Source: a virus
DNA length: 64,000 nucleotides
Direction: 5' to 3' (one strand)
IMG/VR virus record: IMGVR_UViG_3300017728_000002
Coordinates: 21,482-85,481 of that record
Part shown: in pieces, positions 1-64,000 of the stretch
Position numbering within the stretch: position 1 is the first letter of the stretch
How the letters are laid out: each line of letters begins with the position of its first letter
Translations under genes and position numbers: made by a program
Notes under the pieces: model-generated
Database searches by the model: none
What the model saw: the letters and a program-made list of their open reading frames with translations, nothing else
Told to the model about the DNA's origin: nothing

Positions 1-2
1 AC

Positions 3-1340
3 AGCCGAAACAACTCTACTTCCTTTTCCATCCCGTTTCTACAACGTGTGGAAAACGACTTTGGAGACAAGGGCCGCTTTGTAGAAGTCATGCATGTTTG
101 CTGGAAGAGCTTTCGCAAGGTGGGTGTGCTCAGTTACATCGATGAGTTTGGTGTAAAGCAAATGAGTTTGGTAAGCGATTCCTACAAAACAGATCGCGAA
201 AACGGAGAAGAGACTGAGTGGTATTGGATCAACGAGGTTTGGGAAGGGTATCAAATTGACAATGACATCTATGTCGGGATCAACCCTATGGAAGGCCAGC
301 GCACTTCTATCTCCAATATCTCTAAGTGCAAGCTTCCCTACAACGGTAGAGCTTACTCCAATAGGCATTCAGAAAACGTCAGTGTAGTGTCTTTAGGCAT
401 GCCCTATCAGATCCTGTACAACGTATTCCACTACCGGTTGGAACTGACCATTGCTAAAAACAAGGACAAGATTGCTTTGATTGAGATGAACACCATTCCC
501 AAGCGTCATGGTTGGGACGAAGAGAAGTTCATGTATTACGCAGACGCTATGGGCTTTGCGTTTATCGACTCTACAGCTGAGGGTAAAAACAACGAGCGTG
601 TATCCTTTAACCAGTACCAAGTATTGGACATGTCTTTAGGTCAGTATATGGCTCAGCAAATTGAGCTGTTGCGTGCTATCAAAGAAGAGTGGGAAGAGTT
701 GTTGGGAATCTCTAGGCAACGCAAAGGCCAAGTCATGGCTTCAGACGGTACTGGTTCTACTAAAAGTGCCATTGCTCAGAGTACTGCCATCACCGAAGAG
801 ATCTTCAGGAAGTTCGAGAAGTTTGAACAGAAAGAGATGCAAGGGCTGCTTGACATCTCTAAGCACGCATTTAGAGATGGCAAGAAGGTGCAGTACATCA
901 CAGATGACTACCGCAACGCTTGGCTAGACATTGAAGGCGTCTCTTACCAGGAGAGTGAGTTTGGAATTTTTGCTAAGAATTCTGCTCAAGAAAATCAGAA
1001 GATGGAGCAGATGCGAGGCCTGCTTCAAGCCATGGCTCAAAATGGCGTTGGACCTAAATCCATTGCAGAGATTCTTGATGCAGACAACTTCTCAAGGATC
1101 AAGCAGCTCGCTGACAAAGTAGAGCAAAAGCAAGCTGAGATGGGTCAAGCTGCTCAGAAGTCAGAGGAGAAGAAAGAGCATGGGAAGCTTCAATTGGAAT
1201 TGCAAAAGCTTCAAGCAGAACAATCTCATGAAGCTCAACAAAACGAAATGGACCGTCAGACCAAACTTGAAGTGGCTCATATCCAAGCTTCTAGTAAGGA
1301 TACGGACCACAATAACGATGGAAAAACGGATAACAAATAA
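3..1340 (+). CDS. Portal protein, C-terminal part (5'-truncated by window edge)
   Basis: Frame is open from position 3; crAss-type portal motifs WINEVWEGY, KLPYNGR, YQILYN, FNQYQVLDMSL, GISRQRKG; lies upstream of scaffold and MCP. Confidence 0.88.
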   Translation, partial: SRNNSTSFSIPFLQRVENDFGDKGRFVEVMHVCWKSFRKVGVLSYIDEFGVKQMSLVSDSYKTDRENGEETEWYWINEVWEGYQIDNDIYVGINPMEGQRTSISNISKCKLPYNGRAYSNRHSENVSVVSLGMPYQILYNVFHYRLELTIAKNKDKIALIEMNTIPKRHGWDEEKFMYYADAMGFAFIDSTAEGKNNERVSFNQYQVLDMSLGQYMAQQIELLRAIKEEWEELLGISRQRKGQVMASDGTGSTKSAIAQSTAITEEIFRKFEKFEQKEMQGLLDISKHAFRDGKKVQYITDDYRNAWLDIEGVSYQESEFGIFAKNSAQENQKMEQMRGLLQAMAQNGVGPKSIAEILDADNFSRIKQLADKVEQKQAEMGQAAQKSEEKKEHGKLQLELQKLQAEQSHEAQQNEMDRQTKLEVAHIQASSKDTDHNNDGKTDNK

Positions 1341-1391
1341 CGAGTTCTGTTTTTCTTGGAATAATATTCCATATAACCTACATTCAATACG

Positions 1392-2498
1392 ATGGCCGAA
1401 AGTAAAGAGTTGGGCTTAGATAGCCTTAAAGGAGTAGACTGGCTGAACGATTCAGCGCCTGCACCTCCAGCACCTCCAGAATCTTCAGCGGAAGTTCCTG
1501 CTGAAAATTTAGAAGAATCTTCTGTTATGGAGCAACCTGAGGTGGCCCCCGATACGCAAGTTCAGGAGCCTGTAGCAGAAGTTGAAGAACCGGTAGATGC
1601 GCCGGAAGAACCTGTAGAACCTATTGCCGCAGCACCCCCAGCGGAAGCTGAGGAAGAGCCAGGGGTAATTCAAACCCTGACTCAGCGGTTGGGTTATGAA
1701 GTAGAAGGGGACTTTTCTGATGACTACGATGGTCTAGAAAAGTATACTGCTGCTGTAGCAAGCAAGATTGCTGAAGAGCAACTTGGTAATATTTTCAATC
1801 AGTACCCTGACGTACGAGAATACTTTCAGTACCGCAGTAACAATGGAGATCCATTAAAGTATTTCCAAGCACAACAAGCGGAGATGGACTACGGCGCTAT
1901 GGCTGTAGATGACAACGTTGCTACTCAAAGGCGCGTTGTACAAGATGGTATGCGGTCTCAAGGTTTTGGAGATGAAGACATCTCTAAAATGATGGACGCA
2001 TATGAAGATGCAGGCATTCTAAAAGACAATGCCGAAGTCTACCTAGGCCATCTCCAGCGCAATCAAACTGCTCAAAAGCAAACCCTTTTGCAGCAGCAAG
2101 AAGCGCAAGCGGCACAACAACGTGCCGAAGCCGAACAATACTGGCAACAAGTGTCTAAGACTGTTGATTCTGGCGAGCTCAAAGGCCTGCAGATTCCTCA
2201 AAGACAACGCAAACAGTTTTACGACTGGATGACATTACCGGTAGATCAAAAAGGAGCGACTCAACGCGACGTAGACCGAAGTCAACTTGATACCGAAACA
2301 GCACTAGCTCTAGAATATTTGATTTATCAAGGATTTGATTTAACGAAGCTTTCCCGCAACGTAGCCAAAACCAAAACAACTCAAAGCTTGAAAGCCAAGC
2401 TTCAAAGTTCTCCATCCGCTTCGACTAGGATGAAGTCACGTAGCAAGTCGACTGTAACCAAGGCATCACCCCTTCCTTCACTTCGGGACTTGCTATAA
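1392..2498 (+). CDS. Conserved capsid-module protein, putative scaffolding protein
   Basis: Acidic Pro/Glu-rich disordered N-terminus, coiled-coil middle, basic C-terminus; located between portal and MCP as in crAss-like phages. Confidence 0.65.
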   Translation: MAESKELGLDSLKGVDWLNDSAPAPPAPPESSAEVPAENLEESSVMEQPEVAPDTQVQEPVAEVEEPVDAPEEPVEPIAAAPPAEAEEEPGVIQTLTQRLGYEVEGDFSDDYDGLEKYTAAVASKIAEEQLGNIFNQYPDVREYFQYRSNNGDPLKYFQAQQAEMDYGAMAVDDNVATQRRVVQDGMRSQGFGDEDISKMMDAYEDAGILKDNAEVYLGHLQRNQTAQKQTLLQQQEAQAAQQRAEAEQYWQQVSKTVDSGELKGLQIPQRQRKQFYDWMTLPVDQKGATQRDVDRSQLDTETALALEYLIYQGFDLTKLSRNVAKTKTTQSLKAKLQSSPSASTRMKSRSKSTVTKASPLPSLRDLL

Positions 2499-2517
2499 CC
2501 TTTAATCTGACTAATCT

Positions 2518-3945
2518 ATGTCTGACAATTTGAAAAAGTTGCGTCTTTACGAAGACGTATTTAATTCTGATGGGATGACCGACGAGAACTCGTTGGCCAA
2601 TGCTCTGATGACCCAACCGGATGTTCTTTCTCCGGTAATCACGCACCTTTCTGGGCGCGAAGACAAGCGTTTCCCACTCTCCTTCCTTACCGAGGGTATG
2701 GGCAACGTGAAGTACATCAATGATGTTGAGTATGACTACCCTGTTATGGGGCGCTTGAACAAAAGCGTTCCGTGCGTTGGGAATGGTACAATCTCTGTCA
2801 ATGGAGGTACTGTCTCTTTCACTGATCGTTGGTTTGTTAAGAACTACATCATTGAGTTCGGTGATACTAACAACACCCAGGTTCGTTTGACCGGGGACCC
2901 CGTGCAGACTGCCGGTGGTTGGAAGTACAACTGTGAGTTGGTAACCAGTGACAACACAATTACTGTAGGCTCCAGCAATTTGGCTGGTAAGCTGGCTGTT
3001 CAGCTCTTTGCTGCTAACGCGTTCTCCGGATCACGTGGTAACGAGAGCAACTGGGTCGCGCCATCCAAAATGCGCAACCAGATCAGCTTGATTCGTAAGT
3101 CATACCGCTACGAGGGTAACATGCCCGACCGTGTGGTGAACTTCGAATTCAACGTCGGTGGCCGTTCAACCAACTTGTGGTACGACTTTGAGGAGTACCA
3201 GCACATGTTGCGTTGGAAGGAGGAGACTGAGCTTGCTATGTGGTACTCACGTTACAACCGTGATTCTGACGGACTCATTCACCTTCGTGATGAGAACGGC
3301 AAGGTTATTCCTTTGGGCAGCGGTGTGATCGAGCAGATCCCGAACGTAGACACATACTCTGTGTTGACGGCAGCCAAGCTGAAGGGTGTGGTTCGTGATG
3401 CTCTGTATGGTGCGTCTGATGCTTCCGACATGAACATTGTTCTCTTCACCGGCCTCGGTGGAATGGAAGAGTTTGACAACGCCATGAAGGATGAGCTTTC
3501 TAGCCAGACTTACATCAAGAACACCGATCCCGGATCGTTCGTTGGTGGAAGTGGTCGGAACCTTTCCTTGGGTGGTTTCTTCACTCAGTACCAGCACATC
3601 GATGGTCACACCATCACTGTGCGTCACTTGCCCTTGTTTGATCACGGTGCACGTGCTCTTGCTAGTGAGCGTCACCCTGTTACGGGTCTCCCACTTGAGA
3701 GCTACCGCATGATCTTCTTGGACATGAGCACATACGACGGAGAGAACAACGTCAGCATGATTACCCGGAAGAACCGTGAGTTGGTTCGTTGGGCAGTCGC
3801 TGGTGCTTCTGTTCCTCCTGGGTTTGCAGGAAACGCCTTGCGCGCGACCGACGTAGACGGATCTGCAGTGCACTTCCTTAAGGAGTGTGGTATCAGCATC
3901 CGCCGTGCTACGAATTGCTTGCACCTGGAGTGCGTGCGTAGCTAA
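2518..3945 (+). CDS. Major capsid protein (crAss-like)
   Basis: 475 aa; motifs MTDENSLANAL, FPLSFLTEG, RNQISLIRKS, GSGVIEQI, LFTGLGGMEEFDNAMK, HPVTGLPLESYRMIFLD; strongly biased codon usage; followed by a hairpin. Confidence 0.92.
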   Translation: MSDNLKKLRLYEDVFNSDGMTDENSLANALMTQPDVLSPVITHLSGREDKRFPLSFLTEGMGNVKYINDVEYDYPVMGRLNKSVPCVGNGTISVNGGTVSFTDRWFVKNYIIEFGDTNNTQVRLTGDPVQTAGGWKYNCELVTSDNTITVGSSNLAGKLAVQLFAANAFSGSRGNESNWVAPSKMRNQISLIRKSYRYEGNMPDRVVNFEFNVGGRSTNLWYDFEEYQHMLRWKEETELAMWYSRYNRDSDGLIHLRDENGKVIPLGSGVIEQIPNVDTYSVLTAAKLKGVVRDALYGASDASDMNIVLFTGLGGMEEFDNAMKDELSSQTYIKNTDPGSFVGGSGRNLSLGGFFTQYQHIDGHTITVRHLPLFDHGARALASERHPVTGLPLESYRMIFLDMSTYDGENNVSMITRKNRELVRWAVAGASVPPGFAGNALRATDVDGSAVHFLKECGISIRRATNCLHLECVRS

Positions 3946-3956
3946 ACAATTTAAGA

Positions 3957-3986
3957 TAGGGGGAGGGTCAAACAGGCTCTCCCCTA
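3957..3986 (+). terminator. GC-rich hairpin after MCP (terminator or mRNA-stabilising stem)
   Basis: TAGGGGGAGGGTC-aaaca-GGCTCTCCCCTA pairs with G-U pairs and one bulge; no clean U-tract. Confidence 0.6.
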
Positions 3987-4004
3987 TATCTAACAATCTA
4001 TTTC

Positions 4005-4169
4005 ATGGCTGTACGTAAAGGCTTGTGGGCGAACATTCACGCAAAAAGAAAGCGCATTGCTAGCGGTTCTGGAGAACGGATGCGCGCAGCGGGTAGTAAA
4101 GGCGCGCCTACAACAGCAGCTATGAAAGCATCTAAAAGCAAGAAAAAAAGCCGCAAAAAACGGAAGTGA
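4005..4169 (+). CDS. Small basic protein (54 aa, GLWANIHAKRKR family of aquatic phages); absent from ORF track
   Basis: Manual translation MAVRKGLWANIHAKRKRIASGSGERMRAAGSKGAPTTAAMKASKSKKKSRKKRK*; TGA overlaps next ATG. Confidence 0.8.
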   Translation: MAVRKGLWANIHAKRKRIASGSGERMRAAGSKGAPTTAAMKASKSKKKSRKKRK

Positions 4170-4474
4170 TGCCTGTCAAGAAAAAAAGACAAGCTTCCAT
4201 TCGGCGCACTACACGTGGTAAAGGGGCCAACTACCGCTCTACCAAGTCTGGTGCTGGTATGACTAAAAAGGGCGTTGCTGCCCATCGAAGAGCTAACCCA
4301 GGGTCCAAGCTAAAAACAGCTGTTACGGGTAAAGTAAAGAAGGGATCAAAATCGGCTAAACGCCGCAAGTCGTATTGCGCTCGCTCACTGGGACAGCTTA
4401 AAAGAAGCAGCGCTAAAACTCGTAATAATCCTAACTCACGTATTCGTCAAGCACGAAGACGTTGGAAATGCTAA
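4169..4474 (+). CDS. Small basic phage protein (DUF6321-like)
   Basis: GAGMTKKGVAAHRRANPGSKLKTAVT...RRKSYCARS...NSRIRQARRRWKC pattern recognised from aquatic phage proteins; TGATG coupling. Confidence 0.75.
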   Translation: MPVKKKRQASIRRTTRGKGANYRSTKSGAGMTKKGVAAHRRANPGSKLKTAVTGKVKKGSKSAKRRKSYCARSLGQLKRSSAKTRNNPNSRIRQARRRWKC

Positions 4475-4477
4475 GTC

Positions 4478-5266
4478 ATGCCCTACAAAACATCTAAGAA
4501 ATCCAAGAAGCGCATTATGCGTGCTGGGGGTACTTCTCCAGTAAGTACTCGTCCTGCACCGAAAAACCGGTACGAACGGGATAAGCAGCAAGAGCTAAAA
4601 GGTAAAGCAGAAGCTGAGATCAAAAAGCAGAATGCAGCTTTGACTAAAAAACGCGCTGCCGCTAAAGCCAAAAAAGCAGCAGAAGCTAAAGTGGCTAAAG
4701 GGAAAGCTGCTGGCAAAACCATTGCAGCAACCAATATCAATGCTAAAGGAGTTAGAAAAGCTTTGGGTAAAGGCACTGTAGGAGCAGGGAAGGTTAATTT
4801 GTCTCGGCCTAAAACTCCTCCTAAGCCTAAAAGCGCATATGCATCAGCCAAGAAAAAAGTTAGCAATCTTGATTCGCTAGTTTCTCGTCGTAATAAATTG
4901 ACCAAAGGCACTCCTGAATACAATCGGGTTCAGAACAAGATTAACTCTGCATACGGTAAAGGCCCGCAGCGTGACGCTTCTATTAAAAAGGCAACTGCTA
5001 AGAAAGCAGGCCCTGTGTCTTCTGGAAAAAAGCCTACGTTGAAACTGGCAAAGGCTCCTGCTAAGCCAACTCAAACACCTGCACAAAAGCGTAAGGCCGC
5101 TGCTGCAAAAAGGAAGACCGGTCGTAAAGCTACTAGTGCTAGTCGTAAAACAGCAAGCAAGGCTAAACGCGGTTTGGCTAAGTCTAATCGCGAGATTAAG
5201 TCTATTGCTAACAAGGCCAGCAAAGCTCGTAAGAAGGCTGCTATCCGTCGTATTCGCAAAGGATGA
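4478..5266 (+). CDS. Lys/Ala-rich histone-H1-like basic protein
   Basis: 262 aa, very rich in K/A/R; internal LDSLVSRRNKLTKGTPEYNRVQNKINSAYG helical segment. Confidence 0.7.
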   Translation: MPYKTSKKSKKRIMRAGGTSPVSTRPAPKNRYERDKQQELKGKAEAEIKKQNAALTKKRAAAKAKKAAEAKVAKGKAAGKTIAATNINAKGVRKALGKGTVGAGKVNLSRPKTPPKPKSAYASAKKKVSNLDSLVSRRNKLTKGTPEYNRVQNKINSAYGKGPQRDASIKKATAKKAGPVSSGKKPTLKLAKAPAKPTQTPAQKRKAAAAKRKTGRKATSASRKTASKAKRGLAKSNREIKSIANKASKARKKAAIRRIRKG

Positions 5267-5391
5267 ACGAGGAAGACGACATCAGCTTCTTGAATCCAAA
5301 ACGGGTTAAGAAGACTGAAGACAAGATGGAAAGCGGAGAGCTGACCTGCAACATTGACAATCCCGAAGAGTGCGAAAGCTGTAGTGGATGA
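5263..5391 (+). CDS. 42-aa acidic peptide ending in an RNR-alpha-like C-terminal CxxC tail; absent from ORF track
   Basis: MNEEDDISFLNPKRVKKTEDKMESGELTCNIDNPEECESCSG*; ATGA overlaps with both flanking genes. Confidence 0.75.
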   Translation: MNEEDDISFLNPKRVKKTEDKMESGELTCNIDNPEECESCSG

Positions 5392-5555
5392 AGAAGTTTA
5401 ACGGACATCGTTGCGAAAAGCGCAACCTGCCGGAAGCTGTTCTAGGCGTAAGATTCAATTCTCTAGGGCAGGGGACACGCGTGCAGTCAAACAAAACAAA
5501 GGTGGCTGCACGCCCCAAGAATTACGTAGAAACCCCCAACCATATAAATAAGTAA
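5388..5555 (+). CDS. Small basic hypothetical protein (55 aa); absent from ORF track
   Basis: MKKFNGHRCEKRNLPEAVLGVRFNSLGQGTRVQSNKTKVAARPKNYVETPNHINK*; fills the gap exactly with ATGA and TAATG overlaps. Confidence 0.55.
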   Translation: MKKFNGHRCEKRNLPEAVLGVRFNSLGQGTRVQSNKTKVAARPKNYVETPNHINK

Positions 5556-6361
5556 TGAGCGAAAAGATTGTTTACCTGTTGCGTCGTGACAACACCACAA
5601 ACTTGCCCGATGACGTATATGTAGACGCTAAGCGTCGTGTAGGTAGTGTCTTTGACAAGAACGGCAACCTTGTAAAAGGATTGAGCCTTCAAGAGCAAAA
5701 GTCTATCCTGCCTCACATCATTGGTATGGAGAACAACGATCCTGGATGGAACAACGCAGTGCGTAGGTTTTATGCAGAGATGAGCATTGAAGTTCCTCAG
5801 AAGGGAGTGGAGTTTGACATTTCAACTGAGGAAGATGGCCGTCCTAATAATCCTATGGATTACGTCAAGTTTCGTTTTGCGATTAACCACCCGCACGTAG
5901 CCGAAGAAGAAGACAAGGACATCAACGGTACTCGGTACTACTTCTTTGATCCAAAGCAAGACGAGCAAGAGCGTGTGGCTGAAACGCGTCAGCGTAAGGA
6001 TGCTTACAAGAACTTGATCTTAATCTGTGAGGATGAAGCCCGTATGGACGTTGTAATGAAAGCCAATGGGGAGTCTGTAACTGACTTGACCAAAGACCAA
6101 AAAGAACTGGCGTTAGAAGAAATGATGGAAGCAGATCCTGCTGAATTTATCCGTATCGCCAACGACAAAGACTTGGAGACAATCGCTTTGATTAAAGAGT
6201 GTTTGGACTGCAGTGTTTTGCGTAAAAGCGGCAACACCTATTTGTATGGTGATGAAGTTCTGGGAGAAGACATGGAACAAACCATTCGTGCTCTGAAGCT
6301 TAAGCGCAACAGTGGCATGCTACAAGACATCAAATCCAAACTTCAAGCCTTTCAATCATGA
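5555..6361 (+). CDS. Conserved crAss-like capsid-module protein (post-MCP gene)
   Basis: 268 aa; RPNNPMDYVKFRFAINHPHVA and C-terminal VLRKSGNTYLYGDEVLG pattern; syntenic position. Confidence 0.65.
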   Translation: MSEKIVYLLRRDNTTNLPDDVYVDAKRRVGSVFDKNGNLVKGLSLQEQKSILPHIIGMENNDPGWNNAVRRFYAEMSIEVPQKGVEFDISTEEDGRPNNPMDYVKFRFAINHPHVAEEEDKDINGTRYYFFDPKQDEQERVAETRQRKDAYKNLILICEDEARMDVVMKANGESVTDLTKDQKELALEEMMEADPAEFIRIANDKDLETIALIKECLDCSVLRKSGNTYLYGDEVLGEDMEQTIRALKLKRNSGMLQDIKSKLQAFQS

Positions 6362-7470
6362 ATCGACGTAGACGCACTAAAGGCTCTTTTCAAACCGACT
6401 CTGGTCGGATTGAAGTAGAGTCACCGCAATTGGCAGACTTTCTAGCCAACCTTTCTGCAGGGGGTGGATCTGGGGTTTTAGAAGAAGACCTTACGGTAAC
6501 CTTTGATGGGGGCGTAGGGGCTGCAGGTGAAGGCCAGGTGTTTGAAGCAGGAACCAGCTTAGAAGAAGTTCTGCGCACCATTTGCACCGGCGCTACTGCA
6601 ACTCCTTCACTGCAAGGGTTAGAGCTTTTTAGCCCAACTAATGTTTTGCTTACTTCGGGTCTGGGTCAGACGTTCTTGTTTGAAGCCGGTACAGAAGTTA
6701 TTGCTGCTTCGTATGATGTAACCTTGGTAAGCCCAGAGAGCTTTGAGCCAGCTGTTAATTCACTTAGCGTAATCCAGGGAGGTACTACATATAACGTAGA
6801 CGAGAACGAAACAGTCAATACTACAACGTCTGAAATTTCAGGTGATTTTGATGTTACTACATCTCTAGTAGTTGTTGCCAATCAGGTTTCAATGGGGGCA
6901 AATGCATCAGGAGACTTTCCGTTCACCTTTGGAGGCGCCAATACATCTCAAACGGTAACCTTTACTGCTTCTGCTAATTTGCTGGGCGGAGGATCTGAAA
7001 CTGACACGGTAAAAATGGAACATGTGTTGCCCGCGTTTGTGTTGAATCTTAGTGACGCTGAGTGGACAGGCTTGGTGATATACCTTGAAAATGCGCCATC
7101 GGCTGTTTCAACTGTAATTCCAACTTTGGGAACTATTCAGTGTACCAAGCAGACTTTACAGAGCAAAGCTAATTACGACGGAGAGCCATTTAACAATGAA
7201 GGGTATGTGGATGCTGCATCCCAAGTTCATGTATTGTGCGTGCCGTCAAACACATATCACACAGGAACTCCGGAGGTTGTAAGTATTTCAGGTATAGGGA
7301 GTAATGTGGTGTCAGGTGGGATTAGTCAAGTGTATTCAAATGTTTCTTTGCCTATAGGACCTGCTGGTTTAAACATGATTAGCGTAGATGCCAATCAGGA
7401 TTACAATTTGTATCGTTTTGTTAATGTGTCTTCTTTCGTGGAAGACACCCTCACTTTGAACTTCTCGTAA
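6358..7470 (+). CDS. Putative structural (head fibre/decoration) protein
   Basis: 370 aa, rich in Thr/Ser/Gly/Val (beta-type composition); GVGAAGEGQVFEAGTSLEEVLRTI segment typical of phage fibre proteins. Confidence 0.45.
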   Translation: MNRRRRTKGSFQTDSGRIEVESPQLADFLANLSAGGGSGVLEEDLTVTFDGGVGAAGEGQVFEAGTSLEEVLRTICTGATATPSLQGLELFSPTNVLLTSGLGQTFLFEAGTEVIAASYDVTLVSPESFEPAVNSLSVIQGGTTYNVDENETVNTTTSEISGDFDVTTSLVVVANQVSMGANASGDFPFTFGGANTSQTVTFTASANLLGGGSETDTVKMEHVLPAFVLNLSDAEWTGLVIYLENAPSAVSTVIPTLGTIQCTKQTLQSKANYDGEPFNNEGYVDAASQVHVLCVPSNTYHTGTPEVVSISGIGSNVVSGGISQVYSNVSLPIGPAGLNMISVDANQDYNLYRFVNVSSFVEDTLTLNFS

Positions 7471-7473
7471 ATC

Positions 7474-8610
7474 ATGCCTATTAATCTCGTTGACACTCTT
7501 GCAACCAGTCAGTTTGCAGAGCATAACCTTCTAGACCTGTCAGCTAACAACGTCAAGGGAATTGGGTTTTATGACACCTTAAGTGATGTCTTTAATCAAA
7601 GATCCAATCAACGTTGCTTAGGGTTTTTGGCATGTGTATCTGGAACTGAGTCACAAGCTGTGTATCAATACACGGCTACAACACTAGACACTTGGACCAG
7701 TCCTGACAGTTGGACTCAGTTAGGAGGGGCTGTTTCAGAAAGTTCTGATACAGGGTTGTCGCCGTACACAATGGACTTAAAGACCACCACGTCTTTAGCC
7801 GGAAAATACGATATAGCTTTAGCTCCTTTCTATACAGATTTTTCTAAAGTTCCTACCACGTTTGAGCTGCGGTTTGACAGCAAAAATAGCTTTCCGTATG
7901 ACATCAATACGCGAGGCTTGCATTCAGAAGCGCCTCAGTACGCTGAGCGGTGGACGCACTCTACAGGACCTTTTGTAGGTAAATTATCTTCAGATGTGTT
8001 GCCTGGACAAGTGTTTGTTAAAATGCGTGCAAGCTGGGGCACTGAGTTCAATGATTTGACTCACTCAGGAACTGTCGGGTGGAACGGATTAAGTGGAGAC
8101 GCTTTGTCTCAAGCAGCTACAGGAACTTGGGTAGCATCTGGCGGTACAGCCGCAGAGATAGAGCTTAGAGCTTTTCTAGAAGGGCTACCTCCGGTAAAGG
8201 ATACTTTGCACTGGTTGTACATAGGAGACTATCTAAGTTCTCCCTTGTACCTCCTTCATGATCCAAGTGCAGGAGCTCAATCTGGAACTCAAGACATCAG
8301 TAGCATAGCAGCTAAGTGGACGCCTGTGAATGCGGCTTTGATGAGTTTGAATGTAACTCGAGCTGCTTCAGGGGGCGCTGTAACTCCTGATACAAGTAGC
8401 AATTTTCAAATCACTTACCCGGACACTAAGCGTGCAAGCTTGTTGACTGTTGGCACAAGTCGCGAAAATGGTTTTTCTACTGTTGATGACTTGTTAAACA
8501 TGCGTATGGTCATTACGCTGAATCCTATTTTCCAAACGTTTGCAGAAAACTACTTGGCAACTGCATTTCCGCAGATTGAGTTTGATGCACAGATCTACGT
8601 GGAACTGTGA
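7474..8610 (+). CDS. Putative head fibre/structural protein
   Basis: N-terminal NNVKGIGFYDTL...RCLGFLACV...YQY...WTQL module resembles fibre N-terminal domains; lies in structural operon. Confidence 0.45.
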   Translation: MPINLVDTLATSQFAEHNLLDLSANNVKGIGFYDTLSDVFNQRSNQRCLGFLACVSGTESQAVYQYTATTLDTWTSPDSWTQLGGAVSESSDTGLSPYTMDLKTTTSLAGKYDIALAPFYTDFSKVPTTFELRFDSKNSFPYDINTRGLHSEAPQYAERWTHSTGPFVGKLSSDVLPGQVFVKMRASWGTEFNDLTHSGTVGWNGLSGDALSQAATGTWVASGGTAAEIELRAFLEGLPPVKDTLHWLYIGDYLSSPLYLLHDPSAGAQSGTQDISSIAAKWTPVNAALMSLNVTRAASGGAVTPDTSSNFQITYPDTKRASLLTVGTSRENGFSTVDDLLNMRMVITLNPIFQTFAENYLATAFPQIEFDAQIYVEL

Positions 8611-9296
8611 CTGTTCAAGAACTTCACTACGCCATAGATCAAGGTTTGCAAAAAGTAGGCAGCTATGCCTATGACAACTTTTTAGCAGACGAGATTGACT
8701 TTTGGTTGAACAGGGCTCAAGAGCGGTTTATTAAAGACCGGGCTTTTGCGCACTCAGACCTAAAGCAATTGGGGTTTGTAGCCAATCAAAAACGGTTAGA
8801 CGACTTGCGTCAAATCCTTGCAATTGATTATGTAGATACAGCGCCTGCTTCAGCTGGTGTAGAGTTTCAGGTATATGATTTGCCTGTAGACTACATGTAC
8901 ATGGTCAACATCAGGGCTCAGATCCGCAAGGATGCATGTGAACCTGCAACCCTAGCTAGTGCGGCAGATACTGTACCTGTTAGGGTTGTAGACAACAGTG
9001 AAGTTTATTTTCTACAACAAGATCCTTTTGCTCGAAGTCAGGTTAGTACACCCCTGGCTATCCTTAATCAGTTGGATATCAAGGTATTTCAAGACAACGA
9101 AAGTTTCATATTAGAAGGGATTTCACTCGATTACATTAGGGTGCCTCAGGAAATTGACTTACAATTAAATCAGACCAGCGAGTTGGCGGAGCATACTCAT
9201 CAAGAGATAGTAGACATTGCTACCAAAAACATTTTAGAAGCAATTGAGTCGCCACGCTATCAGAGCAACACCAACGAGCTAAACACTTCTGAATAA
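8607..9296 (+). CDS. Tail ring / head-tail adaptor protein
   Basis: EIDFWLNRAQERFIK, YDLPVDYMY, LDYIRVP, SELAEHTHQEIVDIA motifs of crAss ring proteins. Confidence 0.8.
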   Translation: MTVQELHYAIDQGLQKVGSYAYDNFLADEIDFWLNRAQERFIKDRAFAHSDLKQLGFVANQKRLDDLRQILAIDYVDTAPASAGVEFQVYDLPVDYMYMVNIRAQIRKDACEPATLASAADTVPVRVVDNSEVYFLQQDPFARSQVSTPLAILNQLDIKVFQDNESFILEGISLDYIRVPQEIDLQLNQTSELAEHTHQEIVDIATKNILEAIESPRYQSNTNELNTSE

Positions 9297-9314
9297 CCCC
9301 TAACTCTCTACACC

Positions 9315-10109
9315 ATGGCTAACACCAAACGCACTGTGTTGATCTGTCCAACCGCAAAGCTGGATCAATGTGTCAACGTTAAAAACCAAGCAGCTCCCAT
9401 TACCCTCGAGGAAATGGGCGTACCTGCTGCAGAAATTACATCCGATGAAGTAAACACTACTTCATCGTATGCTTCAAATCAAGTTGATGATGAGTACAAT
9501 CTAGGTACTGCAGGCTACACAGATGTTGATTTTAGTGCTCTTGTAGCTAGTAATTTTACTGGCGACTTTGAGATCTTGATTATTGACATGACTGAAGGTC
9601 GTGAGGCATTTCCTCGCCGGACTTACACAGCTGCAACTTTGGCTGATCTTCAAACTGTTATCCAAAATTCTACCTTGGAAGCTGGAGATGGTAAGACGTA
9701 CACAGCAACGCTTGACAATTCAAACAACACGATTAGAGTAACATACCCCTTGGGTGTGATTGCTAAAGTCGCTGCAAGCGATGGTGCTGCTTTGACTGCA
9801 GCTGCAGCAACGCTGCCTGCAGGTTACACTACAGTGACTGCAATGGCATATTTGAAAGATGCCATTACCGATCAGTACGGACGTACTAACCGGATCAAGT
9901 TTCCTGTAATTGAGCCGGATGTAGCTGTAGCGTTGACTGAGGCAAACGCAGCTGCTTCAGGTGCTAGCACTTGGGATTTGCACGTTTTCACAAAAGTGAG
10001 TGAGGTCAAGTTTGACAAGAACACGGCTAACAGCTACCAAGACGTAGAGACGTTTGAAATCTTGGTTCCTGCTGGTCTTGCTCTTCCTTTCGGAAACGTG
10101 ACTGTATAA
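9315..10109 (+). CDS. Putative auxiliary capsid protein / abundant structural protein
   Basis: Follows the ring gene; GRTNRIKFP motif; followed by a strong terminator, as expected for a high-copy protein. Confidence 0.5.
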   Translation: MANTKRTVLICPTAKLDQCVNVKNQAAPITLEEMGVPAAEITSDEVNTTSSYASNQVDDEYNLGTAGYTDVDFSALVASNFTGDFEILIIDMTEGREAFPRRTYTAATLADLQTVIQNSTLEAGDGKTYTATLDNSNNTIRVTYPLGVIAKVAASDGAALTAAAATLPAGYTTVTAMAYLKDAITDQYGRTNRIKFPVIEPDVAVALTEANAAASGASTWDLHVFTKVSEVKFDKNTANSYQDVETFEILVPAGLALPFGNVTV

Positions 10110-10132
10110 ACCTTAAGGTTGTTTTCAATTGC

Positions 10133-10168
10133 AAAGGGGGTGGGGGAGACTCTGCCCCTTTTTATTTT
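10133..10168 (+). terminator. Rho-independent terminator
   Basis: AAAGGGGGTGGGG-GAGA-CTCTGCCCC-TTTTTATTTT; GNRA loop and U-tract. Confidence 0.8.
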
Positions 10169-10176
10169 AATCTACA

Positions 10177-10782
10177 ATGGGACAGACATACACTCGGTGG
10201 AGTAAAAACACCACTTCGATTACAGGGTCACTGCACATTCAGGCGCAAGACTCTTTTCAAGCACCCAACTTTGTATTCGTCTTTCCCAACGGGGATTACT
10301 TCTCACAAACCAGTGCGCAGGCTTCAAACGAAACATACATTTTAGCAGGCACTCAAGCGTTGTTTGTAGTGAATGCACCTCTGCTAGTACAGAATGATAC
10401 TTACCCTGCAGACAACGGAGAGTTCTTTAATGCTTTAGATGAAACCATTGCATTCACGCGTACAACCATTGAGCAGGGCGTGTACTACTTCTCAGCTACT
10501 CAAGGGTCTGACATAGAGCAGCAGTACGTAATCATGATGCCTGACATTGAAGAGGCTATGGTTACGCTTGCACAAAAGCTTTTGGATACCCAATGTGCAT
10601 GCCAAATGAACCGAAGTGTAATGGACAACTACATTAAGGCAAAAGCCATGCAGCAGTTGATCTATTCTAAAGTTGCCGATCAAGGGGTAACGTTGAGCAC
10701 TACGTTCTTAGCTGATGTGAATGCGGATGTAACTGTTTTGCATGACTTTATGCAAGGCACAAGCGAGATTTGCGGATGTTGA
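10177..10782 (+). CDS. Putative tail hub/collar protein
   Basis: 201 aa with CxC near the C-terminal helices and a terminal CGC; syntenic with crAss hub genes. Confidence 0.45.
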   Translation: MGQTYTRWSKNTTSITGSLHIQAQDSFQAPNFVFVFPNGDYFSQTSAQASNETYILAGTQALFVVNAPLLVQNDTYPADNGEFFNALDETIAFTRTTIEQGVYYFSATQGSDIEQQYVIMMPDIEEAMVTLAQKLLDTQCACQMNRSVMDNYIKAKAMQQLIYSKVADQGVTLSTTFLADVNADVTVLHDFMQGTSEICGC

Positions 10783-10964
10783 TGTATCCAGGCGCAGACC
10801 ATTACGCTGAAAGTCAAGTTGCTCAATCTGCACGAGCCGTAGTAAAACTTGATTTGCCGGAAAAGTCATTTATGATTGGCCTCTTGGCAGACATTGAACA
10901 GGCCCAGGGAAGCTTGTCGTTGAAGGTTAATGAGATCAATTCACAGGATATCTTAAACCCGTAA
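10782..10964 (+). CDS. Small hypothetical protein
   Basis: TGATG coupling to the upstream gene; 60 aa. Confidence 0.45.
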   Translation: MYPGADHYAESQVAQSARAVVKLDLPEKSFMIGLLADIEQAQGSLSLKVNEINSQDILNP

Positions 10965-11002
10965 GGCTTTATACCTTATATTAAAGTGAGCTTAAAGCTC
11001 AC

Positions 11003-12250
11003 ATGACACTAACAGATATCATTAAGCGATACGTCGCTGATTGGCCAAACGACAGCAATCGCAAGTTGGCCAGTATGATTTTAGAATTAGAAGATTCAGT
11101 AGAACTGAAGCACCGAACTCTACGGCGCAAGATCTCTGAGTACAAAGCAGCCAGTACCAACCCTCAGCATCGCATGCACCATCAGGTGTCACGCACTGAT
11201 TCAGGGGGTAAGCAAGAGTTGTCTTACCGAGGCTCTCGAAGCATAAGCAGCTTAGAAGAAGCAATTGAGTTCTTTGATGTAGATACCACTCAGTGGGAAG
11301 TTGCCAGTTGGACAGCCAATAGCTGGGATACAGGCGACTCGACAAACTACCAAGTCAAGCTCAAGCTGACTCCGCGACAAACCCTGCACAGCACTACTGC
11401 GGAGGTTCTTCTAGAATCTTATCGCAAGAGTATTCAAGAGTTTCAACCGCGCATAGTCAAAGGCAGCGGAACCGGCGTTTTAGTTCTGGCAGACTTTCAT
11501 ATAGGCAGCAAAGTCCAAGGACTTAAGCTGACTGATGATTTTGGGTACGATGTAATCATTGACCGGTTGGACCAGGCGGCGAGGCAAATGAATAGACTTC
11601 AATACGAAGCCGTCGAGATCGTAATGCTTGGGGATTTCATTGAAAGCTTTACCGGCTTGAACCATCCGAACAGCTGGCAAGAACTCGAGTACGGCGGCTA
11701 TGGCTCCAATATCGTAATTCTGGCTTACAAGATCCTCCGGGACTTTATGGATAAGGTCCACAACCTCTCTGCGGTTAGCATAGTAAGCGGAAATCATGAT
11801 CGAACAAGCATCAAGACCGACCTCGATGCGAAAGGCGGCGTTGCTCAGCTTTTGTCTTTTATGCTGAAAGAGAGTAATCCGATGTTGGCTGTAGAGTGGG
11901 ATCCGCTCATCCTCTCTAAACAGATTGATGGTATTCAATACATCATGTCGCACAACCATCAGGGTATTACGAAAAACGATATGACTAAAGTCTTTTGGGA
12001 GCATGGGGTTCAGGGTAATTACAATATGCTGCTAGGAGGGCATTGGCACAGTCGCCGGAGTAAAAAGCAATTCCGTACAGAAGACACCATCCACTGGGAT
12101 CAAGCTAACTATCGAGCTTTGAGTGTAGCACCTCTCTTTACAGGAAATTTTTACAGCGAGTCTAACGGATGGTCAAGTTCTAGTGGTATAACAATTATTG
12201 AAAACAACGGCGCTGGAAAGCCCAATGTTTACGACATAACACTTACGTAA
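11003..12250 (+). CDS. Calcineurin-like metallophosphoesterase with N-terminal helical/HTH-like region
   Basis: Complete motif set ADFHIG, LGDFIE, SGNHD, SHNH, GGHWH. Confidence 0.85.
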   Translation: MTLTDIIKRYVADWPNDSNRKLASMILELEDSVELKHRTLRRKISEYKAASTNPQHRMHHQVSRTDSGGKQELSYRGSRSISSLEEAIEFFDVDTTQWEVASWTANSWDTGDSTNYQVKLKLTPRQTLHSTTAEVLLESYRKSIQEFQPRIVKGSGTGVLVLADFHIGSKVQGLKLTDDFGYDVIIDRLDQAARQMNRLQYEAVEIVMLGDFIESFTGLNHPNSWQELEYGGYGSNIVILAYKILRDFMDKVHNLSAVSIVSGNHDRTSIKTDLDAKGGVAQLLSFMLKESNPMLAVEWDPLILSKQIDGIQYIMSHNHQGITKNDMTKVFWEHGVQGNYNMLLGGHWHSRRSKKQFRTEDTIHWDQANYRALSVAPLFTGNFYSESNGWSSSSGITIIENNGAGKPNVYDITLT

Positions 12251-12615
12251 TGGCTGCAGGCAAGTACAATATCCAAGCTGAAAAAAACGAAGCCCTGGTT
12301 ATCCTTATGACTTATAAGGATGATGCAGACCAGCCGTTAGACTTGACTGACACTGTTGTGTATTTGACTTTAAAAAGCAACACTGCAGATCCTCTAGGAG
12401 TGGTCACTACTGAAGCTTCTTTTAATCCTATGACGCTGTTGATTACAGACGCTCTAAACGGTGAGTTTAAGATTGACCTTAACAAGACTATTATAAACTC
12501 TATTCCTTTTAGTCAAGGAATCTACTACATTGATTTAGAGGGAAGTGCGCCAACAAGTTTAAACACTCGACTGGTTGAAGGTAAGTTTCAAATCGTAGCC
12601 AATAGCTCGTACTAA
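12250..12615 (+). CDS. BppU-N-like tail/fibre adaptor protein
   Basis: MAAGKYNI...PLDLT...YYIDLE...TRLVEGKF pattern; precedes fibre genes. Confidence 0.6.
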   Translation: MAAGKYNIQAEKNEALVILMTYKDDADQPLDLTDTVVYLTLKSNTADPLGVVTTEASFNPMTLLITDALNGEFKIDLNKTIINSIPFSQGIYYIDLEGSAPTSLNTRLVEGKFQIVANSSY

Positions 12616-14549
12616 TGTCTAGTCTAACCATTACTCAACTTAGTCCAGCACCTAACGCTGTTGTGGTGCAAGGAGTCATCACAAACAATACCGTGGTGAT
12701 CAACCCTTTGTCTGTCACCAATTACCTAGAGGCCATTCCTGGTCCTGTTGGTGCTGAAGGGCCACAAGGTGTTCAAGGTCCAATAGGCAATACAGGTCCT
12801 GCAGGTCCTACATACACGGTGTCTTGTGTAGATGGAGACAATTTAGATGAAGAGAAAATCCGTTTGACCGCAAGCACTGGTGATACTGATGACGTGGTTT
12901 TAGAGGCTGGGACAGGTTTGAGTATTGCTCGTAATTCAGACAAGATTACGTTGACTCTAGATACGTCATCAGGACTAAATGTGACAGGAGACATTGTGGT
13001 TTCAGGAACTGTTGACGGAGTTAATGTTGCTACAGATGTTGCTGCCAACACCGCTAAAGTGAGTGCGGACGGCTTGGTCACTACGCACAATGATGTCAGC
13101 GATGCAGGCAGTGGAGCCATTATTACAGACCTTGAGCGTACCAAGTTGAATGGCGTTGAGGCCGCAGCTACTGCAGACCAGACGGGAGCTGAGATTAAGA
13201 CTTCTTACGAGGCAGAGACAAAAGCTTTTACGGACGCTCAGTTCGACAAGCTTGCTGGGGTTGCAGACAACGCGACAGCGAACCAAACGGACGCCCACTT
13301 GCTGGCACGTGTTAACCACACCGGAACACAACTTGCTTCAACGATCAGTGACTTTGACTCTGCAGTTGCTGCCAACACAGATGTTGCGGCAAATACTGCA
13401 AAGACAGGCATAAGCTCAGGACAAGCAAGCGAGATTACAGCGAACACAGCTAAGGTTACTTTCCCAGGATTTGGAACAACGTCGGGTACGGCGTTAGAGG
13501 GAGATACATCACTGTTTAGTGGTGCATACGCAGACCTAACAGGAAAACCGTCGTTGTTTGACGGGTCGTATGCAAGCCTGACCTCAGTTCCTAGCACATT
13601 TAATCCTGCCGCTCATAGCCACGCAATATCTGAAATCACATCTCTGCAAACCACTCTTAATGGCCTTATACCTTATTCAGGGGCTTCTTCAAATGTTAAC
13701 TTAAATTCTAAGACGCTAACTGGGGTAAGCAGCATTACTTCAAGTTCGGCTCTTTTTGGAGCATCTCCTGCCAGCCTTAGGGCCTTTAATATTAAGGGAA
13801 CGGGTCTAGACGGAAGACTGTCACTACAAGGTGGTTCTGGTGATTTTCCAGGCCTAGAGATGACAACAAACGGCAATGCTTCCAGGGTGTTGCTTAGGAT
13901 GGCTGAAATTGGAACTGACGGCACGTCCTTACAAATCTTTACGGAGCCAGAGGGAGGGGGTATAGCAAAACACTTAGAGGTTGACGACGATGGTACGCTA
14001 TATGTTTTTCCATCAGGAACCGCAGCAGCCACGGCAGGTGATGCAGGTTTTAAGAATAACTCAGGAACTATGCAGTTCAAGAACTCTAGCGGGTCTTGGA
14101 CAGACATTCCTTCTAGTGGTGGGTCTACTAACGAACTAGACGGTCAGTCAATAGAAATTATCACTAGGAGCAGTGCTTATGCCAACAACACTTGGGAAGG
14201 CGAGGTCGTGAAATTTGGAAGTGACACTTTAGTTCAGAACAAATTTTACGTTCATACTTCTTCTGGCTGGGTCACTGCTGACGCAGATGTCGAAGCTAAC
14301 ACCAAAGGTTTGTTTGGCATTGCATTGGGGACTTCGTCAGCTACTGATGGCCTTCTTGTCAAAGGCATACACTCAAGCAACGCTCATGCATTTTCAGCTG
14401 GAGACACATTGTATGTAGGAACAACAGAAGGTACTGTAACGACTACCGTTCCTTCAACTCCTGGTGAATATGTAAGAGTTGTAGGTTACGTCTTGTCTAG
14501 CTCTTACATCTACATAAACCCGTCACCTGACTATATCGAGATTGCTTAA
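12615..14549 (+). CDS. Tail fibre protein with collagen-like stretch
   Basis: GPVGAEGPQGVQGPIGNTGPAGP; repeated VAANTAK, HTGTQLASTISDF and YADLTGKP fibre motifs; C-terminal beta domain. Confidence 0.8.
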   Translation: MSSLTITQLSPAPNAVVVQGVITNNTVVINPLSVTNYLEAIPGPVGAEGPQGVQGPIGNTGPAGPTYTVSCVDGDNLDEEKIRLTASTGDTDDVVLEAGTGLSIARNSDKITLTLDTSSGLNVTGDIVVSGTVDGVNVATDVAANTAKVSADGLVTTHNDVSDAGSGAIITDLERTKLNGVEAAATADQTGAEIKTSYEAETKAFTDAQFDKLAGVADNATANQTDAHLLARVNHTGTQLASTISDFDSAVAANTDVAANTAKTGISSGQASEITANTAKVTFPGFGTTSGTALEGDTSLFSGAYADLTGKPSLFDGSYASLTSVPSTFNPAAHSHAISEITSLQTTLNGLIPYSGASSNVNLNSKTLTGVSSITSSSALFGASPASLRAFNIKGTGLDGRLSLQGGSGDFPGLEMTTNGNASRVLLRMAEIGTDGTSLQIFTEPEGGGIAKHLEVDDDGTLYVFPSGTAAATAGDAGFKNNSGTMQFKNSSGSWTDIPSSGGSTNELDGQSIEIITRSSAYANNTWEGEVVKFGSDTLVQNKFYVHTSSGWVTADADVEANTKGLFGIALGTSSATDGLLVKGIHSSNAHAFSAGDTLYVGTTEGTVTTTVPSTPGEYVRVVGYVLSSSYIYINPSPDYIEIA

Positions 14550-17080
14550 TGGCTGATATAAGCAAAGTAAACGGGGTTGCTTTTTCTTCGATAGGGGGTA
14601 TGAATGGCGTTGCTAAAGCAAGCATAGCAAGCCTTAATGGTCTTTCCGCTCCTTCAAGTACGGTTGCGCCTGTTGTTTTCTATGACGCAAAAAATGCTTC
14701 AAGCTACGGGGGATCAGGAACGACATGGTCTGATTTGAAGTCGGGAGGTTATGATATGACTCTGACCAACGGACCCGTTTTCACTTCGGGCACTCCAGAT
14801 CACTTTGATTTTGATGGTGTCAATGACATAGCTGTAAACAACAGCAACGGGCCGCAGATATTTGGGGCATCCAGTGCATACAGCTTCGAGGCTTGGGTAA
14901 GGTTGGATGGGTTGTTAAGCGCGTCAAGTACCACACCGATCTATTCTATCGCAAGTAAGTCGTCTAATAGCAACGCGCTTCCAGGTTGGAAGTGGACGCT
15001 TAGAAGCGGTTATTTTAATGGCATGATGTTGCGGCTCGGAGAATCGGGTGCTACTGTTGACATAACACCAAGCAGTTCAGACTTTCTAACCGCTATAAAC
15101 GACACAACGGACTTTCACCAAGTGGTCATTACAGTTGATGAGTCTACTGCTACTGCTTTTGTCTATGCTGACGGTACTCAATACTCTACGACTGTCATTA
15201 GTTATAGCGGCGGGACTTTAGGTCAGAACCGAAACAACACGAACAAATTGTGTTTAGCGCGTTATGCCGACGCAAGCTCGTCGTTTGAGTTTAATGGAGA
15301 CATCAGCGAAGTTGCCATCTATGACAAGGTGCTTAGTCAAGCTGAAGTGACCGCGCTGTACAACGCAAAAGCAGCGAGCTTCGGAATATCTGTTTCCTCT
15401 TTTTCAGGTATTCTAGACACTTACACGGGTTCGGCGGCGGCTTACTCTACGCGGCGCCTTGCAATCGCTACCACAATACTCATGCGTGTTCGCAGGGACA
15501 GCGACGATGCAGAATTAGACATTGGCTTTGACTCAAACGGAGACCTAGATTCTTCAGCTATCGCCACCTTCGCAGGCAGTGCAAACGCTTTTGTGGTCAC
15601 TTGGACGGACCAATCTGGAAACAGCAACAACGCTACGCAAAGCACGTCAGGCAGTCAGCCCAAGATTTATGACGGGTCGGCTGTGATTACAGAGAACGGC
15701 AAGCCAGCTTTAGACTTTGATGGTACTATGGGTTTCGCAGTAAATCTGACTGCAACCTTTACCAACATAGGTATTTGGTCAGTGCATGCGGGAACAGACG
15801 GGGGAATGTTCGGAAGCTATCCAGGTTCCTTTCCACGTCATTTTGTATCTCATGCCATGCAAAGTGGTTTTTACCGCAGCCGAATAAGAAATACAGCAAA
15901 GGCTATGCGAACCGTAGACGTAGGCACAACAATTGACACGCAAGTATTACAGCATCTACACTATGACCGAACAAATTTAGGCGTAAGTATTGACGGTGGA
16001 ACCTTGCAAACTATTACCGCAACAGTTGGGGATATTGCGACTTCAAGCAATGGTTTTAGGGTAGGTGGAAGTCCTAATGCATTTAGTCTAAATGGAAGCC
16101 TGCAAGAGCTTTTAGTTTGGAACGCTGACCAATCCAGCAACCGCAGCGCGATAGAAGGTAACATCAACGCTCACTATCAAATCGGAAACTTCGGTACGCC
16201 TACGTCTGGATTGCTTGCTACCTACACAGGGGCTGCCGTAGCATACTCCGTGAGACAGTTAGCAAACACTGCTACTAAATCTATGCGTATTGTAGTAGAT
16301 AGCGCATCCTCAGTAGGTACTGTAAATTCTAGTGATCCACAATACGACATTGGGTTTGACGCTAACGGAGACTTAGACACGGCTGCCATTGTAACTGCGT
16401 GTAACAACCCGTCAGGAACTAACTATGATGCTTACGTAGTAAAATGGTATGATCAAGCTAGCGTAGGCGGGACAAACGATGCGGCAAACTCAGGTTACAC
16501 TACCCTGCCTAAAATAGCAGAGGCGGGAGTAGTAATTACTGAAAATGGAGAGCCCGCTATTGAATTTGGGGAAGGAGGTAACGCTAAGATTCTAGAGTTT
16601 GATGCTAACATGGCCGTTAGCCTTTATTACTCTGTTTTTGCCGTGAGGAAAGGCACGACTGCAAATGGTCAAATGTTTTTAGCCACTCAGGATGATAACA
16701 GATACTGGGCCGACCTTGGATTAAGCGGGAACGACAAGCACCTTATGGATGGCTTTAATGGAGACAACGGAGACTACACTAACGAGTGGGCTCGGTATCG
16801 AAAAAATGGCTCTGCTGCTTTTTCAGGAATTACCACTCGATCAACGTATAAAAGCACATTCTATAACAACAATCAGTTGTTGATGTCATTTCTTACGGAG
16901 GGGACTGCTTTAAATAGGTCGGCAGTAACCGAGTTTTGTATTGGTGCATACCAAGGATTAATCCTTCCATTCCAAGGTACTTGTCAAGAGTTTATAATGT
17001 GGCAAGATTCTAGTAGCAATCAGAGTAGTAACGCTTCGTCTATTGAAAGCAATATGACGACCCACTTTTCAATTTCATAA
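14549..17080 (+). CDS. Receptor-binding/tail protein with LamG (ConA-like) domain plus two tandem related lectin-like domains
   Basis: YDAKNASSYGGSGTTWSDL...FDFDGVND...FNGDISEVAIYDKVLS; duplicated AAAYSxRxL...DIGFDxNGDLD...WxDQ...PKI...ITENGxPA units. Confidence 0.8.
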   Translation: MADISKVNGVAFSSIGGMNGVAKASIASLNGLSAPSSTVAPVVFYDAKNASSYGGSGTTWSDLKSGGYDMTLTNGPVFTSGTPDHFDFDGVNDIAVNNSNGPQIFGASSAYSFEAWVRLDGLLSASSTTPIYSIASKSSNSNALPGWKWTLRSGYFNGMMLRLGESGATVDITPSSSDFLTAINDTTDFHQVVITVDESTATAFVYADGTQYSTTVISYSGGTLGQNRNNTNKLCLARYADASSSFEFNGDISEVAIYDKVLSQAEVTALYNAKAASFGISVSSFSGILDTYTGSAAAYSTRRLAIATTILMRVRRDSDDAELDIGFDSNGDLDSSAIATFAGSANAFVVTWTDQSGNSNNATQSTSGSQPKIYDGSAVITENGKPALDFDGTMGFAVNLTATFTNIGIWSVHAGTDGGMFGSYPGSFPRHFVSHAMQSGFYRSRIRNTAKAMRTVDVGTTIDTQVLQHLHYDRTNLGVSIDGGTLQTITATVGDIATSSNGFRVGGSPNAFSLNGSLQELLVWNADQSSNRSAIEGNINAHYQIGNFGTPTSGLLATYTGAAVAYSVRQLANTATKSMRIVVDSASSVGTVNSSDPQYDIGFDANGDLDTAAIVTACNNPSGTNYDAYVVKWYDQASVGGTNDAANSGYTTLPKIAEAGVVITENGEPAIEFGEGGNAKILEFDANMAVSLYYSVFAVRKGTTANGQMFLATQDDNRYWADLGLSGNDKHLMDGFNGDNGDYTNEWARYRKNGSAAFSGITTRSTYKSTFYNNNQLLMSFLTEGTALNRSAVTEFCIGAYQGLILPFQGTCQEFIMWQDSSSNQSSNASSIESNMTTHFSIS

Positions 17081-17505
17081 TGGCAAAAATTTATCTGCCT
17101 GTACAAGCTACAGAAGACATGACCTCTGAAGAAAGGGCTATTGCAATCAACACTGAAGTGTATAGCCTTCGCAGACCTGATTCAATGAAGAATCCCGATG
17201 ACGTTACGTTGATGTATTACGGAACCATTACACACCCTGTAACAAATCAAGTGGCGCTGATTACCGATTCTGCAGATATGATTCGAATTCATCCTGAAGT
17301 AGACCTTACGGTTATGCTGTCACTAATGCCTGAGATTCCTCAAAATGAAAAGGACCAACTGTCGGCATACATTAACGCCAATCGTGGTGGGTCGGTTCCG
17401 TTTGGAACGTTTATCCCTACAACTTCAGTGCAGTTGACAGAAGAAGAAGCTGATGCTGCGGGATGGATTCCTAGTCCAGACATGCTAAATCCTGAAAATT
17501 TTTAA
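17080..17505 (+). CDS. Hypothetical fibre-associated protein
   Basis: Coupled to the fibre gene (TAATG); 141 aa acidic. Confidence 0.6.
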   Translation: MAKIYLPVQATEDMTSEERAIAINTEVYSLRRPDSMKNPDDVTLMYYGTITHPVTNQVALITDSADMIRIHPEVDLTVMLSLMPEIPQNEKDQLSAYINANRGGSVPFGTFIPTTSVQLTEEEADAAGWIPSPDMLNPENF

Positions 17506-17508
17506 GAT

Positions 17509-17766
17509 ATGCGGGGTCAAGACAATAGGAACTATGTCATTGTAGGGTCTGTAGACATTGGGCTCATAGACTTCAGTGAAGTCATGGAAGACCCTAACTA
17601 CTTGAAGTACTCTCTTGACGGCACTCGGTTTATCGTAAAGTACGATGGGTCAATGCCGTTCAGCATTTCCTACTTGCCCAGCGCTTCTTATGAGTTTACT
17701 CATAGTGAGATTTTATCTGAAATAGCGACTGACTTTTGGCAACCTGACATTGACCCTGTTGAGTAA
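17509..17766 (+). CDS. Small fibre-associated protein
   Basis: IDFSEVME...YSLDGTRFIVKYDG...FTHSEIL pattern common next to LamG tail genes in aquatic phages. Confidence 0.65.
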   Translation: MRGQDNRNYVIVGSVDIGLIDFSEVMEDPNYLKYSLDGTRFIVKYDGSMPFSISYLPSASYEFTHSEILSEIATDFWQPDIDPVE

Positions 17767-18002
17767 TGAATAAAGTAACATCTACTGTTCATTACACTTG
17801 GTTAGGAACTGATCCTAAAAAGACTTACATTATTCTAAGTCTTTATGACTCTAGTAAAGTAGAAGCTCCAAAGCGTAAAACTGAAGAGCTAGTTAAGAAG
17901 TACAGCGCCCGGATAGCCGGATTTATTGCAGCCATGTATTTCACAAACAATGAGGCAGCCCAAGAATGGTTGCGCGCATTGGCATATCTACTTCAACCAT
18001 GA
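17766..18002 (+). CDS. Small hypothetical protein, possibly membrane-associated
   Basis: TAATG coupling; hydrophobic ARIAGFIAAMYF segment. Confidence 0.5.
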   Translation: MNKVTSTVHYTWLGTDPKKTYIILSLYDSSKVEAPKRKTEELVKKYSARIAGFIAAMYFTNNEAAQEWLRALAYLLQP

Positions 18003-18157
18003 ACATCATTAACGGGTGGAAAAACGCGAACAAGCAATCTGACAAGTTTCAAGTCAAGTTGCGTTTAGGCCGTGTCACGGTATATGACTTTTTCTATGAC
18101 ACCTCTGATCGCAAAGGGGGATTGACCTTTATGAACTTTTCAATGAAGTTGGGATGA
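17999..18157 (+). CDS. Small hypothetical protein (52 aa)
   Basis: ATGA overlap at 17999; MNIINGWKNANKQSDKFQVKLRLGRVTV... Confidence 0.6.
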   Translation: MNIINGWKNANKQSDKFQVKLRLGRVTVYDFFYDTSDRKGGLTFMNFSMKLG

Positions 18158-18282
18158 AGCGTGTAGGACAAGAATTGCTCTACAATTTTATTCTGGGGTT
18201 TTGTGTCTGCAGTGCTGTAATCAATGTAATGCCTACAGGCAACGCTGCTTTGTCTAACCCTGTTTCAACCCTTCAGTTATGA
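18154..18282 (+). CDS. Small membrane peptide (42 aa); absent from ORF track
   Basis: MKRVGQELLYNFILGFCVCSAVINVMPTGNAALSNPVSTLQL*; ATGA overlaps at both ends. Confidence 0.45.
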   Translation: MKRVGQELLYNFILGFCVCSAVINVMPTGNAALSNPVSTLQL

Positions 18283-18755
18283 CCGATAAAAAAGAGTGGT
18301 CAGAACGTCGCTTGGTAAAGTGGTTTTCTGACAACAAAGATGTTTTAGGCAAGTTTGCTACTGCTGCTTTGTCTGCTATTCCAGGAGGCGGTGCTGTTGC
18401 TAGCATTGCTTCAGAAGTGCTTGAAGCTAAAATTCTTTCTGACCAGAAGCATTATGAGTTAGAGAGTATGATGCTTAAGTACAAGACAGATGTAGAACGA
18501 AACACTACTCTGCGGTGGCAAAGCGACAACATGACTTCAGAGCGCTTGACCAAATTGGTTCGTCCGCTTAGTCTGCTTACGCTGTTAGGTACAATTGTGT
18601 TATTCACCTTTCTTGATGGATGGACCTCGTGGGGATTTGATGTACCACAGTCATATACGGATATGATTCAATCTCTTGCACTGCTGGCCTTTGGTGCATA
18701 CTTCGGGGGTCGGACAGTAGAAAAAATTCAAGACTTGCGCAATGCCAACTCTTAA
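18279..18755 (+). CDS. Holin (GTA 3TM holin-like)
   Basis: RWQSDNMTS..LTKLVRPL, two TM helices, and GAYFGGRTVEK C-terminal signature. Confidence 0.8.
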   Translation: MTDKKEWSERRLVKWFSDNKDVLGKFATAALSAIPGGGAVASIASEVLEAKILSDQKHYELESMMLKYKTDVERNTTLRWQSDNMTSERLTKLVRPLSLLTLLGTIVLFTFLDGWTSWGFDVPQSYTDMIQSLALLAFGAYFGGRTVEKIQDLRNANS

Positions 18756-19374
18756 CCAGATCGCATACAACATCGCAGGCGCTGCAGACAAGAACACAGA
18801 CACTGTGTTTATCAATCGCTTGAAGTTTCAAATTGAATACTTCCGGGCGTTGTTCTTGCGTCGGGATGCTCAGTCTAACATGAGCATTCCAGATGCTGTC
18901 ATTCAAACGCGCATCATCGATATGGAATGGGTTCCTGCAGTAGAAGCTTGTGGAGTAAGCCTCCCGTGTAAGATTCTTAAAAGCAAGGAAAAGCTGTGTG
19001 CTCCGATCAATCTAAAAGGGCAGACTGGGTTTGTCTATGTCGGAGCTGTAGGAGGCAGTTTAAGCTATCAATACGTTACTCCCGAACAGGTTGTGTATGC
19101 ATTGAGCTCTAAGTGGACTGCAGGTCAGCCTAAGTACTTCTTTAAGGACAGGTACCTCTACGTAACGGAAGGAGCTCCCATGTGCCTTGAAGTACGCATG
19201 GCGTGTGAATCTCCTGCCACCGGCGGCGAAGAAGGTGTCGATGGGTTAGGCTGTTTAGATCACGACGCTGAGTACCCAATCTCTATGGACATGGTTCAGC
19301 GGATTACAGAAGCCATCCTAGGACAACTTCAAGCAGACTCTCTACAAGACAATGGGCAAATTGAAATTGAATGA
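18742..19374 (+). CDS. Tail ring protein (crAss-like)
   Basis: MPTLNQIAYNI...RALFLRRD...Cys pair...YFFKDRYLYV...DAEYPISMDMV. Confidence 0.75.
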   Translation: MPTLNQIAYNIAGAADKNTDTVFINRLKFQIEYFRALFLRRDAQSNMSIPDAVIQTRIIDMEWVPAVEACGVSLPCKILKSKEKLCAPINLKGQTGFVYVGAVGGSLSYQYVTPEQVVYALSSKWTAGQPKYFFKDRYLYVTEGAPMCLEVRMACESPATGGEEGVDGLGCLDHDAEYPISMDMVQRITEAILGQLQADSLQDNGQIEIE

Positions 19375-19813
19375 ACAACGTTATGGTGCAAAGGACATGT
19401 ACCAGGCGTTTGTAAAGAAGAACCCAGACACAGACATTACTTACCCTTTGTATCGAACGATACTAGAGAAGTTCAATGTCAAAGTAGCCGACCGCATCTT
19501 AGATGGAGAGGTGTTTAACCTCGGTCATAGGCTTGGCATCATCTTCATTAAGAAGATTCGTAGAGCGCCTAAAAGCAAGGTGATCAATTGGAACGAGACT
19601 CACTTGATGTGGGAAGAGCAAGGAGAGAAGAAAGGCTTTGTCTACTATACAGATGATTTCTACTTCCGGTGGAATTGGGAGAAGCGTAAGGCTCAAGTCA
19701 AGAACAAGTCAGTGTACAAGTTTCAGCCTACAGGAGGGAAGATTGGATTGAAGAAAAAATTGGTGGAACGCTTAAGAAGCAACCCGTTTGCCGCAACCAA
19801 CTACGCGTCATGA
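19352..19813 (+). CDS. IHF/HU-like DNA-binding protein (crAss tail-module IHF)
   Basis: FNVKVADRILDGEVFNLGHRLGIIFIKK...INWNET...YFRWNW...YKFQPT; conserved position before the tubular protein. Confidence 0.75.
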   Translation: MGKLKLNEQRYGAKDMYQAFVKKNPDTDITYPLYRTILEKFNVKVADRILDGEVFNLGHRLGIIFIKKIRRAPKSKVINWNETHLMWEEQGEKKGFVYYTDDFYFRWNWEKRKAQVKNKSVYKFQPTGGKIGLKKKLVERLRSNPFAATNYAS

Positions 19814-20592
19814 ACTACCTACACATCTCTTCTAAAGCTGTCATTGCTAAGGTCTTCCGTGATCTTAAACCAGGAGACTCTTCCTGGACAATGGATGCAA
19901 TAGAATGGCTGGGAGAGGCTTTAGATTTTATTGGGTTCCACGGAGTCTTTGATCATAAGGCTGCAGCACTTACAGTTAAGGATCACAAGACCGCTTTGCC
20001 CTGTGACCTATATCAACTCATTCAAGTGGCGCATAATGGATGCGCTTTGGTATACGGCACTGATACCACTGGTTATACTGCAGATCATCGCGTTGCGTCT
20101 CCCGGAAATTCTGGTGGTCCTGTATATACTTCAGCAGTAGGCACTACAGTACCTACGGACGATCACAGCTCACCGGCTTTTACTTTAAAGTTTACCAAAG
20201 ACCGAGGTACGTCAAACGATTATTACCTCCTAAACGGAGGCAACCTGGTAACCAGCTTTGAGGAAGGTGAGGTTACTCTGTATTACACTGCATACCTCAC
20301 CGATACCGATGGGTTCCCTTTGGTCCCTGACAACATTTACGTAAAGCAAGCACTAGAATGGTACATCATTCGACAGATGATGATGGGAGGCTTTGTCCAT
20401 CCTGTATTCAATTGGGAAGTAGCCGATACCAAGTGGGGTCACTACTGTGTAGCTGCTCAAAACGACCTGAGTTTCCCGAGCATAGACAAGATGGAGACGA
20501 TGAAGAACATGTTTGTTCGGATGGTGCCAAACATCAATCGTCACTCAGATTTCTTTATTGGGAATGAATCACAGGAGCGCCTGAAGAGATGA
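19810..20592 (+). CDS. Tail tubular/ring protein (P22 gp4-like)
   Basis: DAIEWLGEALDFIG, ALPCDLY, TSFEEGEVTLYY, DGFPLVPDN..VKQALEWYI. Confidence 0.8.
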   Translation: MNYLHISSKAVIAKVFRDLKPGDSSWTMDAIEWLGEALDFIGFHGVFDHKAAALTVKDHKTALPCDLYQLIQVAHNGCALVYGTDTTGYTADHRVASPGNSGGPVYTSAVGTTVPTDDHSSPAFTLKFTKDRGTSNDYYLLNGGNLVTSFEEGEVTLYYTAYLTDTDGFPLVPDNIYVKQALEWYIIRQMMMGGFVHPVFNWEVADTKWGHYCVAAQNDLSFPSIDKMETMKNMFVRMVPNINRHSDFFIGNESQERLKR

Positions 20593-23500
20593 AGTTTTAC
20601 AAGGGCCTCCGTACTGATACTGCTCATGTAGATCAGCCGCAAGACAGTTACCGACGCGCACGTAACATCTTGCTAGACCACACTACGATGAGTGTGCGCA
20701 CTGAAGGTGCTTTAAGTAATGTGCCAGCTTTAGACCAGGCATACAACTTAGGACAAGACACCAACACCAACACGCTGTGTGGTCTAATCAGTTTGCCTCA
20801 AGATCGTCAGCTTGCCATTATTCATGATGAGACATCAGGCAATCATGACCTGGTGATGGTAACCACTGACGACTACGCCTTGATTCAAACCGTGTCAGGT
20901 TATAGCTGGAGCGGTGCCAACCCCATTAAAGGCGTTGCATATGAAGATGCTCGTGGTGATGTCATTGCTGTTTGGACAGATGGAGTTAACCGTCCGGTAT
21001 ACTCAAACCTAAACGCATCTGCCGTACAGGTTTATGACTTGTTTCCAACTGCCAACTTTCCCAACGCTATATCCCTCCCAACGGCTGGAGATCTGACAGG
21101 TACAATACCTAACGGAACGTATAGCTTCTTCATCGCTTATGAGGTAGACCTAGACAACATCACTACGTTTTCTCCTAGCTATGGCGTCTACAAGATTGGC
21201 CATGGCAGAGACAACAAAGACATTAACACCACCATAGGACTTCGCTTTCAAGGGCTCGATACCAGCTATTCTAACTATCGCATCTATGCCATTCATGAAC
21301 GCAATGGCGTGCGCAATGGTTACTACTTAGCAAAGCAGTCTACAAATGAGTCGGAGTTTAAATGGCATGGCGAAATCTTGTCTACAGATGTCAGCATTGA
21401 TCAGCTTACGATCCCGCCTGGGTGGTATACTAAAGCTGAAACTTTAGCTGCACTAGATGACCGCCTGTACTTAGCGGGTTTAGAACGTACCGACACATTT
21501 GACGGTCAGTCTATTGCCGATGCTATTACCATGCATTGGACCATTGACGGACAGCATCGCTATGATGGTGCCCCTCAATATGACCATGCGTGGAACAAGC
21601 AGTGGGGGTTGGCATTTCCTAACTTCCTAGTATCTGAAATTGACAAGCAGCGCAGTGTGTCCAGTCCCGAACATTACGGCACGGCAATGGGGTTTATGCC
21701 TGGTTGTGCCTATGCTTTTTACATTGCTTTTCTCCTCAAAGACGGCACGTGGAGCGAAGGGTATCCTATTTCTGCGGGTGCAAGTAATGCAGATCCTACC
21801 CTAGACTTGAGTCAAAATCCAGATACCATTTCTGACTCTAGCGTCTATTTAAATGGAGCTTTAGGTAGCCAGAGTAATGGGGCAGGCAGTTACTTGCATG
21901 TTATGCCTTCAGTGGAACAAGTGCATGATGCTTGGGACCATTACGCAGGAGATTCAAACGCGTGGGCTGCAGCTAACATTGGTATTGCAGGACGAAACGT
22001 AAGCATTCCGAGTGATGTCCAAGATTTAATTCAAGGGTACAGCTTCTTTTATGCTAAGCCCAATGCCAATACTCGCAATGTATTGGCTTATACCATGCTT
22101 GGTGATGTAGTGGATTCTGCAGTTTCTTACGATGTATATCTAGAAGCCAATAAGCCTACGTTCAATAGCGGAAAGCTTACGTGTGTGTACAGGGGTAACA
22201 ATGGGTACTATAGTCCTACAGTTAATCAGACCACCTATGACATTGATCAAGTAGAATACCTTCCGGGTAATGCTGCAGGAGTGGAAAATGACAATGACAA
22301 TCGAGAAAACCGGCATTTCTTTTCTACAGACCCTGTGTTTAATGACAATACAGGTTTTAGTTCGTCTGTATTTGGGAGTGGTCAAGAAGGAAGCGAATTG
22401 AAATTTGGAACTACTCCGAATGAAAAATGGACAGGGTATCCTTCTATGGCTTCTGCTGGTACCTCGTTTGAGAATGGGTATTGGAAAGTTTCTCAAACAC
22501 CCGCCAATTGGTATGATAACCTAGAGCAGCAGGAGCTTGTTGCATGCAGTCATATAGAGCGGTCTTTTACCTCGAGTCAAGGTCGTATTAGCTGGGGAGG
22601 GGATTGCGTAATTACTCCAAACAGGTATCGTGTATTGTCTATAACTGGAACGGCTGCTAACTCTCTTTCACCTGCTACCGGCGTTATTAAAAAAGCTTAC
22701 TTCACATATAGCTACGCGCTTCAAGAGTTTGAGGATTTAACAGATCCCAATATTTTGTTAGAGCAACAGCAGTTGCTGTATGAAACAGAATCGACTTTAA
22801 ACTATGCAGGATCTCCAGAGATCATGAACCCTGCACAAATACCAGGGCATATCTACAAGAAGAACGTAGATAAAAGTGCTTTTGCTACCACTAACGATAC
22901 TCCAGTTAGTCAGTTTCCAAACCGCGTCACACGCAGTGCTAAGCAGAACTACGAATCCAACGCAATACAATGGCGCACGTTTGCTGTAGCAGACTACTAT
23001 GACAACGCGCTGAATAAAGGGCCGATTAAAAACATCGAGTCTTATGCCGGAGAGCTTATCATCCACCACACTGACGGTCTATTTAAAACCACAGGTAAAG
23101 AGACCTTGGATACCTCTGCTGCTTCAGTCTTTGTAGGAAGTGGAGACATCTTTCGCACAGCACCGACAGATATACTTCCTACCGAAGAAGGTTATGCTGG
23201 ACTGGCTAAACACTCTGACGCTATGCTCACCAAGGGTGGCTATGTCTTTGTAGATGCAGTAGCCGGTAAGGTCTTTAAGCTTGACAGTCAGCTAAGCGAC
23301 TTAAGCGCTAAAGGCATGCGCAAGTACTTTAGAGAGTCGTTCTCAATTGACCTTAACTCTACACATAGCCCTTTTACTCTAAACGGCTATGCCATCGGCT
23401 ATGATCCAGTGTTTGATCGCGTGATCCTTACATGCTTACAGGGTAGTACAGACTTTCAAACCATTAGCTACAGCATCTTGCATGATTGCTGGGCTTCTCA

Positions 23501-24026
23501 CCACACTTATAACATGCAAGCGTACGCCACCAACCGAACGAGCGTAATCGGATGGACAGGGGCTAGGTTCTCTACTATCAACGTAGGAGACAATCAAGCA
23601 GGCGCTTACATCGAGCCTATTTTCAATCAAGGCGGGACTACATCTAAGATCTTTCAATCCTTTCAATGGACTACGCGTAGTACCGAAGGCGAAGGCGATT
23701 GGAATGCGAGTACGTTTGATCAAGCTATTGTATACAATGATCGTGGCTTTAGTGGGGTCAAAGAGCTCAACGACAACATAAGGTGGGTAGAGGAGGGCTG
23801 GAACTTTAATGATTTTAGAAATCTTGTTCCTGATGCAAACCAAGGAGATCCCTTCTTTGATCAAGCTGGAAATGTTATAGCAACAATAGATATAAACAAG
23901 CCTTGGTACTCGCAACAGCGCATTCGTGGTGGGTATGCGGGTATACGTTTAATCGTTTTGCCAAGTGCAGGAACTACCTTATATTTAATTGAGGCACTAG
24001 CAAAGGTTAGAACTTCATACAGGTAA
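20589..24026 (+). CDS. Tail stabilisation/muzzle protein (P22 gp10-like)
   Basis: 1145 aa; FYKGLRTD...SYRRARNI, VWTDGVNRP, GYVFVDAVAGKVF, GYDPVFDRVILT, WASHHTY, C-terminal RIRGGYAGIRL. Confidence 0.85.
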   Translation: MKFYKGLRTDTAHVDQPQDSYRRARNILLDHTTMSVRTEGALSNVPALDQAYNLGQDTNTNTLCGLISLPQDRQLAIIHDETSGNHDLVMVTTDDYALIQTVSGYSWSGANPIKGVAYEDARGDVIAVWTDGVNRPVYSNLNASAVQVYDLFPTANFPNAISLPTAGDLTGTIPNGTYSFFIAYEVDLDNITTFSPSYGVYKIGHGRDNKDINTTIGLRFQGLDTSYSNYRIYAIHERNGVRNGYYLAKQSTNESEFKWHGEILSTDVSIDQLTIPPGWYTKAETLAALDDRLYLAGLERTDTFDGQSIADAITMHWTIDGQHRYDGAPQYDHAWNKQWGLAFPNFLVSEIDKQRSVSSPEHYGTAMGFMPGCAYAFYIAFLLKDGTWSEGYPISAGASNADPTLDLSQNPDTISDSSVYLNGALGSQSNGAGSYLHVMPSVEQVHDAWDHYAGDSNAWAAANIGIAGRNVSIPSDVQDLIQGYSFFYAKPNANTRNVLAYTMLGDVVDSAVSYDVYLEANKPTFNSGKLTCVYRGNNGYYSPTVNQTTYDIDQVEYLPGNAAGVENDNDNRENRHFFSTDPVFNDNTGFSSSVFGSGQEGSELKFGTTPNEKWTGYPSMASAGTSFENGYWKVSQTPANWYDNLEQQELVACSHIERSFTSSQGRISWGGDCVITPNRYRVLSITGTAANSLSPATGVIKKAYFTYSYALQEFEDLTDPNILLEQQQLLYETESTLNYAGSPEIMNPAQIPGHIYKKNVDKSAFATTNDTPVSQFPNRVTRSAKQNYESNAIQWRTFAVADYYDNALNKGPIKNIESYAGELIIHHTDGLFKTTGKETLDTSAASVFVGSGDIFRTAPTDILPTEEGYAGLAKHSDAMLTKGGYVFVDAVAGKVFKLDSQLSDLSAKGMRKYFRESFSIDLNSTHSPFTLNGYAIGYDPVFDRVILTCLQGSTDFQTISYSILHDCWASHHTYNMQAYATNRTSVIGWTGARFSTINVGDNQAGAYIEPIFNQGGTTSKIFQSFQWTTRSTEGEGDWNASTFDQAIVYNDRGFSGVKELNDNIRWVEEGWNFNDFRNLVPDANQGDPFFDQAGNVIATIDINKPWYSQQRIRGGYAGIRLIVLPSAGTTLYLIEALAKVRTSYR

Positions 24027-24040
24027 TATAAATTACAAGT

Positions 24041-24187
24041 ATGGGTCGACCCAATCCTCGGCACGGTAGGGGACGTGGTAGGTTAAAAGCTAAGCCACAA
24101 AAGTCCAAGCGTGTCAAACAGCAAATCAACAGCAGTACAGAACTCACTGTAACTCCATGGTTTCCTGAAGATGAGGAAGAAGATTAA
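24041..24187 (+). CDS. Possible small protein (48 aa) with basic N-terminus and acidic C-terminus
   Basis: MGRPNPRHGRGRGRLKAKPQKSKRVKQQINSSTELTVTPWFPEDEEED*; fills the gap after an AT-rich leader. Confidence 0.4.
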   Translation: MGRPNPRHGRGRGRLKAKPQKSKRVKQQINSSTELTVTPWFPEDEEED

Positions 24188-25919
24188 AAAGATGAACGCT
24201 GGGGGCATTCCTCCAGGGTTTAATCCCGACGCATTGTTTTCATATCTGCAAGGTCAAATGGGGACTGGAGGGTCTGGTATGGGTCAGCTAATGCCAGAGC
24301 TGCAACAGCAGAATGAGTTTGATCAAGCTGCAACTCGCCTAAACCAGCTAGAAAAAGCTAAGCAAGGCATTATGACTGGTAAGCAGTTGGTACAAACTGC
24401 GCGTGGAATTAAGAAAGGAGCAGACCTAGCTTCTGCGAGTAAAACTTCTGCAGACCTATTAGGCAAGCTTGGGCAAGGAACCACTACAGCTGCTTTGCCT
24501 ACGGCAGCTACTGAAGTTGCCAAGCAAGGGATTCAGAATGGAGGGCTGGCATCTTTTCTAAAAACAGGTGCAGGAGGTTTTGCTTCTGCAGGTCTTGGTA
24601 TTGGCGGTAAGCTTATTCAAGAGATTGACAAGAAAGATGGCAACTATAGTACAGCTGGAGCTATGGGTGGTGGCGCTATGCAAGGTGCTGCTATGGGGGC
24701 AGCTCTTGGACCATTAGGTATGATTGCCGGTGGTGCTATTGGTGCAGGTGTAGGGTACATGCAAAAGGGTAAGTTTGAAGCCAATGCGCGTGCGGAAGAG
24801 TTGACTAAGAAAACAGATTTAGCGCGTGAGTCTGCACAAAAACAACTGGCAGGTCGTGCTATCCTTAAGACTTTTCCTGTAGAAGGAATCAAGAATCAGA
24901 TCTACGCTAAGGGAGGAGAGACTGACCCTAAAAACCCCAGTACACGGGGCATCATAAATGCTCAAAACTTCTTAAGACAGCAAGGCGTTGAAATGCCGGC
25001 AGATGGCAAATGGAGTGATGAGTGGGAACAAGCATACACTGACTACCTAGATGCGTCAGACAGTTCAATGTTTGAACCAATGGATGATCAAAATGCTACA
25101 AACACCAAGGAATTTGGTCGTGTTCTTCCATTGAATGCATCTATGCTGGTCCAAGATGTATTTGACAATCAGCTTGAAAAGCTTACTGGATACGACCGAC
25201 GAAAAGCTCCTGGTGCTCCAGCTTACACTAAAGCGGAAAAAGAGGCAATGGATGCTATTGTCCAACGCAATCTAGAAAAAGGCAAGTACCACATTGAATA
25301 TGGTGATTACAACACTGGAACTACTTACGGAGATGTAGGTGGCGGTAGCTCTACCATAGATGTTGCAAAAAAATCTTACAGCGATGCCTACAACCTAAAA
25401 ACTACGTTTGGGCAAGCTATGATTGGAGAGATTCCAGCATGGAATGATCGTCCGGCTGATACCATGGTGTACGATACTTACGACTTTAACAATGCCCAAG
25501 ACAAGCCATTAACAGACTTTTCTGGATGGAAAAGCGTAGGTGGTGCGTTGCTTACCGGAAACTTGTATGGAGCTGCTAGAGCTTTGGGTACTGAGTTTGG
25601 TAGTAAGGATGGAAAAGGTCGCACCAACACTATGATTACCAATCGTGCGCATGGAGGACCAACGCATCCAACAGTTCAGACTTCGCCTGACTATATCGCA
25701 GAGGGTGGGGAGATGATTCAGCATGCTCCTGGAGACCTTCCAGCAACAGACAGAAACGGCAGCGTTAAGCCTATTACAGAAACCATCGCTCGTATTGAAG
25801 GCGACAAGCACATTGCCAAAAGCGGTGGCGTGGGTATGTCAGGAGACAAACCTGCACGAATCTATTCTGATCAGTTGCACGTGCCAGCTGATGTTTTGAA
25901 ACAACTAATGAAACTCTAA
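24171..25919 (+). CDS. Virion cargo (ejection) protein with glycine-zipper TM hairpin and PG-binding-like insert
   Basis: AGAMGGGAMQGAAMGAALGPLGMIAGGAIGAGVG; C-terminal AEGGE...GDKH..GGV...IYSDQL motif of crAss cargo proteins. Confidence 0.7.
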   Translation: MRKKIKKMNAGGIPPGFNPDALFSYLQGQMGTGGSGMGQLMPELQQQNEFDQAATRLNQLEKAKQGIMTGKQLVQTARGIKKGADLASASKTSADLLGKLGQGTTTAALPTAATEVAKQGIQNGGLASFLKTGAGGFASAGLGIGGKLIQEIDKKDGNYSTAGAMGGGAMQGAAMGAALGPLGMIAGGAIGAGVGYMQKGKFEANARAEELTKKTDLARESAQKQLAGRAILKTFPVEGIKNQIYAKGGETDPKNPSTRGIINAQNFLRQQGVEMPADGKWSDEWEQAYTDYLDASDSSMFEPMDDQNATNTKEFGRVLPLNASMLVQDVFDNQLEKLTGYDRRKAPGAPAYTKAEKEAMDAIVQRNLEKGKYHIEYGDYNTGTTYGDVGGGSSTIDVAKKSYSDAYNLKTTFGQAMIGEIPAWNDRPADTMVYDTYDFNNAQDKPLTDFSGWKSVGGALLTGNLYGAARALGTEFGSKDGKGRTNTMITNRAHGGPTHPTVQTSPDYIAEGGEMIQHAPGDLPATDRNGSVKPITETIARIEGDKHIAKSGGVGMSGDKPARIYSDQLHVPADVLKQLMKL

Positions 25920-27520
25920 TGGGTAAGAAGACTTACGCAGCTGTAATGGACGACATGTCCAAAAAGCTCAATTCTTATGAGAAGCGATTGGCTGATGCTA
26001 AACGGCGCGGAGATATGGTGGGTATCCAAGACTTTGGTCGTCGGGTAGAACGGATGAATGCAGGTATTAATACTCTGTTCCAAACTCAAGAATCCAATAA
26101 GCCTGCAATGGGTCATGGTGGTAAAACCCATTATGCTGAGGGTGGTGTGGTTGGAGTTGATGGGATGGTCCATATCGGAGGAGTTGATGGTCCTGTTGCG
26201 TATGACAATACAGGACAACCTGTTATGGCTGGTAACAATGCTCCAGGCACAGCTTGGGACAGTCCTATGTTGTTGTTTGACGAAGCGGGTACACCTATGG
26301 CTGATGTTGTTGTAGGTCCAGAAAACACGAGCTCTACTATTGGTCAAGCTGCAACAACTCGAGAAGAGTATGATGCGCTTATGGCCAATGCTCAAGCTAG
26401 AGAAGCTGCTGCTGCTCAATCTCAATCACAGCTAAGTGCGCCTACCAGTCCTATAGGTCCGCCAAACTTGACAGTCACTCCAGACCCTAGAAGAGTTCCG
26501 GTAGGGCAACAGCTTCCGCGTGAACGTCCTATGGTAGGGTCAAGCTTGCAAGAGTTTAACAATGCAATGAATTCTCAGGTTATGTCTGGAGGTGTGGATG
26601 AAACCGCAGCACCAAATGTGCAAAGGTTTGGTCCGTTAGATGGGACGCAGTACCCACCGCATAACCCAGTCAACACTCCAGCTGCATCAAGTACATCAAG
26701 TACAGCTGGAGCGGCTGTTGCCTCTGCGCCACAACCTGCACAACCTGCACAACCTGCACAGTCAATGCAGCCATTGCAGGCAAGACAAGCGGTTCAACCA
26801 AGTAGTGGTGTGATGAACCCTGGAGCTAATCCTAACGCTACCATTAAAACAGCGTCAGATCCAGCGGCTGTAGGTGCTACAAGTCCACCTACTCAAGGAC
26901 AACCGCAAGGAGGTATGCAGGACTTCTTGAATATGCTTGCTCCAGAGCCTAATAAGCTTGCTCAATACGGACAGTACTTGCCTGATCTGTATTCAATGTA
27001 TCAGATGAATCAAACGCAAGGTCCAATTAATATGCCCTCTCAAACGATGGCTCGGCAGAACACAGACTTGAATTACAATTCAGTCTATGCTGGGGCTCGT
27101 CAAAACGTAGCTGCTCAAGAAGCATCGTTGGATAGAAACATTTCCAACCCTGTAGTTCGAGCAGCTATGAAGCGTTCTGCACGGAATCAACAGCAACAGC
27201 AGATGGGTCAAACCATGACCAATGAAATAAACCAAGAGCGTCAACTACAAAATCAGTACGCTCAGTCTATTGCAAACAACCAGAATGTCAATCGGCAGAT
27301 TGCTACTCAGAACCAACAGCGTCAACTTGATTTTGCCAATGAGCGTAAGGCAGCCAATGCCAGCTTAGCGCAAGGGCTTGGTACTAAAATGTCCCAGCAA
27401 TACGGAGAAAATCAAAACAGAAATTTAGATCTGCAAAAAATGGGCATATCTGCTTTACAGTACGACGGTGACTTGATGCAACGCATGCAACAGAACCTAA
27501 CCAACATCTTCAACTTATGA
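25919..27520 (+). CDS. Virion cargo protein (Gln/Pro-rich, coiled-coil C-terminus)
   Basis: KTYAAVM...LFQTQE N-terminus, xxGG motifs, low-complexity middle, Q/N-rich tail. Confidence 0.65.
   Translation: MGKKTYAAVMDDMSKKLNSYEKRLADAKRRGDMVGIQDFGRRVERMNAGINTLFQTQESNKPAMGHGGKTHYAEGGVVGVDGMVHIGGVDGPVAYDNTGQPVMAGNNAPGTAWDSPMLLFDEAGTPMADVVVGPENTSSTIGQAATTREEYDALMANAQAREAAAAQSQSQLSAPTSPIGPPNLTVTPDPRRVPVGQQLPRERPMVGSSLQEFNNAMNSQVMSGGVDETAAPNVQRFGPLDGTQYPPHNPVNTPAASSTSSTAGAAVASAPQPAQPAQPAQSMQPLQARQAVQPSSGVMNPGANPNATIKTASDPAAVGATSPPTQGQPQGGMQDFLNMLAPEPNKLAQYGQYLPDLYSMYQMNQTQGPINMPSQTMARQNTDLNYNSVYAGARQNVAAQEASLDRNISNPVVRAAMKRSARNQQQQQMGQTMTNEINQERQLQNQYAQSIANNQNVNRQIATQNQQRQLDFANERKAANASLAQGLGTKMSQQYGENQNRNLDLQKMGISALQYDGDLMQRMQQNLTNIFNL
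26731..26760 (+). repeat. 9-bp tandem repeat (ACAACCTGC)x3 encoding QPA
   Basis: Read directly from the sequence. Confidence 0.85.
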
Positions 27521-29706
27521 GCATTTTTGACAAGTTCAAGGTCAACCCTTACATCAGTACGTATGCAGGGGCTCCTATTGGTGAGTTTAATCAGACGGCT
27601 GGCACGTTGCAACAACGTATGCTGTCTAACATCTCTAAAAGCAATGAGATTGAGCTGGCTATGGATCGATTACAGGCCAGTGGAGTAGATGAAGAGTTTA
27701 AGCGTCAGAAGATAGCGGAGTATGAAAAGCAGATTGATGAGATATCTGAAGCTCCAGAGTATGCTACTCAAAAAGTAATGGCTCTGGCACAGCGGTCTCA
27801 GATGGATGAGGACTTTAAGTTGATGGAAGCCAACGCAAAGCAAAAAGCAGCCATTGAAGCTGAAATGGCAGAAATGGATGTAACCGATCCACAGCGCTAC
27901 AAGTACCAACAACTGCTTGACAGCTACGAACAAGTTGATGAAGACGGAAAAGCAGGTGCTGCTGCAGGTCGCAAGTTTGGCTCAATCAATTTCTATGAAG
28001 AGCAAGTTCTGGGAGACTTGGTCGATGAGCGCGTAGATGGAATTCAAGCCATGAAAAGTGGATTTGCTACGATTCAAGATGATGGTACAATCCGTACAGA
28101 CAAGGGTGAGATTATTACTCAAGAACGCGTTATGCAAAGTGCCATGGGAGTACTCTCAGACGAGGCTGTAAAACGGCAAGTATCTGATGAAGTGGCTTTC
28201 CGTATGCGCGATCAGCTAGAAGGGCTTAGTCCGCAGGCCAAGCAACAAGCAATTGCTGCAGCTATGCCTCAATACTTCTTTGATCAATACGTCCAAGGAG
28301 CCATATCTAAGTATGCTCGAAAAGACCACATGTTTGATCTTAAAGGAGGGCGTAAAGAATTGGCAAAAGGATACAGCACTTCTGCAACAGGTGCTCCTAT
28401 GTACAGCTACGATTCTCAAGCTGTGGTGCAGAATCGATTAACGGATAAGGTCACAGATGCCAGGTCTTTTCTTGAAGAAGCTCTTGCTGTAGAAGAGCGT
28501 ATGAATACACCGTCTATAGAGTACGCTTCTCATACAGATGTAGTAGCCGATGAAAACTATAAAGCGCAGCTCAACACTATTTATGATGAAATGATAGAAA
28601 CGACTAAGGGGCTTTCTGGTCAATCTAAAAATGTCATGAGAAAGTTGTTTAGTGGGCCTGAGGGTTATCAAAAGTTGTATGATATGCAACGACAAGCCGG
28701 AAACGGTGCTCTTAGACAATTAACTCCAGAGGAAGCAGAAAGTGTTGATGCATTTAATCCTTTAGGCGCGATGAAGATGGCAACTGTAGAATTAGAGGGC
28801 GGTCCTCAAGGATACGGTTTAGATGCTATATACAAGGATATTAAGGCAGCGTATGCCGACGAATTCACTGAAAAACAAATGGCAAATGCTACAAAAGAAA
28901 TATACCGATGGAGTAGGGGTACTTGGTTGGGAGAAGACATGTCTAACCTAATTAAAAAAGGAGCAGGAGATGTCGCAATTGACTCTAAATATGTTACCCT
29001 GCCAGCCGAGCTTAATAAAGAATTGAATTTAGACGAATCTGCGCAAACCATATTTAATCAGTTTATAGCGGGCGACTTGGAAGGTGCTGTTTTACAGCAA
29101 GATATGGATTCAGGGCGTATGGTTCCAGTGACTAAAGACGACATGAGCACATATGACATGGGTTCTATGAAAGTGACAGGTTTAAACAAAACAGGAGCCC
29201 CAGGAACAATTCAAATCAGCATTAATGAACACGCTGATACAGGTACAGGTCCTCAAAAAACAATGCTTGTGAATTTGAATCAGTTCAATACTGACTTGTC
29301 TGCAAAAATGGCCAATCAGTTTAAGAAGGAGTCAATGAACAAGGGAGAAAACCAACAGCTCTTTAGCACCTTGGCATTTAATTTTGGGGAGCAAGAGCTG
29401 TTTACTAGCGCTCAAAAAGCTGTTAATGATGTTGGATCTAGTAAAGAGCCAATTCCAATTGCAGGCAAAGAAGTTCAAGCTCAGTACGCAACGGCATTAG
29501 GAACTAGTGCTTTGTACTTGATGTACGACCAGCCAAAGGGTGAATATTATGTAAGAAAAGAAAACGGAGAAATAATTGGCACTGTGGGCAACCGAAAGTT
29601 TAATCATAAAGATCATGCCATTTCTCATATGATTACAAAGGCTGGTGAAGCTTTGAATCCTAAGCCTAAAGGCAGGCAGAACAAAACCATAGTACCTAAA
29701 ACCTGA
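27517..29706 (+). CDS. Virion cargo protein
   Basis: N-terminal NPYISTYAGAP motif followed by long helices; lies between cargo genes and RNAP. Confidence 0.65.
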   Translation: MSIFDKFKVNPYISTYAGAPIGEFNQTAGTLQQRMLSNISKSNEIELAMDRLQASGVDEEFKRQKIAEYEKQIDEISEAPEYATQKVMALAQRSQMDEDFKLMEANAKQKAAIEAEMAEMDVTDPQRYKYQQLLDSYEQVDEDGKAGAAAGRKFGSINFYEEQVLGDLVDERVDGIQAMKSGFATIQDDGTIRTDKGEIITQERVMQSAMGVLSDEAVKRQVSDEVAFRMRDQLEGLSPQAKQQAIAAAMPQYFFDQYVQGAISKYARKDHMFDLKGGRKELAKGYSTSATGAPMYSYDSQAVVQNRLTDKVTDARSFLEEALAVEERMNTPSIEYASHTDVVADENYKAQLNTIYDEMIETTKGLSGQSKNVMRKLFSGPEGYQKLYDMQRQAGNGALRQLTPEEAESVDAFNPLGAMKMATVELEGGPQGYGLDAIYKDIKAAYADEFTEKQMANATKEIYRWSRGTWLGEDMSNLIKKGAGDVAIDSKYVTLPAELNKELNLDESAQTIFNQFIAGDLEGAVLQQDMDSGRMVPVTKDDMSTYDMGSMKVTGLNKTGAPGTIQISINEHADTGTGPQKTMLVNLNQFNTDLSAKMANQFKKESMNKGENQQLFSTLAFNFGEQELFTSAQKAVNDVGSSKEPIPIAGKEVQAQYATALGTSALYLMYDQPKGEYYVRKENGEIIGTVGNRKFNHKDHAISHMITKAGEALNPKPKGRQNKTIVPKT

Positions 29707-29745
29707 CCACTCTCTACCACCGGTCAATTCAGAAAAACTCTCTAC
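29704..29745 (+). promoter_or_regulatory. Leader element: hairpin with ACTCTCTAC loop + ATTCAGAAAAACTCTCTAC abutting the ATG
   Basis: TGACC-actctctaccacc-GGTCA, then an 18-nt core identical to 45930-45947 on the - strand. Confidence 0.7.
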
Positions 29746-32700
29746 ATGTCTGAAAACAACACTACTCCTGATTCTTCTTTTGAATCTCGTCAGGAAGACG
29801 CAGGGCTTACGCCTAAATCCAACATCCGTTTTGGCTTAAAACAAGACCCGCTCTATCAAGAGCAAGGGATGTTTCAAAGCCGTATGACCGAAAATCCGCA
29901 GGTCAAAGGAATAGACGTACAGAAGTATGCCCCTTACACAGGGTACATTACCCACCTTGGCACGCGTGATGCTATGCGGGCACGTGGTCAAAGCGTTGCA
30001 GAAAAGTGGGGCAATGGAATTTATCAAGCTGTAGTAGGCGAAGTAGTTGGGGGCAGTCTTCAAGGCTTAGGAGCCTTAGGTATGCTGGTTGACAGTGAGA
30101 AGAACTTTCTTTATGAGCTAGGTGAAGCCATCAATGAAGGAGCAAGAGACGCTACTCCTATTTATAAGCATAGCGACAAAGCGTTTGCGTTCAATGATGC
30201 TGGTTGGTGGGCCAGTAATCTGGGCAATATTCTTAGCACTGTAAGTATGTTGGTGCCAGGTATGGCAGTGTCCAAAGGTGCAAGTCTAGCTGCTCGAGGT
30301 CTTGTTGCAGCAGGTAAAGCTGGCAAGGCTGTTAAAGCAGGAAAAACCATTGGCAAAGCTGGAAAGGTTGCAGGTAAGGCTGCAGGTGAAGCTGCTGACG
30401 TTACTGCAGATGCTATGAAAGCTTCTGTGCGCGCACAGCGGCTAGAAAAAACCATGCAAACAGTTGCAGGTGGTTATGGCATGCGTCACGCTGAAAACAT
30501 TCGTGAAGGCGTAGATGTCGCTGTCCAAGCTGAGGAAGAGTTTATGCAAGATGGGCGGGCTTTAGAAGATTTTAAAGGGACTGTTGCGTACGATCAATAC
30601 CTCAAGGATCACGATCAGAAAGCGCCTATGAACAAGCAAGAGCTTGCTTCGTATGTCGGAGGTCAAGCAGCAGTGCGTTCGTATCAATTTAACATGTTGA
30701 ATCTGGTATTTGATGTGTTTCAAATGGGTACAATTTTTAAGCCCTTTAAAGCTGTAACGCGCGGTCAAGGTGTAGGTAAAGTAGGAGCTGCAGCCGCTGG
30801 TAAAGCAGCCGCTGGATTGGATAAAGGAACGCGTGCTACTCGAGCTTTAGAGAAAAGCAAAGGATTCTTAACTGAAGTGGGCAAAGCTGCTACAGAGGGC
30901 ATAGAAGAGTCAATCAACTTTATGGGAAGTGGCGAGGGCATGGCCCGTGCAGAATATTTAAGAGGGGTAGAGACTGGAAGCTTTGGAGAACGTCTTGACG
31001 ATTACTTCCACGACTCGCACTTGTATGAAAGTGCTTTCTGGGGTTTCCTTGGAGGAGGAGTGTTTCAAGGTCTTGGGTCCATTATGGGCAAGAAGCAAGA
31101 TGCTGCTATGACTTCTTTGCTTCGCCAGCAAGAAACCTTGGTTCGCGAAAGCGCAGAACTAGCCAAGGCTGAGAAAAGTGGCGATACAGAAAAAGCCAAT
31201 CAAATTCGAGCCAGGGTAATGGCTGATTTGGGCATCCGTGCTAGCCAATCTGGACGTGTAGATCAATTGCTAGATCAGCTCAATAGCGATGACTTCATGA
31301 AGCAGCTCCAAGAGCAAGGTCTGTTGGGCGAAAAGAGCATTGAAGAAGCTCGTAATGAACTGATTGAAGGCGTATTAAAGCAAGAAAAAGACTACAAGAA
31401 GATTGCTGAAGTTGCGGAAGAATACGGGTTGAGTAGTCAGGAAATGTTTGTCTTGCTTAAACAGCAGAACTCGTATGATGCTGGGTTAAAAAGCATTGCT
31501 GAGAAGCTTGAAGCAATTGACGATGCAAGCATTACTGAAGATCAAAAGCTTGCAGCTAAGTTTCAGCTGCGCGATTCGTTGGTTGAGCTTCAGAAGAAGG
31601 TAAAAAAGGAAAAGGGCAAAGACTCAAAGACTCCGTTTGGAGCAGAGTTAAAAGCGTTGCAGGAAGAGCTTAAAGACAAGGAGAAGCCTGCTGAGTTTGA
31701 GAAACTGCTGACCTACGAGGCTTTCAATCAAGCAAGGTTGTTGGCCGAACAAACCAGGTTAAAGCGAAAGCGTGCTGAGCTTACTACTGAACAGTCTCTT
31801 GCATATACTCGAACTACAGTAAATGCGTACAACAAGAATCAAGAAAAAGTCATTGCTGCTAGTTTCAAAAAGAGAGTTGCTGAAGAAGAAAATCTAGATA
31901 TTCTCAATAAACTTCTTGAACAGGCCAAACGAAATAAAGCTAAAGACCAGGAAATACTAATATCTGAGCGCATTGCTGAATTGAAAAAAACCAATGCTGA
32001 CAAAACAGATGCAGACAAAGCTCAAGAGGAAAATGAAGAAGGAGGTACTCCTGTACCTAAAGATGACTCTACTGAAGAAAATGAGCCTCCTACAGAAAAT
32101 GAACCTTCTAAAGAGAATGAGCCTCCTGAAGAGAATGATCCTGATGTAAGTGATGTTCTACCTGAAGGAGTAGTTCTCGAAGATGATGACGAGGTAGACT
32201 ACACCCTTGCTTATAGAGAGCCTTACGCTGATGGTTCTCCTTTTGATTTTGGTTCATTAACCAATCAGGAACGAAGGTTTTTAGATGCTTTAGATAACTT
32301 AGATACCGCTGAAACAGTGGAGAAAGCTCAAGCCCTTGTTTCTTTTGTACGCAACTACATTTTAAAGCAGCAAGAAGAAGGGAAGCCAATTAAACGCAAG
32401 TTTGATGGTAAAGTGGTTGACCAGGCTATTGCATATTTAGCAGAGGCTGAAAAAACTCCACCAGCTGCACCACAAGATTCTGCACCACAAGATTCTGCAC
32501 CACAAGATCCTACTTCGGACCCACCTACAGACCTACCTACAGATGACTTAGAGAATAGTACAGTCAAGGCTTTGAAAGCCATTGCTCGTCAAGAAGGGTT
32601 GACAGGTTATTCTAAGTTGAACAAGGCAGAGCTAGTTGCTGCTATTCGTGCACATCGTGAGCAAGCTACTTTGTTTCCTGAAAATAAAGTAACTCCACCT

Positions 32701-35700
32701 ACAGATGAATCGCCTGCTGAAAAGAAACGGAGAGAATCGCAGCAAAACCGTGTTGAGAAGCACAGCAAAGAACTTTATGAAGCGTTAGAAAGCTATGCAG
32801 AAGCTGTAGCTAATAGAGATGCACTTCAAGATTCTAAGAATGCAGATAGTAAGGAAGCTGTTGCTGCTGAACTAGCCGCAGACAAAGCGGCAATGAAAGT
32901 GTTAAATGCCTTAAATAATCTTACTAGTCACAGTCTGTTGTCTCAACAGAACAAAGTAGAAAGCTACATCTCTTCAGACTTACGTGAGTATATGGAGCTA
33001 GCTACAGAGACTTTAGAACAAGATGGTTACACTTCAGATCATGTAAAACCTGGTCAAGTATATGACGAAACGTTGTCGGTAGATGTGGAGATTGTTAACG
33101 ACGAAACTTTAGAGCCAGGAGTAGAACTTATTCAAAAAATTAATCAACCCGAAATACGTAAAAAAGGAAAGGTGATACAGCGTGGCCAAGTTGTTGTTGT
33201 ACAAGGGCCTTTGCTGAGTAAGCCAGTTATTGAACCAGAAACAGTTGAAGCTCCAGAAGGTCAGATCAAGATGATCATGAATGACTTGATGGAAGCGTTT
33301 TTGCAGCAGATGCAAATTCGCACAAGCGTAACCATGCCTACTACGCGTGTTAGGGAACACGCTCTTATTGAAGGGACTCGCTTGACTTTAGAAGGGCCGG
33401 TGGCAGAGCAGTATGAAGCGCTCATGTTTGCCTTGACTAACCCGTCAGCATCGGTTACAATTCGCATTTCAGACAATCAAGTAGAGGTCAAAAACCCCAT
33501 TTACAAAACATCGGTAAACAACAAGCTTGGGGTCAAATCTTTGACGCGAAAGACTGTTGGGTCAAAGACGTATACCTACGAAAACGAAGAAGACAACTCT
33601 CCTGACTACGAGGTTGTCGTTGAGTATCAGGGTAAAACTGTAGTCATTGGAAATGTACCTAGGGTGGGTACGTTGTTGAAGCAAGCTTCGCGTCTTCAAA
33701 ATCAATACCGCAATCAGCCAACAGGCGATGACGCAGACGCAAACCCATACTGGAGAAACGCATATGCAGATGCCAACCTCAATGCATTGCAAGCCATTAG
33801 ACATGCAGATGCGATAGCTCTATTTAGAAAATATCTGGATTCTCAAGACAGCGGATCTATCTCGTTTACTGGGTTGTCTGAGCAAATTGCCCTAGACGGC
33901 AGCTTTAAGCGCGGTAGTCTGCTTCGTCCTAGCGATCAAATGGATACGCTAAATATGCATCCAGAAGTCACAGATGCCATAGACGAACACGGGCTGTGCG
34001 TCATGATGACTGATCCTTCTAGTGGAGAGCCTTATCTGTTGAATCTAAAAACGGGTTTAAAGACTGCAGTACCATACCAAGATGGTGTGATGGCTATGAA
34101 TGCTCAAGCAGGGACTTATGCGTTTAAAAACCAGTCTAACAAGATCTCTAGTACCGGAGCAGTTTTCATTCCTATCCGAGATCCCAACTCACCTTTAAAG
34201 CCAATGTGGGTTCGCATGCCCGACATGACTTTGAAAGAGGCCAATCGTACCGACTTTGTAAGCAACATCTTGTACGGACCAGGCACTTCAGAACAAAAGT
34301 TTGAATTGCTTCGAAGTGTAATGTCTACACCGCCTCCAAGTGTGACATCTGAAAGTCAGATCATGGAAGGGTTCACAGGCGCAGCTTTTATAAGCGGACC
34401 GTCTAATGGACAACCTCGATTGGTTATTCTCAAAGACAGGAAGATTGTCATGGACTTTAATCCAGATGGCACGCCTCGCACTGAGATTCAAAAAGCTGTT
34501 CTTGAGCAGCTGAAGTTTAGGCTAGATGCAAAATCGCCCGAGCTTGCCAGCTACGAAAAAGAAGGAAAACGAGACGAGGAAACTAGGCAAACTTTAAAGT
34601 CGTTAGCTCAAAGCATTAAGCAAAACGGTAGAATGCCTATTGCTCCCGTTGTTAAAAAAGACAGTGCGGGTAATGATGTAATCATAGGCTACCACCATCC
34701 TGTTCCTGCTGCACGATTTGAACGAGACAGAGAAGCGCAATCTCAAAACCAACTGTTCAACCCAGAGGCTCAGAGTACCATGCTGCCTATTGCCATTGAT
34801 ATGGCACGTCTTCAAGCTCAAAACCCAGAAGCTCCTGCATCACCAGATACAAAACCTACAGACACTTCTGATCCGAAGAAGTCCAACGAAAAAGGGGGGG
34901 AGTCGACTGATTTTTGGAATGAATCAGATGACGGTGCAATGTTTATGACTGTAGAAAAGGCTTTAGCAAGCGACTTTTACGCCATGTCTACCTCTAAAGA
35001 TCAGTTAGAAGCGGAGTTGTGGCTTGCTAAAAACCTGCCTCACGTTCCGTTTCGAAGAGTCAAGGGCCTTATTGAACGTGGCGGTGTTACCGCATACGGT
35101 ATATGGGAACAGGGTATGATCAGGGTCAGTGATATATCTGTAGTAGGTACAGAGTATCACGAAGCCTTGCACGCTGTAATGGACACATACCTTTCTCCTA
35201 AGCGAAGAGCAAAGATTATGGCTGAAGCCCGTGCTAAGTATGGAGACTTAGGGCCTATCAAGCTAGAAGAAAAGATTGCTGAGGCTTTTCGAGAGTACAT
35301 GCTAACGGAAGGAAAAAGCATGACAGAGAAAAGTGCACTGCGCCGGTTTTTCTCTGAGATACTGGCATTGGTTCAAGCCATGTTCCAAGGACAATACCGT
35401 ACTCGGCAGTTGATGCAAAACATCAACAGAGGGAGGTATGCGTATAAGCCTAGCCAGCGCTCTAAAAACTTTCTGACTAAGTTCAGTAAGGTTCCTGCCT
35501 TTGATGCTGCTGAAATGAGCGAGCTAGAGCAGGTCATGCCTTTTTTGGTAAACTACATCCTTAAAGACATTCGTGAAGCATTTGTAGGGAACAATCCAAA
35601 AGACGTGCTTATGCGACGTTATGGAAGGGAAGAAGACGCCCAAGTACTTGAAGGATTGCTCCAAACGATAGCAGAGATTAAAGACTTGTCTGTAGAATCA

Positions 35701-38700
35701 GATGAAGACGGAAATACAATAGAAATTCAGCGAGAGAAAAAGAAGCTCATAGCTGAAGGTATTATTCGCGTAATTTTTGATAGTCGTGGGTTGTTCCAAT
35801 ACATGATTAAGTCTTCAAGTAGAGCGTCTGAAGAAAGAAAACTAGAGATCTATGATCGGTTAGGTCATAACGAAGAAGTACTGGTTGAACACTTCAGTAC
35901 AAACCCAAGAGTGCAGCGCATGATTATGCAAGCAATTGCAATTGATGCCAGCACAGGTACCACGGACATAGAGCAGAACTTCTCTGCTAGCATAGCAGAA
36001 ATCAATCCTATGGATAAGGTTCCTGCCAGTATCAAGAACTTGATTTCAAGAACCATTTACATCCCTGGAGACAGAAGTGGTCGCTTGATTGAAACAATCT
36101 TAGGTAATCAAGGTACCGAAGCAGCTCTTGAAGCCATTGCAGAAGTGTCAGGCACTGACGTAGATAAATCTGATGCCTTCAGTCGATTTGGCTTGCCTCG
36201 GTTTTTACAGTTTGAAACGGTGTATCCTTTCCTGTTAAACCAGTTGAGTTCGCTGCCTTCATACGAAGCTATGGAAACCCGGATGCTAGAGTTGAGCGTG
36301 TACAACCCAAGCTTGGCATCTATTGTTTTGGCATTGCGTAAAGACGCTGAGCCAGGCACACTTACAGAACTGCAAAAACAATTCTATGTGGGCATGAAAC
36401 GCGCAAGCTCAGAAGAGCTGAACGTTTCTTTGGAAACCCAGTATGATGAAAGAGTTGAACGGAAATTTCAAGTACCTGTAGTAAAAGATGAGTTCATTTA
36501 TGAACCGGCCTGGCATTTGGTCCAACGTAACAAGGAGGCTGTTTACAACGCCATCCTTCAGTTTACTCCAGCGGAAAAGGAAAAGGTCCTAAATGCTTTA
36601 AGTGCGTTGGCAAAACAGCGTAACGAAACTCCTGAAGTAAGAGTTAAAACCATTAAAATTTTGGTTAGGACTTTTCAAAAACTTGAGTTTTCTACTATGG
36701 ACCCTTCTGCATTGGCTAACGCTATGCATGTTATGTCTAATAATGAATTAGGCGGGTTAGCTGATATGCTTGAACGTCTCATTCTTGCTGGAAATGAAGC
36801 GCAGACTTCAGCAATACTTAGGGAGGTGGTACGAATTATGAAGCTTGCTGACGCAGACATGGGCGCAGTTCAAAGCTCGTATATGTCTAATCTGAAAACC
36901 AAGTATGCTCACGTCAATCCTTCTTATTTAACCGAAGAATTAGACCGCTTAAAAAGCGCCTTTAAAGAAGAATACCTTAAAGAAAGGTTTGCCCACAATG
37001 CTCATTTAGAAGAGAGTATGTGGCATATTATGTTGGATGAAGAGTCTTTAACCTATCGCAGGTTTGGACAACTGGGCCCGCATGCATACACCGATATGGA
37101 TGTAGCGCAAAGGCTTGAGTATGACCTTCTAGCATTGTTTAGAATGGGTAAAAATGCTCAAGGACGTCAGATCAGAGTTACGGGGTACTCTGCAATCCCT
37201 ACACCTAGCGATGCAACTGGATCGTTTATGGTCAGTAACGACTTTGTACATTATCCTGAAAACGTTAAAAACAGGATTTTAGCCAGTATCTACGACGCAG
37301 AGACACGTAAAGACGTAACCCATATGTCTTTGCCTATTGATCGTAGTAAAGTAGACATCAATAGCATAGAGTCTAAAGCCGAGTATATGCGTGCTTTGCT
37401 AGAGCAAGAAGCCGCGGCATTGCTGTCTATTCCAGAGTTCAAAGAAGTCATAGACAAGCTACAAGTTCCTTTAGGGTATGGACCAGTCGAGGGACGCAGT
37501 CGAGATGAGGGCCGCGTTACGATGGTCAACTCATATGTAGCCGCTACATATGTATCCAATTGGAACGTGTCTAATTGGATGGGTGGAACCATTGATCACT
37601 TTGGAGGAGACGTTACCAAGTATCAAAAGCGTTTTAAGCAGATTATGAGCCCTGGGCAAACCAGCGCAGATAAAGGCACGTTTAGAAACGTAACCATTGA
37701 AGATCCCGTAGTTTTTGAAGACTGGGCAACAGAAGTAGAGTACTCTGACAATGGCAAACCGGTTAAGAACGCGGACGGAACTTACCGTCGTATTCCATCT
37801 GCCATTGATCGTGCTGATGCACAGAGCTATGTAACGCTAGACTTTTGGGAGCGGATGCTTTCTTCTCATGGAGAGCTTACAGACTATAAGAAAGCGGTCA
37901 TAGAAAAAGCCCGTAAAGGAGAGGCTCTAAGTGTGTCTGAGCGTTCAGTATTTGCTCCATACAAGCCCTTCTACTTTGGATGGGTTCAAGGCCAGCCGCA
38001 CCAACTTAAAAACTCTGTCATCCCACTTTTACCACCGGTCAAAGGTCAAGCTCCCATTAGCGTAGAACTAGAGGCTATGCGTAAGTGGATGGTACACCCA
38101 GATAATAAAGTAGATCAAATCACTTTGAAGTCTGCGCACAAGGTGGGTGTGACCAGCAAGGCTACTTCTATGTTTCAGGATGGCAAGTTCAAAGCACCAG
38201 AGCCTGGGTACACTCAGTACGACTTGCCCATGGAGTTCCACCGCAATCAAGTGTCTATTACAGAACACAACAACCACAATGGAACAGTAGGCTTGGGTAC
38301 TCAAACAGGTCCAATCATTATGTCTAACCTCAGGAATTATGAGGGGTTAGGGGAAGTACACATCCAAAAGTTGCTTAAGACAGAGCAACGCATGATGAAC
38401 ATGAAACTCAAGGAGCTTAAAGGCAAGCTCTTTGTACAAGGCACAGAATTAGGCAAGAACGGCGAGGAAGATGTAAGCAAGCGCACAGTTCCAGACGTAG
38501 CTCGTGTACGGCAGTATGTGCTAGACAACGTGCGTGATGATGTGCATCCAGCAGTTCTGGAAATTCTAAGCTCTCCCTTGGCTTCAGCAGGACGCATTAG
38601 TCCTTTGGTTGCTTTTGCGGTAAACCAAACTTTAGCAGCTGCCGTTCAAAAGGACTTTAAGAAGCAGAAAGTAACAGGCGGTATGCAGGTACAAATCTCT

Positions 38701-41700
38701 GATCTAGGCCATACCAATCCTACCACAGATGCGGACTTAAAAGGCATGCGTGTAGTAGGAAGTCAGCAAGAAGTTGAAGGTCCTTACACTTGGGACGACT
38801 CTATGGCTACAGATTTAATTGTGGGGATGAATAACCGAGAGTTTGTAGTTGTAAAACTTGGAGAATCCCCAAAAACAGGTCGAGAACTAAATGCTGATGA
38901 TTTTTTAAATGGACTTAAAGAAGGTTTTGAAGTCATAGACATGCATGGTAAAAAGCCTATGACCGTAGGCTTAGATTCAGCCATGGCTTCGTTAATGAAG
39001 CGAGATTTTGAAAAATGGTTAACTACTAAGAAAAATCTTAAAACACGTCCACAATCATTAGTTACTCCAGAATATATCAGTGACTATTCAGACCCAAAGC
39101 GAGAGCTGGCTCGCTACGTAAAAGAGCGTCAAACGAATAGAAAAGACTTTGAAGTTGATCCTGAACTAGAGTTGGCTTATGAATACTATCGATCTAAAGA
39201 GATTGATTCAGATAGGAATAACGAGGCTTTTACGTCTTCTTCTTCTTCTCTGCCTACAGGACCAGAAAAAGTTGTAATGGCCGAGGTCAAGATGAACAGA
39301 AAGTTCTTGCCTAAGCAATACAGGGAAATGAGCATTGAAGAGATTCGTGCCATTGACCCTACACTGCTTGAAGTCATGGTCTATCGTGTTCCTGCAGAAG
39401 GAAAGAATTCTATGGCCATGTGTAAGGTGGTGCAGTTCTTGCCTTCAGGTCAAGACGGCATGGTCATCCCCGCAGCTTTTGTAGCTCAAATGGGATCAGA
39501 CTTTGACATTGACAAGCTCTTTGTGAATTGGAAGAAGGTGCCTAGGGAAGGCAGAGAGCTCAATGCTTACGACCGAGCAGCCAATAAGTTTTTTGATTTA
39601 CAGAAGGATGTGCTGATGAATCCTGAAGTGGTAAAGACAGAAGTGCTTGTACCACAGGGCTTTGAAACCATTAAGGCGTTTCGTACGGAGATGGCTACTG
39701 CCCGCAGGAAAGGAGGGGTTTCAGACATTGATGTCTTTGCTCAAAGACGTCCGTATAGTGCTTTGACTCACTTGCAATTGTGGTCAGACAATGTAGCAGG
39801 CATTGGATTGAAAGGCATTGCTGCCAACAACAATACGTTTTGGATGAAAGTCCAACGTCACAACATGCAAGTGGAAGGAATTCCTATGAAGGATATGCCG
39901 CTTGAGTTGATGCAATGGAATGCAGAAGCAGTAGCTGCTTCTATGGACGGCGCAAAAGACCCTGTCTGGGGTACTATGGGCATTGACCGCAAGAACTTCT
40001 CGTTCTTCATGTACGAGTGTACCATGGGGTACATGCGGGCAATGAAAGAGAACCCAAGTGCAGACAAGGTTAAAACCTTGAATAAAGCTCGAAATGAAGC
40101 ATTAGCGGCAGCAACTGATTCAGATGTTATGCAAGCCATGACCACACGGGTTAATGACTTTAATGCAGAAACAGAAAAGACAGACAACGTAAAACGGTAT
40201 CAGGCTTATTTAAAGCAAGAGGCATACCGGGCGTTGAAAGACTTGACCCGTGTCAGTGAGATGAAAATCAATAAGGAGTTGATTGATCTTCTTGCAGCTA
40301 AAGAGCCCGTTCTAGATAATTATAACCTTACTCTAGACGCTGAAGGCAATATTATTTTAGACAGCGATGGTAACCCAGAGTTGCAAGCGGTAAAAGACGC
40401 CAAAGGAAACACTCTTCCAACCATGGGAAAGGCTTATGTCAATGCTCCTGTCATTAAAGGCGCTTTGGATATTGCCACTGCTTCAGAGTTGCTGATGAGT
40501 GGCGGTATGGGGATTCACTATTACCGCACTGTAGGTCGTTATAACGGCATCAGTTTCCCGCAATACTGCGCGGTTCAAACCTTTAAAGCAGCTGATGAAT
40601 TTGTAGAAGGCAAGCGCGCAGAGGTCATGGGTGAGAGAAGCGTCAGTGAGCGTTTTAGAGAAGTGGACCTAGAGGATGTTCAGTCTTGGAACATGCGTCA
40701 TTGGATCGTTTGGTTGAATACATCTGACGAAGGCCGAGCAATTCGAGACGACAAAGACAACGCGTTCTTGCGTAAGATGCTCTTGCATATCACGGTAGGC
40801 CGAGCCTACGAAGTAAACTACAATCGTTACGATCGGATAACGCCAATCCAGCTTAACGACCCTATCAAAGCAGAAGAGTTTCAAAAGGCTTGGGAAAACA
40901 CATTGACTCCGCCTTTATCCTATGAAGGGTCTGTTCACTACCCTTCTGAGTTTGCCAAAGCCTTAGTTCGCTACGAAGCTGCACGCAGTGGGTGGAGACG
41001 AGGGTCTTCAACCTTCACGCAGTTCTTGCCTACGGAGATTGTAAAAAATGTAAGCGGAGAGGACGCTACATCCTTGCAGATTGCAGCTCATGCTGTGTTG
41101 GATTCTAGGGTAGAGTCCGGTACAGAAAAAATGGCTTTGCTCAGCAACAGGCCTATGCGCTATGGTAAGCACACTTACGTGACTTTGCCTGGCGAAAACA
41201 GGCGGACAAAAGTGACCACTCCTGTTTTGATGCTTGGGTTCAGAGGCATGTCATCTATAGATGCTATTGCAGGTGAGTTGCAGGTCAACCAATCCACTGT
41301 AGAGGAAGAGATAGCTGAGTACAAAGCCAAGCAAAAGAAGAGTCAAAGCCTTGAAGCATTTGGAGATATTGCTTCATCTACTACTACTTCTGAGCGCATT
41401 GCTATGCTTCAGAGTCGGTTTGCTTCTTATGGTATTAAGGTAAGAGTGGAGTTTGATTCCACTTTAGAAGGTGCCGGTGATGTGCAGTACGATAAGGAGT
41501 CTGGGGTCATTCGACTCCACCCTGATCGCATGAAAAGCGATACGGTCTTGCACGAGTTTGGTCACATCTACATTGAGATGTTGGGGTTTGAAAACCCTGC
41601 TGTTCAGCAAGCCATTGAAGAGTTGCGCAACACTGAGCTGTATCGAGAGGTAGCAGAGATGTATCCACACTTAAGTCAAAGAGACTTAGATATGGAGGTT

Positions 41701-44700
41701 TTGGCTACAGCTATAGGTCTTGAAGGAGACGCCATCTATGACAAGGCTAAGAACCCCAACAAGCTTCGTACCCTGATCAATAAACTCTTTAGGGCTTTAG
41801 GTAAGTTGTTTGGTATCCAGCCTAACACCGCTCGGGAGTTGGCACGTAAGATGATTGAAGGGTCTGATGTTAGGACCAACAACTTAAAGTCATTCCGTGC
41901 AGAGCAACGATTGAAGAAAGGTTTGGATGCTCAGACCCTAATGATTGAGGTAGCTGATGAGATTATGAACCGCATCGATCATATGCGGCGATTGGGTGCC
42001 ACTACCGAGGAGCAGCAAGTGCTTCTAGACAGCTTGCAAGAGGACTCTAGTATGTTTAGAGAAGTAGCAGAAAGTGGAGCTACAGCTGTATTGGATTCTC
42101 TGGTGGTTGCAATGTCAGACTACTTGCAAAAAACTACTGAGTTTATCTCTCATGCGGAAACATATGTAGACACTTCTTCAGCAGCCGGGCTTAAAAAGCA
42201 AGACACTGAATTGTTGAACCAGGCGTATCAGCTGAGTCAAGTGCTGAATACGTTTTCTCAAACGTTTGCCAGCTTTGATAAAGACACTGTAGATGTAGAT
42301 TTTGATCAGCAAGAGCGGTTTGCAACAACCAACAAAGCTTTTGTGGAAATGGCAGGTCCTGTTCAGGTTATGCAAACCCGCTTGACCAGCTTGGTACGTA
42401 AGATGCTGAACAAAAAGCTGGTGGCTAATTCTAGTAACCCTAGGATCAAAGAAGCCATGGAAGCAGGGTTGGACATTTTCTCTTTGGCTCAAACTGAATT
42501 TGGCGACATCACTACCGATACTTCTAAAGGAGAAGTGCAGTTTATGGGATTGCTCGATCAAGACTCTAATGCTGTGCTTACTCTGTTTGGTAAGACTTTG
42601 CGTGATGTAGTCAACACCGAAGAGCTGCAGAGTAAGCAAGACATTCAAAAGCTTTACTCTATCCTAGATGACTTTGAAAGTCAGGGAGGATCTATCGAAT
42701 CTCTTTTAGATGAAGATGGTCAAAGCTTTGTGAGTCCTTATCGAGATGCATTTTATTCAGCTCAATCCAAAGCAACCAACCGTCGCAAGTGGAGAGCAAT
42801 GAACATGGAGCAGAAGTATGTAGAGTCTTACTACCTCGAGCATGTTTACTCTAAAGACCACAAAGACATCAAAGTACTCAAAGAAGAGATTGCTAGGTAT
42901 GAAGAGGGAGCCAGGGCAGGCACCCTTACAGAAGCAGATAAGCTTCATTTAGACCAGCTTCAAGAAGACCTGGCAACCAGAGAGCAATCTCTAGAGAGTT
43001 TTAAAAAATACCATGAACCTGTCTGGGACTTAGAGAAGTTTGAAAAGGACAAAGCAGATGCTGAATCGCAAGGGCCAGATGTAGCAGCAGCTTGGAAAGC
43101 AGCGTATGTGCACTCCAGCGGCAAGCCTAAGTTCAACAGTCCTTACTACAAGACTTCTAAGGTGAAAGACAAGTTCTTGAATCCTAAATGGACAGGGACA
43201 GACATGCCTAAAGCCAAATGGTTAAACCCGAAAGCAAAGGAGTTATCTCCTCTGCAGCAAGAGACCATTGAAGCTTTGAAAAATCTGATGAAAAATGCTG
43301 TAGGGTTTGAAGATCACCGGATGTTCAACGAGAGTTTGATTCCTCAGATTGAAAACCCAGAATCTAAAAGCCTAACAGAAGTATTGCGTGACATGCCACG
43401 TGAAGCCCTAGAGACAAACAAAGACACGGCTCGCATGGGCACAGATAGTGAAGGGCGGAAGATCTTCTTGCGTGGAGGGTTGAAGCACAGCAGGCGAAGT
43501 GATGGGTTAGTTTCTACAGACTTAAGAAAAACCATCGCTCAGTTTGTTGTAGAGGCTAGGGCTGCTAAAGCTGCCAATAACATTGAGACGTTCTCTTTGA
43601 TGACTCGCGATGAGCTTGGTCGTATGGAGCTAACTGCTCGAAAAGGTTGGAGTATGGGTAGGGTAGATGGTAAGCGCTTGAACTTAAACGACAACAAACG
43701 CGCTGGAACCATCAAAGGAGACCGGAGTAACTCTATGGATGTAATAGAGCATGTCTTAGAAGGTTACTTAGGGCAAGGGTGGCAAACTACAGGTAAGTAT
43801 GACTCTCAAGCCGCTCTTCTGCAGAGCTATATTTCGTTCCAAGGTATTGGCTTTAACCCTTCGGCATGGGTCAACAACATCATGTATGGTGAGCTTATGC
43901 AAATCTTGGATGCCGTTGGAGGAGATATGTATACAAGTGAGAGCTTGAACTTGGCTAAGAAACAGGTATACGCAGGCATTAGAGACCTGGCGTTAGCTCG
44001 CGACAAAGGCACCAAGCCAAAAACAAGGTTGGCTGCGGTCATGCACTTCTTTGATGCAACCATGGATCAAAGGGAATTGCCTGAGACCAGCGAGTTGCTA
44101 GACAAGTTCTATAACCTGGCATACATCGGTCAAAGCTTTGGTGAGCTGTTGATGCAAAGTCAAGTTGTCCTTGCTATGATGTATGATACAAAAGTGAAGC
44201 TGGACACTGGAGAGACTGTTAACCTCTATGAAGCCTTGACTTGGGACGGAGAAGCCCGAGGTATTGGGTTTAAGGCAGGTAAAGTCATTCGCAAAGACGG
44301 CACTCTGGTTGATTTAGACATAAACTACCTCGGCTCCTTTAAGACCAAAGCTGTAAATGTGCTGCAACGCATTCATGGATCTTATAACGCAGAAGATATG
44401 GGTCGGTTCCATCGCATTGCTGTAGGTAGGCTCGTGCTTCAATTCCGTAAATGGATGCCTCAAGCTTTGAAAAAGCGTTTTGGAGCTGATCGGTTTAGTG
44501 AAGTACGTGAAACTGAGGAGATAGGATATTACCGTGCGCTTTGGGACAAGATTATTGTTCCTGGGGTGATGGGCAACGTAGACGACGCAAAGCGGTTTAG
44601 GTTCTATGCTACCTATCAAAGCCAACCACCGCATGTCCAGAAGGCCATCAAACGAGCTGCCATTGAGATGGGGCTGGGAGTGTCAAGTGCAATCCTTAGT

Positions 44701-45093
44701 TACGTTCTTGCGTCATTGATTGAAGTAGATTCAGATGAAGAAGACGAGTTCTTCCTGTTGAATGACGCGTACTACAAAGCCAAGCTCTTGTACCACACAG
44801 AACGCTTAAACCAAGAGCTTGTGGCATATACTCCTTGGGGTATGTACGATACGGCTTTGAGGATTGGTCAAGACCCTGCAGCTGCTTCTAGACAGCTTAA
44901 GACGATGTTCAAGTTTATGCAACAAGCCGTCTATGGATTGGCTCCTGGCGTAGAGTTGGAGCGCTTTAAAGGCGGACGCAATTATGGTGATCTGAAGATC
45001 AGTACGTATGCTTTACAGCTATTGCCGCTTCTTAAGCAAGCTCTTCGTGAGATGAATACCATCTCAAGCCATACGATCTATAAGTTGAGTTAA
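29746..45093 (+). CDS. Giant virion RNA polymerase polyprotein (5115 aa) with two zincin-like HExxH domains and Rho-N-like and GrpE-like inserts
   Basis: Catalytic GSDFDIDKLF (39499-39513) preceded by YRVPAEGKNSM; DAQSYVT, KPFYFG, SAHKVG, DGAKDP; HEALH at 35158-35172 and HEFGH at 41551-41565; C-terminal RIHGSYN...GRLVLQFRKWM. Confidence 0.93.
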   Translation: MSENNTTPDSSFESRQEDAGLTPKSNIRFGLKQDPLYQEQGMFQSRMTENPQVKGIDVQKYAPYTGYITHLGTRDAMRARGQSVAEKWGNGIYQAVVGEVVGGSLQGLGALGMLVDSEKNFLYELGEAINEGARDATPIYKHSDKAFAFNDAGWWASNLGNILSTVSMLVPGMAVSKGASLAARGLVAAGKAGKAVKAGKTIGKAGKVAGKAAGEAADVTADAMKASVRAQRLEKTMQTVAGGYGMRHAENIREGVDVAVQAEEEFMQDGRALEDFKGTVAYDQYLKDHDQKAPMNKQELASYVGGQAAVRSYQFNMLNLVFDVFQMGTIFKPFKAVTRGQGVGKVGAAAAGKAAAGLDKGTRATRALEKSKGFLTEVGKAATEGIEESINFMGSGEGMARAEYLRGVETGSFGERLDDYFHDSHLYESAFWGFLGGGVFQGLGSIMGKKQDAAMTSLLRQQETLVRESAELAKAEKSGDTEKANQIRARVMADLGIRASQSGRVDQLLDQLNSDDFMKQLQEQGLLGEKSIEEARNELIEGVLKQEKDYKKIAEVAEEYGLSSQEMFVLLKQQNSYDAGLKSIAEKLEAIDDASITEDQKLAAKFQLRDSLVELQKKVKKEKGKDSKTPFGAELKALQEELKDKEKPAEFEKLLTYEAFNQARLLAEQTRLKRKRAELTTEQSLAYTRTTVNAYNKNQEKVIAASFKKRVAEEENLDILNKLLEQAKRNKAKDQEILISERIAELKKTNADKTDADKAQEENEEGGTPVPKDDSTEENEPPTENEPSKENEPPEENDPDVSDVLPEGVVLEDDDEVDYTLAYREPYADGSPFDFGSLTNQERRFLDALDNLDTAETVEKAQALVSFVRNYILKQQEEGKPIKRKFDGKVVDQAIAYLAEAEKTPPAAPQDSAPQDSAPQDPTSDPPTDLPTDDLENSTVKALKAIARQEGLTGYSKLNKAELVAAIRAHREQATLFPENKVTPPTDESPAEKKRRESQQNRVEKHSKELYEALESYAEAVANRDALQDSKNADSKEAVAAELAADKAAMKVLNALNNLTSHSLLSQQNKVESYISSDLREYMELATETLEQDGYTSDHVKPGQVYDETLSVDVEIVNDETLEPGVELIQKINQPEIRKKGKVIQRGQVVVVQGPLLSKPVIEPETVEAPEGQIKMIMNDLMEAFLQQMQIRTSVTMPTTRVREHALIEGTRLTLEGPVAEQYEALMFALTNPSASVTIRISDNQVEVKNPIYKTSVNNKLGVKSLTRKTVGSKTYTYENEEDNSPDYEVVVEYQGKTVVIGNVPRVGTLLKQASRLQNQYRNQPTGDDADANPYWRNAYADANLNALQAIRHADAIALFRKYLDSQDSGSISFTGLSEQIALDGSFKRGSLLRPSDQMDTLNMHPEVTDAIDEHGLCVMMTDPSSGEPYLLNLKTGLKTAVPYQDGVMAMNAQAGTYAFKNQSNKISSTGAVFIPIRDPNSPLKPMWVRMPDMTLKEANRTDFVSNILYGPGTSEQKFELLRSVMSTPPPSVTSESQIMEGFTGAAFISGPSNGQPRLVILKDRKIVMDFNPDGTPRTEIQKAVLEQLKFRLDAKSPELASYEKEGKRDEETRQTLKSLAQSIKQNGRMPIAPVVKKDSAGNDVIIGYHHPVPAARFERDREAQSQNQLFNPEAQSTMLPIAIDMARLQAQNPEAPASPDTKPTDTSDPKKSNEKGGESTDFWNESDDGAMFMTVEKALASDFYAMSTSKDQLEAELWLAKNLPHVPFRRVKGLIERGGVTAYGIWEQGMIRVSDISVVGTEYHEALHAVMDTYLSPKRRAKIMAEARAKYGDLGPIKLEEKIAEAFREYMLTEGKSMTEKSALRRFFSEILALVQAMFQGQYRTRQLMQNINRGRYAYKPSQRSKNFLTKFSKVPAFDAAEMSELEQVMPFLVNYILKDIREAFVGNNPKDVLMRRYGREEDAQVLEGLLQTIAEIKDLSVESDEDGNTIEIQREKKKLIAEGIIRVIFDSRGLFQYMIKSSSRASEERKLEIYDRLGHNEEVLVEHFSTNPRVQRMIMQAIAIDASTGTTDIEQNFSASIAEINPMDKVPASIKNLISRTIYIPGDRSGRLIETILGNQGTEAALEAIAEVSGTDVDKSDAFSRFGLPRFLQFETVYPFLLNQLSSLPSYEAMETRMLELSVYNPSLASIVLALRKDAEPGTLTELQKQFYVGMKRASSEELNVSLETQYDERVERKFQVPVVKDEFIYEPAWHLVQRNKEAVYNAILQFTPAEKEKVLNALSALAKQRNETPEVRVKTIKILVRTFQKLEFSTMDPSALANAMHVMSNNELGGLADMLERLILAGNEAQTSAILREVVRIMKLADADMGAVQSSYMSNLKTKYAHVNPSYLTEELDRLKSAFKEEYLKERFAHNAHLEESMWHIMLDEESLTYRRFGQLGPHAYTDMDVAQRLEYDLLALFRMGKNAQGRQIRVTGYSAIPTPSDATGSFMVSNDFVHYPENVKNRILASIYDAETRKDVTHMSLPIDRSKVDINSIESKAEYMRALLEQEAAALLSIPEFKEVIDKLQVPLGYGPVEGRSRDEGRVTMVNSYVAATYVSNWNVSNWMGGTIDHFGGDVTKYQKRFKQIMSPGQTSADKGTFRNVTIEDPVVFEDWATEVEYSDNGKPVKNADGTYRRIPSAIDRADAQSYVTLDFWERMLSSHGELTDYKKAVIEKARKGEALSVSERSVFAPYKPFYFGWVQGQPHQLKNSVIPLLPPVKGQAPISVELEAMRKWMVHPDNKVDQITLKSAHKVGVTSKATSMFQDGKFKAPEPGYTQYDLPMEFHRNQVSITEHNNHNGTVGLGTQTGPIIMSNLRNYEGLGEVHIQKLLKTEQRMMNMKLKELKGKLFVQGTELGKNGEEDVSKRTVPDVARVRQYVLDNVRDDVHPAVLEILSSPLASAGRISPLVAFAVNQTLAAAVQKDFKKQKVTGGMQVQISDLGHTNPTTDADLKGMRVVGSQQEVEGPYTWDDSMATDLIVGMNNREFVVVKLGESPKTGRELNADDFLNGLKEGFEVIDMHGKKPMTVGLDSAMASLMKRDFEKWLTTKKNLKTRPQSLVTPEYISDYSDPKRELARYVKERQTNRKDFEVDPELELAYEYYRSKEIDSDRNNEAFTSSSSSLPTGPEKVVMAEVKMNRKFLPKQYREMSIEEIRAIDPTLLEVMVYRVPAEGKNSMAMCKVVQFLPSGQDGMVIPAAFVAQMGSDFDIDKLFVNWKKVPREGRELNAYDRAANKFFDLQKDVLMNPEVVKTEVLVPQGFETIKAFRTEMATARRKGGVSDIDVFAQRRPYSALTHLQLWSDNVAGIGLKGIAANNNTFWMKVQRHNMQVEGIPMKDMPLELMQWNAEAVAASMDGAKDPVWGTMGIDRKNFSFFMYECTMGYMRAMKENPSADKVKTLNKARNEALAAATDSDVMQAMTTRVNDFNAETEKTDNVKRYQAYLKQEAYRALKDLTRVSEMKINKELIDLLAAKEPVLDNYNLTLDAEGNIILDSDGNPELQAVKDAKGNTLPTMGKAYVNAPVIKGALDIATASELLMSGGMGIHYYRTVGRYNGISFPQYCAVQTFKAADEFVEGKRAEVMGERSVSERFREVDLEDVQSWNMRHWIVWLNTSDEGRAIRDDKDNAFLRKMLLHITVGRAYEVNYNRYDRITPIQLNDPIKAEEFQKAWENTLTPPLSYEGSVHYPSEFAKALVRYEAARSGWRRGSSTFTQFLPTEIVKNVSGEDATSLQIAAHAVLDSRVESGTEKMALLSNRPMRYGKHTYVTLPGENRRTKVTTPVLMLGFRGMSSIDAIAGELQVNQSTVEEEIAEYKAKQKKSQSLEAFGDIASSTTTSERIAMLQSRFASYGIKVRVEFDSTLEGAGDVQYDKESGVIRLHPDRMKSDTVLHEFGHIYIEMLGFENPAVQQAIEELRNTELYREVAEMYPHLSQRDLDMEVLATAIGLEGDAIYDKAKNPNKLRTLINKLFRALGKLFGIQPNTARELARKMIEGSDVRTNNLKSFRAEQRLKKGLDAQTLMIEVADEIMNRIDHMRRLGATTEEQQVLLDSLQEDSSMFREVAESGATAVLDSLVVAMSDYLQKTTEFISHAETYVDTSSAAGLKKQDTELLNQAYQLSQVLNTFSQTFASFDKDTVDVDFDQQERFATTNKAFVEMAGPVQVMQTRLTSLVRKMLNKKLVANSSNPRIKEAMEAGLDIFSLAQTEFGDITTDTSKGEVQFMGLLDQDSNAVLTLFGKTLRDVVNTEELQSKQDIQKLYSILDDFESQGGSIESLLDEDGQSFVSPYRDAFYSAQSKATNRRKWRAMNMEQKYVESYYLEHVYSKDHKDIKVLKEEIARYEEGARAGTLTEADKLHLDQLQEDLATREQSLESFKKYHEPVWDLEKFEKDKADAESQGPDVAAAWKAAYVHSSGKPKFNSPYYKTSKVKDKFLNPKWTGTDMPKAKWLNPKAKELSPLQQETIEALKNLMKNAVGFEDHRMFNESLIPQIENPESKSLTEVLRDMPREALETNKDTARMGTDSEGRKIFLRGGLKHSRRSDGLVSTDLRKTIAQFVVEARAAKAANNIETFSLMTRDELGRMELTARKGWSMGRVDGKRLNLNDNKRAGTIKGDRSNSMDVIEHVLEGYLGQGWQTTGKYDSQAALLQSYISFQGIGFNPSAWVNNIMYGELMQILDAVGGDMYTSESLNLAKKQVYAGIRDLALARDKGTKPKTRLAAVMHFFDATMDQRELPETSELLDKFYNLAYIGQSFGELLMQSQVVLAMMYDTKVKLDTGETVNLYEALTWDGEARGIGFKAGKVIRKDGTLVDLDINYLGSFKTKAVNVLQRIHGSYNAEDMGRFHRIAVGRLVLQFRKWMPQALKKRFGADRFSEVRETEEIGYYRALWDKIIVPGVMGNVDDAKRFRFYATYQSQPPHVQKAIKRAAIEMGLGVSSAILSYVLASLIEVDSDEEDEFFLLNDAYYKAKLLYHTERLNQELVAYTPWGMYDTALRIGQDPAAASRQLKTMFKFMQQAVYGLAPGVELERFKGGRNYGDLKISTYALQLLPLLKQALREMNTISSHTIYKLS
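32465..32508 (+). repeat. 15-bp tandem repeat (CTGCACCACAAGATT)x3 encoding SAPQD in an RNAP linker
   Basis: Read directly from the sequence. Confidence 0.9.
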
Positions 45094-45590
45094 CCTATAG
45101 AGCGTGTGTCTAGAATGACAGGAGCTGATTGTTTAAGGACTTTCTCAATGTCGTAGACTTTAAAGTCCATCTTAAACGGGGTGTCTAAAAGAAAGTCGCT
45201 CATGTATGATATGAATTCCTTTCTGCTGGGAGCAATGTAAGTGCAGGTAAAGTTGACAGACGTACTGAGCTCTGGCGTCTGTCGCTTAAGTTTCATGATC
45301 TCAATGCACCAGTTTTGTCCTATAAGCTTGTCTTGTAGGGTGCTGGCTTCAACATCGTTTACGATGATTTCTACTTTACAACTAAACTCGAAACCAAAAA
45401 ATTTGTGGTTGATGTGACATTGGGGAGTACTGATGGCTCCTTTTTCAAACAGTGCGCGGACCCTCATTAAAGTAGGACCTGGACTAAGACCTACAGATTT
45501 AGCAAGGTCTTGGTTTGAAATGCTGGCGTCTTTCTGTAACACGTTGATTAGTTCAATGTCAGTGGAATCGATGTTTTTCTTCCTAGGCAT
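45090..45590 (-). CDS. Lrp/AsnC family transcriptional regulator
   Basis: IDSTDIELINVLQKDASISNQDLAKSVGLSPGPTLMRVRALFEKGAI HTH followed by a RAM-like C-terminal domain; ATG at 45590 preferred over TTG at 45605. Confidence 0.88.
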   Translation of the reverse strand: MPRKKNIDSTDIELINVLQKDASISNQDLAKSVGLSPGPTLMRVRALFEKGAISTPQCHINHKFFGFEFSCKVEIIVNDVEASTLQDKLIGQNWCIEIMKLKRQTPELSTSVNFTCTYIAPSRKEFISYMSDFLLDTPFKMDFKVYDIEKVLKQSAPVILDTRSIG

Positions 45591-45692
45591 GAACCAAATA
45601 TGCAAAATAAACTTGCGTTTTGCTCGGGGATGTCCACAGACCTTAAGAAAAAATACCTTAAAACGGGTATTTATTTGCCTGTAAGCGAAATA

Positions 45693-45917
45693 TTATTTTG
45701 TTTCCACGTATTTGATAAGCAAATTCAGGTAATGTTGGGCCTTGTGTAAGTCTTCTACACCTCCTTTGGCTTTGTACCTCGACACGTACTTAATGATGTT
45801 CCCTTCTATGAATCCCATGCCATTGGCGAGGATGTACTCTATCGGAGGAATCTTAAGGTCGTAATGGTTCCCTCCAACTTGAGTGGTTTGCTCTAACTTT
45901 GGGACGTGCTTAGGCAT
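45693..45917 (-). CDS. DUF3310 family protein
   Basis: QVGGNHY...PIEYILANGMGFIEGNIIKYVSRYKAKGGVEDLHKAQHYL. Confidence 0.92.
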   Translation of the reverse strand: MPKHVPKLEQTTQVGGNHYDLKIPPIEYILANGMGFIEGNIIKYVSRYKAKGGVEDLHKAQHYLNLLIKYVETK

Positions 45918-45973
45918 GTAGAGAAATTTTAGAGAGTTTTTCTGAATAGGGGAGGAAGTAGAGAGCCTCCCCT
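45918..45973 (-). promoter_or_regulatory. Leader element: 8-bp hairpin with CTCTCTAC loop + ATTCAGAAAAACTCTCTA + TTCTCTAC-ATG
   Basis: Minus strand reads AGGGGAGG-ctctctactt-CCTCCCCT-ATTCAGAAAAACTCTCTAAAATTTCTCTAC-ATG. Confidence 0.7.
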
Positions 45974-45976
45974 TAC

Positions 45977-46486
45977 TTACCTTTTTTCTGGATCTTCTTC
46001 ATCACCGTACCAGACTTGAATCTGCTGCAGGTGACTGTAGTCTAAGTTCATCATGTTGTTGATCCCTTTCGTACAGTTCTTGTAGGTTCTCATGTTCTTC
46101 TCGTAGGCCCTTTGAGCTTTGGCCTGAGAGCTGGCCGCAAATGCAGTCTTATTGTTGGGCATGTAGATCTCTTGGCTCCGCTGTGCTTCTACTTCTTTAG
46201 CGTAGTCTAGAGCGGCCAATGAGTTGGCCCGGGAAAGATCCAGATGGCCATACTTGGTTTCTGCTATGTGTCCTATTCGAATCTTGCGAATTCGTGCACG
46301 TTCATCACGTGCCAGGTTCCATAGTTTCCAGTACAAGCGTTCGCCATCTGAATCTTGCCCTACACTTAATTCATCGGGAGGGATACAGAGTGCATCACAT
46401 ATCTCTGCTTCAATGCGATGCAGCTCAGTATTGTAGTTCCCTTTCCAATCAATGGTGCTGATCAGTTGATCAAGCCAATTTGTCAT
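45977..46486 (-). CDS. Hypothetical protein
   Basis: ATG at 46486 (MTNWLDQ) directly after the upstream stop. Confidence 0.6.
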   Translation of the reverse strand: MTNWLDQLISTIDWKGNYNTELHRIEAEICDALCIPPDELSVGQDSDGERLYWKLWNLARDERARIRKIRIGHIAETKYGHLDLSRANSLAALDYAKEVEAQRSQEIYMPNNKTAFAASSQAKAQRAYEKNMRTYKNCTKGINNMMNLDYSHLQQIQVWYGDEEDPEKR

Positions 46487-46487
46487 C

Positions 46488-47504
46488 TTATAAGAAAATC
46501 TTGGTCTTTGTCTCGGCTTCCATCTCTTGAACCCACGAACCGTGAGTAAAATGGTAGTTGAGACGCTGCAGCAACGACTGCAGCTCATCCTTTCCTTCTT
46601 TAAGTGTTTCGTCTGCTATGTAAAACGTACCAGCTCGGTGCGCTCCACGGGATTCTACTGCACATATGCAGTGGTCTTCTGGGGTGTACTCTTCTCCGTA
46701 GTTCTTAAGAATCCACCGATAGGCAGCTTCTTCGTAAGCAGCAATCTGACGACTGTAGTGATAGGTTTTAAAAGACGCTGGAAACATGCCCAAGGTCTTG
46801 CCTGTCGTTTTTAAGTCGATGATGCTAAACTGCTTTTTTCGATGGTTTAAATGGAGCCTATCAATTTTAGCTTTTAATGGGAAATTGTACCTGGGGTCTT
46901 CCCAATACACTTCCAGCTCATTGAAGTAGCTCATGTTTCCATTGTCCACTTTTCGAAACAAAAGCTCAGTCAACTCAGGAGAGGTATTCTCTAACGAGTT
47001 CATGCAGCTATTCAAAGAGTCTAGCTGCTTCTGAGTGATAATGAACTTGTCACTGCTACGCAACAAATCCCAGTAAGCGGAGCCTGCACTCATTACTTTA
47101 TTTATCCTTGTTTCTGGTTTCCACGTTCTCCCATAGGCTTGTCTATCACAAGCTTCAATAATCACATAGATGTGCTCATCTAAAGCTTTGATGGTAGTGT
47201 CTTCACCTGTAATGGCAGCCTTCAACTCAAGAGAGTCTTTCAAAGAAGCAAAAGCGTCTTTAAGAATGTCTCGAATCTTGTCAGGAGTATTGGTCTCATC
47301 TACTATGTAGTTGCACAAGTGCGGCTCTAAAGCTGCCAAGTGCACCAAGTTTCCAAACTCTAGACTGCTGGTCTTCAATGAAGGTGCTTTGCCATCCCAG
47401 TGCTCTTTGAAAAGCACAGGAGAACCTTCTTGGTCGGGGTTGATATAACGCAATGAGCTGTTGCTGACTGCCTTTACATCGTAGTAAGGATCATGCAGTA
47501 ACAT
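46488..47504 (-). CDS. PD-(D/E)XK exonuclease (RecE/DUF3799-like)
   Basis: VSNSSL, SLEFGNLVH..LEP, NELEVYW, KAKIDRL, IIDLKTT, YSRQIAAY. Confidence 0.88.
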   Translation of the reverse strand: MLLHDPYYDVKAVSNSSLRYINPDQEGSPVLFKEHWDGKAPSLKTSSLEFGNLVHLAALEPHLCNYIVDETNTPDKIRDILKDAFASLKDSLELKAAITGEDTTIKALDEHIYVIIEACDRQAYGRTWKPETRINKVMSAGSAYWDLLRSSDKFIITQKQLDSLNSCMNSLENTSPELTELLFRKVDNGNMSYFNELEVYWEDPRYNFPLKAKIDRLHLNHRKKQFSIIDLKTTGKTLGMFPASFKTYHYSRQIAAYEEAAYRWILKNYGEEYTPEDHCICAVESRGAHRAGTFYIADETLKEGKDELQSLLQRLNYHFTHGSWVQEMEAETKTKIFL

Positions 47505-48150
47505 TGACTCTCTTTGATGTATCAGGTGAACGCATGTAAAGCCCGTTGAGGGGCTCTTGCTTAATCAGAGTTGCAAAGCTTTGCTCATCTTCAAGGCCAG
47601 TAGGCTCATTCTTTAACTTGGCACGTATGCTTTTGGTCTTGATTTTGCTACTCAAGAGTTCATAGTAAGCCAAGTTCAAATGCATAAACTCACTGTACCT
47701 CCGACTTGAAAAGAGTTCATGCATGTAACGAGTACCTGCGTGAGTGTTGAGCATGAGCATAGGCAAGTGTCCCAGTTCAAACAAGAGCTGAATAAATCCA
47801 GCGCGTTCTGGGGCATGCTTAGCATCTAAGACATGCATCATCTTCTTTACGTTGTGGATGACAGAAGCGTGATTGCGATGAAGGATTTGACCTATGCGTG
47901 CATAAGAGTAATCCATCAAACGCAAGTACAGAGAGAGCATTGCGCGTGCTTCCACAAACACCATGCGGCGATCGGGAGGATTCACAACATCTTTGATGTC
48001 AACGCCATAAATCTGAGCAACGATGTAACGAGCCGCATCTACTCGTGCAGCATCATTTGGAGGGGTCCAGTTGGGTATGGTCTTGCAAGCAACAAAGGCT
48101 TGTACTGAAGTATCCAACCCAGCATAGAACTGAGGGTGTATAGTGTCCAT
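47491..48150 (-). CDS. Protein with DnaA C-terminal (domain IV-like) HTH
   Basis: VEARAMLSLYLRLMDYSYARIGQILHRNHASVIHNVKK; start moved to 48150 (MDTIH) because the longer start lies inside a hairpin and an ACTCTCTAC box precedes 48150. Confidence 0.78.
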   Translation of the reverse strand: MDTIHPQFYAGLDTSVQAFVACKTIPNWTPPNDAARVDAARYIVAQIYGVDIKDVVNPPDRRMVFVEARAMLSLYLRLMDYSYARIGQILHRNHASVIHNVKKMMHVLDAKHAPERAGFIQLLFELGHLPMLMLNTHAGTRYMHELFSSRRYSEFMHLNLAYYELLSSKIKTKSIRAKLKNEPTGLEDEQSFATLIKQEPLNGLYMRSPDTSKRVNVTA

Positions 48151-48154
48151 TGAT

Positions 48155-48196
48155 GTAGAGAGTGAAATGGGAGCAGGATTTCTCCTGCCCCCCATT
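48155..48196 (-). promoter_or_regulatory. GNRA hairpin followed by ACTCTCTAC box
   Basis: Minus strand AATGGGGGGCAGGA-GAAA-TCCTGCTCCCATT-tc-ACTCTCTAC-atca-ATG. Confidence 0.65.
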
Positions 48197-48206
48197 CATG
48201 TTTCAA

Positions 48207-49352
48207 TTAGACAGCTACGTGTAAACGTTCTGCCAGAATCTGACGAAAGCCTTGGGCTTTGCAGTCCTCTGGTTGAGCCGCTTCTACAAGCTCCTCAAGT
48301 TGTTTCTCCAACTCGCGCTCTTCCCACGTCTTGTAGTCAATCTCAAAGTATGGAGTACGAATCTCCACACCTTTGGTCAAGTCTACCATGCCGTAAGCGT
48401 AGTACTCACACACACGCATTTTCATGTAGCTGTAGTCTGAAGGGACTGCAACTACATTCATAGGATTGACAAGGCATGCAATGAATGCACTTCCACTTCC
48501 GCCAAACTTCTTAACATACTCAGGGGTGCCAATGTGCAAACCTGAGCTGCATGCATTCTTTGGGTTGTTGTCACAATCAGCACGAGGCATGCTGACGCTT
48601 CCACCCAACCGAACAGAAGTAGTTCCACTCCAGTGATCGGTAAACTCAGGCGCTTCGACAAGGCCGTTGTTTTGATCTTGGAACATAGACTCCAAGTTGC
48701 CCAAGACATTTTCCGGAGCAATGAAGTTCCCTTTGTCGTCTTGCAACACTTCGGTAAGTACCGCTTTCAAGTCTCCACCTTCAGGATCCTTGACTGCTGT
48801 GTAATCTGCTGGGTTCAACCCTTCTGCTTTGAGCATCAGGTATTCCTTAGGCACAAAGTTTGTCACAGCACTGTACTTCTTGTTGGTCTGCTTGCACGCA
48901 CGATAACCAATGAAGTACCCATTGTCGGTAATGGGGAAATCATAGGTGTCCATGAACTTAAACAGGTCTTCCCGGACGTGAGTGTCTGGGTTTAGAATCA
49001 ACAACTTCCAGAAGTTGATCATGGAAGTAATGGATTTGCCTTCTTGAAGCAAATTGGTCATCCGAACCAAAAGAGTTTCGGGTATTGCAGCAGCTTCATA
49101 CCCTGTGAGGTAGAACTTTCCGTTCCGCTCTGTCAAGATATCATTCATCTTGAGGGTGTGCCCTGGGTCCAGGTCGGACACCAGGGTTGAAACATTGACT
49201 TGCGTAGGATGCAAAGCAGTAGATTTTGCAGTTTCGTAAAATCCAGCCGCGTCTGCGTTGTTGCTGAATTGACGAGCATACATTTTGTCATCCACGATGA
49301 CGTGCACTAAGGCGTCGTGACGCAGTGCTGTAATTGAGGCAGTGTAGGCCAT
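48207..49352 (-). CDS. rIIB: RIIB-like protein
   Basis: NFWKLLILNP...DLFKF...PITDNGYFIGYR; VSMPRADCDNNPKNACSSGLHIG; VNPMNVVAVPSDY...KMRVCEY. Confidence 0.88.
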   Translation of the reverse strand: MAYTASITALRHDALVHVIVDDKMYARQFSNNADAAGFYETAKSTALHPTQVNVSTLVSDLDPGHTLKMNDILTERNGKFYLTGYEAAAIPETLLVRMTNLLQEGKSITSMINFWKLLILNPDTHVREDLFKFMDTYDFPITDNGYFIGYRACKQTNKKYSAVTNFVPKEYLMLKAEGLNPADYTAVKDPEGGDLKAVLTEVLQDDKGNFIAPENVLGNLESMFQDQNNGLVEAPEFTDHWSGTTSVRLGGSVSMPRADCDNNPKNACSSGLHIGTPEYVKKFGGSGSAFIACLVNPMNVVAVPSDYSYMKMRVCEYYAYGMVDLTKGVEIRTPYFEIDYKTWEERELEKQLEELVEAAQPEDCKAQGFRQILAERLHVAV

Positions 49353-49355
49353 TTG

Positions 49356-51539
49356 TTATAGAGAGTTTATAGCTTGACGGTAGAGATCGTCACTAGTATG
49401 TTGATGTAGGATACTATTCAGTATCACGGTTCCTGCTGGCGTCTTCTGAAGTTGTTTCTGGATGTTTCTAAATTGAGCAGCTACCTTGTTAGGCGTGTAT
49501 ACTGCTCCGTTGTGCTGTAATATACTGAATGATTCTACAGATGGGGCTTCTATGTCAAATATTTCGCTGTTTATGACACTGTAAATCCAACCATTAGACT
49601 TTTTAGGTCTAGGAGGTAGTGTAAGGTGTTCTTTCAAGCACCCAAGTCGCATCAAAGTAAATCCTTGTAAGCAGTAGCTATGAATATGTTCTTTAAACCA
49701 CTGCCACTGGCTGTGTTCTAGGTTTTTAGCTTGCTGTCGTAAGATGATTTGCTTCAACTTGGCTAGATCCCAGCACTCTACACCGGACTTTTGAAGTCGC
49801 TTAAAGTTGCCGTCACTAGCGCAGTACAAGTCTTTAGGCAACACAACATTCCACTCAATAGCCTTGGCATACTTGTATTGAATGACAATTGCTTTGGTGT
49901 CTTTAAGCTCCTTGTAAGTCTTTGTTGTGCGGGTGTATGCATTATTCTGTACCACCTTTACAGGCAGTTCCGTTTTCAGCATCTCCGCAGTCCAATTAGA
50001 GCCAGTCTTACGACGAAGCTTAAGGTTTTCCTTACGGTCTACAAGCCATTTCTCTGTAGGTGTGTAATCTGCATATTTCTCTGTGTGTTTTTGAAAGAAC
50101 TCGTTGAGTATCACAGTAATGATCTGTTCAATCTTATTGTGTATCTCTTCTTTACGGTTTTCATCTACATTGTTTAAACCATACCTGCATACCTCTTGAA
50201 TAATGGGCATGAAGTTTTGGTTTACGTTAAAAATCAAAGCATAGGTGGTGGTTAGGTTGTTGTTCTCTTGAAAGAATTCTTTCCAAACCGTACCCAGTCT
50301 TTGATCTCCACGCTTTCTAATCATCGTGTAAGTAGCGGACGTGTTCGGTACTCCCTTGACAATGTCACGACCACTTAGTGTAGATACAGATCGCCACTTA
50401 CCTATTTGCAAGTCTAGTTTAGCACTAGGCTCTAAAAGTTGACCAACGATGCTCGTAAACCGGTCTTCTTGAACTTCTTTAGGCCAACCTTCAACGCTTG
50501 AGGTAAGGTGAAAATGGCGAGTACTTGCAATAATTTGATGAGTATCCGGATACACCAACTCGTTTTTACGAGAGCCATACCCATAAAGCAATTTGAGGTC
50601 TGTAGAATATCCTGATTGGGCTTGTTGCCATGTTTCAAACACAGAATTTACTTGACTCAACTTTTGATCAAGCAGTTCTTTGGCGTTGTCGTTTAACTCC
50701 AAACCTTCTCTAGACAAGGTTGGGTTGATCTCGCCAATGTTCAGCTTAATCACAAAGTTGGTCAGATAACTGTCTCCATCCAGGTGCGGAATTTTGTACA
50801 AAACATTGCCTAACGAAACCATTAGCCCGTTATGGCAAAGGGTTCTGTCGTTCTGCTCAATCCTTAAGAAAGACCCGTAATCAAAGACTTTGCTTTCATT
50901 GAATATGAATTCGCCAGGAAGAGAGATGCTCAGCATATGACCAAGAAGCACCAACTGGTTCTCTATGGCCATTACAAATTGAGTTGTATCAGCACGAGAA
51001 TACACGGGGATCGTGATTAACGTACCGTTGCTTTCATCGGTTTCAATCTCATTGATCATAGTGCATGTGCGCTCTGCACTGCTCTTTTCCATGAGATAAC
51101 TCCGCTTGACTCCGTCTATATAAGTTGTGACTTGAAAGACAGGAGTGTAAGCAAAGGGACTCTTTGCACCGATACCGAATCCACCAATCTGTTCGTTAGA
51201 ATCACGTTTGGTAGAGGCAAAGTATTGCGTGAAGATGTTCTCAATGCGGTTAGGAGTAATGCCAGGACCGAAGTCTCGCACACTAAACTCGCCTACAGCG
51301 TTACTCAAGCTTGGCACATTGGTCAGCTTTACTTGAACTTTCTGAGTGGAACGGGCTTCTTGGTTAGCGTCGACAGCATTGGACACGACCTCTCGGACGA
51401 TAGACCCATACTTGTCTTGGTATACTGAGTTAGACATTAACTCAGCGAGGTGTGTTGCGGCATCTGCTGCAAACCCCATTTTAATCTTTTGCCCCGACAC
51501 AGTAGACTCGTACTGTCGTTGGGCTGTATTCATTTTCAT
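49356..51539 (-). CDS. rIIA: RIIA-like protein (GHKL/Hsp90-type ATPase N-terminus)
   Basis: REVVSNAVDA, VRDFGPGI, YFASTKRDSNEQIGGFGIGAKSPFAY, NGTLITIP; adjacent to rIIB. Confidence 0.88.
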   Translation of the reverse strand: MKMNTAQRQYESTVSGQKIKMGFAADAATHLAELMSNSVYQDKYGSIVREVVSNAVDANQEARSTQKVQVKLTNVPSLSNAVGEFSVRDFGPGITPNRIENIFTQYFASTKRDSNEQIGGFGIGAKSPFAYTPVFQVTTYIDGVKRSYLMEKSSAERTCTMINEIETDESNGTLITIPVYSRADTTQFVMAIENQLVLLGHMLSISLPGEFIFNESKVFDYGSFLRIEQNDRTLCHNGLMVSLGNVLYKIPHLDGDSYLTNFVIKLNIGEINPTLSREGLELNDNAKELLDQKLSQVNSVFETWQQAQSGYSTDLKLLYGYGSRKNELVYPDTHQIIASTRHFHLTSSVEGWPKEVQEDRFTSIVGQLLEPSAKLDLQIGKWRSVSTLSGRDIVKGVPNTSATYTMIRKRGDQRLGTVWKEFFQENNNLTTTYALIFNVNQNFMPIIQEVCRYGLNNVDENRKEEIHNKIEQIITVILNEFFQKHTEKYADYTPTEKWLVDRKENLKLRRKTGSNWTAEMLKTELPVKVVQNNAYTRTTKTYKELKDTKAIVIQYKYAKAIEWNVVLPKDLYCASDGNFKRLQKSGVECWDLAKLKQIILRQQAKNLEHSQWQWFKEHIHSYCLQGFTLMRLGCLKEHLTLPPRPKKSNGWIYSVINSEIFDIEAPSVESFSILQHNGAVYTPNKVAAQFRNIQKQLQKTPAGTVILNSILHQHTSDDLYRQAINSL

Positions 51540-51904
51540 AGAGAGTAATTCAATTGTGGATCTGGTATATCCGTATTCATGTATTCAGCAGCCCATTGTC
51601 GGATGCTGTCGATATAGGTTTTAAAACGATTCTTGGTCATTTCAGTCGTGCTCATGATTCTCATGCCAAGCACAATTCCGTCATCTTGTATTAGGTCGCC
51701 TAAAGCAAAATTTGCTTTGAGCCAGTTGTGTGTGTCAGTGTATGTAAGAGGTGCAGGAACAGCACCTTCAATAATTGTAGAGCGATCCCACCCGTGGTCA
51801 GTTAACGTTGAGCAAACGATCGGGACTACGATTTTCCAGTAGTACCGGTTCTGTGCTGAAGTGCGCTTTGTATCCGGGGTGGTCTCTAAGGAGTTGTCGG
51901 TCAT
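51536..51904 (-). CDS. NinB/DUF1367-like recombination protein
   Basis: KRTSAQNRYYW, HNWLK, STTEMTKNRFKTYIDSIRQWAAEYMNTDIPDP; start uncertain. Confidence 0.72.
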   Translation of the reverse strand: MTDNSLETTPDTKRTSAQNRYYWKIVVPIVCSTLTDHGWDRSTIIEGAVPAPLTYTDTHNWLKANFALGDLIQDDGIVLGMRIMSTTEMTKNRFKTYIDSIRQWAAEYMNTDIPDPQLNYSL

Positions 51905-52445
51905 CTTGAATAAGTCGATAAACGAGTTTGCGGTCTTCCAACCTTTCCACCGGGCAATAGGAAAAGGATGGAGCTTTAGTGATGTAGTAGATGTTGTCAT
52001 CAGGTATTATGCCTTGAGCACTCAAGGCGTCTTGAAAGCATTTGTGGTAAATCCATTGATTGTCTAGATCCCACATCATTGTACCTGGAACTGTGTGTAG
52101 CTCGGCTTCAATGGCTAAAGGGAAAAAGTCAACTTCAGGAACCTTTCGGAGATGCTCTTGAAAGCTCTCTTTAATGCATGCTACCACTTTACTTCTGAGG
52201 TGTGGAGGCATATTGCCACTGTACAATTCTTGGCCGTTAATCTTCTTGATTCTTGGCTTGTTGACTGAAGCAGGATTGGCAATCAATGGTTTGCCATCTG
52301 CACCAAGCAAGCGGCTCTTGCTGTCGTACTGCTTAAACTTCTGATACTTCTTAGGGATACTGGTTCCTTTGGTGTAGTACTTAGCCCTACGTCCTTTGGT
52401 CAGTTGCACATGAGTTAGATAGCTAGGGATAACGATTTCAATCAT
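51798..52445 (-). CDS. RusA-like Holliday junction resolvase
   Basis: WDLDNQWIYHKCFQDALSAQGIIPDDN matches the RusA D-x-DN...K...D.L...DD catalytic pattern. Confidence 0.72.
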   Translation of the reverse strand: MIEIVIPSYLTHVQLTKGRRAKYYTKGTSIPKKYQKFKQYDSKSRLLGADGKPLIANPASVNKPRIKKINGQELYSGNMPPHLRSKVVACIKESFQEHLRKVPEVDFFPLAIEAELHTVPGTMMWDLDNQWIYHKCFQDALSAQGIIPDDNIYYITKAPSFSYCPVERLEDRKLVYRLIQDDRQLLRDHPGYKAHFSTEPVLLENRSPDRLLNVN

Positions 52446-53410
52446 TTCCTGAGGGTATCTATCCATTGAGTGGCTGCATACGGAGATGCTTTGTACAAGT
52501 CAGAGATGTCTTTAGCTCCTTCTACAAAAGCATATCTCCAGTTGAACTTTTTGCGCCACTTATTGGCAAACTTTACTCCGGTGTAGTCTCGGTCATACAC
52601 GATGACGATGTCATCAAACCGTTGTTTCCAGTCTTCTACTTCTTCATCTGTAAAGCTGTAGCTCTCGCTTTGAGGGGCTACGGCTGCAATGCCAAATTCA
52701 TAGAAGACCATAACGTCTTTCATGCTTTTGGTTACAACAAGCAGCTTTCCTTTCTGAGGTAATTGGTCTACTCCTTGCAGGCACTGCGTGTTCTGAATGA
52801 ACCTAGTGCCAGTGGAGAATGGCATATAGAGTTTAAAGAAATCATCCCCGAAGTAGTAGGCAAAGCCTGGTTGAGCGGTTCGGTGTGTAAACACTCGTTT
52901 GCCATTACAAGCAGCCAAGTAGAGCTGGAAAATTCTGTATGTCTTAAGGGTTTCGACAGTAATGCCGAACTGACCCCAAAACGATACTCCATCAGGATCT
53001 ATGTGCCATGCCCCGTTATGGGTCAAAGGCTGGATTCCAATTTCAGAAGCTTCGTTAGCGTTGGTCTTGGCGTATTCCAGGTGATCGTAGTTTTTGGCTA
53101 CAAAAGCATCTGGTATGTGCAGGTTCAAATCACTAACGATTTGTTTCAGGGCCTCTTTAAAGTTGATTCCCAATACCATACAGGCTACATCGAAACAATC
53201 CAAGCTTTCGCTTTTAGAGAAGTCTCGGAAGTAGAGTTTGCCTGCTTTGGAGTAAAAGAAACAGCACGAAGGGTTCTTGTCTTCGCGGATAGGGGAATGA
53301 AACTTTTGTTTTACCTGGATAGGAACATGGAGATAAAACTCCATGATCTGTTCTTGAGGTACTCGTTCCAATACCCAATCCCTGTTGAATACAGGTTGGA
53401 TAGCGTACAT
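52442..53410 (-). CDS. DNA primase (crAss-type, DnaG-like)
   Basis: HSPIREDKNPSC zinc-binding-like region, YFRDFS, DCFD, TOPRIM VVTKSMKDVM, APQSE, YDRDYTG, KDISD. Confidence 0.9.
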   Translation of the reverse strand: MYAIQPVFNRDWVLERVPQEQIMEFYLHVPIQVKQKFHSPIREDKNPSCCFFYSKAGKLYFRDFSKSESLDCFDVACMVLGINFKEALKQIVSDLNLHIPDAFVAKNYDHLEYAKTNANEASEIGIQPLTHNGAWHIDPDGVSFWGQFGITVETLKTYRIFQLYLAACNGKRVFTHRTAQPGFAYYFGDDFFKLYMPFSTGTRFIQNTQCLQGVDQLPQKGKLLVVTKSMKDVMVFYEFGIAAVAPQSESYSFTDEEVEDWKQRFDDIVIVYDRDYTGVKFANKWRKKFNWRYAFVEGAKDISDLYKASPYAATQWIDTLRK

Positions 53411-53440
53411 GTAGAGAGTTGTAGAGAGTTGTAGAGAGAG
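53411..53440 (-). repeat. 10-bp tandem repeat (AACTCTCTAC)x~3 immediately before the primase ATG
   Basis: Plus strand gtagagagtt gtagagagtt gtagagagag. Confidence 0.9.
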
Positions 53441-53449
53441 AGTAGGTAA

Positions 53450-53529
53450 GAGGGGGGCCTTTGCCGCCCCCCTCCGTCCTAAGGTTTCACGTAATGCGAA
53501 ACTCCCATCACACTATTCGGTGTAACGAG
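53450..53529 (-). promoter_or_regulatory. Three consecutive hairpins in the primase leader
   Basis: Minus strand CTCGTTACAC-cgaata-GTGTGATGGG; GTTTCGC-attac-GTGAAAC; GAGGGGGGC-ggcaaag-GCCCCCCTC. Confidence 0.6.
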
Positions 53530-54186
53530 TCAAAATTCCAATCCTGAATCTTCTGCAGCTACTGGTGGTGTCAACACTGGTGCTGGGTCTGCATCAAAAG
53601 GAGCAGGTTCACCTCCCAACATGGCGTTTAGATCATCACTGTTGGCCGAAGCTTTAGGAGTAATCCGTTCATACTTTTGGTGGTATACAAACGTATCGTT
53701 GTCACTCATAAGCAGAATGAAATCATTCAACGCGCGTCGAGGGAATACAGTAAAGTCCTTCTGGTTCAAGATTAGCTTGAGCCTAACTGGAACATCTACC
53801 CATCGATCGTTCAAGTTGTCAATGACTGCTTGAGAGAATTCTTGATAGTTGGCTCCTTTAACAGTGATGTCACTCAAAGGCATGTAGCAACTCATGATGT
53901 GCTTAATCCTTTCGGTTGTGTCACGCATCATCTCCTCTAGAAGGTCCTTGTAGTCTTTGCCCCATGCGTGAGCATTGGATTTGACTTTTTCAGGAATGAT
54001 CTCCCATTCATTATGAGTAAAGATTTGACCTTTATCATTGGTGAACTCAAACTTCAGCACTTTGTCTCCTGTGCCGTTTGCTTTAAAGGGTTCATATGCA
54101 ATGCGCTTTAAGACGCAGTTGTTGTTTGTGCCAGCAGGCATTGGATTGAAGCCACGCTTCAAAGGGGTACTGTCAATTGTAAACAT
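53530..54186 (-). CDS. Putative single-stranded DNA-binding protein
   Basis: Beta-rich N-terminus, flexible Pro/Ala linker, acidic-aromatic tail (EDSGLEF); directly follows the AAA ATPase. Confidence 0.55.
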   Translation of the reverse strand: MFTIDSTPLKRGFNPMPAGTNNNCVLKRIAYEPFKANGTGDKVLKFEFTNDKGQIFTHNEWEIIPEKVKSNAHAWGKDYKDLLEEMMRDTTERIKHIMSCYMPLSDITVKGANYQEFSQAVIDNLNDRWVDVPVRLKLILNQKDFTVFPRRALNDFILLMSDNDTFVYHQKYERITPKASANSDDLNAMLGGEPAPFDADPAPVLTPPVAAEDSGLEF

Positions 54187-54188
54187 GT

Positions 54189-54860
54189 TTAGTCGATGTA
54201 GATATTAGACCATTGGAATGAAAGGGCTTGGTCAGCCAGATGAGGGCAACGACTGCCCGCTTGGGTATTGTCACTACCCGTTTTGAACGTGATCATGAGT
54301 TCATCAGATTCGCGGTAAACGAATCCAATGGCATCTGCAGCACTCATAAGCTCATTCTTAAGCTTACCGGTAAGGTTTAGCTCGTTGATGTCGATCACTT
54401 TGTTGTGATCTTCGTCCACTACAGTACTTCGCTTGGTGTGTCCAACGATGATGATACCCTTAGTGGCAAGGGCTGCCAGCTTTTGCACGGCGTTAACTAC
54501 TGCTTCACGAACTAAGGCAAAACCTTTGCCAAATTCCATGTCGCCAATAGTGGCTACTTCATGCTGCTTGCAGACGTATCGTTCTATCCAGGCAGCCAAA
54601 TTGTCTACCGTGTCTAAAGCGATGTAATCATACTTGGTGTCGGACTGACTTAAACTTTGATTTAGGAGTTTGTACTCGTTAAGATTGTCGACATACACTT
54701 TCATGGCGTCAACATATTCAGTACCTCGTTCTGTGTCAATGATTAAGCAGTTGTCCAGCTTAGCGATCGTCGATGTTTTACCGGCTTTTGGGGAGCCATA
54801 GAGAAGTAAAAATCGAGGGTCTTTTCTTGTAGCAGTTGTTTTGCTAGTGGGTAAATCCAT
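54189..54860 (-). CDS. AAA_24 / Sak4-like P-loop ATPase
   Basis: LLYGSPKAGKTS Walker A, IIDTERG, YIALDTV, IIVGH, ADAIGFVYR. Confidence 0.88.
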   Translation of the reverse strand: MDLPTSKTTATRKDPRFLLLYGSPKAGKTSTIAKLDNCLIIDTERGTEYVDAMKVYVDNLNEYKLLNQSLSQSDTKYDYIALDTVDNLAAWIERYVCKQHEVATIGDMEFGKGFALVREAVVNAVQKLAALATKGIIIVGHTKRSTVVDEDHNKVIDINELNLTGKLKNELMSAADAIGFVYRESDELMITFKTGSDNTQAGSRCPHLADQALSFQWSNIYID

Positions 54861-54876
54861 TTTAAATTTTAGAGAG

Positions 54877-55860
54877 TTATGATAGTATTCGGGAGTCTGT
54901 CCATTCTGTGATACGCCCTTGATCCAAATCAGAAATCAGACGAACGTACCCTTGGGTTCCATGTCTGTTCTTGAGGATGTGAAGGGCAATCAAGTTCTTG
55001 CCTTGTTCTGTTATTGTAGGGACGTGATTCTTACCATAGACTTCTAGTCCCAACAATGCCGGCTGGTGTACCACAAGGCACACATCGCAAGCATGGTAGA
55101 GTTGTTTGGAACCATGGATGTCTGTTTTGGTAGGGAAATGCAATGAAGCAGCCCCTGGGTCACGTCGTATAGCTGATTCTATTTTGTCATTGAGTTGGCA
55201 TAGCAGGATGTTCATGGTATTGAACTCCTTGCGGATCTTGATGAACATTTTACCAAGCTCAGCTAACGTCTGTATCTCGTTTTCACCTGGCATAGGCTGA
55301 ACCAGCAAAGCGTGGTCTAGCGTAACAACCAAGTTGTCGTCTGGAAACTTCTCACGCATCTTACAGATGGTGTTCAGTATGTCTTGCCTTGTACCTGGAG
55401 TTTCGCAGAAGTAGATAGGCTCTTCTCGAACTTTGTCTAGTTGCTGCTTGACTTTTTGGTATTGGTCAGCGTCTAAAGGACGATCTGCAGAAAGCAAATC
55501 CCGATATGACAGCTGTATGGCTGTAGACAATCTGCGCAAAATCTCTGTAGAAGCACTCATCTCAAAACAGAAGTGTAGAATTTTACACTTGTGGTTTTGA
55601 ATTCGCTCATTGATGAAATTCTGTATCAAAATATTCAGCATGTAGCTCTTACCATGACCTGAAGCACCACACAGCATATAGGTCTGCCCAAACTCAAAAC
55701 CTCCCAAGAGGTATCGGTTGAGCAGATCCCATTCTGTGCGCACCATAACGCGGTCTCCAGTCATAGACGCGTAAATCTGTTGATTGGCGTCTTTGATGGA
55801 AACTGCCATCTTCCGAATGGGAAGACTATTGGAGCTCTCGGTCTGCAGGTAAGATGACAT
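54877..55860 (-). CDS. dnaB: DnaB-like replicative helicase (C-terminal ATPase domain only)
   Basis: CGASGHGKS, FCFEMS, VTLDHALLV, LLCQLN, DIHGSKQLYHACD, HILKNRHG; start uncertain. Confidence 0.88.
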   Translation of the reverse strand: MSSYLQTESSNSLPIRKMAVSIKDANQQIYASMTGDRVMVRTEWDLLNRYLLGGFEFGQTYMLCGASGHGKSYMLNILIQNFINERIQNHKCKILHFCFEMSASTEILRRLSTAIQLSYRDLLSADRPLDADQYQKVKQQLDKVREEPIYFCETPGTRQDILNTICKMREKFPDDNLVVTLDHALLVQPMPGENEIQTLAELGKMFIKIRKEFNTMNILLCQLNDKIESAIRRDPGAASLHFPTKTDIHGSKQLYHACDVCLVVHQPALLGLEVYGKNHVPTITEQGKNLIALHILKNRHGTQGYVRLISDLDQGRITEWTDSRILS

Positions 55861-56389
55861 TGCCTGTTGTATCACGCATTTCTTCTAGGGCTTCCCATTG
55901 ACGGGATGCAAACCACTTTTCGATTCCCATAGAAATCTTGTGGTTCTTGATTGCCCAATGAAGCTGGTCCATGACACGTCGGTGCTGACCTCGCTTGACT
56001 ACTTTTTGATAGTACTGTCTCTCTAATTCATCTAAATCACAACTTCTTGCCGCTACTTGCTTGCCGTGTATGAACAACCACTTGGGGTATGCGCTAATAA
56101 ATTCTTCAGCACTTGCCCAATCGCAGTTCTTCTCAAACATCTCTGTTCCTTGCTCTGTCAACTCAAATTGGTCTAGAGCAAATACCCCAGACTCATTCCA
56201 GTTGTAGATGTAGTTGCGGTCTATCAAATCATGGACTTCTTCTTTGGTCAAGACTTTACCGTTTACGTCAATCAACGAGTAGATAAGCTTGAACTTCTTT
56301 TCATACATAATTGCCAGGAACGCATACTGGCTGGGGGTCATCTTTGTTTTTTGTAAGAACTTGACCCAACGTTCTAAATCAATGATCAT
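55826..56389 (-). CDS. Conserved replication protein (putative wHTH initiator/helicase loader)
   Basis: LIDRNYI wing-helix-like part and EEFISAYP motif; directly upstream of DnaB. Confidence 0.5.
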   Translation of the reverse strand: MIIDLERWVKFLQKTKMTPSQYAFLAIMYEKKFKLIYSLIDVNGKVLTKEEVHDLIDRNYIYNWNESGVFALDQFELTEQGTEMFEKNCDWASAEEFISAYPKWLFIHGKQVAARSCDLDELERQYYQKVVKRGQHRRVMDQLHWAIKNHKISMGIEKWFASRQWEALEEMRDTTGNVILPADRELQ

Positions 56390-57630
56390 CTGAATAGATC
56401 GATTGTAGCCTTGTCTGTGCCAGTACCTGTTATTTGATAAAGCAAGTCACTGACATCTTGAAGGCCGATGATGTTAACACTTGACTTCTGTCGATCTCTA
56501 AGCCACTTTTCGTCTTGAGTGTTCTTGACATACAGATTGATGATGTAGCCTGTCTTGCCTTCTTGAAAGCGTATGGCACGTCCTGTACGTTGTATGTTCT
56601 GTCGTTGACTAGCAGTTCCACTGCAGATCAATGCTACTTCTACTCCGGGAACATCAAAGCCTTCGTCTAACGCTTTGGCTGTGTTGATTACCCGTATATC
56701 TGATTTGTCGTCTTGAAAGTCTTGTAAAGCTTGTGCTCGTTTGTATTTGGCCATCTTACTGTTGTAGCTAGTAGACCAAGGAGCGGTCACTTTAGTTAAG
56801 TTTTCTGCAAAGTCAATACTCTCACTAAAAGTAATTGTCTTCATGTCTAAGGATTGAATAATCCGTGAGGCTGACTCAATCTTAGAGGGGTAAGTATACA
56901 GAAACTTCTTTCGCATAGCAAGGTTCTTATTGAAGTTTAGAGCCCAAATGTGAACTTGTTTCTCTGTTACATGAAATCGAGAAGCAACGCTTCTACGCGC
57001 AGCGTCACTCTTTAAACAATGCATAGCGTGCTTAAAATCATGTCCAAACTTGGCGAAGTAGTGATTGAAATCATCACTGAATTGTTTGTACTGCGCTCTC
57101 TCTTGATCAGACATGTATAACGGCACGTTGTAGGTTTTGAAATCAGACACATATCCGTCTTTCAAGGCTTCAGTAAGAGAAACCTTGTCAATGACGGGAG
57201 CATGTTGCCGAATCAAATAGTCTTGACCATCCTTGCGGTCAAGGGTAGCGGTGAGTCCTAAGACCCACTGATAAGTAATCACTGAAAACACCTTGCTAAA
57301 CACAGCACTTGCGTAGTTGTGGATCTCATCTAAAATGAGAAGGTCACACGTATGCTTGCGTTTGACACCAGAATTAACCACCATCACTTTGACTCCTGAG
57401 AGCATGTGTTGGGTGACTTGTTCTTCCCACTGGGTCTTAAGGTGTTTGGTAGGAACTACGACAAGCGTAGTCTTTTCAGGATACTGTTCGTTTGTTTTTT
57501 GAATAGCAATGACTGCAGTGTACGTTTTACCAAAACCTGTACAGGCTTCTAGCGTACCTCTGCAGCCATTGCTTACCCACTTGCGCAAGATGCTTTTCTG
57601 TCTTGCAAGTTTTTTGCTGTTTACGTCCAT
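56386..57630 (-). CDS. Superfamily 2 DExH helicase (XPB/type III Res-like)
   Basis: ACTGFGKT, LVVVPT, LILDEIH, LGLTAT, LDEGFDVP, QRTGRAIR. Confidence 0.92.
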   Translation of the reverse strand: MDVNSKKLARQKSILRKWVSNGCRGTLEACTGFGKTYTAVIAIQKTNEQYPEKTTLVVVPTKHLKTQWEEQVTQHMLSGVKVMVVNSGVKRKHTCDLLILDEIHNYASAVFSKVFSVITYQWVLGLTATLDRKDGQDYLIRQHAPVIDKVSLTEALKDGYVSDFKTYNVPLYMSDQERAQYKQFSDDFNHYFAKFGHDFKHAMHCLKSDAARRSVASRFHVTEKQVHIWALNFNKNLAMRKKFLYTYPSKIESASRIIQSLDMKTITFSESIDFAENLTKVTAPWSTSYNSKMAKYKRAQALQDFQDDKSDIRVINTAKALDEGFDVPGVEVALICSGTASQRQNIQRTGRAIRFQEGKTGYIINLYVKNTQDEKWLRDRQKSSVNIIGLQDVSDLLYQITGTGTDKATIDLFR

Positions 57631-57698
57631 TACTGTTTTATCACATCATAGTCTTCTTTTGACGATAAAGTCCGGCGTATGCCAGATCGGGTGTTTAA

Positions 57699-60600
57699 TT
57701 ATTGCGACACAAATGTTGTCGGGAAAAAGGATGGAGCGGGTACAACCTTAAACGCATCGGGAATGCTGCTTTGTCCGGGGTTGTATCGTCCTGTACTATT
57801 GGCGGGTGCAGTTGCTGTATTAAGCCACTGCGTATCAATCTTCTGATTGCTGTCCATAAAGGGCAACGTGATGTTCTTAAAGTCTCCAGTACTGAACCTG
57901 GTATCTGTACGCATAGCACCGGGAGTGCGGAAGCTGATAAACTCTTGGTGATTCAAGCAGTTTGCCCAGTTTGCAATGGCTTCATCAAAGTAGGGAGCAT
58001 CACCATCAATGTCGAAGTACTCGTGGAACAAGCGACTGGGTTGGTACTCTTCCTTCTGCGCATCGTACTTGGGCAAAACGTTGGTTACTGTATGCAAAGC
58101 ATCTGTTCCAGCTCTATAGTATGCTGCAGGGTTGGCTACAGGTTTTGCCTGATCGTCTCCCAAAGAAGTCCAATGCAAGAAGCACCCTTCTAGAATTTCA
58201 AGGTCAGTGGATGTCCAATATCCATCCATGTCCATGTCATAGACCAGAGGTCCGTAGGATTGCTCAGGCAGGCTGAACAGATTAGACTGGGTAAAGAAGG
58301 TGTTTGCAGCAAACGTAATGGCATCTTGAGTGCTTGTGAAAGCAGCATCACTGCTGTTGATCATAGCAATAGCACGTTGTCCTGTATGAGCAGCAAAAAA
58401 TGGAGTGATGATGTGCGTCATCCAGTCTGCATACGTTCCTATTTGACACGGCATAAACTCTCGACCTACTGTGAGTGTGTTTGACACATTCGCATCTAGG
58501 TTGTACTGAGGTCCAAAAGAGTTGTCAAAGTGGTGACGGCTGTCAGCAGAAGCAGCCAAACCAAACTTGGGAGAAACGCTGTGAAGCTTAAACCTGAAGT
58601 ACTCACGCAAAGTCATCTGGTCTACACCTGTAATGACACCTTGATGCAGTTGTGAATCAAAAGTTCCATTAAAATAGCCCCAATCACTTCGGGCTACATC
58701 TGCAGGGGTAGAAGTCTCTGAGTAGATGTCAAAATAGTCCCGGATGCCTCCGATGTACTTCCTTCGAATGCTTTGTTGAGTTGTAGCCGATCCTCGACTT
58801 GTGTACCCAGACGAACTCTTTTGGCTTGTGATGTATGCCAAAGAGATGTTTTTGCGAGGAAATACAGTGCTGGGGTTGGCTACACCGGATAGATACCTTG
58901 TTGTGGCTTGATCCCATAGGGGGTCAGCGTAAACGCCATCTTTAAAGTGATGCAGGTTATGAATAGCTGGACCGGCACCAAATGCATCAATTAGACCTAC
59001 GGTTACATTGGCGTTGTCTGTAGCATGCAAACTCAATACTGGAGCATTGATGTTGCTGTAAGCGCCGTAATAACACTGGCCTAGGGTAGGAGATGTGTTT
59101 TCGCTTGGTCCGTTGTAGATCTCGTCTAGGTCCGTGTAGAATTGAATCCAAGGCACTTTAGGAGTAAAAGTGTTCGTGTGTTCGTAGATAACGTAAGCCA
59201 GTTCAGACCCTTCATCTAGATCCAACCGTGTTCCATTTGGAGCAACGTATCCATCTCCTGCCAAATAGGAAGCAGAGGTAACAGGTCCATAGTTACTCAA
59301 GTCTGCAATGTCAATGTAGCTCAATCCTTTAGTAGTTATGAGCATTACAGCATCGTGCGCCAAAGCTGTACGAGGCAATTGAAGCTTGTTCCTGCCTTTG
59401 GCTAGAGTGGTCATTGTAGGGTCAATGATGGTCATCTCTTGACCATAAGCAGTCAAAGTGTATTCATTAGGATCCCACTGAATACCGGCGTTGGTAAACA
59501 AGGTGAGCTTGTCTTGAAAAGCTTGTTCAATCGCGCTGACTTCATTGGGATCAATGACCATACCACCTCCGTCAATAAAGTTGCCTGGAGCAGACCAATC
59601 GCCAGAGTTTTCTCCGACGTTGTATCCGTAAGTCTGAAGGAAAATGATGAAGTCAATTACGTTGACGCATCCATCATTGTTGATGTCCCCAATTGCAAAA
59701 TTGGAACAACCATCACCTTCACAACATCCTTGGGCTTGAAGCATGTTGATTAAGTCAACAGCTCCTACAACTCCGTCACCGTTAAAGTCTCCTTGCAGGT
59801 TGGTCATGTACACCAATCCTTCCAGTGGAAAGTTAAACTCACTGTCACGCATCCAAAGGGTGTCTCCAACACCTAAGTACTTAATGGTGTTTAGGGTTCC
59901 GCTGGTGTCATAAAGCTCAATGGCAATCCTAGGAAACGGTTGATACCCTAAGTCGTCATAAAATGTGCTGCCTGTAGCTTGAATCTTTAAAGGTTCAATT
60001 ACCCAGGCTCCATTGATTGGAGGAGGAGGGAAAAAGGCATGAATGGGCTTGTGGTTGTGAGGCGCATATTCTTTGATGACATGTGCAGCTCTGAATTGAG
60101 CGCTATCAGTGTACAAAAAGGGTACTCCTGGGAATACGGACGCAGCTTCTTCTCCAACCGTGTGAGTGCCATCTAGCGCGTTGTCGTCAAACTTGTGCTC
60201 AAAGAAGACAAACGGCATCATGGTACTGTCGTTCTCATAAGCATAGGTTACTACAGAGGTAGACGTTGCGTCGTCTGTAAACAAAGTCTTTGATGCAGAT
60301 GTGCGACCACCTGTATCGATACCGTACGACTCAATGTCATTGAGCAGTAGTCCGTAGGGGCCATAGTCTCCAACAAATATTTGCCCTAGGTTTTCCATAG
60401 GAAAGTCATGGTCATAAACTCCGTGAGAGGGTAGAATCTCGACAAAGTCGCTGGAGTTGGTTGCGTTTCGAATCCAAAAAGCTCCCCCAGGCTGCACATA
60501 GCGACCTAAAGGCATGTACTTGTTGGGGTTGATGCTTCCGCTATTCAAGTAATTGTAGACAGGTCCGTCATTGGCATCAATGAATCCGTCTGCGTAGTCT

Positions 60601-63242
60601 TCAGCTATTTCTAGAGCCAAGTTGCTCAAGTTTGAAGCTTCGCTGGAATTGTACATGTCATAGAGCAGGTTCAAGACGTAGTCCATTTCTGAACTGATGA
60701 TTTCGTCTCCAAACCGGAAGTACTTGCGCCTCCAAAACTCTTTGGTGCTGGGGATGTAATCGGGGTAATTGCCGTACCACTCTGGGTATGTTGTAGTGGT
60801 GAAGTTTGCAGCAAGATCGTAGTCATATCCAGAAACGTTGTACCACGCAAATTCTAGCAGTTCTGCTTCTGGGTGGTCTTCAAAATAATTAGCTGCGACT
60901 GCATTCAAGTCTAGGTACCCCATTAAAGGGTTAGAAATCATTTCCCAGCAGCTGATTTGAGCTGAATAAACAATGTCCTCGTAATTGTCTAGGTAAGCAT
61001 CTCCAAACAAGATGTCAGCATCAGATGAAGAGCCGTATCCAACCAGTTCAGGAATCGTTGTTCCATCTACGTAGTTGTAGCATAGTGCTGTTTCGCTTTC
61101 AAAGCCTAAGTCAATGTAGTATTGAGAAGCTGTGTCTAAACACTCTCCCCAAGCATTGCCTTCAAACAAAGAGCCGTCAGGAGCATAATGGTATACAAAA
61201 GACTCACTTGTAGGTACTTTGACTAAGAGCTGTCCAGGCTCACTTTGTCCTGGGGGCAGGTTGGGGATCAAGGGTTGATCTATGAAAGGCCTGTGGTAGG
61301 GTTGTTCGTTGTACGCTTGTTCAGAGTTAATCCAAGGAGTTCCTACGTATTCAACAACGCGTTCAGTGAGGTCACCACCAGTCATAGTTTCCCAGTGCCC
61401 AAATGGGAAAGGTTGAGGAGTATCATAATCTGGTACCGACCACCTTGCTAAAGGAGCGCTCACGTTGGTTCCACCTCTAGGTTTGTCGGGATATGTCGGA
61501 GGGTAATCGTCTATGAAGGGGATGTATAGAGGATTTGTGGTTTCACTCAACAAAGGGTACGGTGTCAAAGGTGCTACGTTTACTGTATCGTAGTCAAACA
61601 ATGTGATCCAGTCTTGACTGCCTGAAGTATCGGCCAAAGACAAGTGTTGAGGGTGTTCCCAAGACCGATTTCCGCTGGCTCCACGTGTGTTAAGGTTGTC
61701 CCAGCTTAAATACGTGGAAAACGAATTAGGCCACATCCCAAAATGAGCCCAACCATTGATGATGTTTTCGCCTTGGTGATACCACCTACCATAGCTTGTA
61801 GAGTCGGTAGGATCAGCATTTGTAGTAAGATAGCTGCCCCCACCATTTAGTTCAGGCAAGAAGTAGTTAATAGAAGCTACAATCTGCAAGTCGTGTACTG
61901 GCACAACGCCGTTAAAGAAGGTTGTGTCTTGAGAATTCTGATTTACTACAAATACATCGAAATACGCTTGAAGGCTGTTGCCTACATAGTAAGCAGTATC
62001 TAAAGTCATAGAAGATGATCCTCCCCAAATTGAGTCTGTAGTAATGTCAAGTCCGCTCGCAGTAATGCCCAGTGTAGAATCTAAATAATTGTACATAGCC
62101 ATAGAAGGATATACTGAAACGATTGCACCCTGTGAAACACCCAACTCAGCTAAGCTTTCTTGCGTTTGACCTGCTAAAGCATCTTCTGAGTTATCCCCAC
62201 CCGCCATGTCATACCAAACATCAATTTTTTTTGATCCGCCTTCTACTAACATTTTATCTAACGGTTGCCAAACAGATTTAAGATGAACATCGCCTGTCAT
62301 TTTACCGCGTCGAACGCCTTTAACGGGGATTCCAGTTAAATGGTAACCTGAGATTCTGTACCGTACGGGTACTTGTACGTTGTCGTTGGCCAGGCTAGCC
62401 ATAACTACGTTTGCCATGTTCAACGTATCATCGTTGAGTTGATACTGAGTAAATGCAGTTTGCACGCTATCAGGCAAGTATGGGACTGTGAAGGCGACGA
62501 TCCAAGGCAAATAGTATTCTGACAGTTCAGATCCCCATTGGGCTCCTTCAAAATCTTCTAAAAGATCAGTCCAGTAACCTGTAAGAACCAGTCCGTTGTG
62601 AGAGTCTACAGCTCTGTTTCGGATGGTCTGATATCGCACTCTACCTACAGCAGTTCCTGTGTTTTCAAACGTGGATGGGAGGTGTGTGACATAGTCTAGC
62701 TCAAAGATGACGTTGTCGTTGTCTGTCCTAAAGTATCCGTTGTTGTGCAACTCCTCTTCAATAACCAGCGGTGCAGGCCCTTCGTGGATAAGCTCACATC
62801 CAAAAGGAACGTAAAGCCTCTTGATCCGGATGGTATCGGTATTGGAAATGGTCAAAGAATTGTAGGAATTTCCGCTTAGGTGCTTGCCTACATAAACTTC
62901 TTCGATACTTCGTGTGCCTGTTCCGGTGTGTAACAGTCTTTGAGGCGCGTTAGGTGTGCCTCCAAGACAAATCCTCAAGTTTGGATGACTCCATCCTGTA
63001 ATGTTCAGATCTGCAGGCCCTAAAGAACTTTCGTAATGCCGTGTTCCTGGAACAACAAACTCTTGCTGGCCTGTTTCATAATTCAATTGCTGAGTAGCGA
63101 ACGTAAATGAAGCAGGTGTACTAAGTACAAAAGATTCAGTAAGCGATTGAGGCAAAAAGGGAAAAGGCGGAGTAAAAGAGGTTTGACTCTGCGCAAAAAA
63201 CGAAGCAGCCATTAAAACTGCAGTGATGAAATATCGTAGCAT
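57699..63242 (-). CDS. Large secreted-type protein (1847 aa) with Sec signal peptide and dockerin-like double Ca-binding repeat
   Basis: MLRYFITAVLMAASFFAQS|Q signal; GDFNGDGVVGAVDL...GDINNDGCVNVIDF (about 59620-59792); WEMISNP and YVQPGGAFWI motifs resembling flavobacterial surface proteins. Confidence 0.75.
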   Translation of the reverse strand: MLRYFITAVLMAASFFAQSQTSFTPPFPFLPQSLTESFVLSTPASFTFATQQLNYETGQQEFVVPGTRHYESSLGPADLNITGWSHPNLRICLGGTPNAPQRLLHTGTGTRSIEEVYVGKHLSGNSYNSLTISNTDTIRIKRLYVPFGCELIHEGPAPLVIEEELHNNGYFRTDNDNVIFELDYVTHLPSTFENTGTAVGRVRYQTIRNRAVDSHNGLVLTGYWTDLLEDFEGAQWGSELSEYYLPWIVAFTVPYLPDSVQTAFTQYQLNDDTLNMANVVMASLANDNVQVPVRYRISGYHLTGIPVKGVRRGKMTGDVHLKSVWQPLDKMLVEGGSKKIDVWYDMAGGDNSEDALAGQTQESLAELGVSQGAIVSVYPSMAMYNYLDSTLGITASGLDITTDSIWGGSSSMTLDTAYYVGNSLQAYFDVFVVNQNSQDTTFFNGVVPVHDLQIVASINYFLPELNGGGSYLTTNADPTDSTSYGRWYHQGENIINGWAHFGMWPNSFSTYLSWDNLNTRGASGNRSWEHPQHLSLADTSGSQDWITLFDYDTVNVAPLTPYPLLSETTNPLYIPFIDDYPPTYPDKPRGGTNVSAPLARWSVPDYDTPQPFPFGHWETMTGGDLTERVVEYVGTPWINSEQAYNEQPYHRPFIDQPLIPNLPPGQSEPGQLLVKVPTSESFVYHYAPDGSLFEGNAWGECLDTASQYYIDLGFESETALCYNYVDGTTIPELVGYGSSSDADILFGDAYLDNYEDIVYSAQISCWEMISNPLMGYLDLNAVAANYFEDHPEAELLEFAWYNVSGYDYDLAANFTTTTYPEWYGNYPDYIPSTKEFWRRKYFRFGDEIISSEMDYVLNLLYDMYNSSEASNLSNLALEIAEDYADGFIDANDGPVYNYLNSGSINPNKYMPLGRYVQPGGAFWIRNATNSSDFVEILPSHGVYDHDFPMENLGQIFVGDYGPYGLLLNDIESYGIDTGGRTSASKTLFTDDATSTSVVTYAYENDSTMMPFVFFEHKFDDNALDGTHTVGEEAASVFPGVPFLYTDSAQFRAAHVIKEYAPHNHKPIHAFFPPPPINGAWVIEPLKIQATGSTFYDDLGYQPFPRIAIELYDTSGTLNTIKYLGVGDTLWMRDSEFNFPLEGLVYMTNLQGDFNGDGVVGAVDLINMLQAQGCCEGDGCSNFAIGDINNDGCVNVIDFIIFLQTYGYNVGENSGDWSAPGNFIDGGGMVIDPNEVSAIEQAFQDKLTLFTNAGIQWDPNEYTLTAYGQEMTIIDPTMTTLAKGRNKLQLPRTALAHDAVMLITTKGLSYIDIADLSNYGPVTSASYLAGDGYVAPNGTRLDLDEGSELAYVIYEHTNTFTPKVPWIQFYTDLDEIYNGPSENTSPTLGQCYYGAYSNINAPVLSLHATDNANVTVGLIDAFGAGPAIHNLHHFKDGVYADPLWDQATTRYLSGVANPSTVFPRKNISLAYITSQKSSSGYTSRGSATTQQSIRRKYIGGIRDYFDIYSETSTPADVARSDWGYFNGTFDSQLHQGVITGVDQMTLREYFRFKLHSVSPKFGLAASADSRHHFDNSFGPQYNLDANVSNTLTVGREFMPCQIGTYADWMTHIITPFFAAHTGQRAIAMINSSDAAFTSTQDAITFAANTFFTQSNLFSLPEQSYGPLVYDMDMDGYWTSTDLEILEGCFLHWTSLGDDQAKPVANPAAYYRAGTDALHTVTNVLPKYDAQKEEYQPSRLFHEYFDIDGDAPYFDEAIANWANCLNHQEFISFRTPGAMRTDTRFSTGDFKNITLPFMDSNQKIDTQWLNTATAPANSTGRYNPGQSSIPDAFKVVPAPSFFPTTFVSQ

Positions 63243-63247
63243 GGTGA

Positions 63248-64000
63248 TTACTCAAAAACTGGAAGAGCCGTTGTAGGGTTATTAGGGATTTCAGTAGTGC
63301 TGCATCCCAAGCAGAAAAAGTTTGTTGGAGCGCTGTATCCGGGGGGCTGAGTAGCCAGTCCTGTTTTCATGTAGATCCGCAGTCCTGTAGGTATACTAAT
63401 GGGGTCAGTCATAGCTTCAAGCTCGGCGTTGGTAGGCACCCTTGAAGGCAAGTTGATTATGCCGTTATTCAAGGGCTGTCCCCAGTGAATCCATCCAAAC
63501 TCATCAGCTACGAAGACAAACATCTTGTCTCCGTTTACTTGGTCTTGTACAAAGGCTTTCATCTGCTGGTCTGGCCATGCATAGTCAGTCCAAATGTTGT
63601 ACGGGCTATAAGTGCGGGAGACGCCGCTGAGCCTAGCCATGGTTTCTAGCCGTTGCTTTTTAGCTCCAAGCAGTTCAGTGCCTTCAATCAGAATAGGGTC
63701 TGTTCCATTCCAGCAGTCATTGAAATAACTCAGCAACTGTTGTAGATCAGAGATGCCAATGTATCCATCTGCATTAAAGTCATTTACAATAGAGTACCCA
63801 GGGTCATTTTCGCTTAACCCGTAAGAACCTAGAAACAATAGAATGTCAGCGGTTGTGACACACCCGTCTATGTTTAAGTCAGCGGCTAAAAAGCCAGAAT
63901 ACACCGTGAGAACGGCAATCTCTTCTTGGTAACCGCCTGCTTCAAACGCGTATGTAGTAGAAGTTCCACCTGCGTCAATAGAAGTAAGCGCAACGTCATA
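63248..64000 (-). CDS. Dockerin-like domain protein, C-terminal part (5'-truncated by window edge)
   Basis: Frame is open to position 64000; ADLNIDGCVTTADILLFLGSYG...DFNADGYIGISDLQQLLSYF. Confidence 0.75.
   Translation of the reverse strand, partial: YDVALTSIDAGGTSTTYAFEAGGYQEEIAVLTVYSGFLAADLNIDGCVTTADILLFLGSYGLSENDPGYSIVNDFNADGYIGISDLQQLLSYFNDCWNGTDPILIEGTELLGAKKQRLETMARLSGVSRTYSPYNIWTDYAWPDQQMKAFVQDQVNGDKMFVFVADEFGWIHWGQPLNNGIINLPSRVPTNAELEAMTDPISIPTGLRIYMKTGLATQPPGYSAPTNFFCLGCSTTEIPNNPTTALPVFE

What the first reader, a model, noticed from the sequence alone, without database searches (positions are those of the whole stretch)
5263..5391. Free-standing mimic of the ribonucleotide reductase C-terminal redox tail
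Seen: an unlisted 42-aa ORF, translationally coupled on both sides, ending TCNIDNPEECESCSG. Established: class Ia RNR large subunits of the eukaryote/Bacteroidota type end in a C-x-(I/L)-(D/E)-N-x-x-x-C-x-x-C-(S/G)-(G/S) tail whose CxxC shuttles electrons from thioredoxin/glutaredoxin to the active site. Inference: a detached shuttle that boosts or competes with host RNR re-reduction in trans, or a thioredoxin decoy or metal-binding peptide. Its location in the capsid operon rather than among nucleotide genes is unexpected.
Basis: partly seen in the sequence, partly recalled or inferred. Interest (0 to 1): 0.72.

Follow-up and report, generated by a model that had tools for sequence, protein, structure and literature searches.

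The report
Phage micro-protein copying the RNR redox tail
A marine crAss-like phage with no ribonucleotide reductase of its own carries a strongly conserved 42-residue protein whose end copies the three-cysteine "recharging" tail of its likely host's reductase, so it probably acts on the host's supply of DNA building blocks; that effect is untested.

Summary
Window 5263-5391 (+) is a 42-codon ORF with ATGA overlaps at both ends. Its last 14 residues (C-N-I-D-N-P-E-E-C-E-S-C-S-G) match the extreme C-terminus of eukaryote-type class Ia RNR large subunits. The only significant PDB hit is yeast Rnr1 871-888. In cellular genomes the motif sat only at the end of ~780-830-aa RNR alpha genes.

It is a real gene. 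At least 100 viral contigs carry it, and it forms 57 clusters among 1.84 billion proteins, nearly all 34-161 aa with the motif at the C-end. Only this frame is open in all 58 DNA variants. Median dN/dS is about 0.09 and the three Cys are invariant.

None of 26 carrier records has an RNR or glutaredoxin gene, nor do 16 crAss-like relatives have RNR. All four (near-)complete genomes of the clade keep the peptide. Viral RNRs of this class keep their own tails, so it is not the split-off tail of a phage NrdA.

Similarity to RNR is confined to the tail. The conserved N-terminal helix matches neither the alpha linker nor the beta docking tail.

Best reading, inferred only: a redox-active surrogate tail acting on the host thioredoxin-RNR relay. 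Whether it boosts or throttles is open.

This scan met similar peptides on other DNA. I found no paper describing them.

The parts
5263..5391 (+). 42-aa acidic micro-protein (12 D/E, 5 K/R). This is the free-standing RNR-tail-like gene, stop codon included.
   Evidence: Only this frame is open in all 58 DNA variants, and raw pN/pS is 0.22 against 1.4-2.0 in four of the other five frames; the codon-aligned antisense frame gives 0.35 and has stops in 23 of 58 variants. Median dN/dS is 0.09.
5287..5292 (+). Invariant Phe9-Leu10 at the start of the conserved N-terminal half.
   Evidence: Invariant in 50 aligned family members and in 58 DNA variants that use 2 and 6 different codons.
5296..5334 (+). 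Predicted helix, residues 12-24 (contains K16 and K21), ended by invariant Gly25. Possibly a docking element.
   Evidence: AlphaFold2 on the family alignment: helix 12-24, block pLDDT 82-85, mean 74. Conservation. No profile similarity to RNR alpha pre-tail segments or to the RNR beta C-terminus.
5347..5388 (+). RNR-alpha-like tail, residues 29-42: C29-N-I-D-N-P-E-E-C37-E-S-C40-S-G. The CxxC lies two residues from the C-terminus.
   Evidence: PDB profile hit to yeast Rnr1 871-888. The same motif ends RNR alpha in 27 of 27 cellular loci and in 14 of 30 sampled Bacteroidota RNRs. C29, C37, C40 and P34 are invariant, and both Cys codons are used.
4478..5266 (+). Upstream 262-aa Lys/Ala/Arg-rich basic protein. 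Its TGA overlaps the peptide's ATG.
   Evidence: No Pfam or PHROG match. Replaced by shorter basic proteins in relatives.
4166..4474 (+). 102-aa basic protein (DUF6321) ending ...RRRWKC. In relatives it lies directly upstream of the peptide.
   Evidence: PF19846, 41 bits. Synteny in L021 and L312-L316.
5388..5555 (+). Downstream 55-aa protein starting MKKFNGHRCEKRN. It is conserved in all relatives, with or without the peptide.
2518..3945 (+). Major capsid protein of a crAss-like phage. Context only: it marks the structural or late module.
   Evidence: phrog_11589, E 7e-89. 31-34% identity to crAss-like phages of Bacteroides and Flavobacterium.

Best explanation
The ORF encodes a translated, redox-active micro-protein that works as a free-standing surrogate of the C-terminal 'swinging arm' of the host's eukaryote-type class Ia ribonucleotide reductase (NrdA).

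Shown:
- The last 14-16 residues reproduce that tail, including all three cysteines, the Pro, the acidic residues and the position two residues from the C-terminus.
- The gene is widespread in marine phages that have no RNR.
- It is under strong purifying selection.

Inferred:
- The CxxC pair cycles between dithiol and disulfide. It would be reduced by the host thioredoxin-type reductant that normally serves NrdA, and it would reach the oxidised active-site cysteine pair of host NrdA (C217/C443 in the Flavobacteriales enzyme aligned here).
- The conserved N-terminal helix (F9, L10, K16, K21, G25) replaces the missing covalent tether as a docking element.
- My preferred net effect is that a pool of soluble tails keeps host RNR recharged while phage DNA is made. 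The phage would thus raise or sustain dNTP supply without carrying an RNR.
- Competitive throttling of the same relay is almost as likely and is listed as the first rival.
For: - Tail identity and C-terminal anchoring: and the chance estimate.
- The matched cellular enzymes are true class I alpha subunits. They have the catalytic Cys/Asn/Glu set and the YY pair and a eukaryote-like beta ending FTLDAEF.
- The likely host phylum, Bacteroidota (crAss-like capsid), carries this tail type in 14 of 30 sampled RNRs.
- The gene is real and constrained. At least 100 viral loci carry it. It forms 57 clusters at 50% identity. Median dN/dS is 0.09 with synonymous sites saturated. Only this frame is always open.
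- Both CxxC cysteines and the upstream Cys are kept in every variant seen. That fits redox cycling better than mere binding.
- 0 of 26 carrier records have RNR and 0 of 26 have glutaredoxin, so the partners must come from the host.
- All four complete or nearly complete genomes of the crAss-like clade keep the peptide and none has RNR.
- Background, from my own knowledge and from PMC6382339 citing Zhang et al. 2007: the eukaryotic CX2C tail is indispensable for regenerating the active site. That the tail can act in trans between R1 protomers is my own recollection of Zhang et al. 2007; I could not retrieve that paper.
- Most class I RNRs end in a disordered CXXC tail (PMC9669993).
Against: - No binding, redox or activity test was possible.
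- Host NrdA already has a tethered tail, so a free copy must compete with it. A boost is therefore not obvious on kinetic grounds.
- The gene sits in late, structural or lysis operons rather than with replication genes.
- Outside the tail there is no detectable similarity to RNR, and residue +1 after the first Cys is Asn in more than 90% of the aligned phage peptides but Ser in all the bacterial RNRs compared. The family therefore has constraints of its own.
- The host is unknown.
Confidence: 0.3

Rival explanations
1. Competitive decoy or inhibitor. The peptide occupies the tail-binding route to the NrdA active site, or soaks up the host reductant, and so throttles host RNR. This could stop host replication or keep dNTP levels below what dNTP-sensing defences detect. 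The yeast inhibitor Sml1 is thought to act in a comparable way by interfering with the R1 C-terminal domain.
For: It rests on the same mimicry evidence. A conserved helix plus tail looks like an anchor-plus-warhead design. Some family members carry an N-terminal membrane helix (P0055, P0056), and one (P0044) is fused behind part of an M15 endolysin; tethering of that kind suits sequestration better than shuttling. Defences that sense raised dNTPs exist (Clover, PMC12265719). Most characterised small phage proteins are inhibitors (own knowledge).
Against: These phages have no RNR of their own and need host-made dNTPs. Both CxxC cysteines are invariant in every variant, although a pure binder or trap could tolerate or even favour losing one. 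Nothing was tested directly.
Confidence: 0.25
2. Thiol-disulfide relay aimed at something other than dNTP supply. The tail is used only because it is a good substrate for host thioredoxin or for the RNR disulfide. The peptide would then pass oxidising or reducing equivalents to phage proteins, for example disulfide formation in virion or lysis proteins, as the small CxxxC protein A2.5L does in poxviruses.
For: The gene is consistently in late operons. It directly follows a two-TM holin-like gene in 33 of 77 loci and an M15 endolysin in 7. In this phage it lies between small basic proteins with conserved cysteines (...RRRWKC and KFNGHRCE). Some variants carry extra N-terminal cysteines.
Against: No sulfhydryl oxidase or active thioredoxin was found in the carriers. 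The neighbours differ between lineages, so no common client protein is evident. The poxvirus analogy comes from my own knowledge and was not tested.
Confidence: 0.1
3. A metal-binding, structural or lysis-timing peptide whose Cys motif resembles the RNR tail only by convergence or ancient exaptation, with no present link to RNR or thioredoxin.
For: Three invariant Cys plus invariant or near-invariant acidic residues could bind a metal. It lies in structural or lysis operons. Homology to RNR outside the tail is not detectable.
Against: 11 of 14 identities with yeast Rnr1, the same distance from the C-terminus, and the same SG/GS terminal alternation as in RNRs are hard to reach by convergence. 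In cellular genomes the motif occurred only on RNR alpha. Zinc-ribbon or rubredoxin-type sites need four Cys in two knuckles, and this peptide has three.
Confidence: 0.15
4. A non-functional remnant of an nrdA 3' end, or a chance ORF.
For: None beyond its small size.
Against: dN/dS of about 0.09 and the open frame in all 58 variants. At least seven different gene contexts. No RNR remnant anywhere in the genome. The start codon lies within -11 to +6 nt of the upstream stop in 67 of 70 loci.
Confidence: 0.01

Closest known systems
C-terminal redox tail (CX2C 'swinging arm') of eukaryote-type class Ia RNR large subunit (yeast Rnr1 871-888; NrdA of Bacteroidota, Bdellovibrionota and others)
   Same: C-x-[IL]-[DE]-N-P-[ED]-x-C-x-x-C-[SG]-[GS] at the extreme C-terminus. 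There are three cysteines, a hydrophobic residue two positions before the first Cys, and an acidic character.
   Different: It is not attached to an RNR barrel (no PF02867 in the genome). Its own conserved helix precedes the tail and is unrelated to the RNR linker. Asn replaces Ser or Ala after the first Cys in more than 90% of the aligned phage peptides. It is encoded by phages in late operons.
Small protein regulators of RNR (yeast Sml1, Hug1, Dif1; S. pombe Spd1)
   Same: They are small, largely disordered proteins that act on the large subunit. Sml1 is reported to interfere with the function of the R1 C-terminal domain (own knowledge; PMC11941123 for Sml1 as an R1-binding inhibitor).
   Different: There is no sequence relationship (no Pfam family matched at E <= 10). 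Those regulators carry no copy of the CX2C tail and are cellular, not viral.
Free C-terminal peptides of the RNR small subunit used as competitive RNR inhibitors (e.g. mouse R2 FTLDADF, herpesvirus R2 nonapeptide; own knowledge)
   Same: The principle is the same: a free copy of a subunit's mobile tail competes with, or substitutes for, the tethered one.
   Different: Those peptides copy the beta docking tail and are synthetic. This one copies the alpha redox tail and is natural. The beta tails of the matching enzymes (FTLDAEF) show no significant similarity to this peptide.
Poxvirus A2.5L, a small CxxxC adaptor in a viral cytoplasmic disulfide pathway (own knowledge)
   Same: A small, late, virus-encoded cysteine-pair protein that would relay disulfides.
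   Different: There is no sequence similarity, no partner oxidase or thioredoxin in these phages, and A2.5L has no RNR-like motif.

Membership tests
Class Ia RNR alpha C-terminal redox tail (eukaryote/Bacteroidota type) | CxxC pair two residues from the C-terminus | tested here: met
   C37-E-S-C40-S-G-stop. The spacing is the same in 27 of 27 cellular RNR tails.
Class Ia RNR alpha C-terminal redox tail (eukaryote/Bacteroidota type) | Upstream third Cys followed by x-[IL]-[DE]-N-P-[ED]-x | tested here: met
   C29-N-I-D-N-P-E-E. Profile hit to yeast Rnr1 871-888, E 3.4e-4. Bacteroidota tails.
Class Ia RNR alpha C-terminal redox tail (eukaryote/Bacteroidota type) | Covalently attached to the RNR catalytic barrel (PF02867) | tested here: not met
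   The ORF is 42 aa and flanked by unrelated genes. There is no PF02867 match in the complete genome or in 25 other carrier records.
Class Ia RNR alpha C-terminal redox tail (eukaryote/Bacteroidota type) | Homology extending into the linker that precedes the tail | tested here: not met
   Profiles of the peptide's N-part found no RNR among 27 and 56 RNR sequences with their tails removed.
Class Ia RNR alpha C-terminal redox tail (eukaryote/Bacteroidota type) | Dithiol-disulfide exchange with thioredoxin or glutaredoxin and with the active-site cysteine pair | not testable with these tools
   This needs biochemistry.
Bipartite mimic of both RNR tails (beta docking tail plus alpha redox tail), as proposed by earlier notes of this scan for other peptides | The N-terminal part resembles the C-terminus of the cognate beta subunit | tested here: not met
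   A profile of 15 beta tails (FTLDAEF type) ranked the best peptide 36th of 12,560 sequences, with no significant E-value. The motif is very short, so the test is weak.
Thioredoxin/glutaredoxin/NrdH fold | A thioredoxin fold of about 75-110 aa with an active-site CxxC after beta-1 | tested here: not met
   42 aa, no Pfam match at E <= 10. The predicted structure is one helix plus a tail.
Sml1/Spd1-type RNR inhibitors | Sequence membership in the family | tested here: not met
   No Pfam family matched at E <= 10.
Zinc-ribbon or rubredoxin-type metal knuckles | Four Cys in two CxxC-type knuckles | tested here: not met
   Only three invariant Cys, spaced C-x7-C-x2-C.

The most novel reading that the evidence does not exclude
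The peptide is a detachable redox subunit with which phages take over the host's RNR. In the boldest version it draws the disulfide generated in the RNR active site and passes it on to the cysteine-bearing small virion or lysis proteins encoded beside it. Host RNR turnover would then act as the oxidant for cytoplasmic disulfide formation late in infection.
Probability: 0.06. Interest if true: 0.85.

Novelty: new variant of a known kind. Interest (0 to 1): 0.66.

Why it matters
RNR sets the supply of DNA precursors, and its C-terminal cysteine tail is the step that recharges the enzyme. A widespread, strongly conserved phage micro-protein that copies this tail, in phages with no RNR, would be a new way for viruses to act on host nucleotide metabolism. 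It would also be a natural tool for probing how the tail reaches the active site, a step that is structurally poorly seen. The idea can be tested directly with a synthetic 42-mer and a purified Bacteroidota RNR/thioredoxin system. I found no description of it in four literature searches.

Tried and rejected
- Phage collection: megablast of 4000-7500 against cultured or deposited phages gave no match. tblastn of the peptide there gave only chance-level hits.
- Fused forms: the word-index search for longer proteins found none. This is weak evidence because it needs three shared 5-mers.
- Homology beyond the tail: profiles of the N-part against RNR sequences with the tail removed gave nothing.
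- 'Both tails' idea: a beta-tail profile against the peptide N-parts gave no significant signal.
- Complement of a tail-less phage NrdA: rejected.
- Phage-encoded redox partner: no glutaredoxin was found. The 'thioredoxin' matches in 13 of 26 carriers are a secreted Trx-fold protein without a CxxC, and it is absent from this genome.
- RNR in peptide-less relatives: the five contigs tested first are only 13-44% complete, so the result is uninformative.
- AlphaFold2 of a full-length Flavobacteriales NrdA, to see whether its tail docks, gave a poor model (mean pLDDT 63, tail below 50), so it says nothing.
- Expression: no RNA holder is listed. One seawater run labelled metatranscriptomic but flagged 'probably DNA' has identical contigs over 5089-5274 and 5341-5564. 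I do not count this as evidence.
- The ESM Atlas returned only unnamed viral clusters. Zhang et al. 2007 could not be retrieved. No tRNA genes are in the window.

Full report
**1. The observation**

Window 5263-5391 (+) translates to a 42-residue protein ending TCNIDNPEECESCSG. Its ATG overlaps the TGA of the upstream 262-aa Lys/Ala-rich ORF (4478-5266). Its own TGA overlaps the ATG of a 55-aa ORF (5388-5555). Both junctions read ATGA. The protein is strongly acidic, with 12 D/E against 5 K/R. A pattern for the tail at an ORF end is expected 9e-7 times among the window's 1730 six-frame ORFs and occurs once.

**2. The genome**

The window is bases 21482-85481 of a complete 85,481-bp viral record with direct terminal repeats.

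- The capsid protein (2518-3945) matches the crAss-type major head protein. It is 31-34% identical to crAss-like phages whose recorded hosts are Bacteroides, Flavobacterium and other Bacteroidota.
- Public runs that hold the stretch are seawater or marine viral metagenomes.
- The genome encodes a family A DNA polymerase, a DnaB-like helicase, a primase-like protein, an amidase and an integrase.
- It has no RNR large subunit, no glutaredoxin and no thioredoxin.

**3. Is the resemblance to RNR real?**

Yes.

- A profile of the first nine family members, searched against all PDB chain sequences, gave one significant hit: yeast Rnr1 residues 871-888, the extreme C-terminus (...CAIDNPEACEMCSG, E 3.4e-4). 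The next hits had E of about 1.
- A back-translated scan of one genome for each of 185,579 prokaryotic species found 27 confirmed loci. In every one the motif ends the open frame two residues after the CxxC. The full-length frames are 780-833 aa; four are shortened by a contig end or an internal start.
- Five of these frames were checked and score 721-737 bits against PF02867.
- The aligned enzymes keep the class I catalytic residues and the YY pair.
- Their neighbouring beta subunits end in FTLDAEF-type tails, as in eukaryotes.
- The organisms are mostly Bacteriovoracaceae and other Bdellovibrionota, plus Bacteroidota (Chitinophaga, Chryseobacterium, Flavobacteriales), a Melainabacteria MAG and Thermoplasmatota.
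- In an even sample of 201 Bacteroidota genomes, 36 had close orthologues of this enzyme. Of the 30 tails I read, 14 were of this three-cysteine type (ACS[LI][DE][ND][PG]..C..C[GS][SG]). The rest had two other tail types.

**4. Is it a gene?**

Yes.

- The word-index search found eight clusters of 42-57 aa.
- A scan of IMG/VR found 100 viral loci, of which 80 were kept. In the 77 where my motif pattern located the ORF it is short and free-standing, and its last 38 residues align without gaps.
- The 58 distinct DNA versions encode 43 proteins. Synonymous sites are saturated (pS 0.86) while pN is 0.19. Median dN/dS for unsaturated pairs is 0.09.
- F9, L10, K21, G25, C29, P34, C37 and C40 never change, although two to six codons are used at each.
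- Only this frame is open in all 58 versions. The codon-aligned antisense frame has stops in 23 of them.
- A profile search of 1.84 billion representative proteins found 57 clusters at E <= 0.001. Nearly all are 34-161 aa with the motif at the very end, and none is an RNR.
- The more distant members keep a core of [DE]-K-[IV]-x-[SN]-G-E-I-x-C-N-[IL]-D-N-P-E-D-C-x-x-C-[GS]-[SG] behind variable N-termini. Two have an N-terminal membrane helix. One follows a piece of an M15 endolysin in the same frame.

**5. Anatomy**

AlphaFold2 on the family alignment predicts an unstructured acidic start, a helix at residues 12-24, a break at the invariant Gly25, and then the tail (mean pLDDT 74). Similarity to RNR stops about two residues before the first Cys.

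- Profiles of the N-terminal half found no RNR when the tails were removed.
- A profile of the cognate beta-subunit tails did not pick out the peptides.
- The residue after the first Cys is Asn in more than 90% of the aligned phage peptides but Ser in all the bacterial RNRs aligned and Ala in yeast. This points to one phage lineage with constraints of its own rather than repeated recent captures.

**6. Who carries it, and where**

- None of 25 other carrier records has an RNR large subunit (15 are at least 90% complete) and none has a glutaredoxin.
- Thirteen of the 26 carrier records (not this phage) have a 122-aa Trx-fold protein. It carries a signal peptide and lacks the CxxC, and it is absent here.
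- Viral RNRs of the same class keep their tails (about 78 read).
- Within the crAss-like clade (capsid at least 74% identical), none of 16 records has RNR. Seven have the peptide, including all three that are at least 96% complete. With this genome, that makes four of four complete or nearly complete genomes.
- In the clade the gene stays behind the DUF6321 basic protein. Where the following gene could be read, it is the KFNGHRCE protein. The block moves relative to the capsid gene.
- Some closer fragments lack the peptide at this spot.
- In other phage groups the gene directly follows a two-TM holin-like gene (33 of 77 loci) or an M15 endolysin (7 loci), and elsewhere other late genes. Its start lies within -11 to +6 nt of the upstream stop in 67 of 70 cases.
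- It is therefore a mobile small gene, co-translated with late genes.

**7. Mechanism**

What is shown: a conserved, translated peptide copies the part of host-type NrdA that carries electrons from thioredoxin-type reductants to the active-site disulfide, and its carriers have no RNR.

What is established elsewhere:
- The CX2C tail is indispensable for regenerating the active site (PMC6382339 citing Zhang et al. 2007).
- Most class I RNRs end in a disordered CXXC tail (PMC9669993).
- From my own recollection of Zhang et al. 2007, which I could not retrieve, the tail can act in trans between protomers.

What I infer: the peptide engages the same partners. Every variant keeps both CxxC cysteines and the upstream Cys, so I favour true redox cycling, with a soluble surrogate tail that keeps host RNR recharged (0.30). 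Competitive throttling is close behind (0.25). A disulfide relay to other clients (0.10) and an unrelated metal or structural role (0.15) remain possible. The late or lysis-operon context is not explained by the dNTP-supply reading, and I leave it as an open point.

**8. Known or new**

Four literature searches found no description of a free-standing or phage-encoded RNR alpha tail. Earlier notes of this scan report similar peptides in other phage genomes, and a bacterial family with a detached tail.

- I tested the 'both tails' idea from those notes on this family, and it is not supported.
- My data agree with the report that such carriers lack RNR.
- I rate this a new variant of a known kind: a known functional element, detached and carried by phages.

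**9. Limits**

The host is unknown and nothing was tested biochemically. The expression data are not usable.

Noticed in passing
L146:385-750 (-), L147:250-615 (+), L148:327-698 (+), L315:658-1023 (+): 13 of the 26 carrier records (not this phage), and a crAss-like relative, encode a ~122-aa thioredoxin-fold protein with a signal peptide. The active-site CxxC is replaced (VEFNASFN...), and many copies have a C-x-S-G-x-C motif just before beta-1. It sits next to a ~91-108-aa single-TM coiled-coil protein and often within a few genes of the peptide. Its function is unknown, and it is absent from this genome.
   Followed up: partly
window 5241-5408 (-): A 55-aa antisense ORF overlaps the peptide gene, and similar antisense ORFs of 62-67 aa are open in some relatives. 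This frame is interrupted by stops in 23 of 58 variants and looks like a by-product of the conserved sense frame.
   Followed up: yes
L150:15717-16790 (+), i.e. genome bases 15717-16790, outside the window: A tyrosine integrase (PF00589, E 6e-14) lies in a crAss-like genome with direct terminal repeats. That is unusual for this group, which is mostly regarded as non-integrating.
   Followed up: no
window 29746-45093 (+) and 57699-63242 (-): There are giant ORFs of 5115 aa and 1847 aa. The first may correspond to the very large virion-packaged RNA polymerase known from crAss-like phages (own knowledge). Neither was examined.
   Followed up: no
window 4005-5266 (+) and 5388-5555 (+): A run of very basic small proteins (54 aa; 102 aa DUF6321 ending RRRWKC; 262 aa Lys/Ala-rich) and a 55-aa KFNGHRCEKRN protein surrounds the acidic peptide. 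Each has one or two cysteines that recur in the relatives read. Their role is unknown; they could be internal virion or DNA-condensing proteins.
   Followed up: partly
proteins P0008-P0010, P0055, P0056, P0044, P0015: Family variants carry extra N-terminal parts: a Cys-rich start (CMCG...CQC), an N-terminal membrane helix, or fusion behind the end of an M15 endolysin.
   Followed up: partly
L020:6973-7461 (+) and relatives (DUF5675, PF18925): The DUF5675 protein found one or two genes downstream of the peptide in about 20 loci contains an H...(S/T)xGC motif. This recalls L,D-transpeptidase/YkuD-type catalytic sites, so it may be a cell-wall enzyme of the lysis module. This is my own reading and was not tested.
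   Followed up: no

Follow-up and report, generated by a model that had tools for sequence, protein, structure and literature searches.

The closest known parallel to the element described here is the start-associated sequence of the Cluster K mycobacteriophages (SAS/ESAS; Pope et al. 2011, PMC3203893), the function of which was still untested in 2025 (PMC12699233). SAS is a short, asymmetric sequence that occurs in 11–19 copies per genome, nearly all in one orientation, a few nucleotides upstream of start codons (mostly ATG) in a subset of mainly non-structural genes of differing families (PMC3203893). It sometimes overlaps the stop codon of the upstream gene, is absent from the host genome, and is accompanied in about half of its copies by an upstream inverted repeat; an RNA or protein factor encoded by either host or phage has been suggested (PMC3203893). 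A second point of reference is phi14:2, a crAss-like Cellulophaga phage whose middle and late promoters have been mapped (Drobysheva et al., bioRxiv 10.1101/2020.03.07.982082). The box discussed here, ACTCTCTA(C), is that of a marine crAss-like phage and resembles SAS in being short and asymmetric, in lying a few nucleotides upstream of ATG starts, and in sometimes overlapping the upstream stop. Copy number and orientation are similar, too: the 85,481-bp genome holds 24 copies of the 8-mer ACTCTCTA, 20 sense (compared with 11–19 for SAS) and 4 antisense, and the 9-mer ACTCTCTAC occurs 10 times in sense and 0 times in antisense orientation.

Copy number and placement of the box

The 64-kb window (the whole stretch of DNA that was analysed) contains 14 copies of ACTCTCTA, where 2.4 are expected; 100 dinucleotide shuffles of the window average 2.36 copies and peak at 7, none reaching 14. 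Eleven copies are sense, and three, at 18460, 23330 and 42992 inside + arm genes, are antisense. The original prediction held that the box is enriched in sense orientation at gene starts. All 14 of its coordinates are exact and the enrichment is real: genome-wide, an ATG follows 16 of the 20 sense copies at a distance of −1 to 29 nt (median ~6 nt; binomial P ~7e-22, where windows ≤30 nt upstream of starts make up 2.8% of positions). Its list of copies was incomplete, missing the variants TTCTCTAC, ATCTCTAC and TCTCTCTAC, a hairpin-loop copy at 45958–45965, and nine copies outside the window. The further inference, of a signal coordinating structural and replication genes, is not supported as stated, the box not being a conserved regulon. 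The early/replication arm carries 17 of the 20 sense copies, and the structural arm has 4 copies at 3 genes; the set of tagged genes varies among relatives.

Every start behind a counted box is an ATG, and about fifteen start codons are directly preceded by ACTCTCTA(C). CTCTCTA occurs in 11 of 79 upstream windows of 25 nt each (0.25 expected), and the most repeated 10-mer in the genome is ACTCTCTACA. The box is sharp: variants with two mismatches show no enrichment. It lacks G and is predicted to be unpaired, typically with a probability of 0.7–1.0 compared with ~0.6 overall. In most copies, the conserved part is a core of 8–10 nt, and no flanking position is conserved. The box is anchored to the ATG, not to any upstream element, and occupies tight junctions between cistrons, some of them ATGA or TAATG overlaps. 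Two genes (genome positions 9205 and about 6203) carry copies on both sides of the ATG. Leaders of this phage are generally G-poor (15% versus 23.5% in coding sequence), and some have longer identical stretches in common (TTCAGAAAAACTCTCTA). ACTCTCTA is under-represented in two Bacteroidota MAGs.

Sites, hairpins and relatives

On the + strand of the window, the first box (9303..9310) lies 4 nt before ATG 9315 of a 264-aa ORF for which Pfam and PHROG searches gave no match. The next (19337..19344) is embedded in the 3'-terminal codons (DSLQ) of the crAss ring-2 gene, and ATG 19352, of a 153-aa ORF, follows after 7 nt. Two occur in the leader of a giant 5115-aa gene: one (29709..29716) begins 2 nt after the upstream stop, and the other (29737..29744) ends 1 nt before ATG 29746 of this giant cargo protein. 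The remaining tagged genes are on the − strand. ATG 45917, of a DUF3310 protein, is preceded at 12 nt by a box (45930..45937), itself preceded by TTCAGAAAA as in the giant-gene leader, and is abutted by the variant TTCTCTAC (45918..45925). The box at 48156..48163 stands 5 nt before ATG 48150 of a DnaA_C-type HTH protein. The rIIB ATG (49352) follows at 6 nt a box (49359..49366) in the last codons of rIIA (INSL*), and at 27 nt the variant ATCTCTAC (49380..49387). The box at 51539..51546 is written into the last codons of the gene upstream of rIIA (YSL*), and overlaps the first rIIA ATG (gap −1 nt, or 5 nt to a second ATG). The primase ATG (53410) is abutted by three tandem 10-nt units (CTCTCTCTAC, AACTCTCTAC and AACTCTCTAC; 53411..53440), an array that includes the variant copy TCTCTCTAC (53431–53439) and shows indels at this place in diverged contigs, which cover parts of the stretch. 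Lastly, the box at 54870..54877 contains the helicase stop (CTC TAA), 9 nt before ATG 54860 of an AAA_24 ATPase. In this order of genes, gaps from 8-mer to ATG are 4, 7, 29/1, 12, 5, 6, −1, 11/1 and 9 nt. The overlaps with DSLQ, INSL* and YSL*, which had been taken to imply selection, are correct, and the helicase end (...ITL*) adds a fourth. When synonymous codons are shuffled, the last 33 nt of upstream genes contain 0.45 copies of the box, and at most 3 in 200 shuffles; the actual number is 4.

Of the nine tagged genes in the window, three have a hairpin upstream; the stems are GC-rich and perfectly paired, unlike the 17-bp ESAS. One (48169..48192, −), with 10 pairs, a GAAA loop and no T run, is 5 nt upstream of its box; another (53449..53475, −), also GC-rich and without a T run, is 8 nt upstream of the primase array. 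The third (45948..45973, −) has a G-rich and a C-rich arm and holds CTCTCTAC (45958–45965) in its loop, for which the predicted unpaired probability is 1.0. Hairpins precede several boxes by 5–25 nt; most copies have none. This phage and a related prophage of Zeaxanthinibacter sp. PT1 each have one terminator-like hairpin that loops out their own box, an arrangement with an estimated chance of roughly 1e-3 per phage. Another copy in a loop, kept in relative G001, is found in the non-coding region.

The Zeaxanthinibacter prophage has a box of its own, (A)ATCACCAC(A), at 12 gene starts. Its motif extends to ~20 nt with fixed spacing (ACTTAA-N-ATCACCAC); some of the hairpins followed by boxes are here canonical terminators with T runs, and one box has a TAnnTTTG element 36 nt upstream of it. 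In the host genome, 8 of 21 matches to this box plus ATG fall inside the roughly 90-kb prophage, where the pattern is ~22 times denser than in the host, so the specificity belongs to the phage. A general host ribosome signal is unlikely, since the prophage box is concentrated in the prophage and not in host genes.

The box is absent from most relatives. Three to four others have no such box, their orthologous leaders being A-rich; G001, for example, has A-rich leaders in orthologous genes where this phage has the box. Relative L116 carries two tandem units in the primase leader, at the same place as the three here, and in its gene upstream of rIIA keeps YSL* by other codons, without the box. 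The core is retained in a relative at 74% protein identity. In relatives, a CTCTAA ahead of the capsid gene looks like a conserved promoter; this was rejected, since the sequence encodes the conserved C-terminus (...DLL*) of the preceding protein. Exact-leader searches of IMG/VR returned chance matches or unrelated tandem repeats only, primase relatives there reach ~33% identity at most, and no relatives were found of a 729-aa protein.

Competing readings of the box

We prefer to regard the box as an RNA-level translation-initiation element read by a phage-specified factor, and we put the probability of this at about 45%. The box would be a start-associated sequence private to the phage and active in the mRNA: a G-free, unpaired segment that lies −1 to about 20 nt upstream of the AUG, and in some cases just downstream as well. 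A trans-acting factor with phage-set specificity, most likely an RNA-binding protein, would recognize it and tune initiation, by repressing or boosting, on Shine-Dalgarno-independent Bacteroidota ribosomes. The anchoring to ATG, the tight intercistronic junctions and the copies flanking the ATG on both sides support this reading, as do the G-free, unpaired nature of the box, its replacement of the A-rich leaders of G001, and the hairpin-loop copies. At one box, a separate early promoter-like motif lies 37 nt upstream; this box, and the prophage box below TAnnTTTG, would both be within 5' UTRs. Against the reading, there is no candidate factor, and no gene common only to the two box-carrying phages was found. 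Boxes 5–25 nt after hairpins leave room for nothing but a promoter there, if termination is efficient, and with a set of tagged genes that is not conserved, a generic expression signal fits better than a regulon. Pfam, PHROG and Atlas searches detected no RNA-binding, S21 or similar domain in proteins of the arm; Atlas searches of two uncharacterized proteins gave no lead, and no sigma-like protein was found. The original prediction allowed for an RNA-binding protein or a small RNA as reader. An antisense RNA encoded by the phage was rejected: a genome-wide scan for exposed RNA antisense to the box gave nothing beyond chance. The best non-coding match (GGAGAGUU, genome position 10222) makes 8 pairs, one of them G.U, and ~0.24 such matches are estimated by chance in the 1-kb non-coding region; Rfam families had no match in the window or the first 20 kb.

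The main rival to an RNA-level element, a tentative but quite possible one, is a compact, phage-private middle-class promoter. Transcription would start at or a few nucleotides before the ATG, so that the mRNAs would have no leader or a very short one, and the reader would be the phage's own polymerase or the host polymerase redirected by a phage factor. Promoters abutting start codons have precedent in this group, since the −7 elements of mapped phi14:2 middle promoters lie 4–6 nt from the ATGs of g070, g093 and g110. TAnnTTTG occurs here 18 times versus ~42 expected, one copy being at a start, and so some other promoter is needed. As had been stated at the outset, the box is not this element, which is under-represented and, apart from that copy, absent from gene starts. 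The Bacteroidota sigma-A promoter (−7 TAnnTTTG plus −33 TTTG) is absent at the boxes, and a sigma-70 and terminator scan showed no enrichment over shuffles. The phage may encode its own RNA polymerase in the giant ORF, a putative label that comes from one DFDID motif only (residue 3252), as in the gp66 RNA polymerase of phi14:2; Pfam, PHROG and PDB sequence searches gave no polymerase match. Nor was a T7-type polymerase gene found, for which reason a T7-like promoter resemblance (ACTCxCTAxA) was dropped. The giant polymerase proteins of related phages are only 21–32% identical over their best matching segments, and a sharp, near-exact motif that differs between such phages fits the classic pattern of joint polymerase and promoter change. 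Private promoter motifs are used by other two-barrel phage polymerases, the prophage motif is extended with a fixed spacing, and boxes behind terminator-like hairpins leave no space for another one. However, gaps of −1 to 1 nt would place initiation inside the conserved box or at its last base, copies occur just after the ATG in two genes, and many boxes occupy tight operon junctions without a terminator. The loop copies in two phages are left unexplained, as is the box downstream of a separate promoter-like motif. In phi14:2, moreover, the early transcripts of the virion polymerase share no motif, and the promoters of middle and late genes are of the host type.

The box might have no dedicated factor at all. 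Recombination or duplication would have spread a leader or intercistronic cassette in the 'house style' of each phage, which serves only as a generic initiation region, unstructured and poor in G. The G-poor leaders, the longer stretches that some of them share, the tandem duplications that vary between strains (three units versus two) and the differing gene membership all fit; so does the lack of enrichment of two-mismatch variants, as copy-and-paste would give. We think it unlikely, nevertheless, for only the core is common to most copies and the flanks differ, the core is kept at 74% protein identity and is written into coding sequence through the choice of synonymous codons (4 versus 0.45), and drift poorly explains the loop copies in two phages. 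These loop copies, and the boxes adjoining hairpins, would suit a site of RNA processing or antitermination, cut by a RegB-like or MazF-like endonuclease or bound by a factor that modulates the adjacent hairpins; UACAU, present at several box sites, we take to be the motif of some MazF enzymes. That is very improbable: hairpins are missing at most copies, the analysis brought up no candidate nuclease, and such a site has no need of so tight a spacing to the AUG. Pairing with host 16S rRNA, in the manner of a Shine-Dalgarno site, is less probable still and largely refuted, as the original prediction anticipated. The box does occupy the Shine-Dalgarno position, and a G.U-rich 8-bp duplex is possible with the 16S segment GUGGGGAG near position 770. 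But this segment is universally conserved and, to our knowledge, not implicated in mRNA binding, and so cannot explain a box private to one phage. The box lacks G, and the flavobacterial 16S tested, that of Zeaxanthinibacter, contains no Watson-Crick complement, including in its 3' tail. Gaps of 0–1 nt are too short for platform pairing, host genes do not use the prophage's box, and relatives have different boxes or none. Bacteroidota, the host group, do not use Shine-Dalgarno sites.

Extended beyond this phage, the RNA-level reading leads to a broader proposal, which we hold to be doubtful. Some marine crAss-like phages may encode a fast-evolving factor that reads a private, G-free box (ACUCUCUAC or AUCACCAC, in one phage each), giving phage messages their own initiation route, or a phage-controlled switch, on Bacteroidota ribosomes. 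The same factor would bind box hairpin loops, including one in an abundant non-coding RNA.

Comparison with known systems

The phenomenon has a described precedent in Cluster K. In phage T4, RegA is one factor that acts on the AUG-overlapping initiation regions of many early and replication mRNAs, rIIA and rIIB among them. RegA sites differ from the box in being loosely conserved and AU-rich, and no RegA-like protein was found here. The promoter-early stem-loops (PeSL) of T4-type phages are repeated hairpin-plus-signal cassettes between small genes in plastic regions; unlike the box, they carry sigma-70 early promoters well upstream of the Shine-Dalgarno site. Phi14:2 is like this phage in phage order and host class, and has an element 4–6 nt from several ATGs, including those of genes by the polymerase gene. 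Its element, however, is a host-type TTG or TAnnTTTG promoter read by host RNA polymerase, whereas the box has no such sequence, is closer still to the ATG, and is phage-private. The box bears on middle-gene expression in crAss-like phages that lack host-type promoters.

From SAS, the box differs in kind as well as in sequence, to which it is unrelated. SAS is 13 nt long with an AGGAG Shine-Dalgarno core; the box is 8–9 nt, with no G and no complementarity to rRNA. It belongs to a different phage group, the crAss-like phages, and its hairpins are not homologous to ESAS. The SAS consensus is common across subclusters, whereas the box is wholly different between two related phages, one of them a prophage in the cultured Zeaxanthinibacter sp. 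PT1; these two amount to a natural specificity-swap experiment. Since 2011, no mechanism has been given for start-associated sequences. That crAss-like phages of Bacteroidota have this design with no Shine-Dalgarno core shows that such sequences are not elaborations of a ribosome-binding site, and the design points to a phage-specified trans factor, in translation or transcription.

A box at start codons

The G-free 8-mer that lies directly before start codons in this phage (hereafter 'the box'; ACTCTCTAC in its 9-mer form) is real and strongly non-random. The original prediction placed its copies exactly, and the window holds 14 where 2.4 are expected. The whole genome, a single-contig record of 85,481 bp comprising the window (bases 21482-85481) and L118 (the other part of the same record, numbered from the record start), contains 24 copies, 20 of them sense and four antisense; the 9-mer occurs 10 times in sense orientation and never in antisense. 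The claimed association with start codons holds: for 16 of the 20 sense copies the gap to a downstream ATG is -1 to 29 nt, a placement open to 2.8% of positions (P ~7e-22). Four copies fall within the final 33 nt of upstream genes, against 0.45 in synonymous shuffles. The motif is sharp. Copies with one mismatch vary mainly at the last base, the two-mismatch class is at control level, and the flanks have no conserved position save for some A before and C/A after. Beyond the copies first listed are variants with a TCTCTAC core, tandem arrays (three 10-nt units before primase) and one hairpin-loop copy. In the leader of a 73-aa gene (L118:9200-9245, - strand), AUGGUGUGGGGUAG pairs with UUCUCUACACCAUG, whereby box and AUG should be sequestered (predicted unpaired probability 0.01-0.16); it is the sole tagged leader of that sort.

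The capsid protein of the phage shares ~33% identity with its counterparts in gut crAss-like phages and 70% with that of a prophage in Zeaxanthinibacter sp. PT1 (Flavobacteriaceae). Runs that hold near-identical DNA are mostly seawater, marine or viral-metagenome. The genes are arranged in two arms that converge. On the + arm lie the head and tail genes and the giant cargo genes; a 5115-aa ORF has a single DFDID motif, the same as that of the gp66 polymerase of phi14:2, a crAss-like Cellulophaga phage, and no polymerase match in profile and PDB searches. The sole Pfam match of the giant cargo protein is a Rho_N/SAP-like motif at residues 934-968 (window 32545-32649). The - arm comprises early genes, a non-coding region, DNA polymerase A, helicases, primase, rIIA/rIIB and a DnaA_C-type protein. 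A long AT-rich gap with a T-run terminator lies before its final gene, which encodes an AsnC-type HTH protein (window 45090-45590, - strand) and has no box. Dockerin-like repeats occur in very large ORFs at window 57699-64000 (- strand) and L118:1-2781, and the ORF at the window end may run on, over the contig ends, into a 927-aa ORF at the record start. An integrase lies at L118:15717-16790.

A second phage with its own box, and the relatives

The Zeaxanthinibacter isolate genome carries an integrated crAss-like prophage (G006:C1 ~907,000-998,500; loci L235-L243) with the same two-arm layout and a DFDVD motif in its 5143-aa cargo gene. It too has a box, (A)ATCACCAC(A), frequently after ACTTAAAA, 1-13 nt before 12 ATGs of the - arm. 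This is the prophage's commonest repeated 10-mer, and TCACCAC turns up in 8 of 77 upstream windows where 0.17 would be expected. The 3.3-Mb host genome contains ATCACCAC-N0-4-ATG 21 times; eight of these matches fall inside the ~90-kb prophage, and the specificity of the box is thus the phage's and not the host's. The tagged genes differ, being DNA polymerase in the prophage and primase and rII in the window phage.

No comparable box was found in four full-length relatives, G001 (capsid 89% identical) to G004; G004 shows no more than a weak ACCCTTAAT motif, before 4-5 starts. Orthologous leaders in all four are A-rich, as is usual in Bacteroidota. In the metagenome relative L116 (rIIA 74% identical), two tandem CTCTCTCTAC units abut the primase ATG; the rIIA copy is lost, the YSL* residues being kept by other codons. 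The same indels occur in diverged contigs from two runs. In relative L009, ATCTCTAA-ATCTCTCTAC precedes a different gene. A block conserved across the clade upstream of the capsid gene (window 2473-2517, loci L001-L083) proved to encode the C-terminal end (...DLL*) of the protein before it, and a conserved CC(C/T)TTAA comes next. An iteron-like cluster of repeats containing CTCTCTAC (L178:14280-14580), on an unrelated IMG/VR contig of 73 kb, is seemingly unconnected with the box.

Hairpins and promoter-like motifs

Each of the two phages has one terminator-like hairpin with its own box as the loop. A further loop copy, UCUCUAAA within ACUCUCUAAAGU, lies in a 1-kb ORF-free, non-coding region (L118:10341-10380, - strand) and is kept at G001:22720-22780, in a genome whose gene starts have no boxes. 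G002, L042-L044, L067 and L072 conserve other patches of this region.

A different and unrelated motif, TGTCTAAAAAGAWGRCTTT, marks early cassettes. Its eight co-oriented copies (L118:9252-13381, - strand, and window 57651-57660) mostly stand 17-62 nt before the ATG of a small early gene, with a hairpin on their other side; one precedes a box-bearing ATG by 37 nt. It is likely an early promoter, possibly for an injected polymerase.

As originally proposed, the box is neither a Shine-Dalgarno sequence nor the TAnnTTTG promoter element. It has no G and no complement in a flavobacterial 16S, and where only 0-1 nt separate it from the ATG, Shine-Dalgarno-type pairing does not have the spacing it needs. 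With 18 copies versus ~42, TAnnTTTG is rarer than expected, and the one gene start at which it occurs belongs to an 81-aa ORF on the + strand of the early region. This ORF (L118:14137-14393), antisense to the early arm, has a host-type -7 element, TATATTTG, 3 nt before its ATG; it resembles a leaderless gene that the host transcribes, and is perhaps related to lysogeny.

How the box might act, and what it resembles

Two readings survive. Tentatively, with a probability of about 0.45, we read the box from its sequence context as an RNA-level element of the translation-initiation region (ACUCUCUAC and AUCACCAC in the RNAs of the two phages). This is suggested by its coupling to the ATG in tight junctions that include overlapping stop and start codons; by two genes in which copies flank the ATG on both sides; by its being G-free and predicted to be unpaired; by its display in hairpin loops of two phages; and by two boxes that lie downstream of a promoter-like element. 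The other reading, a compact private promoter, is possible if rather doubtful. Host-type promoters of phi14:2 have been mapped 4-6 nt from the ATG (bioRxiv 10.1101/2020.03.07.982082), a precedent for leaderless messages, and the window phage is without host-type promoters. Boxes also hug the hairpins that precede them, true terminators among these in the prophage, and a motif that is near-exact is not the same in phages with highly diverged giant polymerase proteins. The small-RNA partner once suggested found no backing, a genome scan detecting no antisense RNA to the box and an Rfam search no family; nor did a candidate search identify the proposed RNA-binding protein, or any other factor that reads it. 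A leader cassette that needs no factor is unlikely, and processing and rRNA pairing share the little probability that is left.

Of the phenomena described so far, the start-associated sequence (SAS) of Cluster K mycobacteriophages, which is absent from the host genome, comes nearest (PMC3203893, PMC12699233). SAS and box are alike in copy number, orientation, position, ATG bias and stop-codon overlap, but the Shine-Dalgarno core that defines the SAS is absent from the box, which is therefore a variant of the SAS kind rather than a member.

Follow-up and report, generated by a model that had tools for sequence, protein, structure and literature searches.

A start-linked, G-free box in a marine crAss-like phage lineage: a tentative case for a translational operator

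A short, G-free box lies on the sense strand, 0 to ~20 nt 5' of the start codon, at ~15 genes of a marine crAss-like phage; it is conserved in a sister phage and is displayed in hairpin loops more often than chance predicts. Judged from sequence, it is a real and selected cis-element, and the reading that we tentatively favour is that it works at the mRNA level, as a translational operator or enhancer regulon of this one crAss-like lineage. The source phage (G000) has a genome of 85.5 kb (85,481 bp), of which 64 kb, here called the window, were analysed as one stretch; coordinates are those of the window unless a genome position is given. The sister phage is L215, whose primase is 77% identical.

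Results

Distribution of the box

The box follows the consensus (A)ACTCTCTA(C/A). Exact copies of CTCTCTA number 29, and 15 of these lie at most 25 nt 5' of 13 called starts on the coding strand (baseline 1.3%, P ~2e-21), the commonest arrangement among these starts being a box that abuts the ATG. All 12 copies of the 8-mer CTCTCTAC are on the gene-sense strand, 10 in the leaders tabulated below and 2 just 3' of alternative ATGs (genome 6203 and 9205); nine fall in the window against 2.0 expected, and nine or more were reached in 0 of 100 shuffles. Box 6-mers are enriched 15-23 fold in the intervals 5' of starts. A second box stands at -21 to -39 in 5 of ~16 leaders, two ATGs are flanked by box copies on both sides (genome 9216/9196 and 6218/6188), and boxes also sit in tight or overlapping gene junctions (19338, 49365, 51545). 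The genes served are those for the giant virion RNA polymerase (RNAP), DUF3310, DnaA_C-like, rIIA-like, rIIB-like, primase and AAA_24 proteins, together with a kinase-like gene, small unknown genes and two structural-arm genes, i.e., a mixture of lysis, replication and virion functions. The leaders and genes concerned are the following.

9302-9317, plus strand: leader of a 264-aa structural-arm gene, with box AACTCTCTAC 3 nt before the ATG
19336-19354, plus strand: leader of a 153-aa gene, with box CTCTCTAC in the 3' end of the preceding ORF, 6 nt short of the ATG
29704-29726, plus strand: distal hairpin of the RNAP leader, with stem TGACC (29704-29708) and GGTCA (29722-29726) and a 13-nt loop carrying box CTCTCTAC at 29710-29717
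29727-29754, plus strand: proximal part of the RNAP leader, with the 18-mer ATTCAGAAAAACTCTCTA (29727-29744), a second CTCTCTAC (29738-29745) as proximal box abutting the ATG at 29746, and a downstream pairing arm
29746-45093, plus strand: giant ORF of 5115 aa, a putative virion RNAP polyprotein, with the motif DFDID at residue 3252
45090-45605, minus strand: AsnC/Lrp-type HTH protein of 171 aa, present in the box users G000 and L215
45693-45917, minus strand: DUF3310 gene, 74 aa, absent from the relatives G001-G004 and replaced by a 9-codon ORF in L215
45918-45973, minus strand: DUF3310 leader, with stem AGGGGAGG (45973-45966) and CCTCCCCT (45955-45948), loop CTCTCTACTT, the 18-mer (45947-45930), then AAATTTCTCTAC and the ATG at 45917; middle box CTCTCTAA (45936-45929) and proximal box TTCTCTAC (45925-45918), the latter abutting the ATG
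48151-48195, minus strand: leader of the DnaA_C-like HTH gene, with a G/C-rich hairpin that has no T-run, box CTCTCTAC (48162-48155) and the ATG at 48150
49353-49392, minus strand: leader of the rIIB-like gene, with a hairpin of stem TGACG/CGTCA and loop ATCTCTAC (49392-49375), proximal box CTCTCTAT (49365-49358) and the ATG at 49352
51537-51545, minus strand: start of the rIIA-like GHKL ATPase gene, where CTCTCT runs straight into the ATG within the end of the preceding ORF
53408-53475, minus strand: leader of the primase (Toprim) gene, with a G/C-rich hairpin and three tandem boxes of 10-nt period (53438-53431, 53428-53421, 53418-53411), the last abutting the ATG at 53410
54858-54878, minus strand: AAA_24 leader, with a box directly after the stop codon of the DnaB-like gene (CATAACTCTCTAAAATTTAAAATG) and, at 54878-54864, the 15-mer AACTCTCTAAAATTT that it shares with the DUF3310 leader

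The 264-aa structural-arm gene is followed by a T-run terminator, and its junction carries box-like variants in relatives. Sigma-70-type promoters and T-run terminators show no enrichment across 44-56 kb, the 85.5-kb genome shows no Shine-Dalgarno sites, and Rfam 15 gave no match at gathering score in the whole window. Four contigs of 162-220 nt from a seawater cDNA run (X1) all map inside genes, with no transcript ends among them. The literature consulted on crAss001 and on Antarctic viromes contains no such motif.

Two elaborate leaders and loop display

The first-pass annotation had described the RNAP and DUF3310 leaders as one shared architecture, a box displayed in a hairpin loop and followed by an identical 18-mer. 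Both hairpins, the shared 18-mer and the AAA_24 15-mer lie exactly where it placed them, and the two exact copies of the 18-mer in the window are also the only two in the whole genome. The idea of a two-leader architecture nevertheless fails, because the box serves ~15 genes that are mostly hairpin-free; among the copies of this gene-start box, those in the two look-alike leaders are the most elaborate. Nor does the 18-mer hold as a conserved unit, L215 reading CTAAAAGAT where G000 reads ATTCAGAAA and its DUF3310-side copy matching at 12 of 18 positions; in IMG/VR the exact 18-mer has six matches, all unrelated and at chance level.

The RNAP hairpin, whose stem begins at the stop codon (TGA) of the 729-aa gene upstream, is weak (-4.3 kcal/mol, equalled in 13 of 200 shuffles) and shows its distal box in the loop at all three folding window sizes; further downstream, UUCAGA (29728-29733) can pair with UCUGAA (29749-29754), which places the proximal box and the AUG in a 15-nt loop. 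The DUF3310 hairpin is the stronger of the two, at -13.6 kcal/mol, a value matched by 4 of 200 shuffles. The rIIB-like gene provides a third leader with box-in-loop display beyond these two, its hairpin sitting within the 3' end of the rIIA-like ORF. In the DnaA_C-like leader, CCAUU can pair with AAUGG so that the box falls in the loop and the AUG in the stem, a hairpin that in G000 competes with an extension of the upstream one. Directly 3' of an early-type motif, at genome 9216, box and AUG are paired in a hairpin of -16 kcal/mol, so that the box there should be transcribed.

Over all leaders, 8, 5 and 6 of 24 boxes lie in hairpin loops of minimum-free-energy folds at three window sizes, where shuffling gave means of 1.2-1.4 (~1.3 expected) and reached the observed count in 0, 2 and 0 of 200 shuffles. 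The enclosing stems have no sequence relation to each other and several are weak (4-6 bp); most boxes lie outside loops, and in nearly all folds the boxes are unpaired. Box-in-loop display is thus a real yet minority feature, and of the earlier proposal of a conserved loop on a variable stem the excess of loop display and the unrelated stems survive, while most boxes have no hairpin at all. Loop enrichment and hairpin conservation (below) fit recognition in single-stranded form, so that a protein-bound RNA operator and a single-stranded DNA promoter are both possible on these sequence patterns.

Conservation in the sister phage

At orthologous junctions of L215 the boxes are identical, the spacers diverged and the copy numbers altered. 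The DUF3310-type hairpin, loop box included, is 100% conserved next to a diverged spacer, and the 21-nt rIIB-like hairpin is identical inside an otherwise diverged coding 3' end; box-free hairpins, by comparison, have changed their loops between G000 and L215. The DnaA_C-like leader of L215 has an equivalent stem (AAUCCA/UGGAUU) with arm sequences different from those of G000, the rIIA-like start CTCTCT-ATG is identical, and the single box of the AAA_24 leader has become two tandem boxes. The primase leader is rearranged, CTCTCTAC-ATG being kept in L215 and L216 with different upstream copies. In another relative, L135, only 8 nt separate the end of the primase hairpin from the ATG, and the primase must therefore be read from a hairpin-containing transcript. 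Further primase relatives (P0003-P0005) stand at 74-77%.

The expectation that the leaders would be conserved in relatives is borne out in the closest one and fails in G001-G004 (60-89% identity), which do not have these leaders. More distant relatives are without the box, and all evidence of conservation comes from one sister lineage, a single evolutionary sample. The box joined to the first RNAP codons gave 0 matches as a query, no close relatives emerged when the RNAP N-terminus and the rIIA-like protein served as protein seeds, and a nucleotide search of GenBank phages found nothing. The AsnC/Lrp-type protein was likewise not found in G001-G004; its gene and that of DUF3310 form an accessory insertion at the convergence point, which begins with the DUF3310 leader. 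This Lrp-like protein has a DNA-binding fold and co-occurs with the box in G000 and L215, a single lineage, which offers only a lead towards a binding factor.

An mRNA-level operator or enhancer

We infer, tentatively, action on RNA, an effect on translation and a trans-acting factor. This factor, most likely a putative phage-encoded protein, would recognise the box by its sequence when single-stranded, with higher affinity where further copies stand in tandem or are displayed in a loop 20-30 nt upstream, and the AUG-abutting copy would let it set translation initiation across the gene set, much as T4 RegA or CsrA-type two-site operators do, the hosts belonging to a group that initiates without Shine-Dalgarno pairing. 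A sub-variant would be a factor-free enhancer that recruits the ribosome directly. The placement of boxes inside tight junctions, the copies flanking ATGs and the L135 primase hairpin suit an RNA signal, and the links to the AUG in the RNAP loop, the DnaA_C-like stem and the genome 9216 hairpin count for action at the RNA level.

In T4, the single phage factor RegA acts on many mRNAs, notably those of replication genes and rIIB, by way of a short site lying across or against the AUG. The box resembles this regulon in preceding the rIIA-like, rIIB-like, primase and other replication genes, and in lying at or near the AUG of many mRNAs (the 13 called starts with a box within 25 nt). RegA sites, however, are AU-rich, poorly conserved and not displayed in loops, whereas the box is an exact CU-rich 9-10-mer that is often present in several copies, and the phage proteins scanned with Pfam and PHROG include no RegA homologue. 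The two-site operators of CsrA/RsmA and the MS2/PP7 coat-protein operators share with the box a loop motif on variable stems, a second site at the translation start and a start codon inside or beside a weak hairpin. The CsrA/RsmA core is GGA, whereas loops and start-proximal sites here read CUCUCUAC, without any G; MS2 and PP7 have a single replicase operator, as against ~15 targets, most of them hairpin-free. CsrA is not known from Bacteroidota. Pfam gave 0 CsrA hits and no RNA-binding domain in the ~50 phage proteins scanned (some also with PHROGs).

Several further ideas were rejected. The sequence AACTCTCTAC stays at control level in 401 Flavobacteriaceae genomes, with no enrichment over the reversed control, as it does in 3 genomes with related prophages; the box is not a host-wide signal, a point that counts for the operator reading. 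Pairing with 16S rRNA finds no accessible complement in a flavobacterial 16S: UAGAGA follows CCUCCUUUC in 16 of 20 genomes and CUAGAG in all 20, and the mature 3' end of the Flavobacterium johnsoniae 16S is U1544 (PMC13000457, PMC7797042); UAGAGA lies beyond this reported end, and the geometry does not suit AUG-abutting boxes. A phage-encoded small RNA directed against the box is disfavoured, there being no sense-strand GUAGAGAG-type seed outside the complements of the boxes themselves. The DnaA_C-like protein was dismissed as the binder, its recognition helix being alike in box-using and box-free phages, and so was helical phasing, as only the short ones among the spacings of 10, 10, 20, 21, 28, 29 and 39 nt fit 10.5-nt turns.

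A promoter element as the main alternative

Several points weigh against a translational reading: loop boxes are a minority and some of their stems weak, the conservation comes from one lineage, the proteins scanned yielded no RNA-binding domain, start-abutting promoter elements are normal in this phage group, and the box shares the skeleton TA-nn-TnTn-TA with the promoter element TAnnTTTG. The box might instead be a promoter element in the DNA that corresponds to the Bacteroidota -7 box but has an altered specificity, at which host RNA polymerase, aided by a phage factor or by an unusual sigma, would start at or beside the ATG and yield leaderless or short-leader mRNAs; we consider this somewhat unlikely. 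A copy 28-29 nt upstream would then be a -33-like element or a second promoter, and the hairpins would end or stabilise the transcripts of the gene before them. Middle promoters mapped by experiment in phi14:2 have the form TTTG-N~20-TAnnTTTGTA, with the ATG only 2-5 nt further on (g070, g110, g093) or after a gap of 22-29 nt, some adjoining the ATG as the box does, and in relatives TAnnTTTG boxes precede genes, 30 of 39 at 4-7 nt before the ATG. In G000 TAnnTTTG occurs 18 times against 64 in the reversed control, only one copy being near a start, a depletion not seen in G001-G004; without canonical boxes of this kind, G000 must rely on another promoter. The box consensus nA-AC-TCTC-TA parallels TA-nn-TTTG-TA, four leaders have a box after a hairpin with merely 18-41 nt remaining to the ATG, and the box was switched at many junctions together between G001 and G000, like phage-specific promoters.

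With the Bacteroidota -33/-7 promoters (TTTG/TAnnTTTG) the box also shares a position directly before the ATG, the leaderless arrangement, the skeleton TA-nn-YYYY-TA and, in some leaders, a second related motif ~28 nt upstream. The box nevertheless has TCTC in place of TTTG, and its spacing to the ATG is broader (1-14 nt) and often too short, the commonest case, direct abutment, falling 1-3 nt short of the canonical geometry. Most leaders have no shared -33-like element, with no TTTG/TTG element in common ~20 nt upstream, and Pfam found no sigma factor among the phage proteins scanned. The loop enrichment, the copies after ATGs and the -16 kcal/mol box-AUG hairpin would play no part in a promoter, and the mixed functions of the box genes also speak against one.

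Other alternatives

A second transcriptional scheme, which we judge quite improbable, would have the box serve in extruded hairpin loops or transiently single-stranded DNA as the promoter of the crAss-type virion RNAP, as in phage N4. The phi14:2 gp66 RNAP transcribes single-stranded or denatured DNA in vitro and double-stranded DNA hardly at all, with no promoter described for it, and this preference for single-stranded templates, together with strand-specific, loop-enriched boxes in front of genes and the DFDID motif of the giant ORF, agrees with such a role. The giant ORF lies after the tail genes, as in crAss-like phages, and has Rho_N as its sole Pfam match and no PDB sequence match. N4 likewise has a virion RNAP preferring single-stranded templates and a motif on a DNA hairpin, but its promoters have stems of 5-7 bp and loops of 3 nt, serve few early genes and are recognised by a T7-like enzyme, as opposed to the loops of 8-15 nt, the non-early genes and the crAss two-barrel type of RNAP found here. 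Most boxes, moreover, are hairpin-free, the box genes (RNAP itself, structural arm, lysis) are no early set, the likely early cassette region is distinguished by a repeated motif of its own, and host RNAP is required for middle and late gene expression in phi14:2.

Still less credible to us, and very improbable, is that the box is a passive leader, G-free and A-flanked, that keeps initiation regions unstructured in a host without Shine-Dalgarno pairing, with no dedicated factor; it would have spread by slippage and recombination as a mobile cassette, the identity of the 18-mers being a recent gene-conversion tract. The varying number of tandem 9-10-nt units between G000 and L215, the divergence of the 18-mer in L215, the accessory insertion that begins with the DUF3310 leader and the unpaired state of boxes in nearly all folds are in keeping with it; against it stand an exactly conserved 9-10-mer, sense-strand 8-mers near starts in 12 of 12 cases, which exceed what low structure needs, and conserved loop-box hairpins. 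PeSL cassettes of T4-type phages are repeated intergenic modules of a stem-loop plus a signal that border accessory genes, and they carry sigma-70-type early promoters. By analogy, recombination of such modules may explain identical tracts at distant loci.

The suggestion that crossing over at the 18-mers inverts a 16-kb segment with the RNAP, Lrp and DUF3310 genes deserves next to no credence: they do form an exact inverted pair, but half of the 18-mer is the genome-wide box, which largely explains the repeat without inversion, no invertase is adjacent (the one recombinase detected, a tyrosine integrase, is ~35 kb away from the RNAP-side copy and ~50 kb away from the DUF3310-side one), the L215 DUF3310-side copy has diverged as given above, and neither such leaders nor such a repeat occur at the homologous junctions of relatives.

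Discussion

CrAss-like phages are among the most abundant viruses known, and it is poorly understood how their virion RNAP finds its genes and how their mRNAs are translated in hosts that ignore Shine-Dalgarno sequences. This lineage offers a sharp, short cis-element with ~15 targets in loop-displayed and tandem variants, and a natural contrast between sister phages with and without the box in the same gene order. Should the box act on RNA, as we tentatively prefer, it would define the first phage translational regulon described for Bacteroidota; should it be a promoter, it would represent a new specificity class that yields leaderless messages. A bolder view, which we rate as unlikely, is that the box is recognised on single-stranded DNA or RNA, best when displayed in a loop, and is the missing crAss-type expression signal, either the promoter of the giant virion RNAP, of a kind so far found in no crAss-like phage, or a phage-specified substitute for the Shine-Dalgarno sequence, in which case it would direct otherwise blind Bacteroidota ribosomes to phage messages.

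Genome layout and box-served genes

The source virus record (85,481 bp, of which the window covers bases 21482-85481) has a 123-bp terminal repeat and a major capsid protein that shares ~32% identity with its crAss-like counterparts, with closer relatives on 212 IMG/VR contigs. Its gene order is crAss-like; a plus-strand structural arm, ending in a 5115-aa ORF, converges on a minus-strand replication arm.

29746-45093, plus strand: 5115-aa ORF, putative virion RNA polymerase (RNAP), with the DFDID motif that the virion RNAP of phi14:2 uses
48207-51539, minus strand: rIIA/rIIB-like pair, a 727-aa GHKL ATPase (HATPase_c domain) followed by a 381-aa protein (PHROG RIIB, down to 5e-37)
L132:15717-16790, outside the window: tyrosine integrase gene, at the divergence point of both arms

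At residue 3252 the 5115-aa ORF reads GSDFDIDKLF; residues 934-968 form a Rho_N-like segment, and the ORF has no sequence match among all solved structures, the phi14:2 RNAP included. The ATPase and its 381-aa neighbour resemble an rIIA/rIIB pair. The integrase gene, together with a related prophage (L106) in a 1.6-Mb contig of Zeaxanthinibacter, a member of the Flavobacteriaceae, suggests that this crAss-like lineage may be temperate.

The box CTCTCTA is present in 29 exact copies in the genome, 15 of which precede 13 called starts on the coding strand by no more than 25 nt, against a baseline of 1.3% (P ~2e-21), and box 6-mers are enriched 15-23 fold in upstream windows. All 12 copies of CTCTCTAC are on the gene-sense strand (10 in the catalogued leaders, two just downstream of alternative ATGs), with nine in the window versus two expected. 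The box serves the genes for AAA_24, primase, rIIA-like, rIIB-like, DnaA_C-like, DUF3310 and amidase proteins, the giant RNAP gene, two structural-arm genes, a kinase-like gene and a number of small genes of unknown function. The primase leader has three tandem boxes, the amidase box carries one mismatch, and several boxes sit in tight or overlapping junctions, within the end of the upstream ORF. Shine-Dalgarno sites are missing from all start codons, in keeping with a Bacteroidota host. In 20/20 Flavobacteriaceae genomes (L112-L131), the bases after the 16S gene end CACCTCCTTTCT read AGAG, and in 16/20 they read AGAGA; pairing of 16S UAGAGA with the box core UCUCUA was considered and rejected, as UAGAGA sits beyond the reported 3' end of mature F. 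johnsoniae 16S rRNA.

Two look-alike leaders and their conservation

The first-pass annotation had described two leaders with a loop-displayed box followed by a common 18-mer, and its leader sequences are confirmed on both strands.

29704-29708 (TGACC) and 29722-29726 (GGTCA), plus strand: RNAP leader hairpin, 13-nt loop with CTCTCTAC at 29710-29717
29727-29744, plus strand: RNAP leader 18-mer ATTCAGAAAAACTCTCTA, then C and ATG at 29746
45973-45966 (AGGGGAGG) and 45955-45948 (CCTCCCCT), minus strand: DUF3310 leader hairpin, loop CTCTCTACTT
45947-45930, minus strand: identical 18-mer, then AAATTTCTCTAC and ATG at 45917

The DUF3310 hairpin is stable (-13.6 kcal/mol); that of RNAP is weak (-4.3 kcal/mol, with equally good folds in 13 of 200 shuffles), and folding places the proximal RNAP box and the AUG inside a loop closed by UUCAGA/UCUGAA. 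ATTCAGA is also found in a third leader (genome 11218), and AACTCTCTAAAATTT is common to the AAA_24 and DUF3310 leaders.

Two exact copies of the 18-mer are present genome-wide. In the closest sister phage (L215; primase 77% identical, G+C 45%), no base of the DUF3310-type hairpin or of its loop box has changed, while the next nine bases differ (CTAAAAGAT in one, ATTCAGAAA in the other) and AACTCTCTAAA is kept; the 18-mer therefore does not hold as a conserved unit, and the match between its two occurrences here is most plausibly the mark of recent copying. L215 keeps the hairpin-and-box leader (L215:17441-17530) ahead of only a 9-codon ORF, MPSKSTKQR, in DUF3310's place, with the Lrp-like gene 130 nt further on.

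The evidence for box conservation comes from this one sister lineage, whose 21 kb hold 10 sense copies versus one antisense, at matching junctions: boxes are identical, spacers differ and copy numbers change. In G001-G004, four near-complete relatives with 75-89% capsid identity, the box is absent despite the same junctions and some retained hairpins; DUF3310 and the Lrp-like gene are missing there too, and no leader of this type precedes their RNAP genes.

Across loci L003-L082 and G001-G004 there is a clade-wide leader box, TATAACCCTTAAT, ahead of the capsid gene and others, including composite forms such as TTCTCTAACCTTTAAT; CCCTTAA occurs in 31/912 upstream windows (29-fold), and the capsid gene studied here has TATAACCTTTAAT at 2493-2505. 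A different motif, approximately (G)GTGTCTAAAAAGAAG(G/A)CTTT, occurs eight times, ahead of small genes of the probable early region (L132:9255-13384, minus strand), one directly upstream of a box-bearing leader.

Display of the box in hairpin loops

A third leader displays the box in this way, that of the rIIB-like gene, where the hairpin TGACG[ATCTCTAC]CGTCA lies 21 nt ahead of the proximal box and is perfectly kept in L215 although the surrounding coding end has diverged. In folding tests at three window sizes, 8/24, 5/24 and 6/24 leader boxes fell in loops (null means 1.2-1.4), counts reached by 0, 2 and 0 of 200 shuffles, respectively. The DnaA_C-like leader has its box in the loop and its AUG in the stem, built from different stem arms in the two phages and facing a competing pairing in ours. 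At genome 9216 (L132:9170-9245, minus strand), AUGGUGUGGGG and UUCUCUACACCAU form a hairpin of -16 kcal/mol in which the box pairs with the AUG; box and start codon of a 73-aa gene are both buried, and a second box comes after the ATG. A hairpin is absent at most boxes, and several stems are weak.

The hairpin ahead of the primase gene keeps its position at as little as 50% protein identity. Post-gene hairpins (53448-53475, 48169-48195, 3950-4000) are G-rich in the 5' arm and C-rich in the 3' arm, mostly lack a T-run, and go undetected by a standard terminator scan.

Promoter or RNA element

Two readings lie close together: action at the RNA level, which we rank first but tentatively, at somewhat under an even chance, and a promoter element set directly against start codons. 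For the promoter speak the mapped middle promoters of phi14:2 (L214), which directly abut start codons, and the Bacteroidota -7 box TAnnTTTG, found 4-7 nt before the start codon in 30/39 cases in G002-G004 and phi14:2, a habit of the phage group that would make leaderless messages a routine design there. In our genome TAnnTTTG is depleted ~3-3.5-fold (18 copies versus 64 of the reversed control, only one near a gene start), a depletion not seen in G001-G004, and the two elements have a common TA-nn-YYYY-TA skeleton; spacing, however, weighs against this reading, as does the failure to find a sigma factor by Pfam. A single-stranded DNA promoter for the virion RNAP, also proposed at first pass, keeps a low probability, since single-stranded templates are preferred by the related enzyme, for which no promoter is known. 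Inversion of the segment between the two 18-mers, the weaker alternative offered there, finds no support.

The RNA-level reading accounts for more of the details than the promoter does, namely the loop display, the conserved loops, the tandem and AUG-flanking copies, the placement at coupled junctions, and a hairpin only 8 nt ahead of the primase ATG in one relative's locus (L135). The box would then act on messages as a translational operator or enhancer, uniting the genes that carry it in one regulon.

Follow-up and report, generated by a model that had tools for sequence, protein, structure and literature searches.

A divergent GrpE-like module in the predicted RNA-polymerase polyprotein of a crAss-like phage

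GrpE, the partner of the Hsp70/DnaK chaperone, has been treated as a free housekeeping co-chaperone of ~20 kDa. Solved examples include those of E. coli (PDB 1DKG), Geobacillus (4ANI), Thermus (3A6M) and M. tuberculosis (8GB3) and the mitochondrial GrpEL1/Mge1 (9BLS), in which a long helix is followed by two shorter helices and a C-terminal six-stranded beta domain that ends the unit. Hsp70-family ATPases, sometimes with private GrpE partners, also work outside housekeeping proteostasis and next to restriction systems, as in the dedicated Hsp70 + GrpE pairs of prokaryotic conflict systems (Kaur et al., 2020, PMC7159879) and the Hsp70-like CnuD of CoCoNuT systems (Bell et al., 2024, PMC11090510); those are cellular operons in other lineages and with other partner genes, and none is a virion-delivered GrpE-like domain. 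Phages that bring their own co-chaperone to redirect a host chaperone have precedents in T4 gp31, a GroES substitute, and the RB43 J-domain protein Rki, but these are free early proteins for GroEL or J-domain partners of DnaK rather than a nucleotide-exchange-factor fold fused into an injected polyprotein. The "GrpE-like" region of Litunavirus/Luzseptimavirus tail fibres (PMC12625404) shares only the name and a long helical coiled coil in a phage structural protein, since it is a trimeric coiled coil without the GrpE beta head and is discussed as an adhesion element. Finally, the large polyvalent proteins of phages and conjugative elements (Iyer, Burroughs, Anand, de Souza and Aravind, 2017; Pfam LPD families) are giant multi-domain proteins, and we found no mention of a GrpE-like domain among their domains.

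Here we describe a GrpE-like module carried within a giant protein of a crAss-like phage. We analysed a 64,000-nucleotide stretch (hereafter the window) of IMG/VR record IMGVR_UViG_3300017728_000002. A preliminary description had claimed, from the sequence alone, that a helical stalk and a GrpE-type beta domain are embedded in a virion RNA polymerase (RNAP) polyprotein, that such a fusion was not known to have been described, and that it may engage DnaK to refold the injected protein or to hijack the host chaperone. Our analysis confirms the observation itself, and we found no paper that describes such a module. The interpretation is partly supported: its structural part holds, while its functional part remains an inference.

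The module and its carrier protein

Window positions 32740-33210 translate in the frame of a 5115-aa open reading frame as residues 999-1155 and give the peptide ETLEQDGYTSDHVKPGQVYDETLSVDVEIVNDETLEPGVELIQKINQPEIRKKGKVIQRGQVVVVQG, preceded by helix-prone sequence. The structured module is slightly longer at its N-terminal end and is flanked by linkers. The features of the polyprotein, all on the plus strand, are as follows.

29746..45093 (+), the 5115-aa polyprotein ORF that carries the module, of crAss-like virion RNAP type
32545..32649 (+), Rho_N/SAP-like helix-extension-helix domain (aa 934-968), upstream neighbour of the module and separated from it by a Pro/acidic linker
32713..33204 (+), complete GrpE-like module (aa 990-1153)
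32713..32832 (+), predicted long N-terminal helix (aa 990-1029)
32719..32763 (+), basic cluster EKKRRESQQNRVEKH at the start of the long helix
32851..33021 (+), predicted second and third helices (aa 1036-1064 and 1071-1092), counterpart of the two GrpE helices that form the four-helix bundle
33028..33204 (+), predicted C-terminal beta domain (aa 1095-1153), counterpart of the DnaK-contacting head of GrpE
35158..35172 (+), HEALH zincin motif (aa 1805)
39499..39513 (+), DFDID motif (aa 3252), the presumed RNAP catalytic loop
41551..41565 (+), HEFGH zincin motif (aa 3936)

The carrier has the DxDxD motif and the relationships expected of the large Crassvirales gene that follows the RNAP-associated zincin gene. 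A tblastn search found distant matches of aa ~3174-3366 (31-48% identity over 60-160 residues) in eight records, the named ones crAss-like phages, and in cr110_1 the match lies in a 13-kb gene that follows the gene for an "RNAP associated protein fused to zincin protease". The DFDID region also matches that of a viral locus (L026) whose ORF likewise carries the module. Because searches of solved structures and PHROG returned no match for the core, polymerase activity itself is inferred. The Rho_N/SAP-like domain matches Pfam PF07498 (E 4.3e-7; 30.2 bits, above the 24.9-bit cut-off) as well as PHROG 2724 and 2250. The domain around HEALH (aa 1759-1915) matches a metagenomic polyvalent protein, P0017 (E 1.4e-19), and the HEFGH region matches that of another, P0008.

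Comparison with GrpE by sequence and predicted structure

The resemblance to GrpE is beyond chance. Pfam GrpE (PF01025) gave E 3.3e-4 for positions 32740-33210 and, for aa 988-1160, E 2.8e-5 and 24.3 bits over profile positions 8-165 of 165, just under the gathering threshold of 25.8 bits; the hit disappears when the 357-aa context is scanned. Four other family members hit the same profile, and for the two whose coordinates were reported the match lies on its C-terminal part. Profile-profile comparison (hhalign) of 145 module sequences against 64 canonical GrpEs gave a probability of 89.7% and P 1.9e-6, in register to the C-terminus and with the second and third helices aligned to the GrpE "LPV.D.leRa" helix and the one after it, whereas nine reversed or shuffled controls gave P >= 0.046. 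An earlier hhalign with only five GrpE sequences had given a probability of 2.6%, and a profile built from the 64 GrpEs scores family members at 12.9 bits or less. Searches with the segment alone were negative: phmmer against PDB sequences found no GrpE, NCBIfam gave no hit, and a word-indexed homologue search restricted to proteins of similar length found only the query itself. A family profile searched against PDB sequences returned only coiled-coil and transmembrane noise, because it included the N-terminal membrane parts of the cellular proteins.

The AlphaFold2 (AF2) model of the module (pLDDT 90.6, pTM 0.83) shows the GrpE order of elements, with DSSP assigning helices at 3-42, 49-77, 84-87 and 90-105 of the folded segment (the last two together forming the third helix, 84-105) and then strands at 108-166. 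Foldseek ranks 1-10 for this model are all GrpE chains. VIA-align with the same whole-module model was swamped by generic helical bundles, and we therefore folded the third helix plus the beta domain separately (aa 1075-1160; pLDDT 91.8). For this model the Foldseek top 10 are again all GrpE (probability 0.99-1.00, TMq 0.55-0.60, rmsd 3.2-5.3 A), while the next fold has TMq <= 0.39. VIA-align, which does not use Foldseek, places four GrpE chains at the top of 48,161 (Z 6.5-4.6), led by 9bls_B (Z 6.5, rmsd 3.0 A over 79 residues) and including 1dkg_B (Z 6.0, rmsd 2.8 A over 75 residues), and the only three chains with Z >= 5 are GrpE. The absence of any GrpE-fold hit had been named beforehand as grounds for rejecting the observation. 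The AF2 monomer packs its three helices into a closed intramolecular bundle, so GrpE-like dimerisation is unproven, although this packing may be an artefact of folding a single chain.

The canonical motifs of the GrpE head (FDP..HEA; QkGY; G-R..iR.A.V.V) are only partly kept. Retained are the aromatic residue plus the D of FDP, the hairpin G-K, the basic residue equivalent to E. coli R183 and the final V.V strand. In contrast, P151, H154, the GY pair and R186 (E. coli numbering) are replaced by E, S, P-E (Q-I in the family consensus) and an invariant Q, such that the window's copy reads Y-D-E, Q-P-E-I and Q at the FDP..HEA, GY and "iRpA" R positions. It is therefore a separate GrpE-like family and not a canonical GrpE. 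Identity to canonical GrpE is about 14-17%, and the window's copy is the family member most like canonical GrpE, having the best Pfam score and 17.3% identity against a family mean of 13.9%. The basic cluster at the start of the long helix is the counterpart of the RGRKQVEK motif in other phage-type modules, and including it raised the Pfam GrpE score from 20.8 to 24.3 bits. In canonical GrpE, basic residues of the long helix contact DnaK subdomain IA and the SBD (PMC10803776); that the two basic clusters are equivalent is our inference.

Relatives in viral and bacterial proteins

The module recurs as a discrete unit, at varying positions, in giant multi-domain proteins (1321 to 7495 aa) of uncultured viruses. 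We found it in P0017 and P0008, in five further such proteins (P0004, P0007, P0010, P0021 and P0029; 1545-7495 aa for the seven) and in viral loci L022-L028, accompanied by LPD22, PBECR1, ddrB-ParB and zincin domains. No Pfam LPD family or other model covers it in the copy searched. In tblastn searches with the region and with a further protein, P0005, 50,697 GenBank phage records and 72,556 plasmids gave no match, and the module is therefore not seen in cultured or named phages at that sensitivity. The family numbers about 160 sequences in this analysis, none with a Pfam family covering the module, and the few named ones are called only "hypothetical protein" apart from one unrelated automatic label.

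An exhaustive sequence search of 1.84 billion proteins found only one kind of non-viral protein, and no canonical GrpE reached E 1e-3. These are membrane-anchored Bacteroidota proteins (for example in Ancylomarina, Plebeiibacterium, Draconibacterium and Xanthomarina, annotated "hypothetical protein") that belong to the same domain family (hhalign 99.9%, P 2e-32; 24-30% identity) and share its invariant residues, including the Q in place of the canonical R. In them the module is the exact C-terminus (125 of 145 module-bearing sequences end at the protein's last residue) and lies behind a hydrophobic transmembrane-like segment in 128 of 130 full-length proteins; they lack the RGRKQVEK-type basic start. 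In 16 of 16 loci the gene is directly followed by an NBD-only Hsp70 gene (PF00012, E 6e-62), and then by a kinase-AAA+ gene where the locus reaches that far. The cassette as a whole comprises an unknown 600-aa protein, the GrpE-like protein, the Hsp70, a Ser/Thr kinase-AAA+ fusion and a small protein. In Plebeiibacterium (locus L006) the five-gene cassette lies at 4187-11803 and its Hsp70 gene at 6952-9507, with the NBD in the first ~380 residues. It is sporadic, occurring in 7 of 401 sampled Bacteroidota genomes, and is also found in a Nautiliaceae genome. Its first protein starts NPFRVLGL, which led us to consider a J-domain, but Pfam gives no DnaJ match and there is no HPD motif; for the small last gene a TerB match reaches only E 0.044. 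In a tree the cassette proteins form one clade (support 0.995), whereas the viral modules form an unresolved grade between that clade and canonical GrpE, and rooting the tree thus failed to show who captured the module from whom.

Possible roles of the module

We tentatively favour the view, held at less than even confidence, that the module works as GrpE does. In this view the small module, an independent bead between flexible linkers, would refold after the polyprotein is ejected into the cell, and its beta head and basic helix would dock on the nucleotide-binding domain of a host Hsp70-type ATPase, with housekeeping DnaK the leading candidate because every host has it. Docking would open the nucleotide cleft and speed ADP and client release, so that DnaK would be held at, and cycled on, the unfolded 5115-aa chain while it enters and refolds. 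The predicted fold, the homology, the modular placement and the strict genomic pairing of the bacterial relatives with an Hsp70 ATPase gene, which is the association expected of a GrpE-type partner, are what our data show; binding, the identity of the Hsp70, nucleotide exchange and any benefit for refolding are inferred. GrpE and HSP70 family searches of the phage's own 85-kb genome found no Hsp70 and no canonical GrpE, so any partner must come from the host. However, the replaced interface motifs suggest that the interface may be tuned to another Hsp70, the nearest cellular relatives serve a specialised Hsp70 and not DnaK, and an exchange factor placed in cis on a client has no known precedent. 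If the module does bind DnaK, it gives a concrete mechanism for how multi-thousand-residue cargo proteins of crAss-like phages are received and refolded in the host, a question open since the cargo-ejection model was proposed. A domain with a predicted GrpE fold here travels inside a virion as part of the protein that must cross the tail and start transcription.

The main rival, which the preliminary description did not consider and which we regard as possible but unlikely, is that the module is a counter-defence decoy. Delivered with the DNA, it would mimic the GrpE-like subunit of the Hsp70-based cassette, bind the cassette's Hsp70-like ATPase and uncouple or lock it before the system can fire. 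The cassette looks defence-like: its kinase-AAA+ protein hits PADLOC IetA, PD-T4-6 and mad6, and in one locus (L006) it lies next to a type I restriction HsdR gene. The only non-viral proteins found by exhaustive sequence search are the cassette's GrpE-like proteins, the invariant Q in place of the canonical R is shared by the phage and cassette forms, and the other viral carriers are polyvalent proteins, a class proposed to pre-empt host defences. Yet capture from the cassette is not shown by the tree, the cassette is rare while the module sits in an essential gene, the phage's host may or may not carry it, and its defence role is putative, its Hsp70 and GrpE-like parts being absent from PADLOC. 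Were this unlikely reading true, uncultured phages would deliver within their virions a mimic that seizes and disarms a private Hsp70 ATPase, and the module would mark both a new class of chaperone-driven defence system, for which it would give indirect support, and its viral antagonist. In either case it defines a new, easily searchable domain family that links phage polyvalent proteins to Hsp70 biology.

It is also unlikely, though not excluded, that the GrpE fold is kept only as an exapted scaffold, a stable helical stalk with a small head serving oligomerisation, spacing or packing of the cargo polyprotein inside the capsid, or binding a non-Hsp70 partner, without chaperone contact. The replaced contact motifs, the beads-on-a-string setting beside a Rho_N/SAP-like domain and low-complexity linkers, the closed three-helix monomer model and the purely structural "GrpE-like" coiled coils of phage tail fibres (PMC12625404) are consistent with this. 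Chance resemblance, in which a coiled coil followed by a small beta hairpin region merely mimics the GrpE pattern, would fit the negative single-sequence searches, the context-dependent Pfam hit and the low probability of the five-sequence hhalign, but is effectively refuted by the profile-profile result against its controls, by the agreement of two independent structural aligners and by the genomic linkage of the cellular relatives to Hsp70. With respect to the scaffold reading, the beta head is the best-conserved part across viral and cellular forms, with family-invariant Y1095, I1129, P1135 and Q1145, which fits a conserved binding surface better than a spacer, and every cellular relative examined is paired with an Hsp70 NBD gene.

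The giant polyprotein that carries the module

The phage record (85,481 bp, of which bases 21482-85481 were analyzed) has direct terminal repeats and is rated 100% complete. The preliminary description pointed to a GrpE-like stretch inside the virion RNA polymerase polyprotein and this observation holds: the stretch lies in frame within a single ORF of 5115 codons and its translation is exactly the peptide originally reported. The ORF and the other features of the genome considered here are as follows:

29746-45093 (+), ORF of 5115 codons
32545-32649, Rho_N/SAP-like helix-extension-helix domain in this ORF, just upstream of the module
32740-33210, GrpE-like stretch in this ORF
35158-35172, HEALH motif in this ORF (residue 1805)
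41551-41565, HEFGH motif in this ORF (residue 3936)
2518-3945 (+), major head protein (PHROG 11589, E 7e-89)
49356-51539 (-), rIIA-like protein (PHROG 612, E 6e-64)
57699-63242 (-), 1847-aa ORF without a PHROG match

The ORF carries DFDID at residue 3252, bracketed by the two zincin-type HExxH motifs. Among GenBank phages its only matches are weak ones around the DFDID region, in 8 records of which the named ones are crAss-like, and in one of these, cr110_1, the matched gene is the 13-kb ORF that follows the gene for an "RNAP associated protein fused to zincin protease". Neighboring genes hit phage head, tail-fibre and rIIA families, although most other large ORFs of the phage have no PHROG match. 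The carrier is therefore a divergent crAss-like polyprotein of the virion-RNAP type, with polymerase activity itself inferred. The domains surrounding both HExxH motifs have relatives in other polyvalent proteins (P0017, at E 1.4e-19, and P0008), and on the basis of these motifs alone self-processing of the polyprotein is possible. The Rho_N/SAP-like domain (Pfam PF07498, 30.2 bits, above the cut-off) is flanked by the repeat APQDS x3 and by PPTENEP-like Pro/acidic linkers.

Resemblance to GrpE and departures from it

Four independent lines of evidence agree that the module is GrpE-like. At the profile level, Pfam GrpE (PF01025) matches residues encoded by 32740-33210 with E 3.3e-4, and when eleven more N-terminal residues are included (aa 988-1160) the match improves to E 2.8e-5 and 24.3 bits, just under the 25.8-bit threshold, and covers profile positions 8-165 of 165. 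Four other members of the family hit the same profile and, for the two whose coordinates were reported, the match is on its C-terminal part. We then collected 145 module sequences and 64 canonical GrpE proteins from two phyla and compared the two alignments with hhalign, which gave a probability of 89.7% and P 1.9e-6 and aligned module positions 55-157 with GrpE positions 98-195 of 196, whereas nine reversed or column-shuffled controls gave P >= 0.046.

The two remaining lines are structural. AlphaFold2 with a 41-sequence alignment gave a model (pLDDT 90.6, pTM 0.83) with a 40-residue helix, a 29-residue helix, a shorter third helix and then six strands, and a Foldseek search of the PDB with this model ranks ten GrpE chains first (1DKG, 4ANI, 9A81, 3A6M, 9BLS/9BLT, 8GB3), after which the E-value jumps to 0.1. 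When the third helix and the beta domain were folded alone (pLDDT 91.8), Foldseek again placed GrpE in ranks 1-10, with TMq 0.55-0.60 and rmsd 3.2-5.3 A. VIA-align, which does not depend on Foldseek, was run with this shorter model against 48,161 representative chains and put four GrpE-family chains on top: 9bls_B with Z 6.5 (rmsd 3.0 A, 79 residues), 1dkg_B with Z 6.0 (rmsd 2.8 A, 75 residues), 4ani_A with Z 5.5 and 3a6m_B with Z 4.6. The only three chains with Z >= 5 are GrpE. A language-model search also lists a GrpE cluster, at rank 7 with a score of 0.90, which is no more than a lead. Taken together, these data effectively exclude a chance resemblance.

Identity to canonical GrpE is nevertheless only about 14-17%, and single-sequence searches and searches of PDB sequences do not reach GrpE. 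The alignments show that the aromatic residue and the Asp of "FDP", the hairpin Gly plus a basic residue (the counterpart of E. coli R183) and the last V.V strand are kept. In contrast, the Pro is replaced by E, the His by S, "GY" by P-E (Q-I in the family consensus) and the Arg of "iRpA" by an invariant Gln. In the monomer model the three helices pack on themselves, so that a GrpE-type dimer is possible but not shown by this model. We therefore regard the module as a separate GrpE-like family, homologous to canonical GrpE but not a member of it.

Viral and cellular relatives of the module

An exhaustive phmmer search of 1.84 billion representative proteins returned 20 hits, of which 17 are true relatives and none is a canonical GrpE. 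The other three (P0003, P0011 and P0018) are tandem-repeat proteins, with repeats such as GTLEPGRSY.ELI and AV.Q.GYAI.., that match a short piece of the query by composition, and these were excluded from all alignments. A profile search added about 140 more relatives, and the whole set falls into two groups.

In the viral or polyvalent type the module lies inside giant proteins of 1321 to 7495 residues from metagenomes and IMG/VR contigs, together with LPD22, PBECR1, ddrB-ParB and zincin domains. It usually starts with a basic RGRKQVEK-like motif, where the phage studied here has KKRRESQQNRVEK. The IMG/VR contig L026 (L026:1-8622) encodes an ORF of at least 2874 aa, open at both ends, with the module near its start and, at its end, a DFDID region that matches the RNAP region of our phage. 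At least one other RNAP-type polyprotein therefore carries the module, with a different spacing between the two regions. No GenBank phage or PLSDB plasmid matched.

The cellular type comprises proteins of 300-430 residues from Bacteroidota and from one Nautiliaceae genome. Here the module is the exact C-terminus (125 of 145 module-bearing sequences end at the last residue of the protein) and lies about 160 residues behind a hydrophobic transmembrane-like segment in 128 of 130 full-length proteins. In all 16 loci examined, with identity among them as low as 34%, the next gene encodes an 851-residue protein with an Hsp70 nucleotide-binding domain only (PF00012 positions 3-376, E 6e-62) and no recognizable SBD. 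Wherever the locus reached far enough, this gene is followed by a Ser/Thr-kinase-AAA+ fusion and a small protein of 165 aa, and the arrangement is preceded by a variable protein of 600-730 residues, making a conserved five-gene cassette in Bacteroidota and one Nautiliaceae genome (L006:4187-11803; also L001-L009 and L029-L035). The kinase-AAA+ protein resembles the PADLOC families IetA, PD-T4-6 and mad6, although the Hsp70 and GrpE-like parts are not in PADLOC, and one locus abuts a type I restriction HsdR gene. The cassette is sporadic, being carried by only 7 of 401 sampled Bacteroidota genomes, and the five carrier genomes that we checked also have a normal grpE. We consider it a candidate chaperone-based conflict system.

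The viral and cellular groups are certainly homologous (hhalign 99.9%, P 2e-32). In a FastTree of 125 columns, canonical GrpE and the cellular type are each clades, with support of 1.0 and 0.995, respectively, whereas the viral modules form an unresolved grade between them, and the direction of transfer therefore cannot be read from this tree.

Possible roles of the injected module

GrpE acts by inserting its proximal beta domain between Hsp70 subdomains IB and IIB, while basic residues of its long helix contact subdomain IA and the substrate-binding domain (PMC10803776). The phage module keeps both elements, its bacterial cousins are invariably encoded next to an Hsp70 ATPase domain in the loci examined, and the phage genome has no Hsp70 of its own. 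Our best reading, which is tentative, is that the ejected polyprotein uses this module to hold and cycle a host Hsp70, with DnaK as the leading candidate because it is universal. The preliminary description had proposed that the module engages the host DnaK either to refold the injected polymerase or to hijack the chaperone, and that interpretation is only partly supported: homology to GrpE, the GrpE-like predicted fold and the genomic pairing of the cellular relatives with Hsp70 are what our analyses show, while binding to DnaK or to any other Hsp70, and the cycling of such a partner, are inferred.

The main rival, which we consider less likely, is that the module mimics the GrpE-like subunit of the bacterial cassette and disables a chaperone-based defence. 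The company of polyvalent-protein domains and the shared Q-for-R change favor this reading, but the rarity of the cassette and the tree do not. A purely structural, exapted role is also possible, though we regard it as somewhat more doubtful still.

In the literature searched, no paper mentions both crAss-like phages and GrpE, and the one paper that mentions both polyvalent proteins and GrpE concerns cellular HSP70+GrpE conflict systems of other lineages. The "GrpE-like" region of N4-like tail fibres is only a coiled coil. What is new here is thus a GrpE-fold domain, as judged from homology and predicted structure, in a new family and in a new, injected context. Private GrpE–Hsp70 pairs are not confined to the cassette described here: on a high-GC contig (locus L104, G007:C327:1-4355, minus strand, ~1410-2450 and 3-1406) a second, more canonical extra GrpE, scoring 51.8 bits against our 64-GrpE profile and 60.1 bits against Pfam PF01025, is encoded directly upstream of an extra Hsp70 gene.
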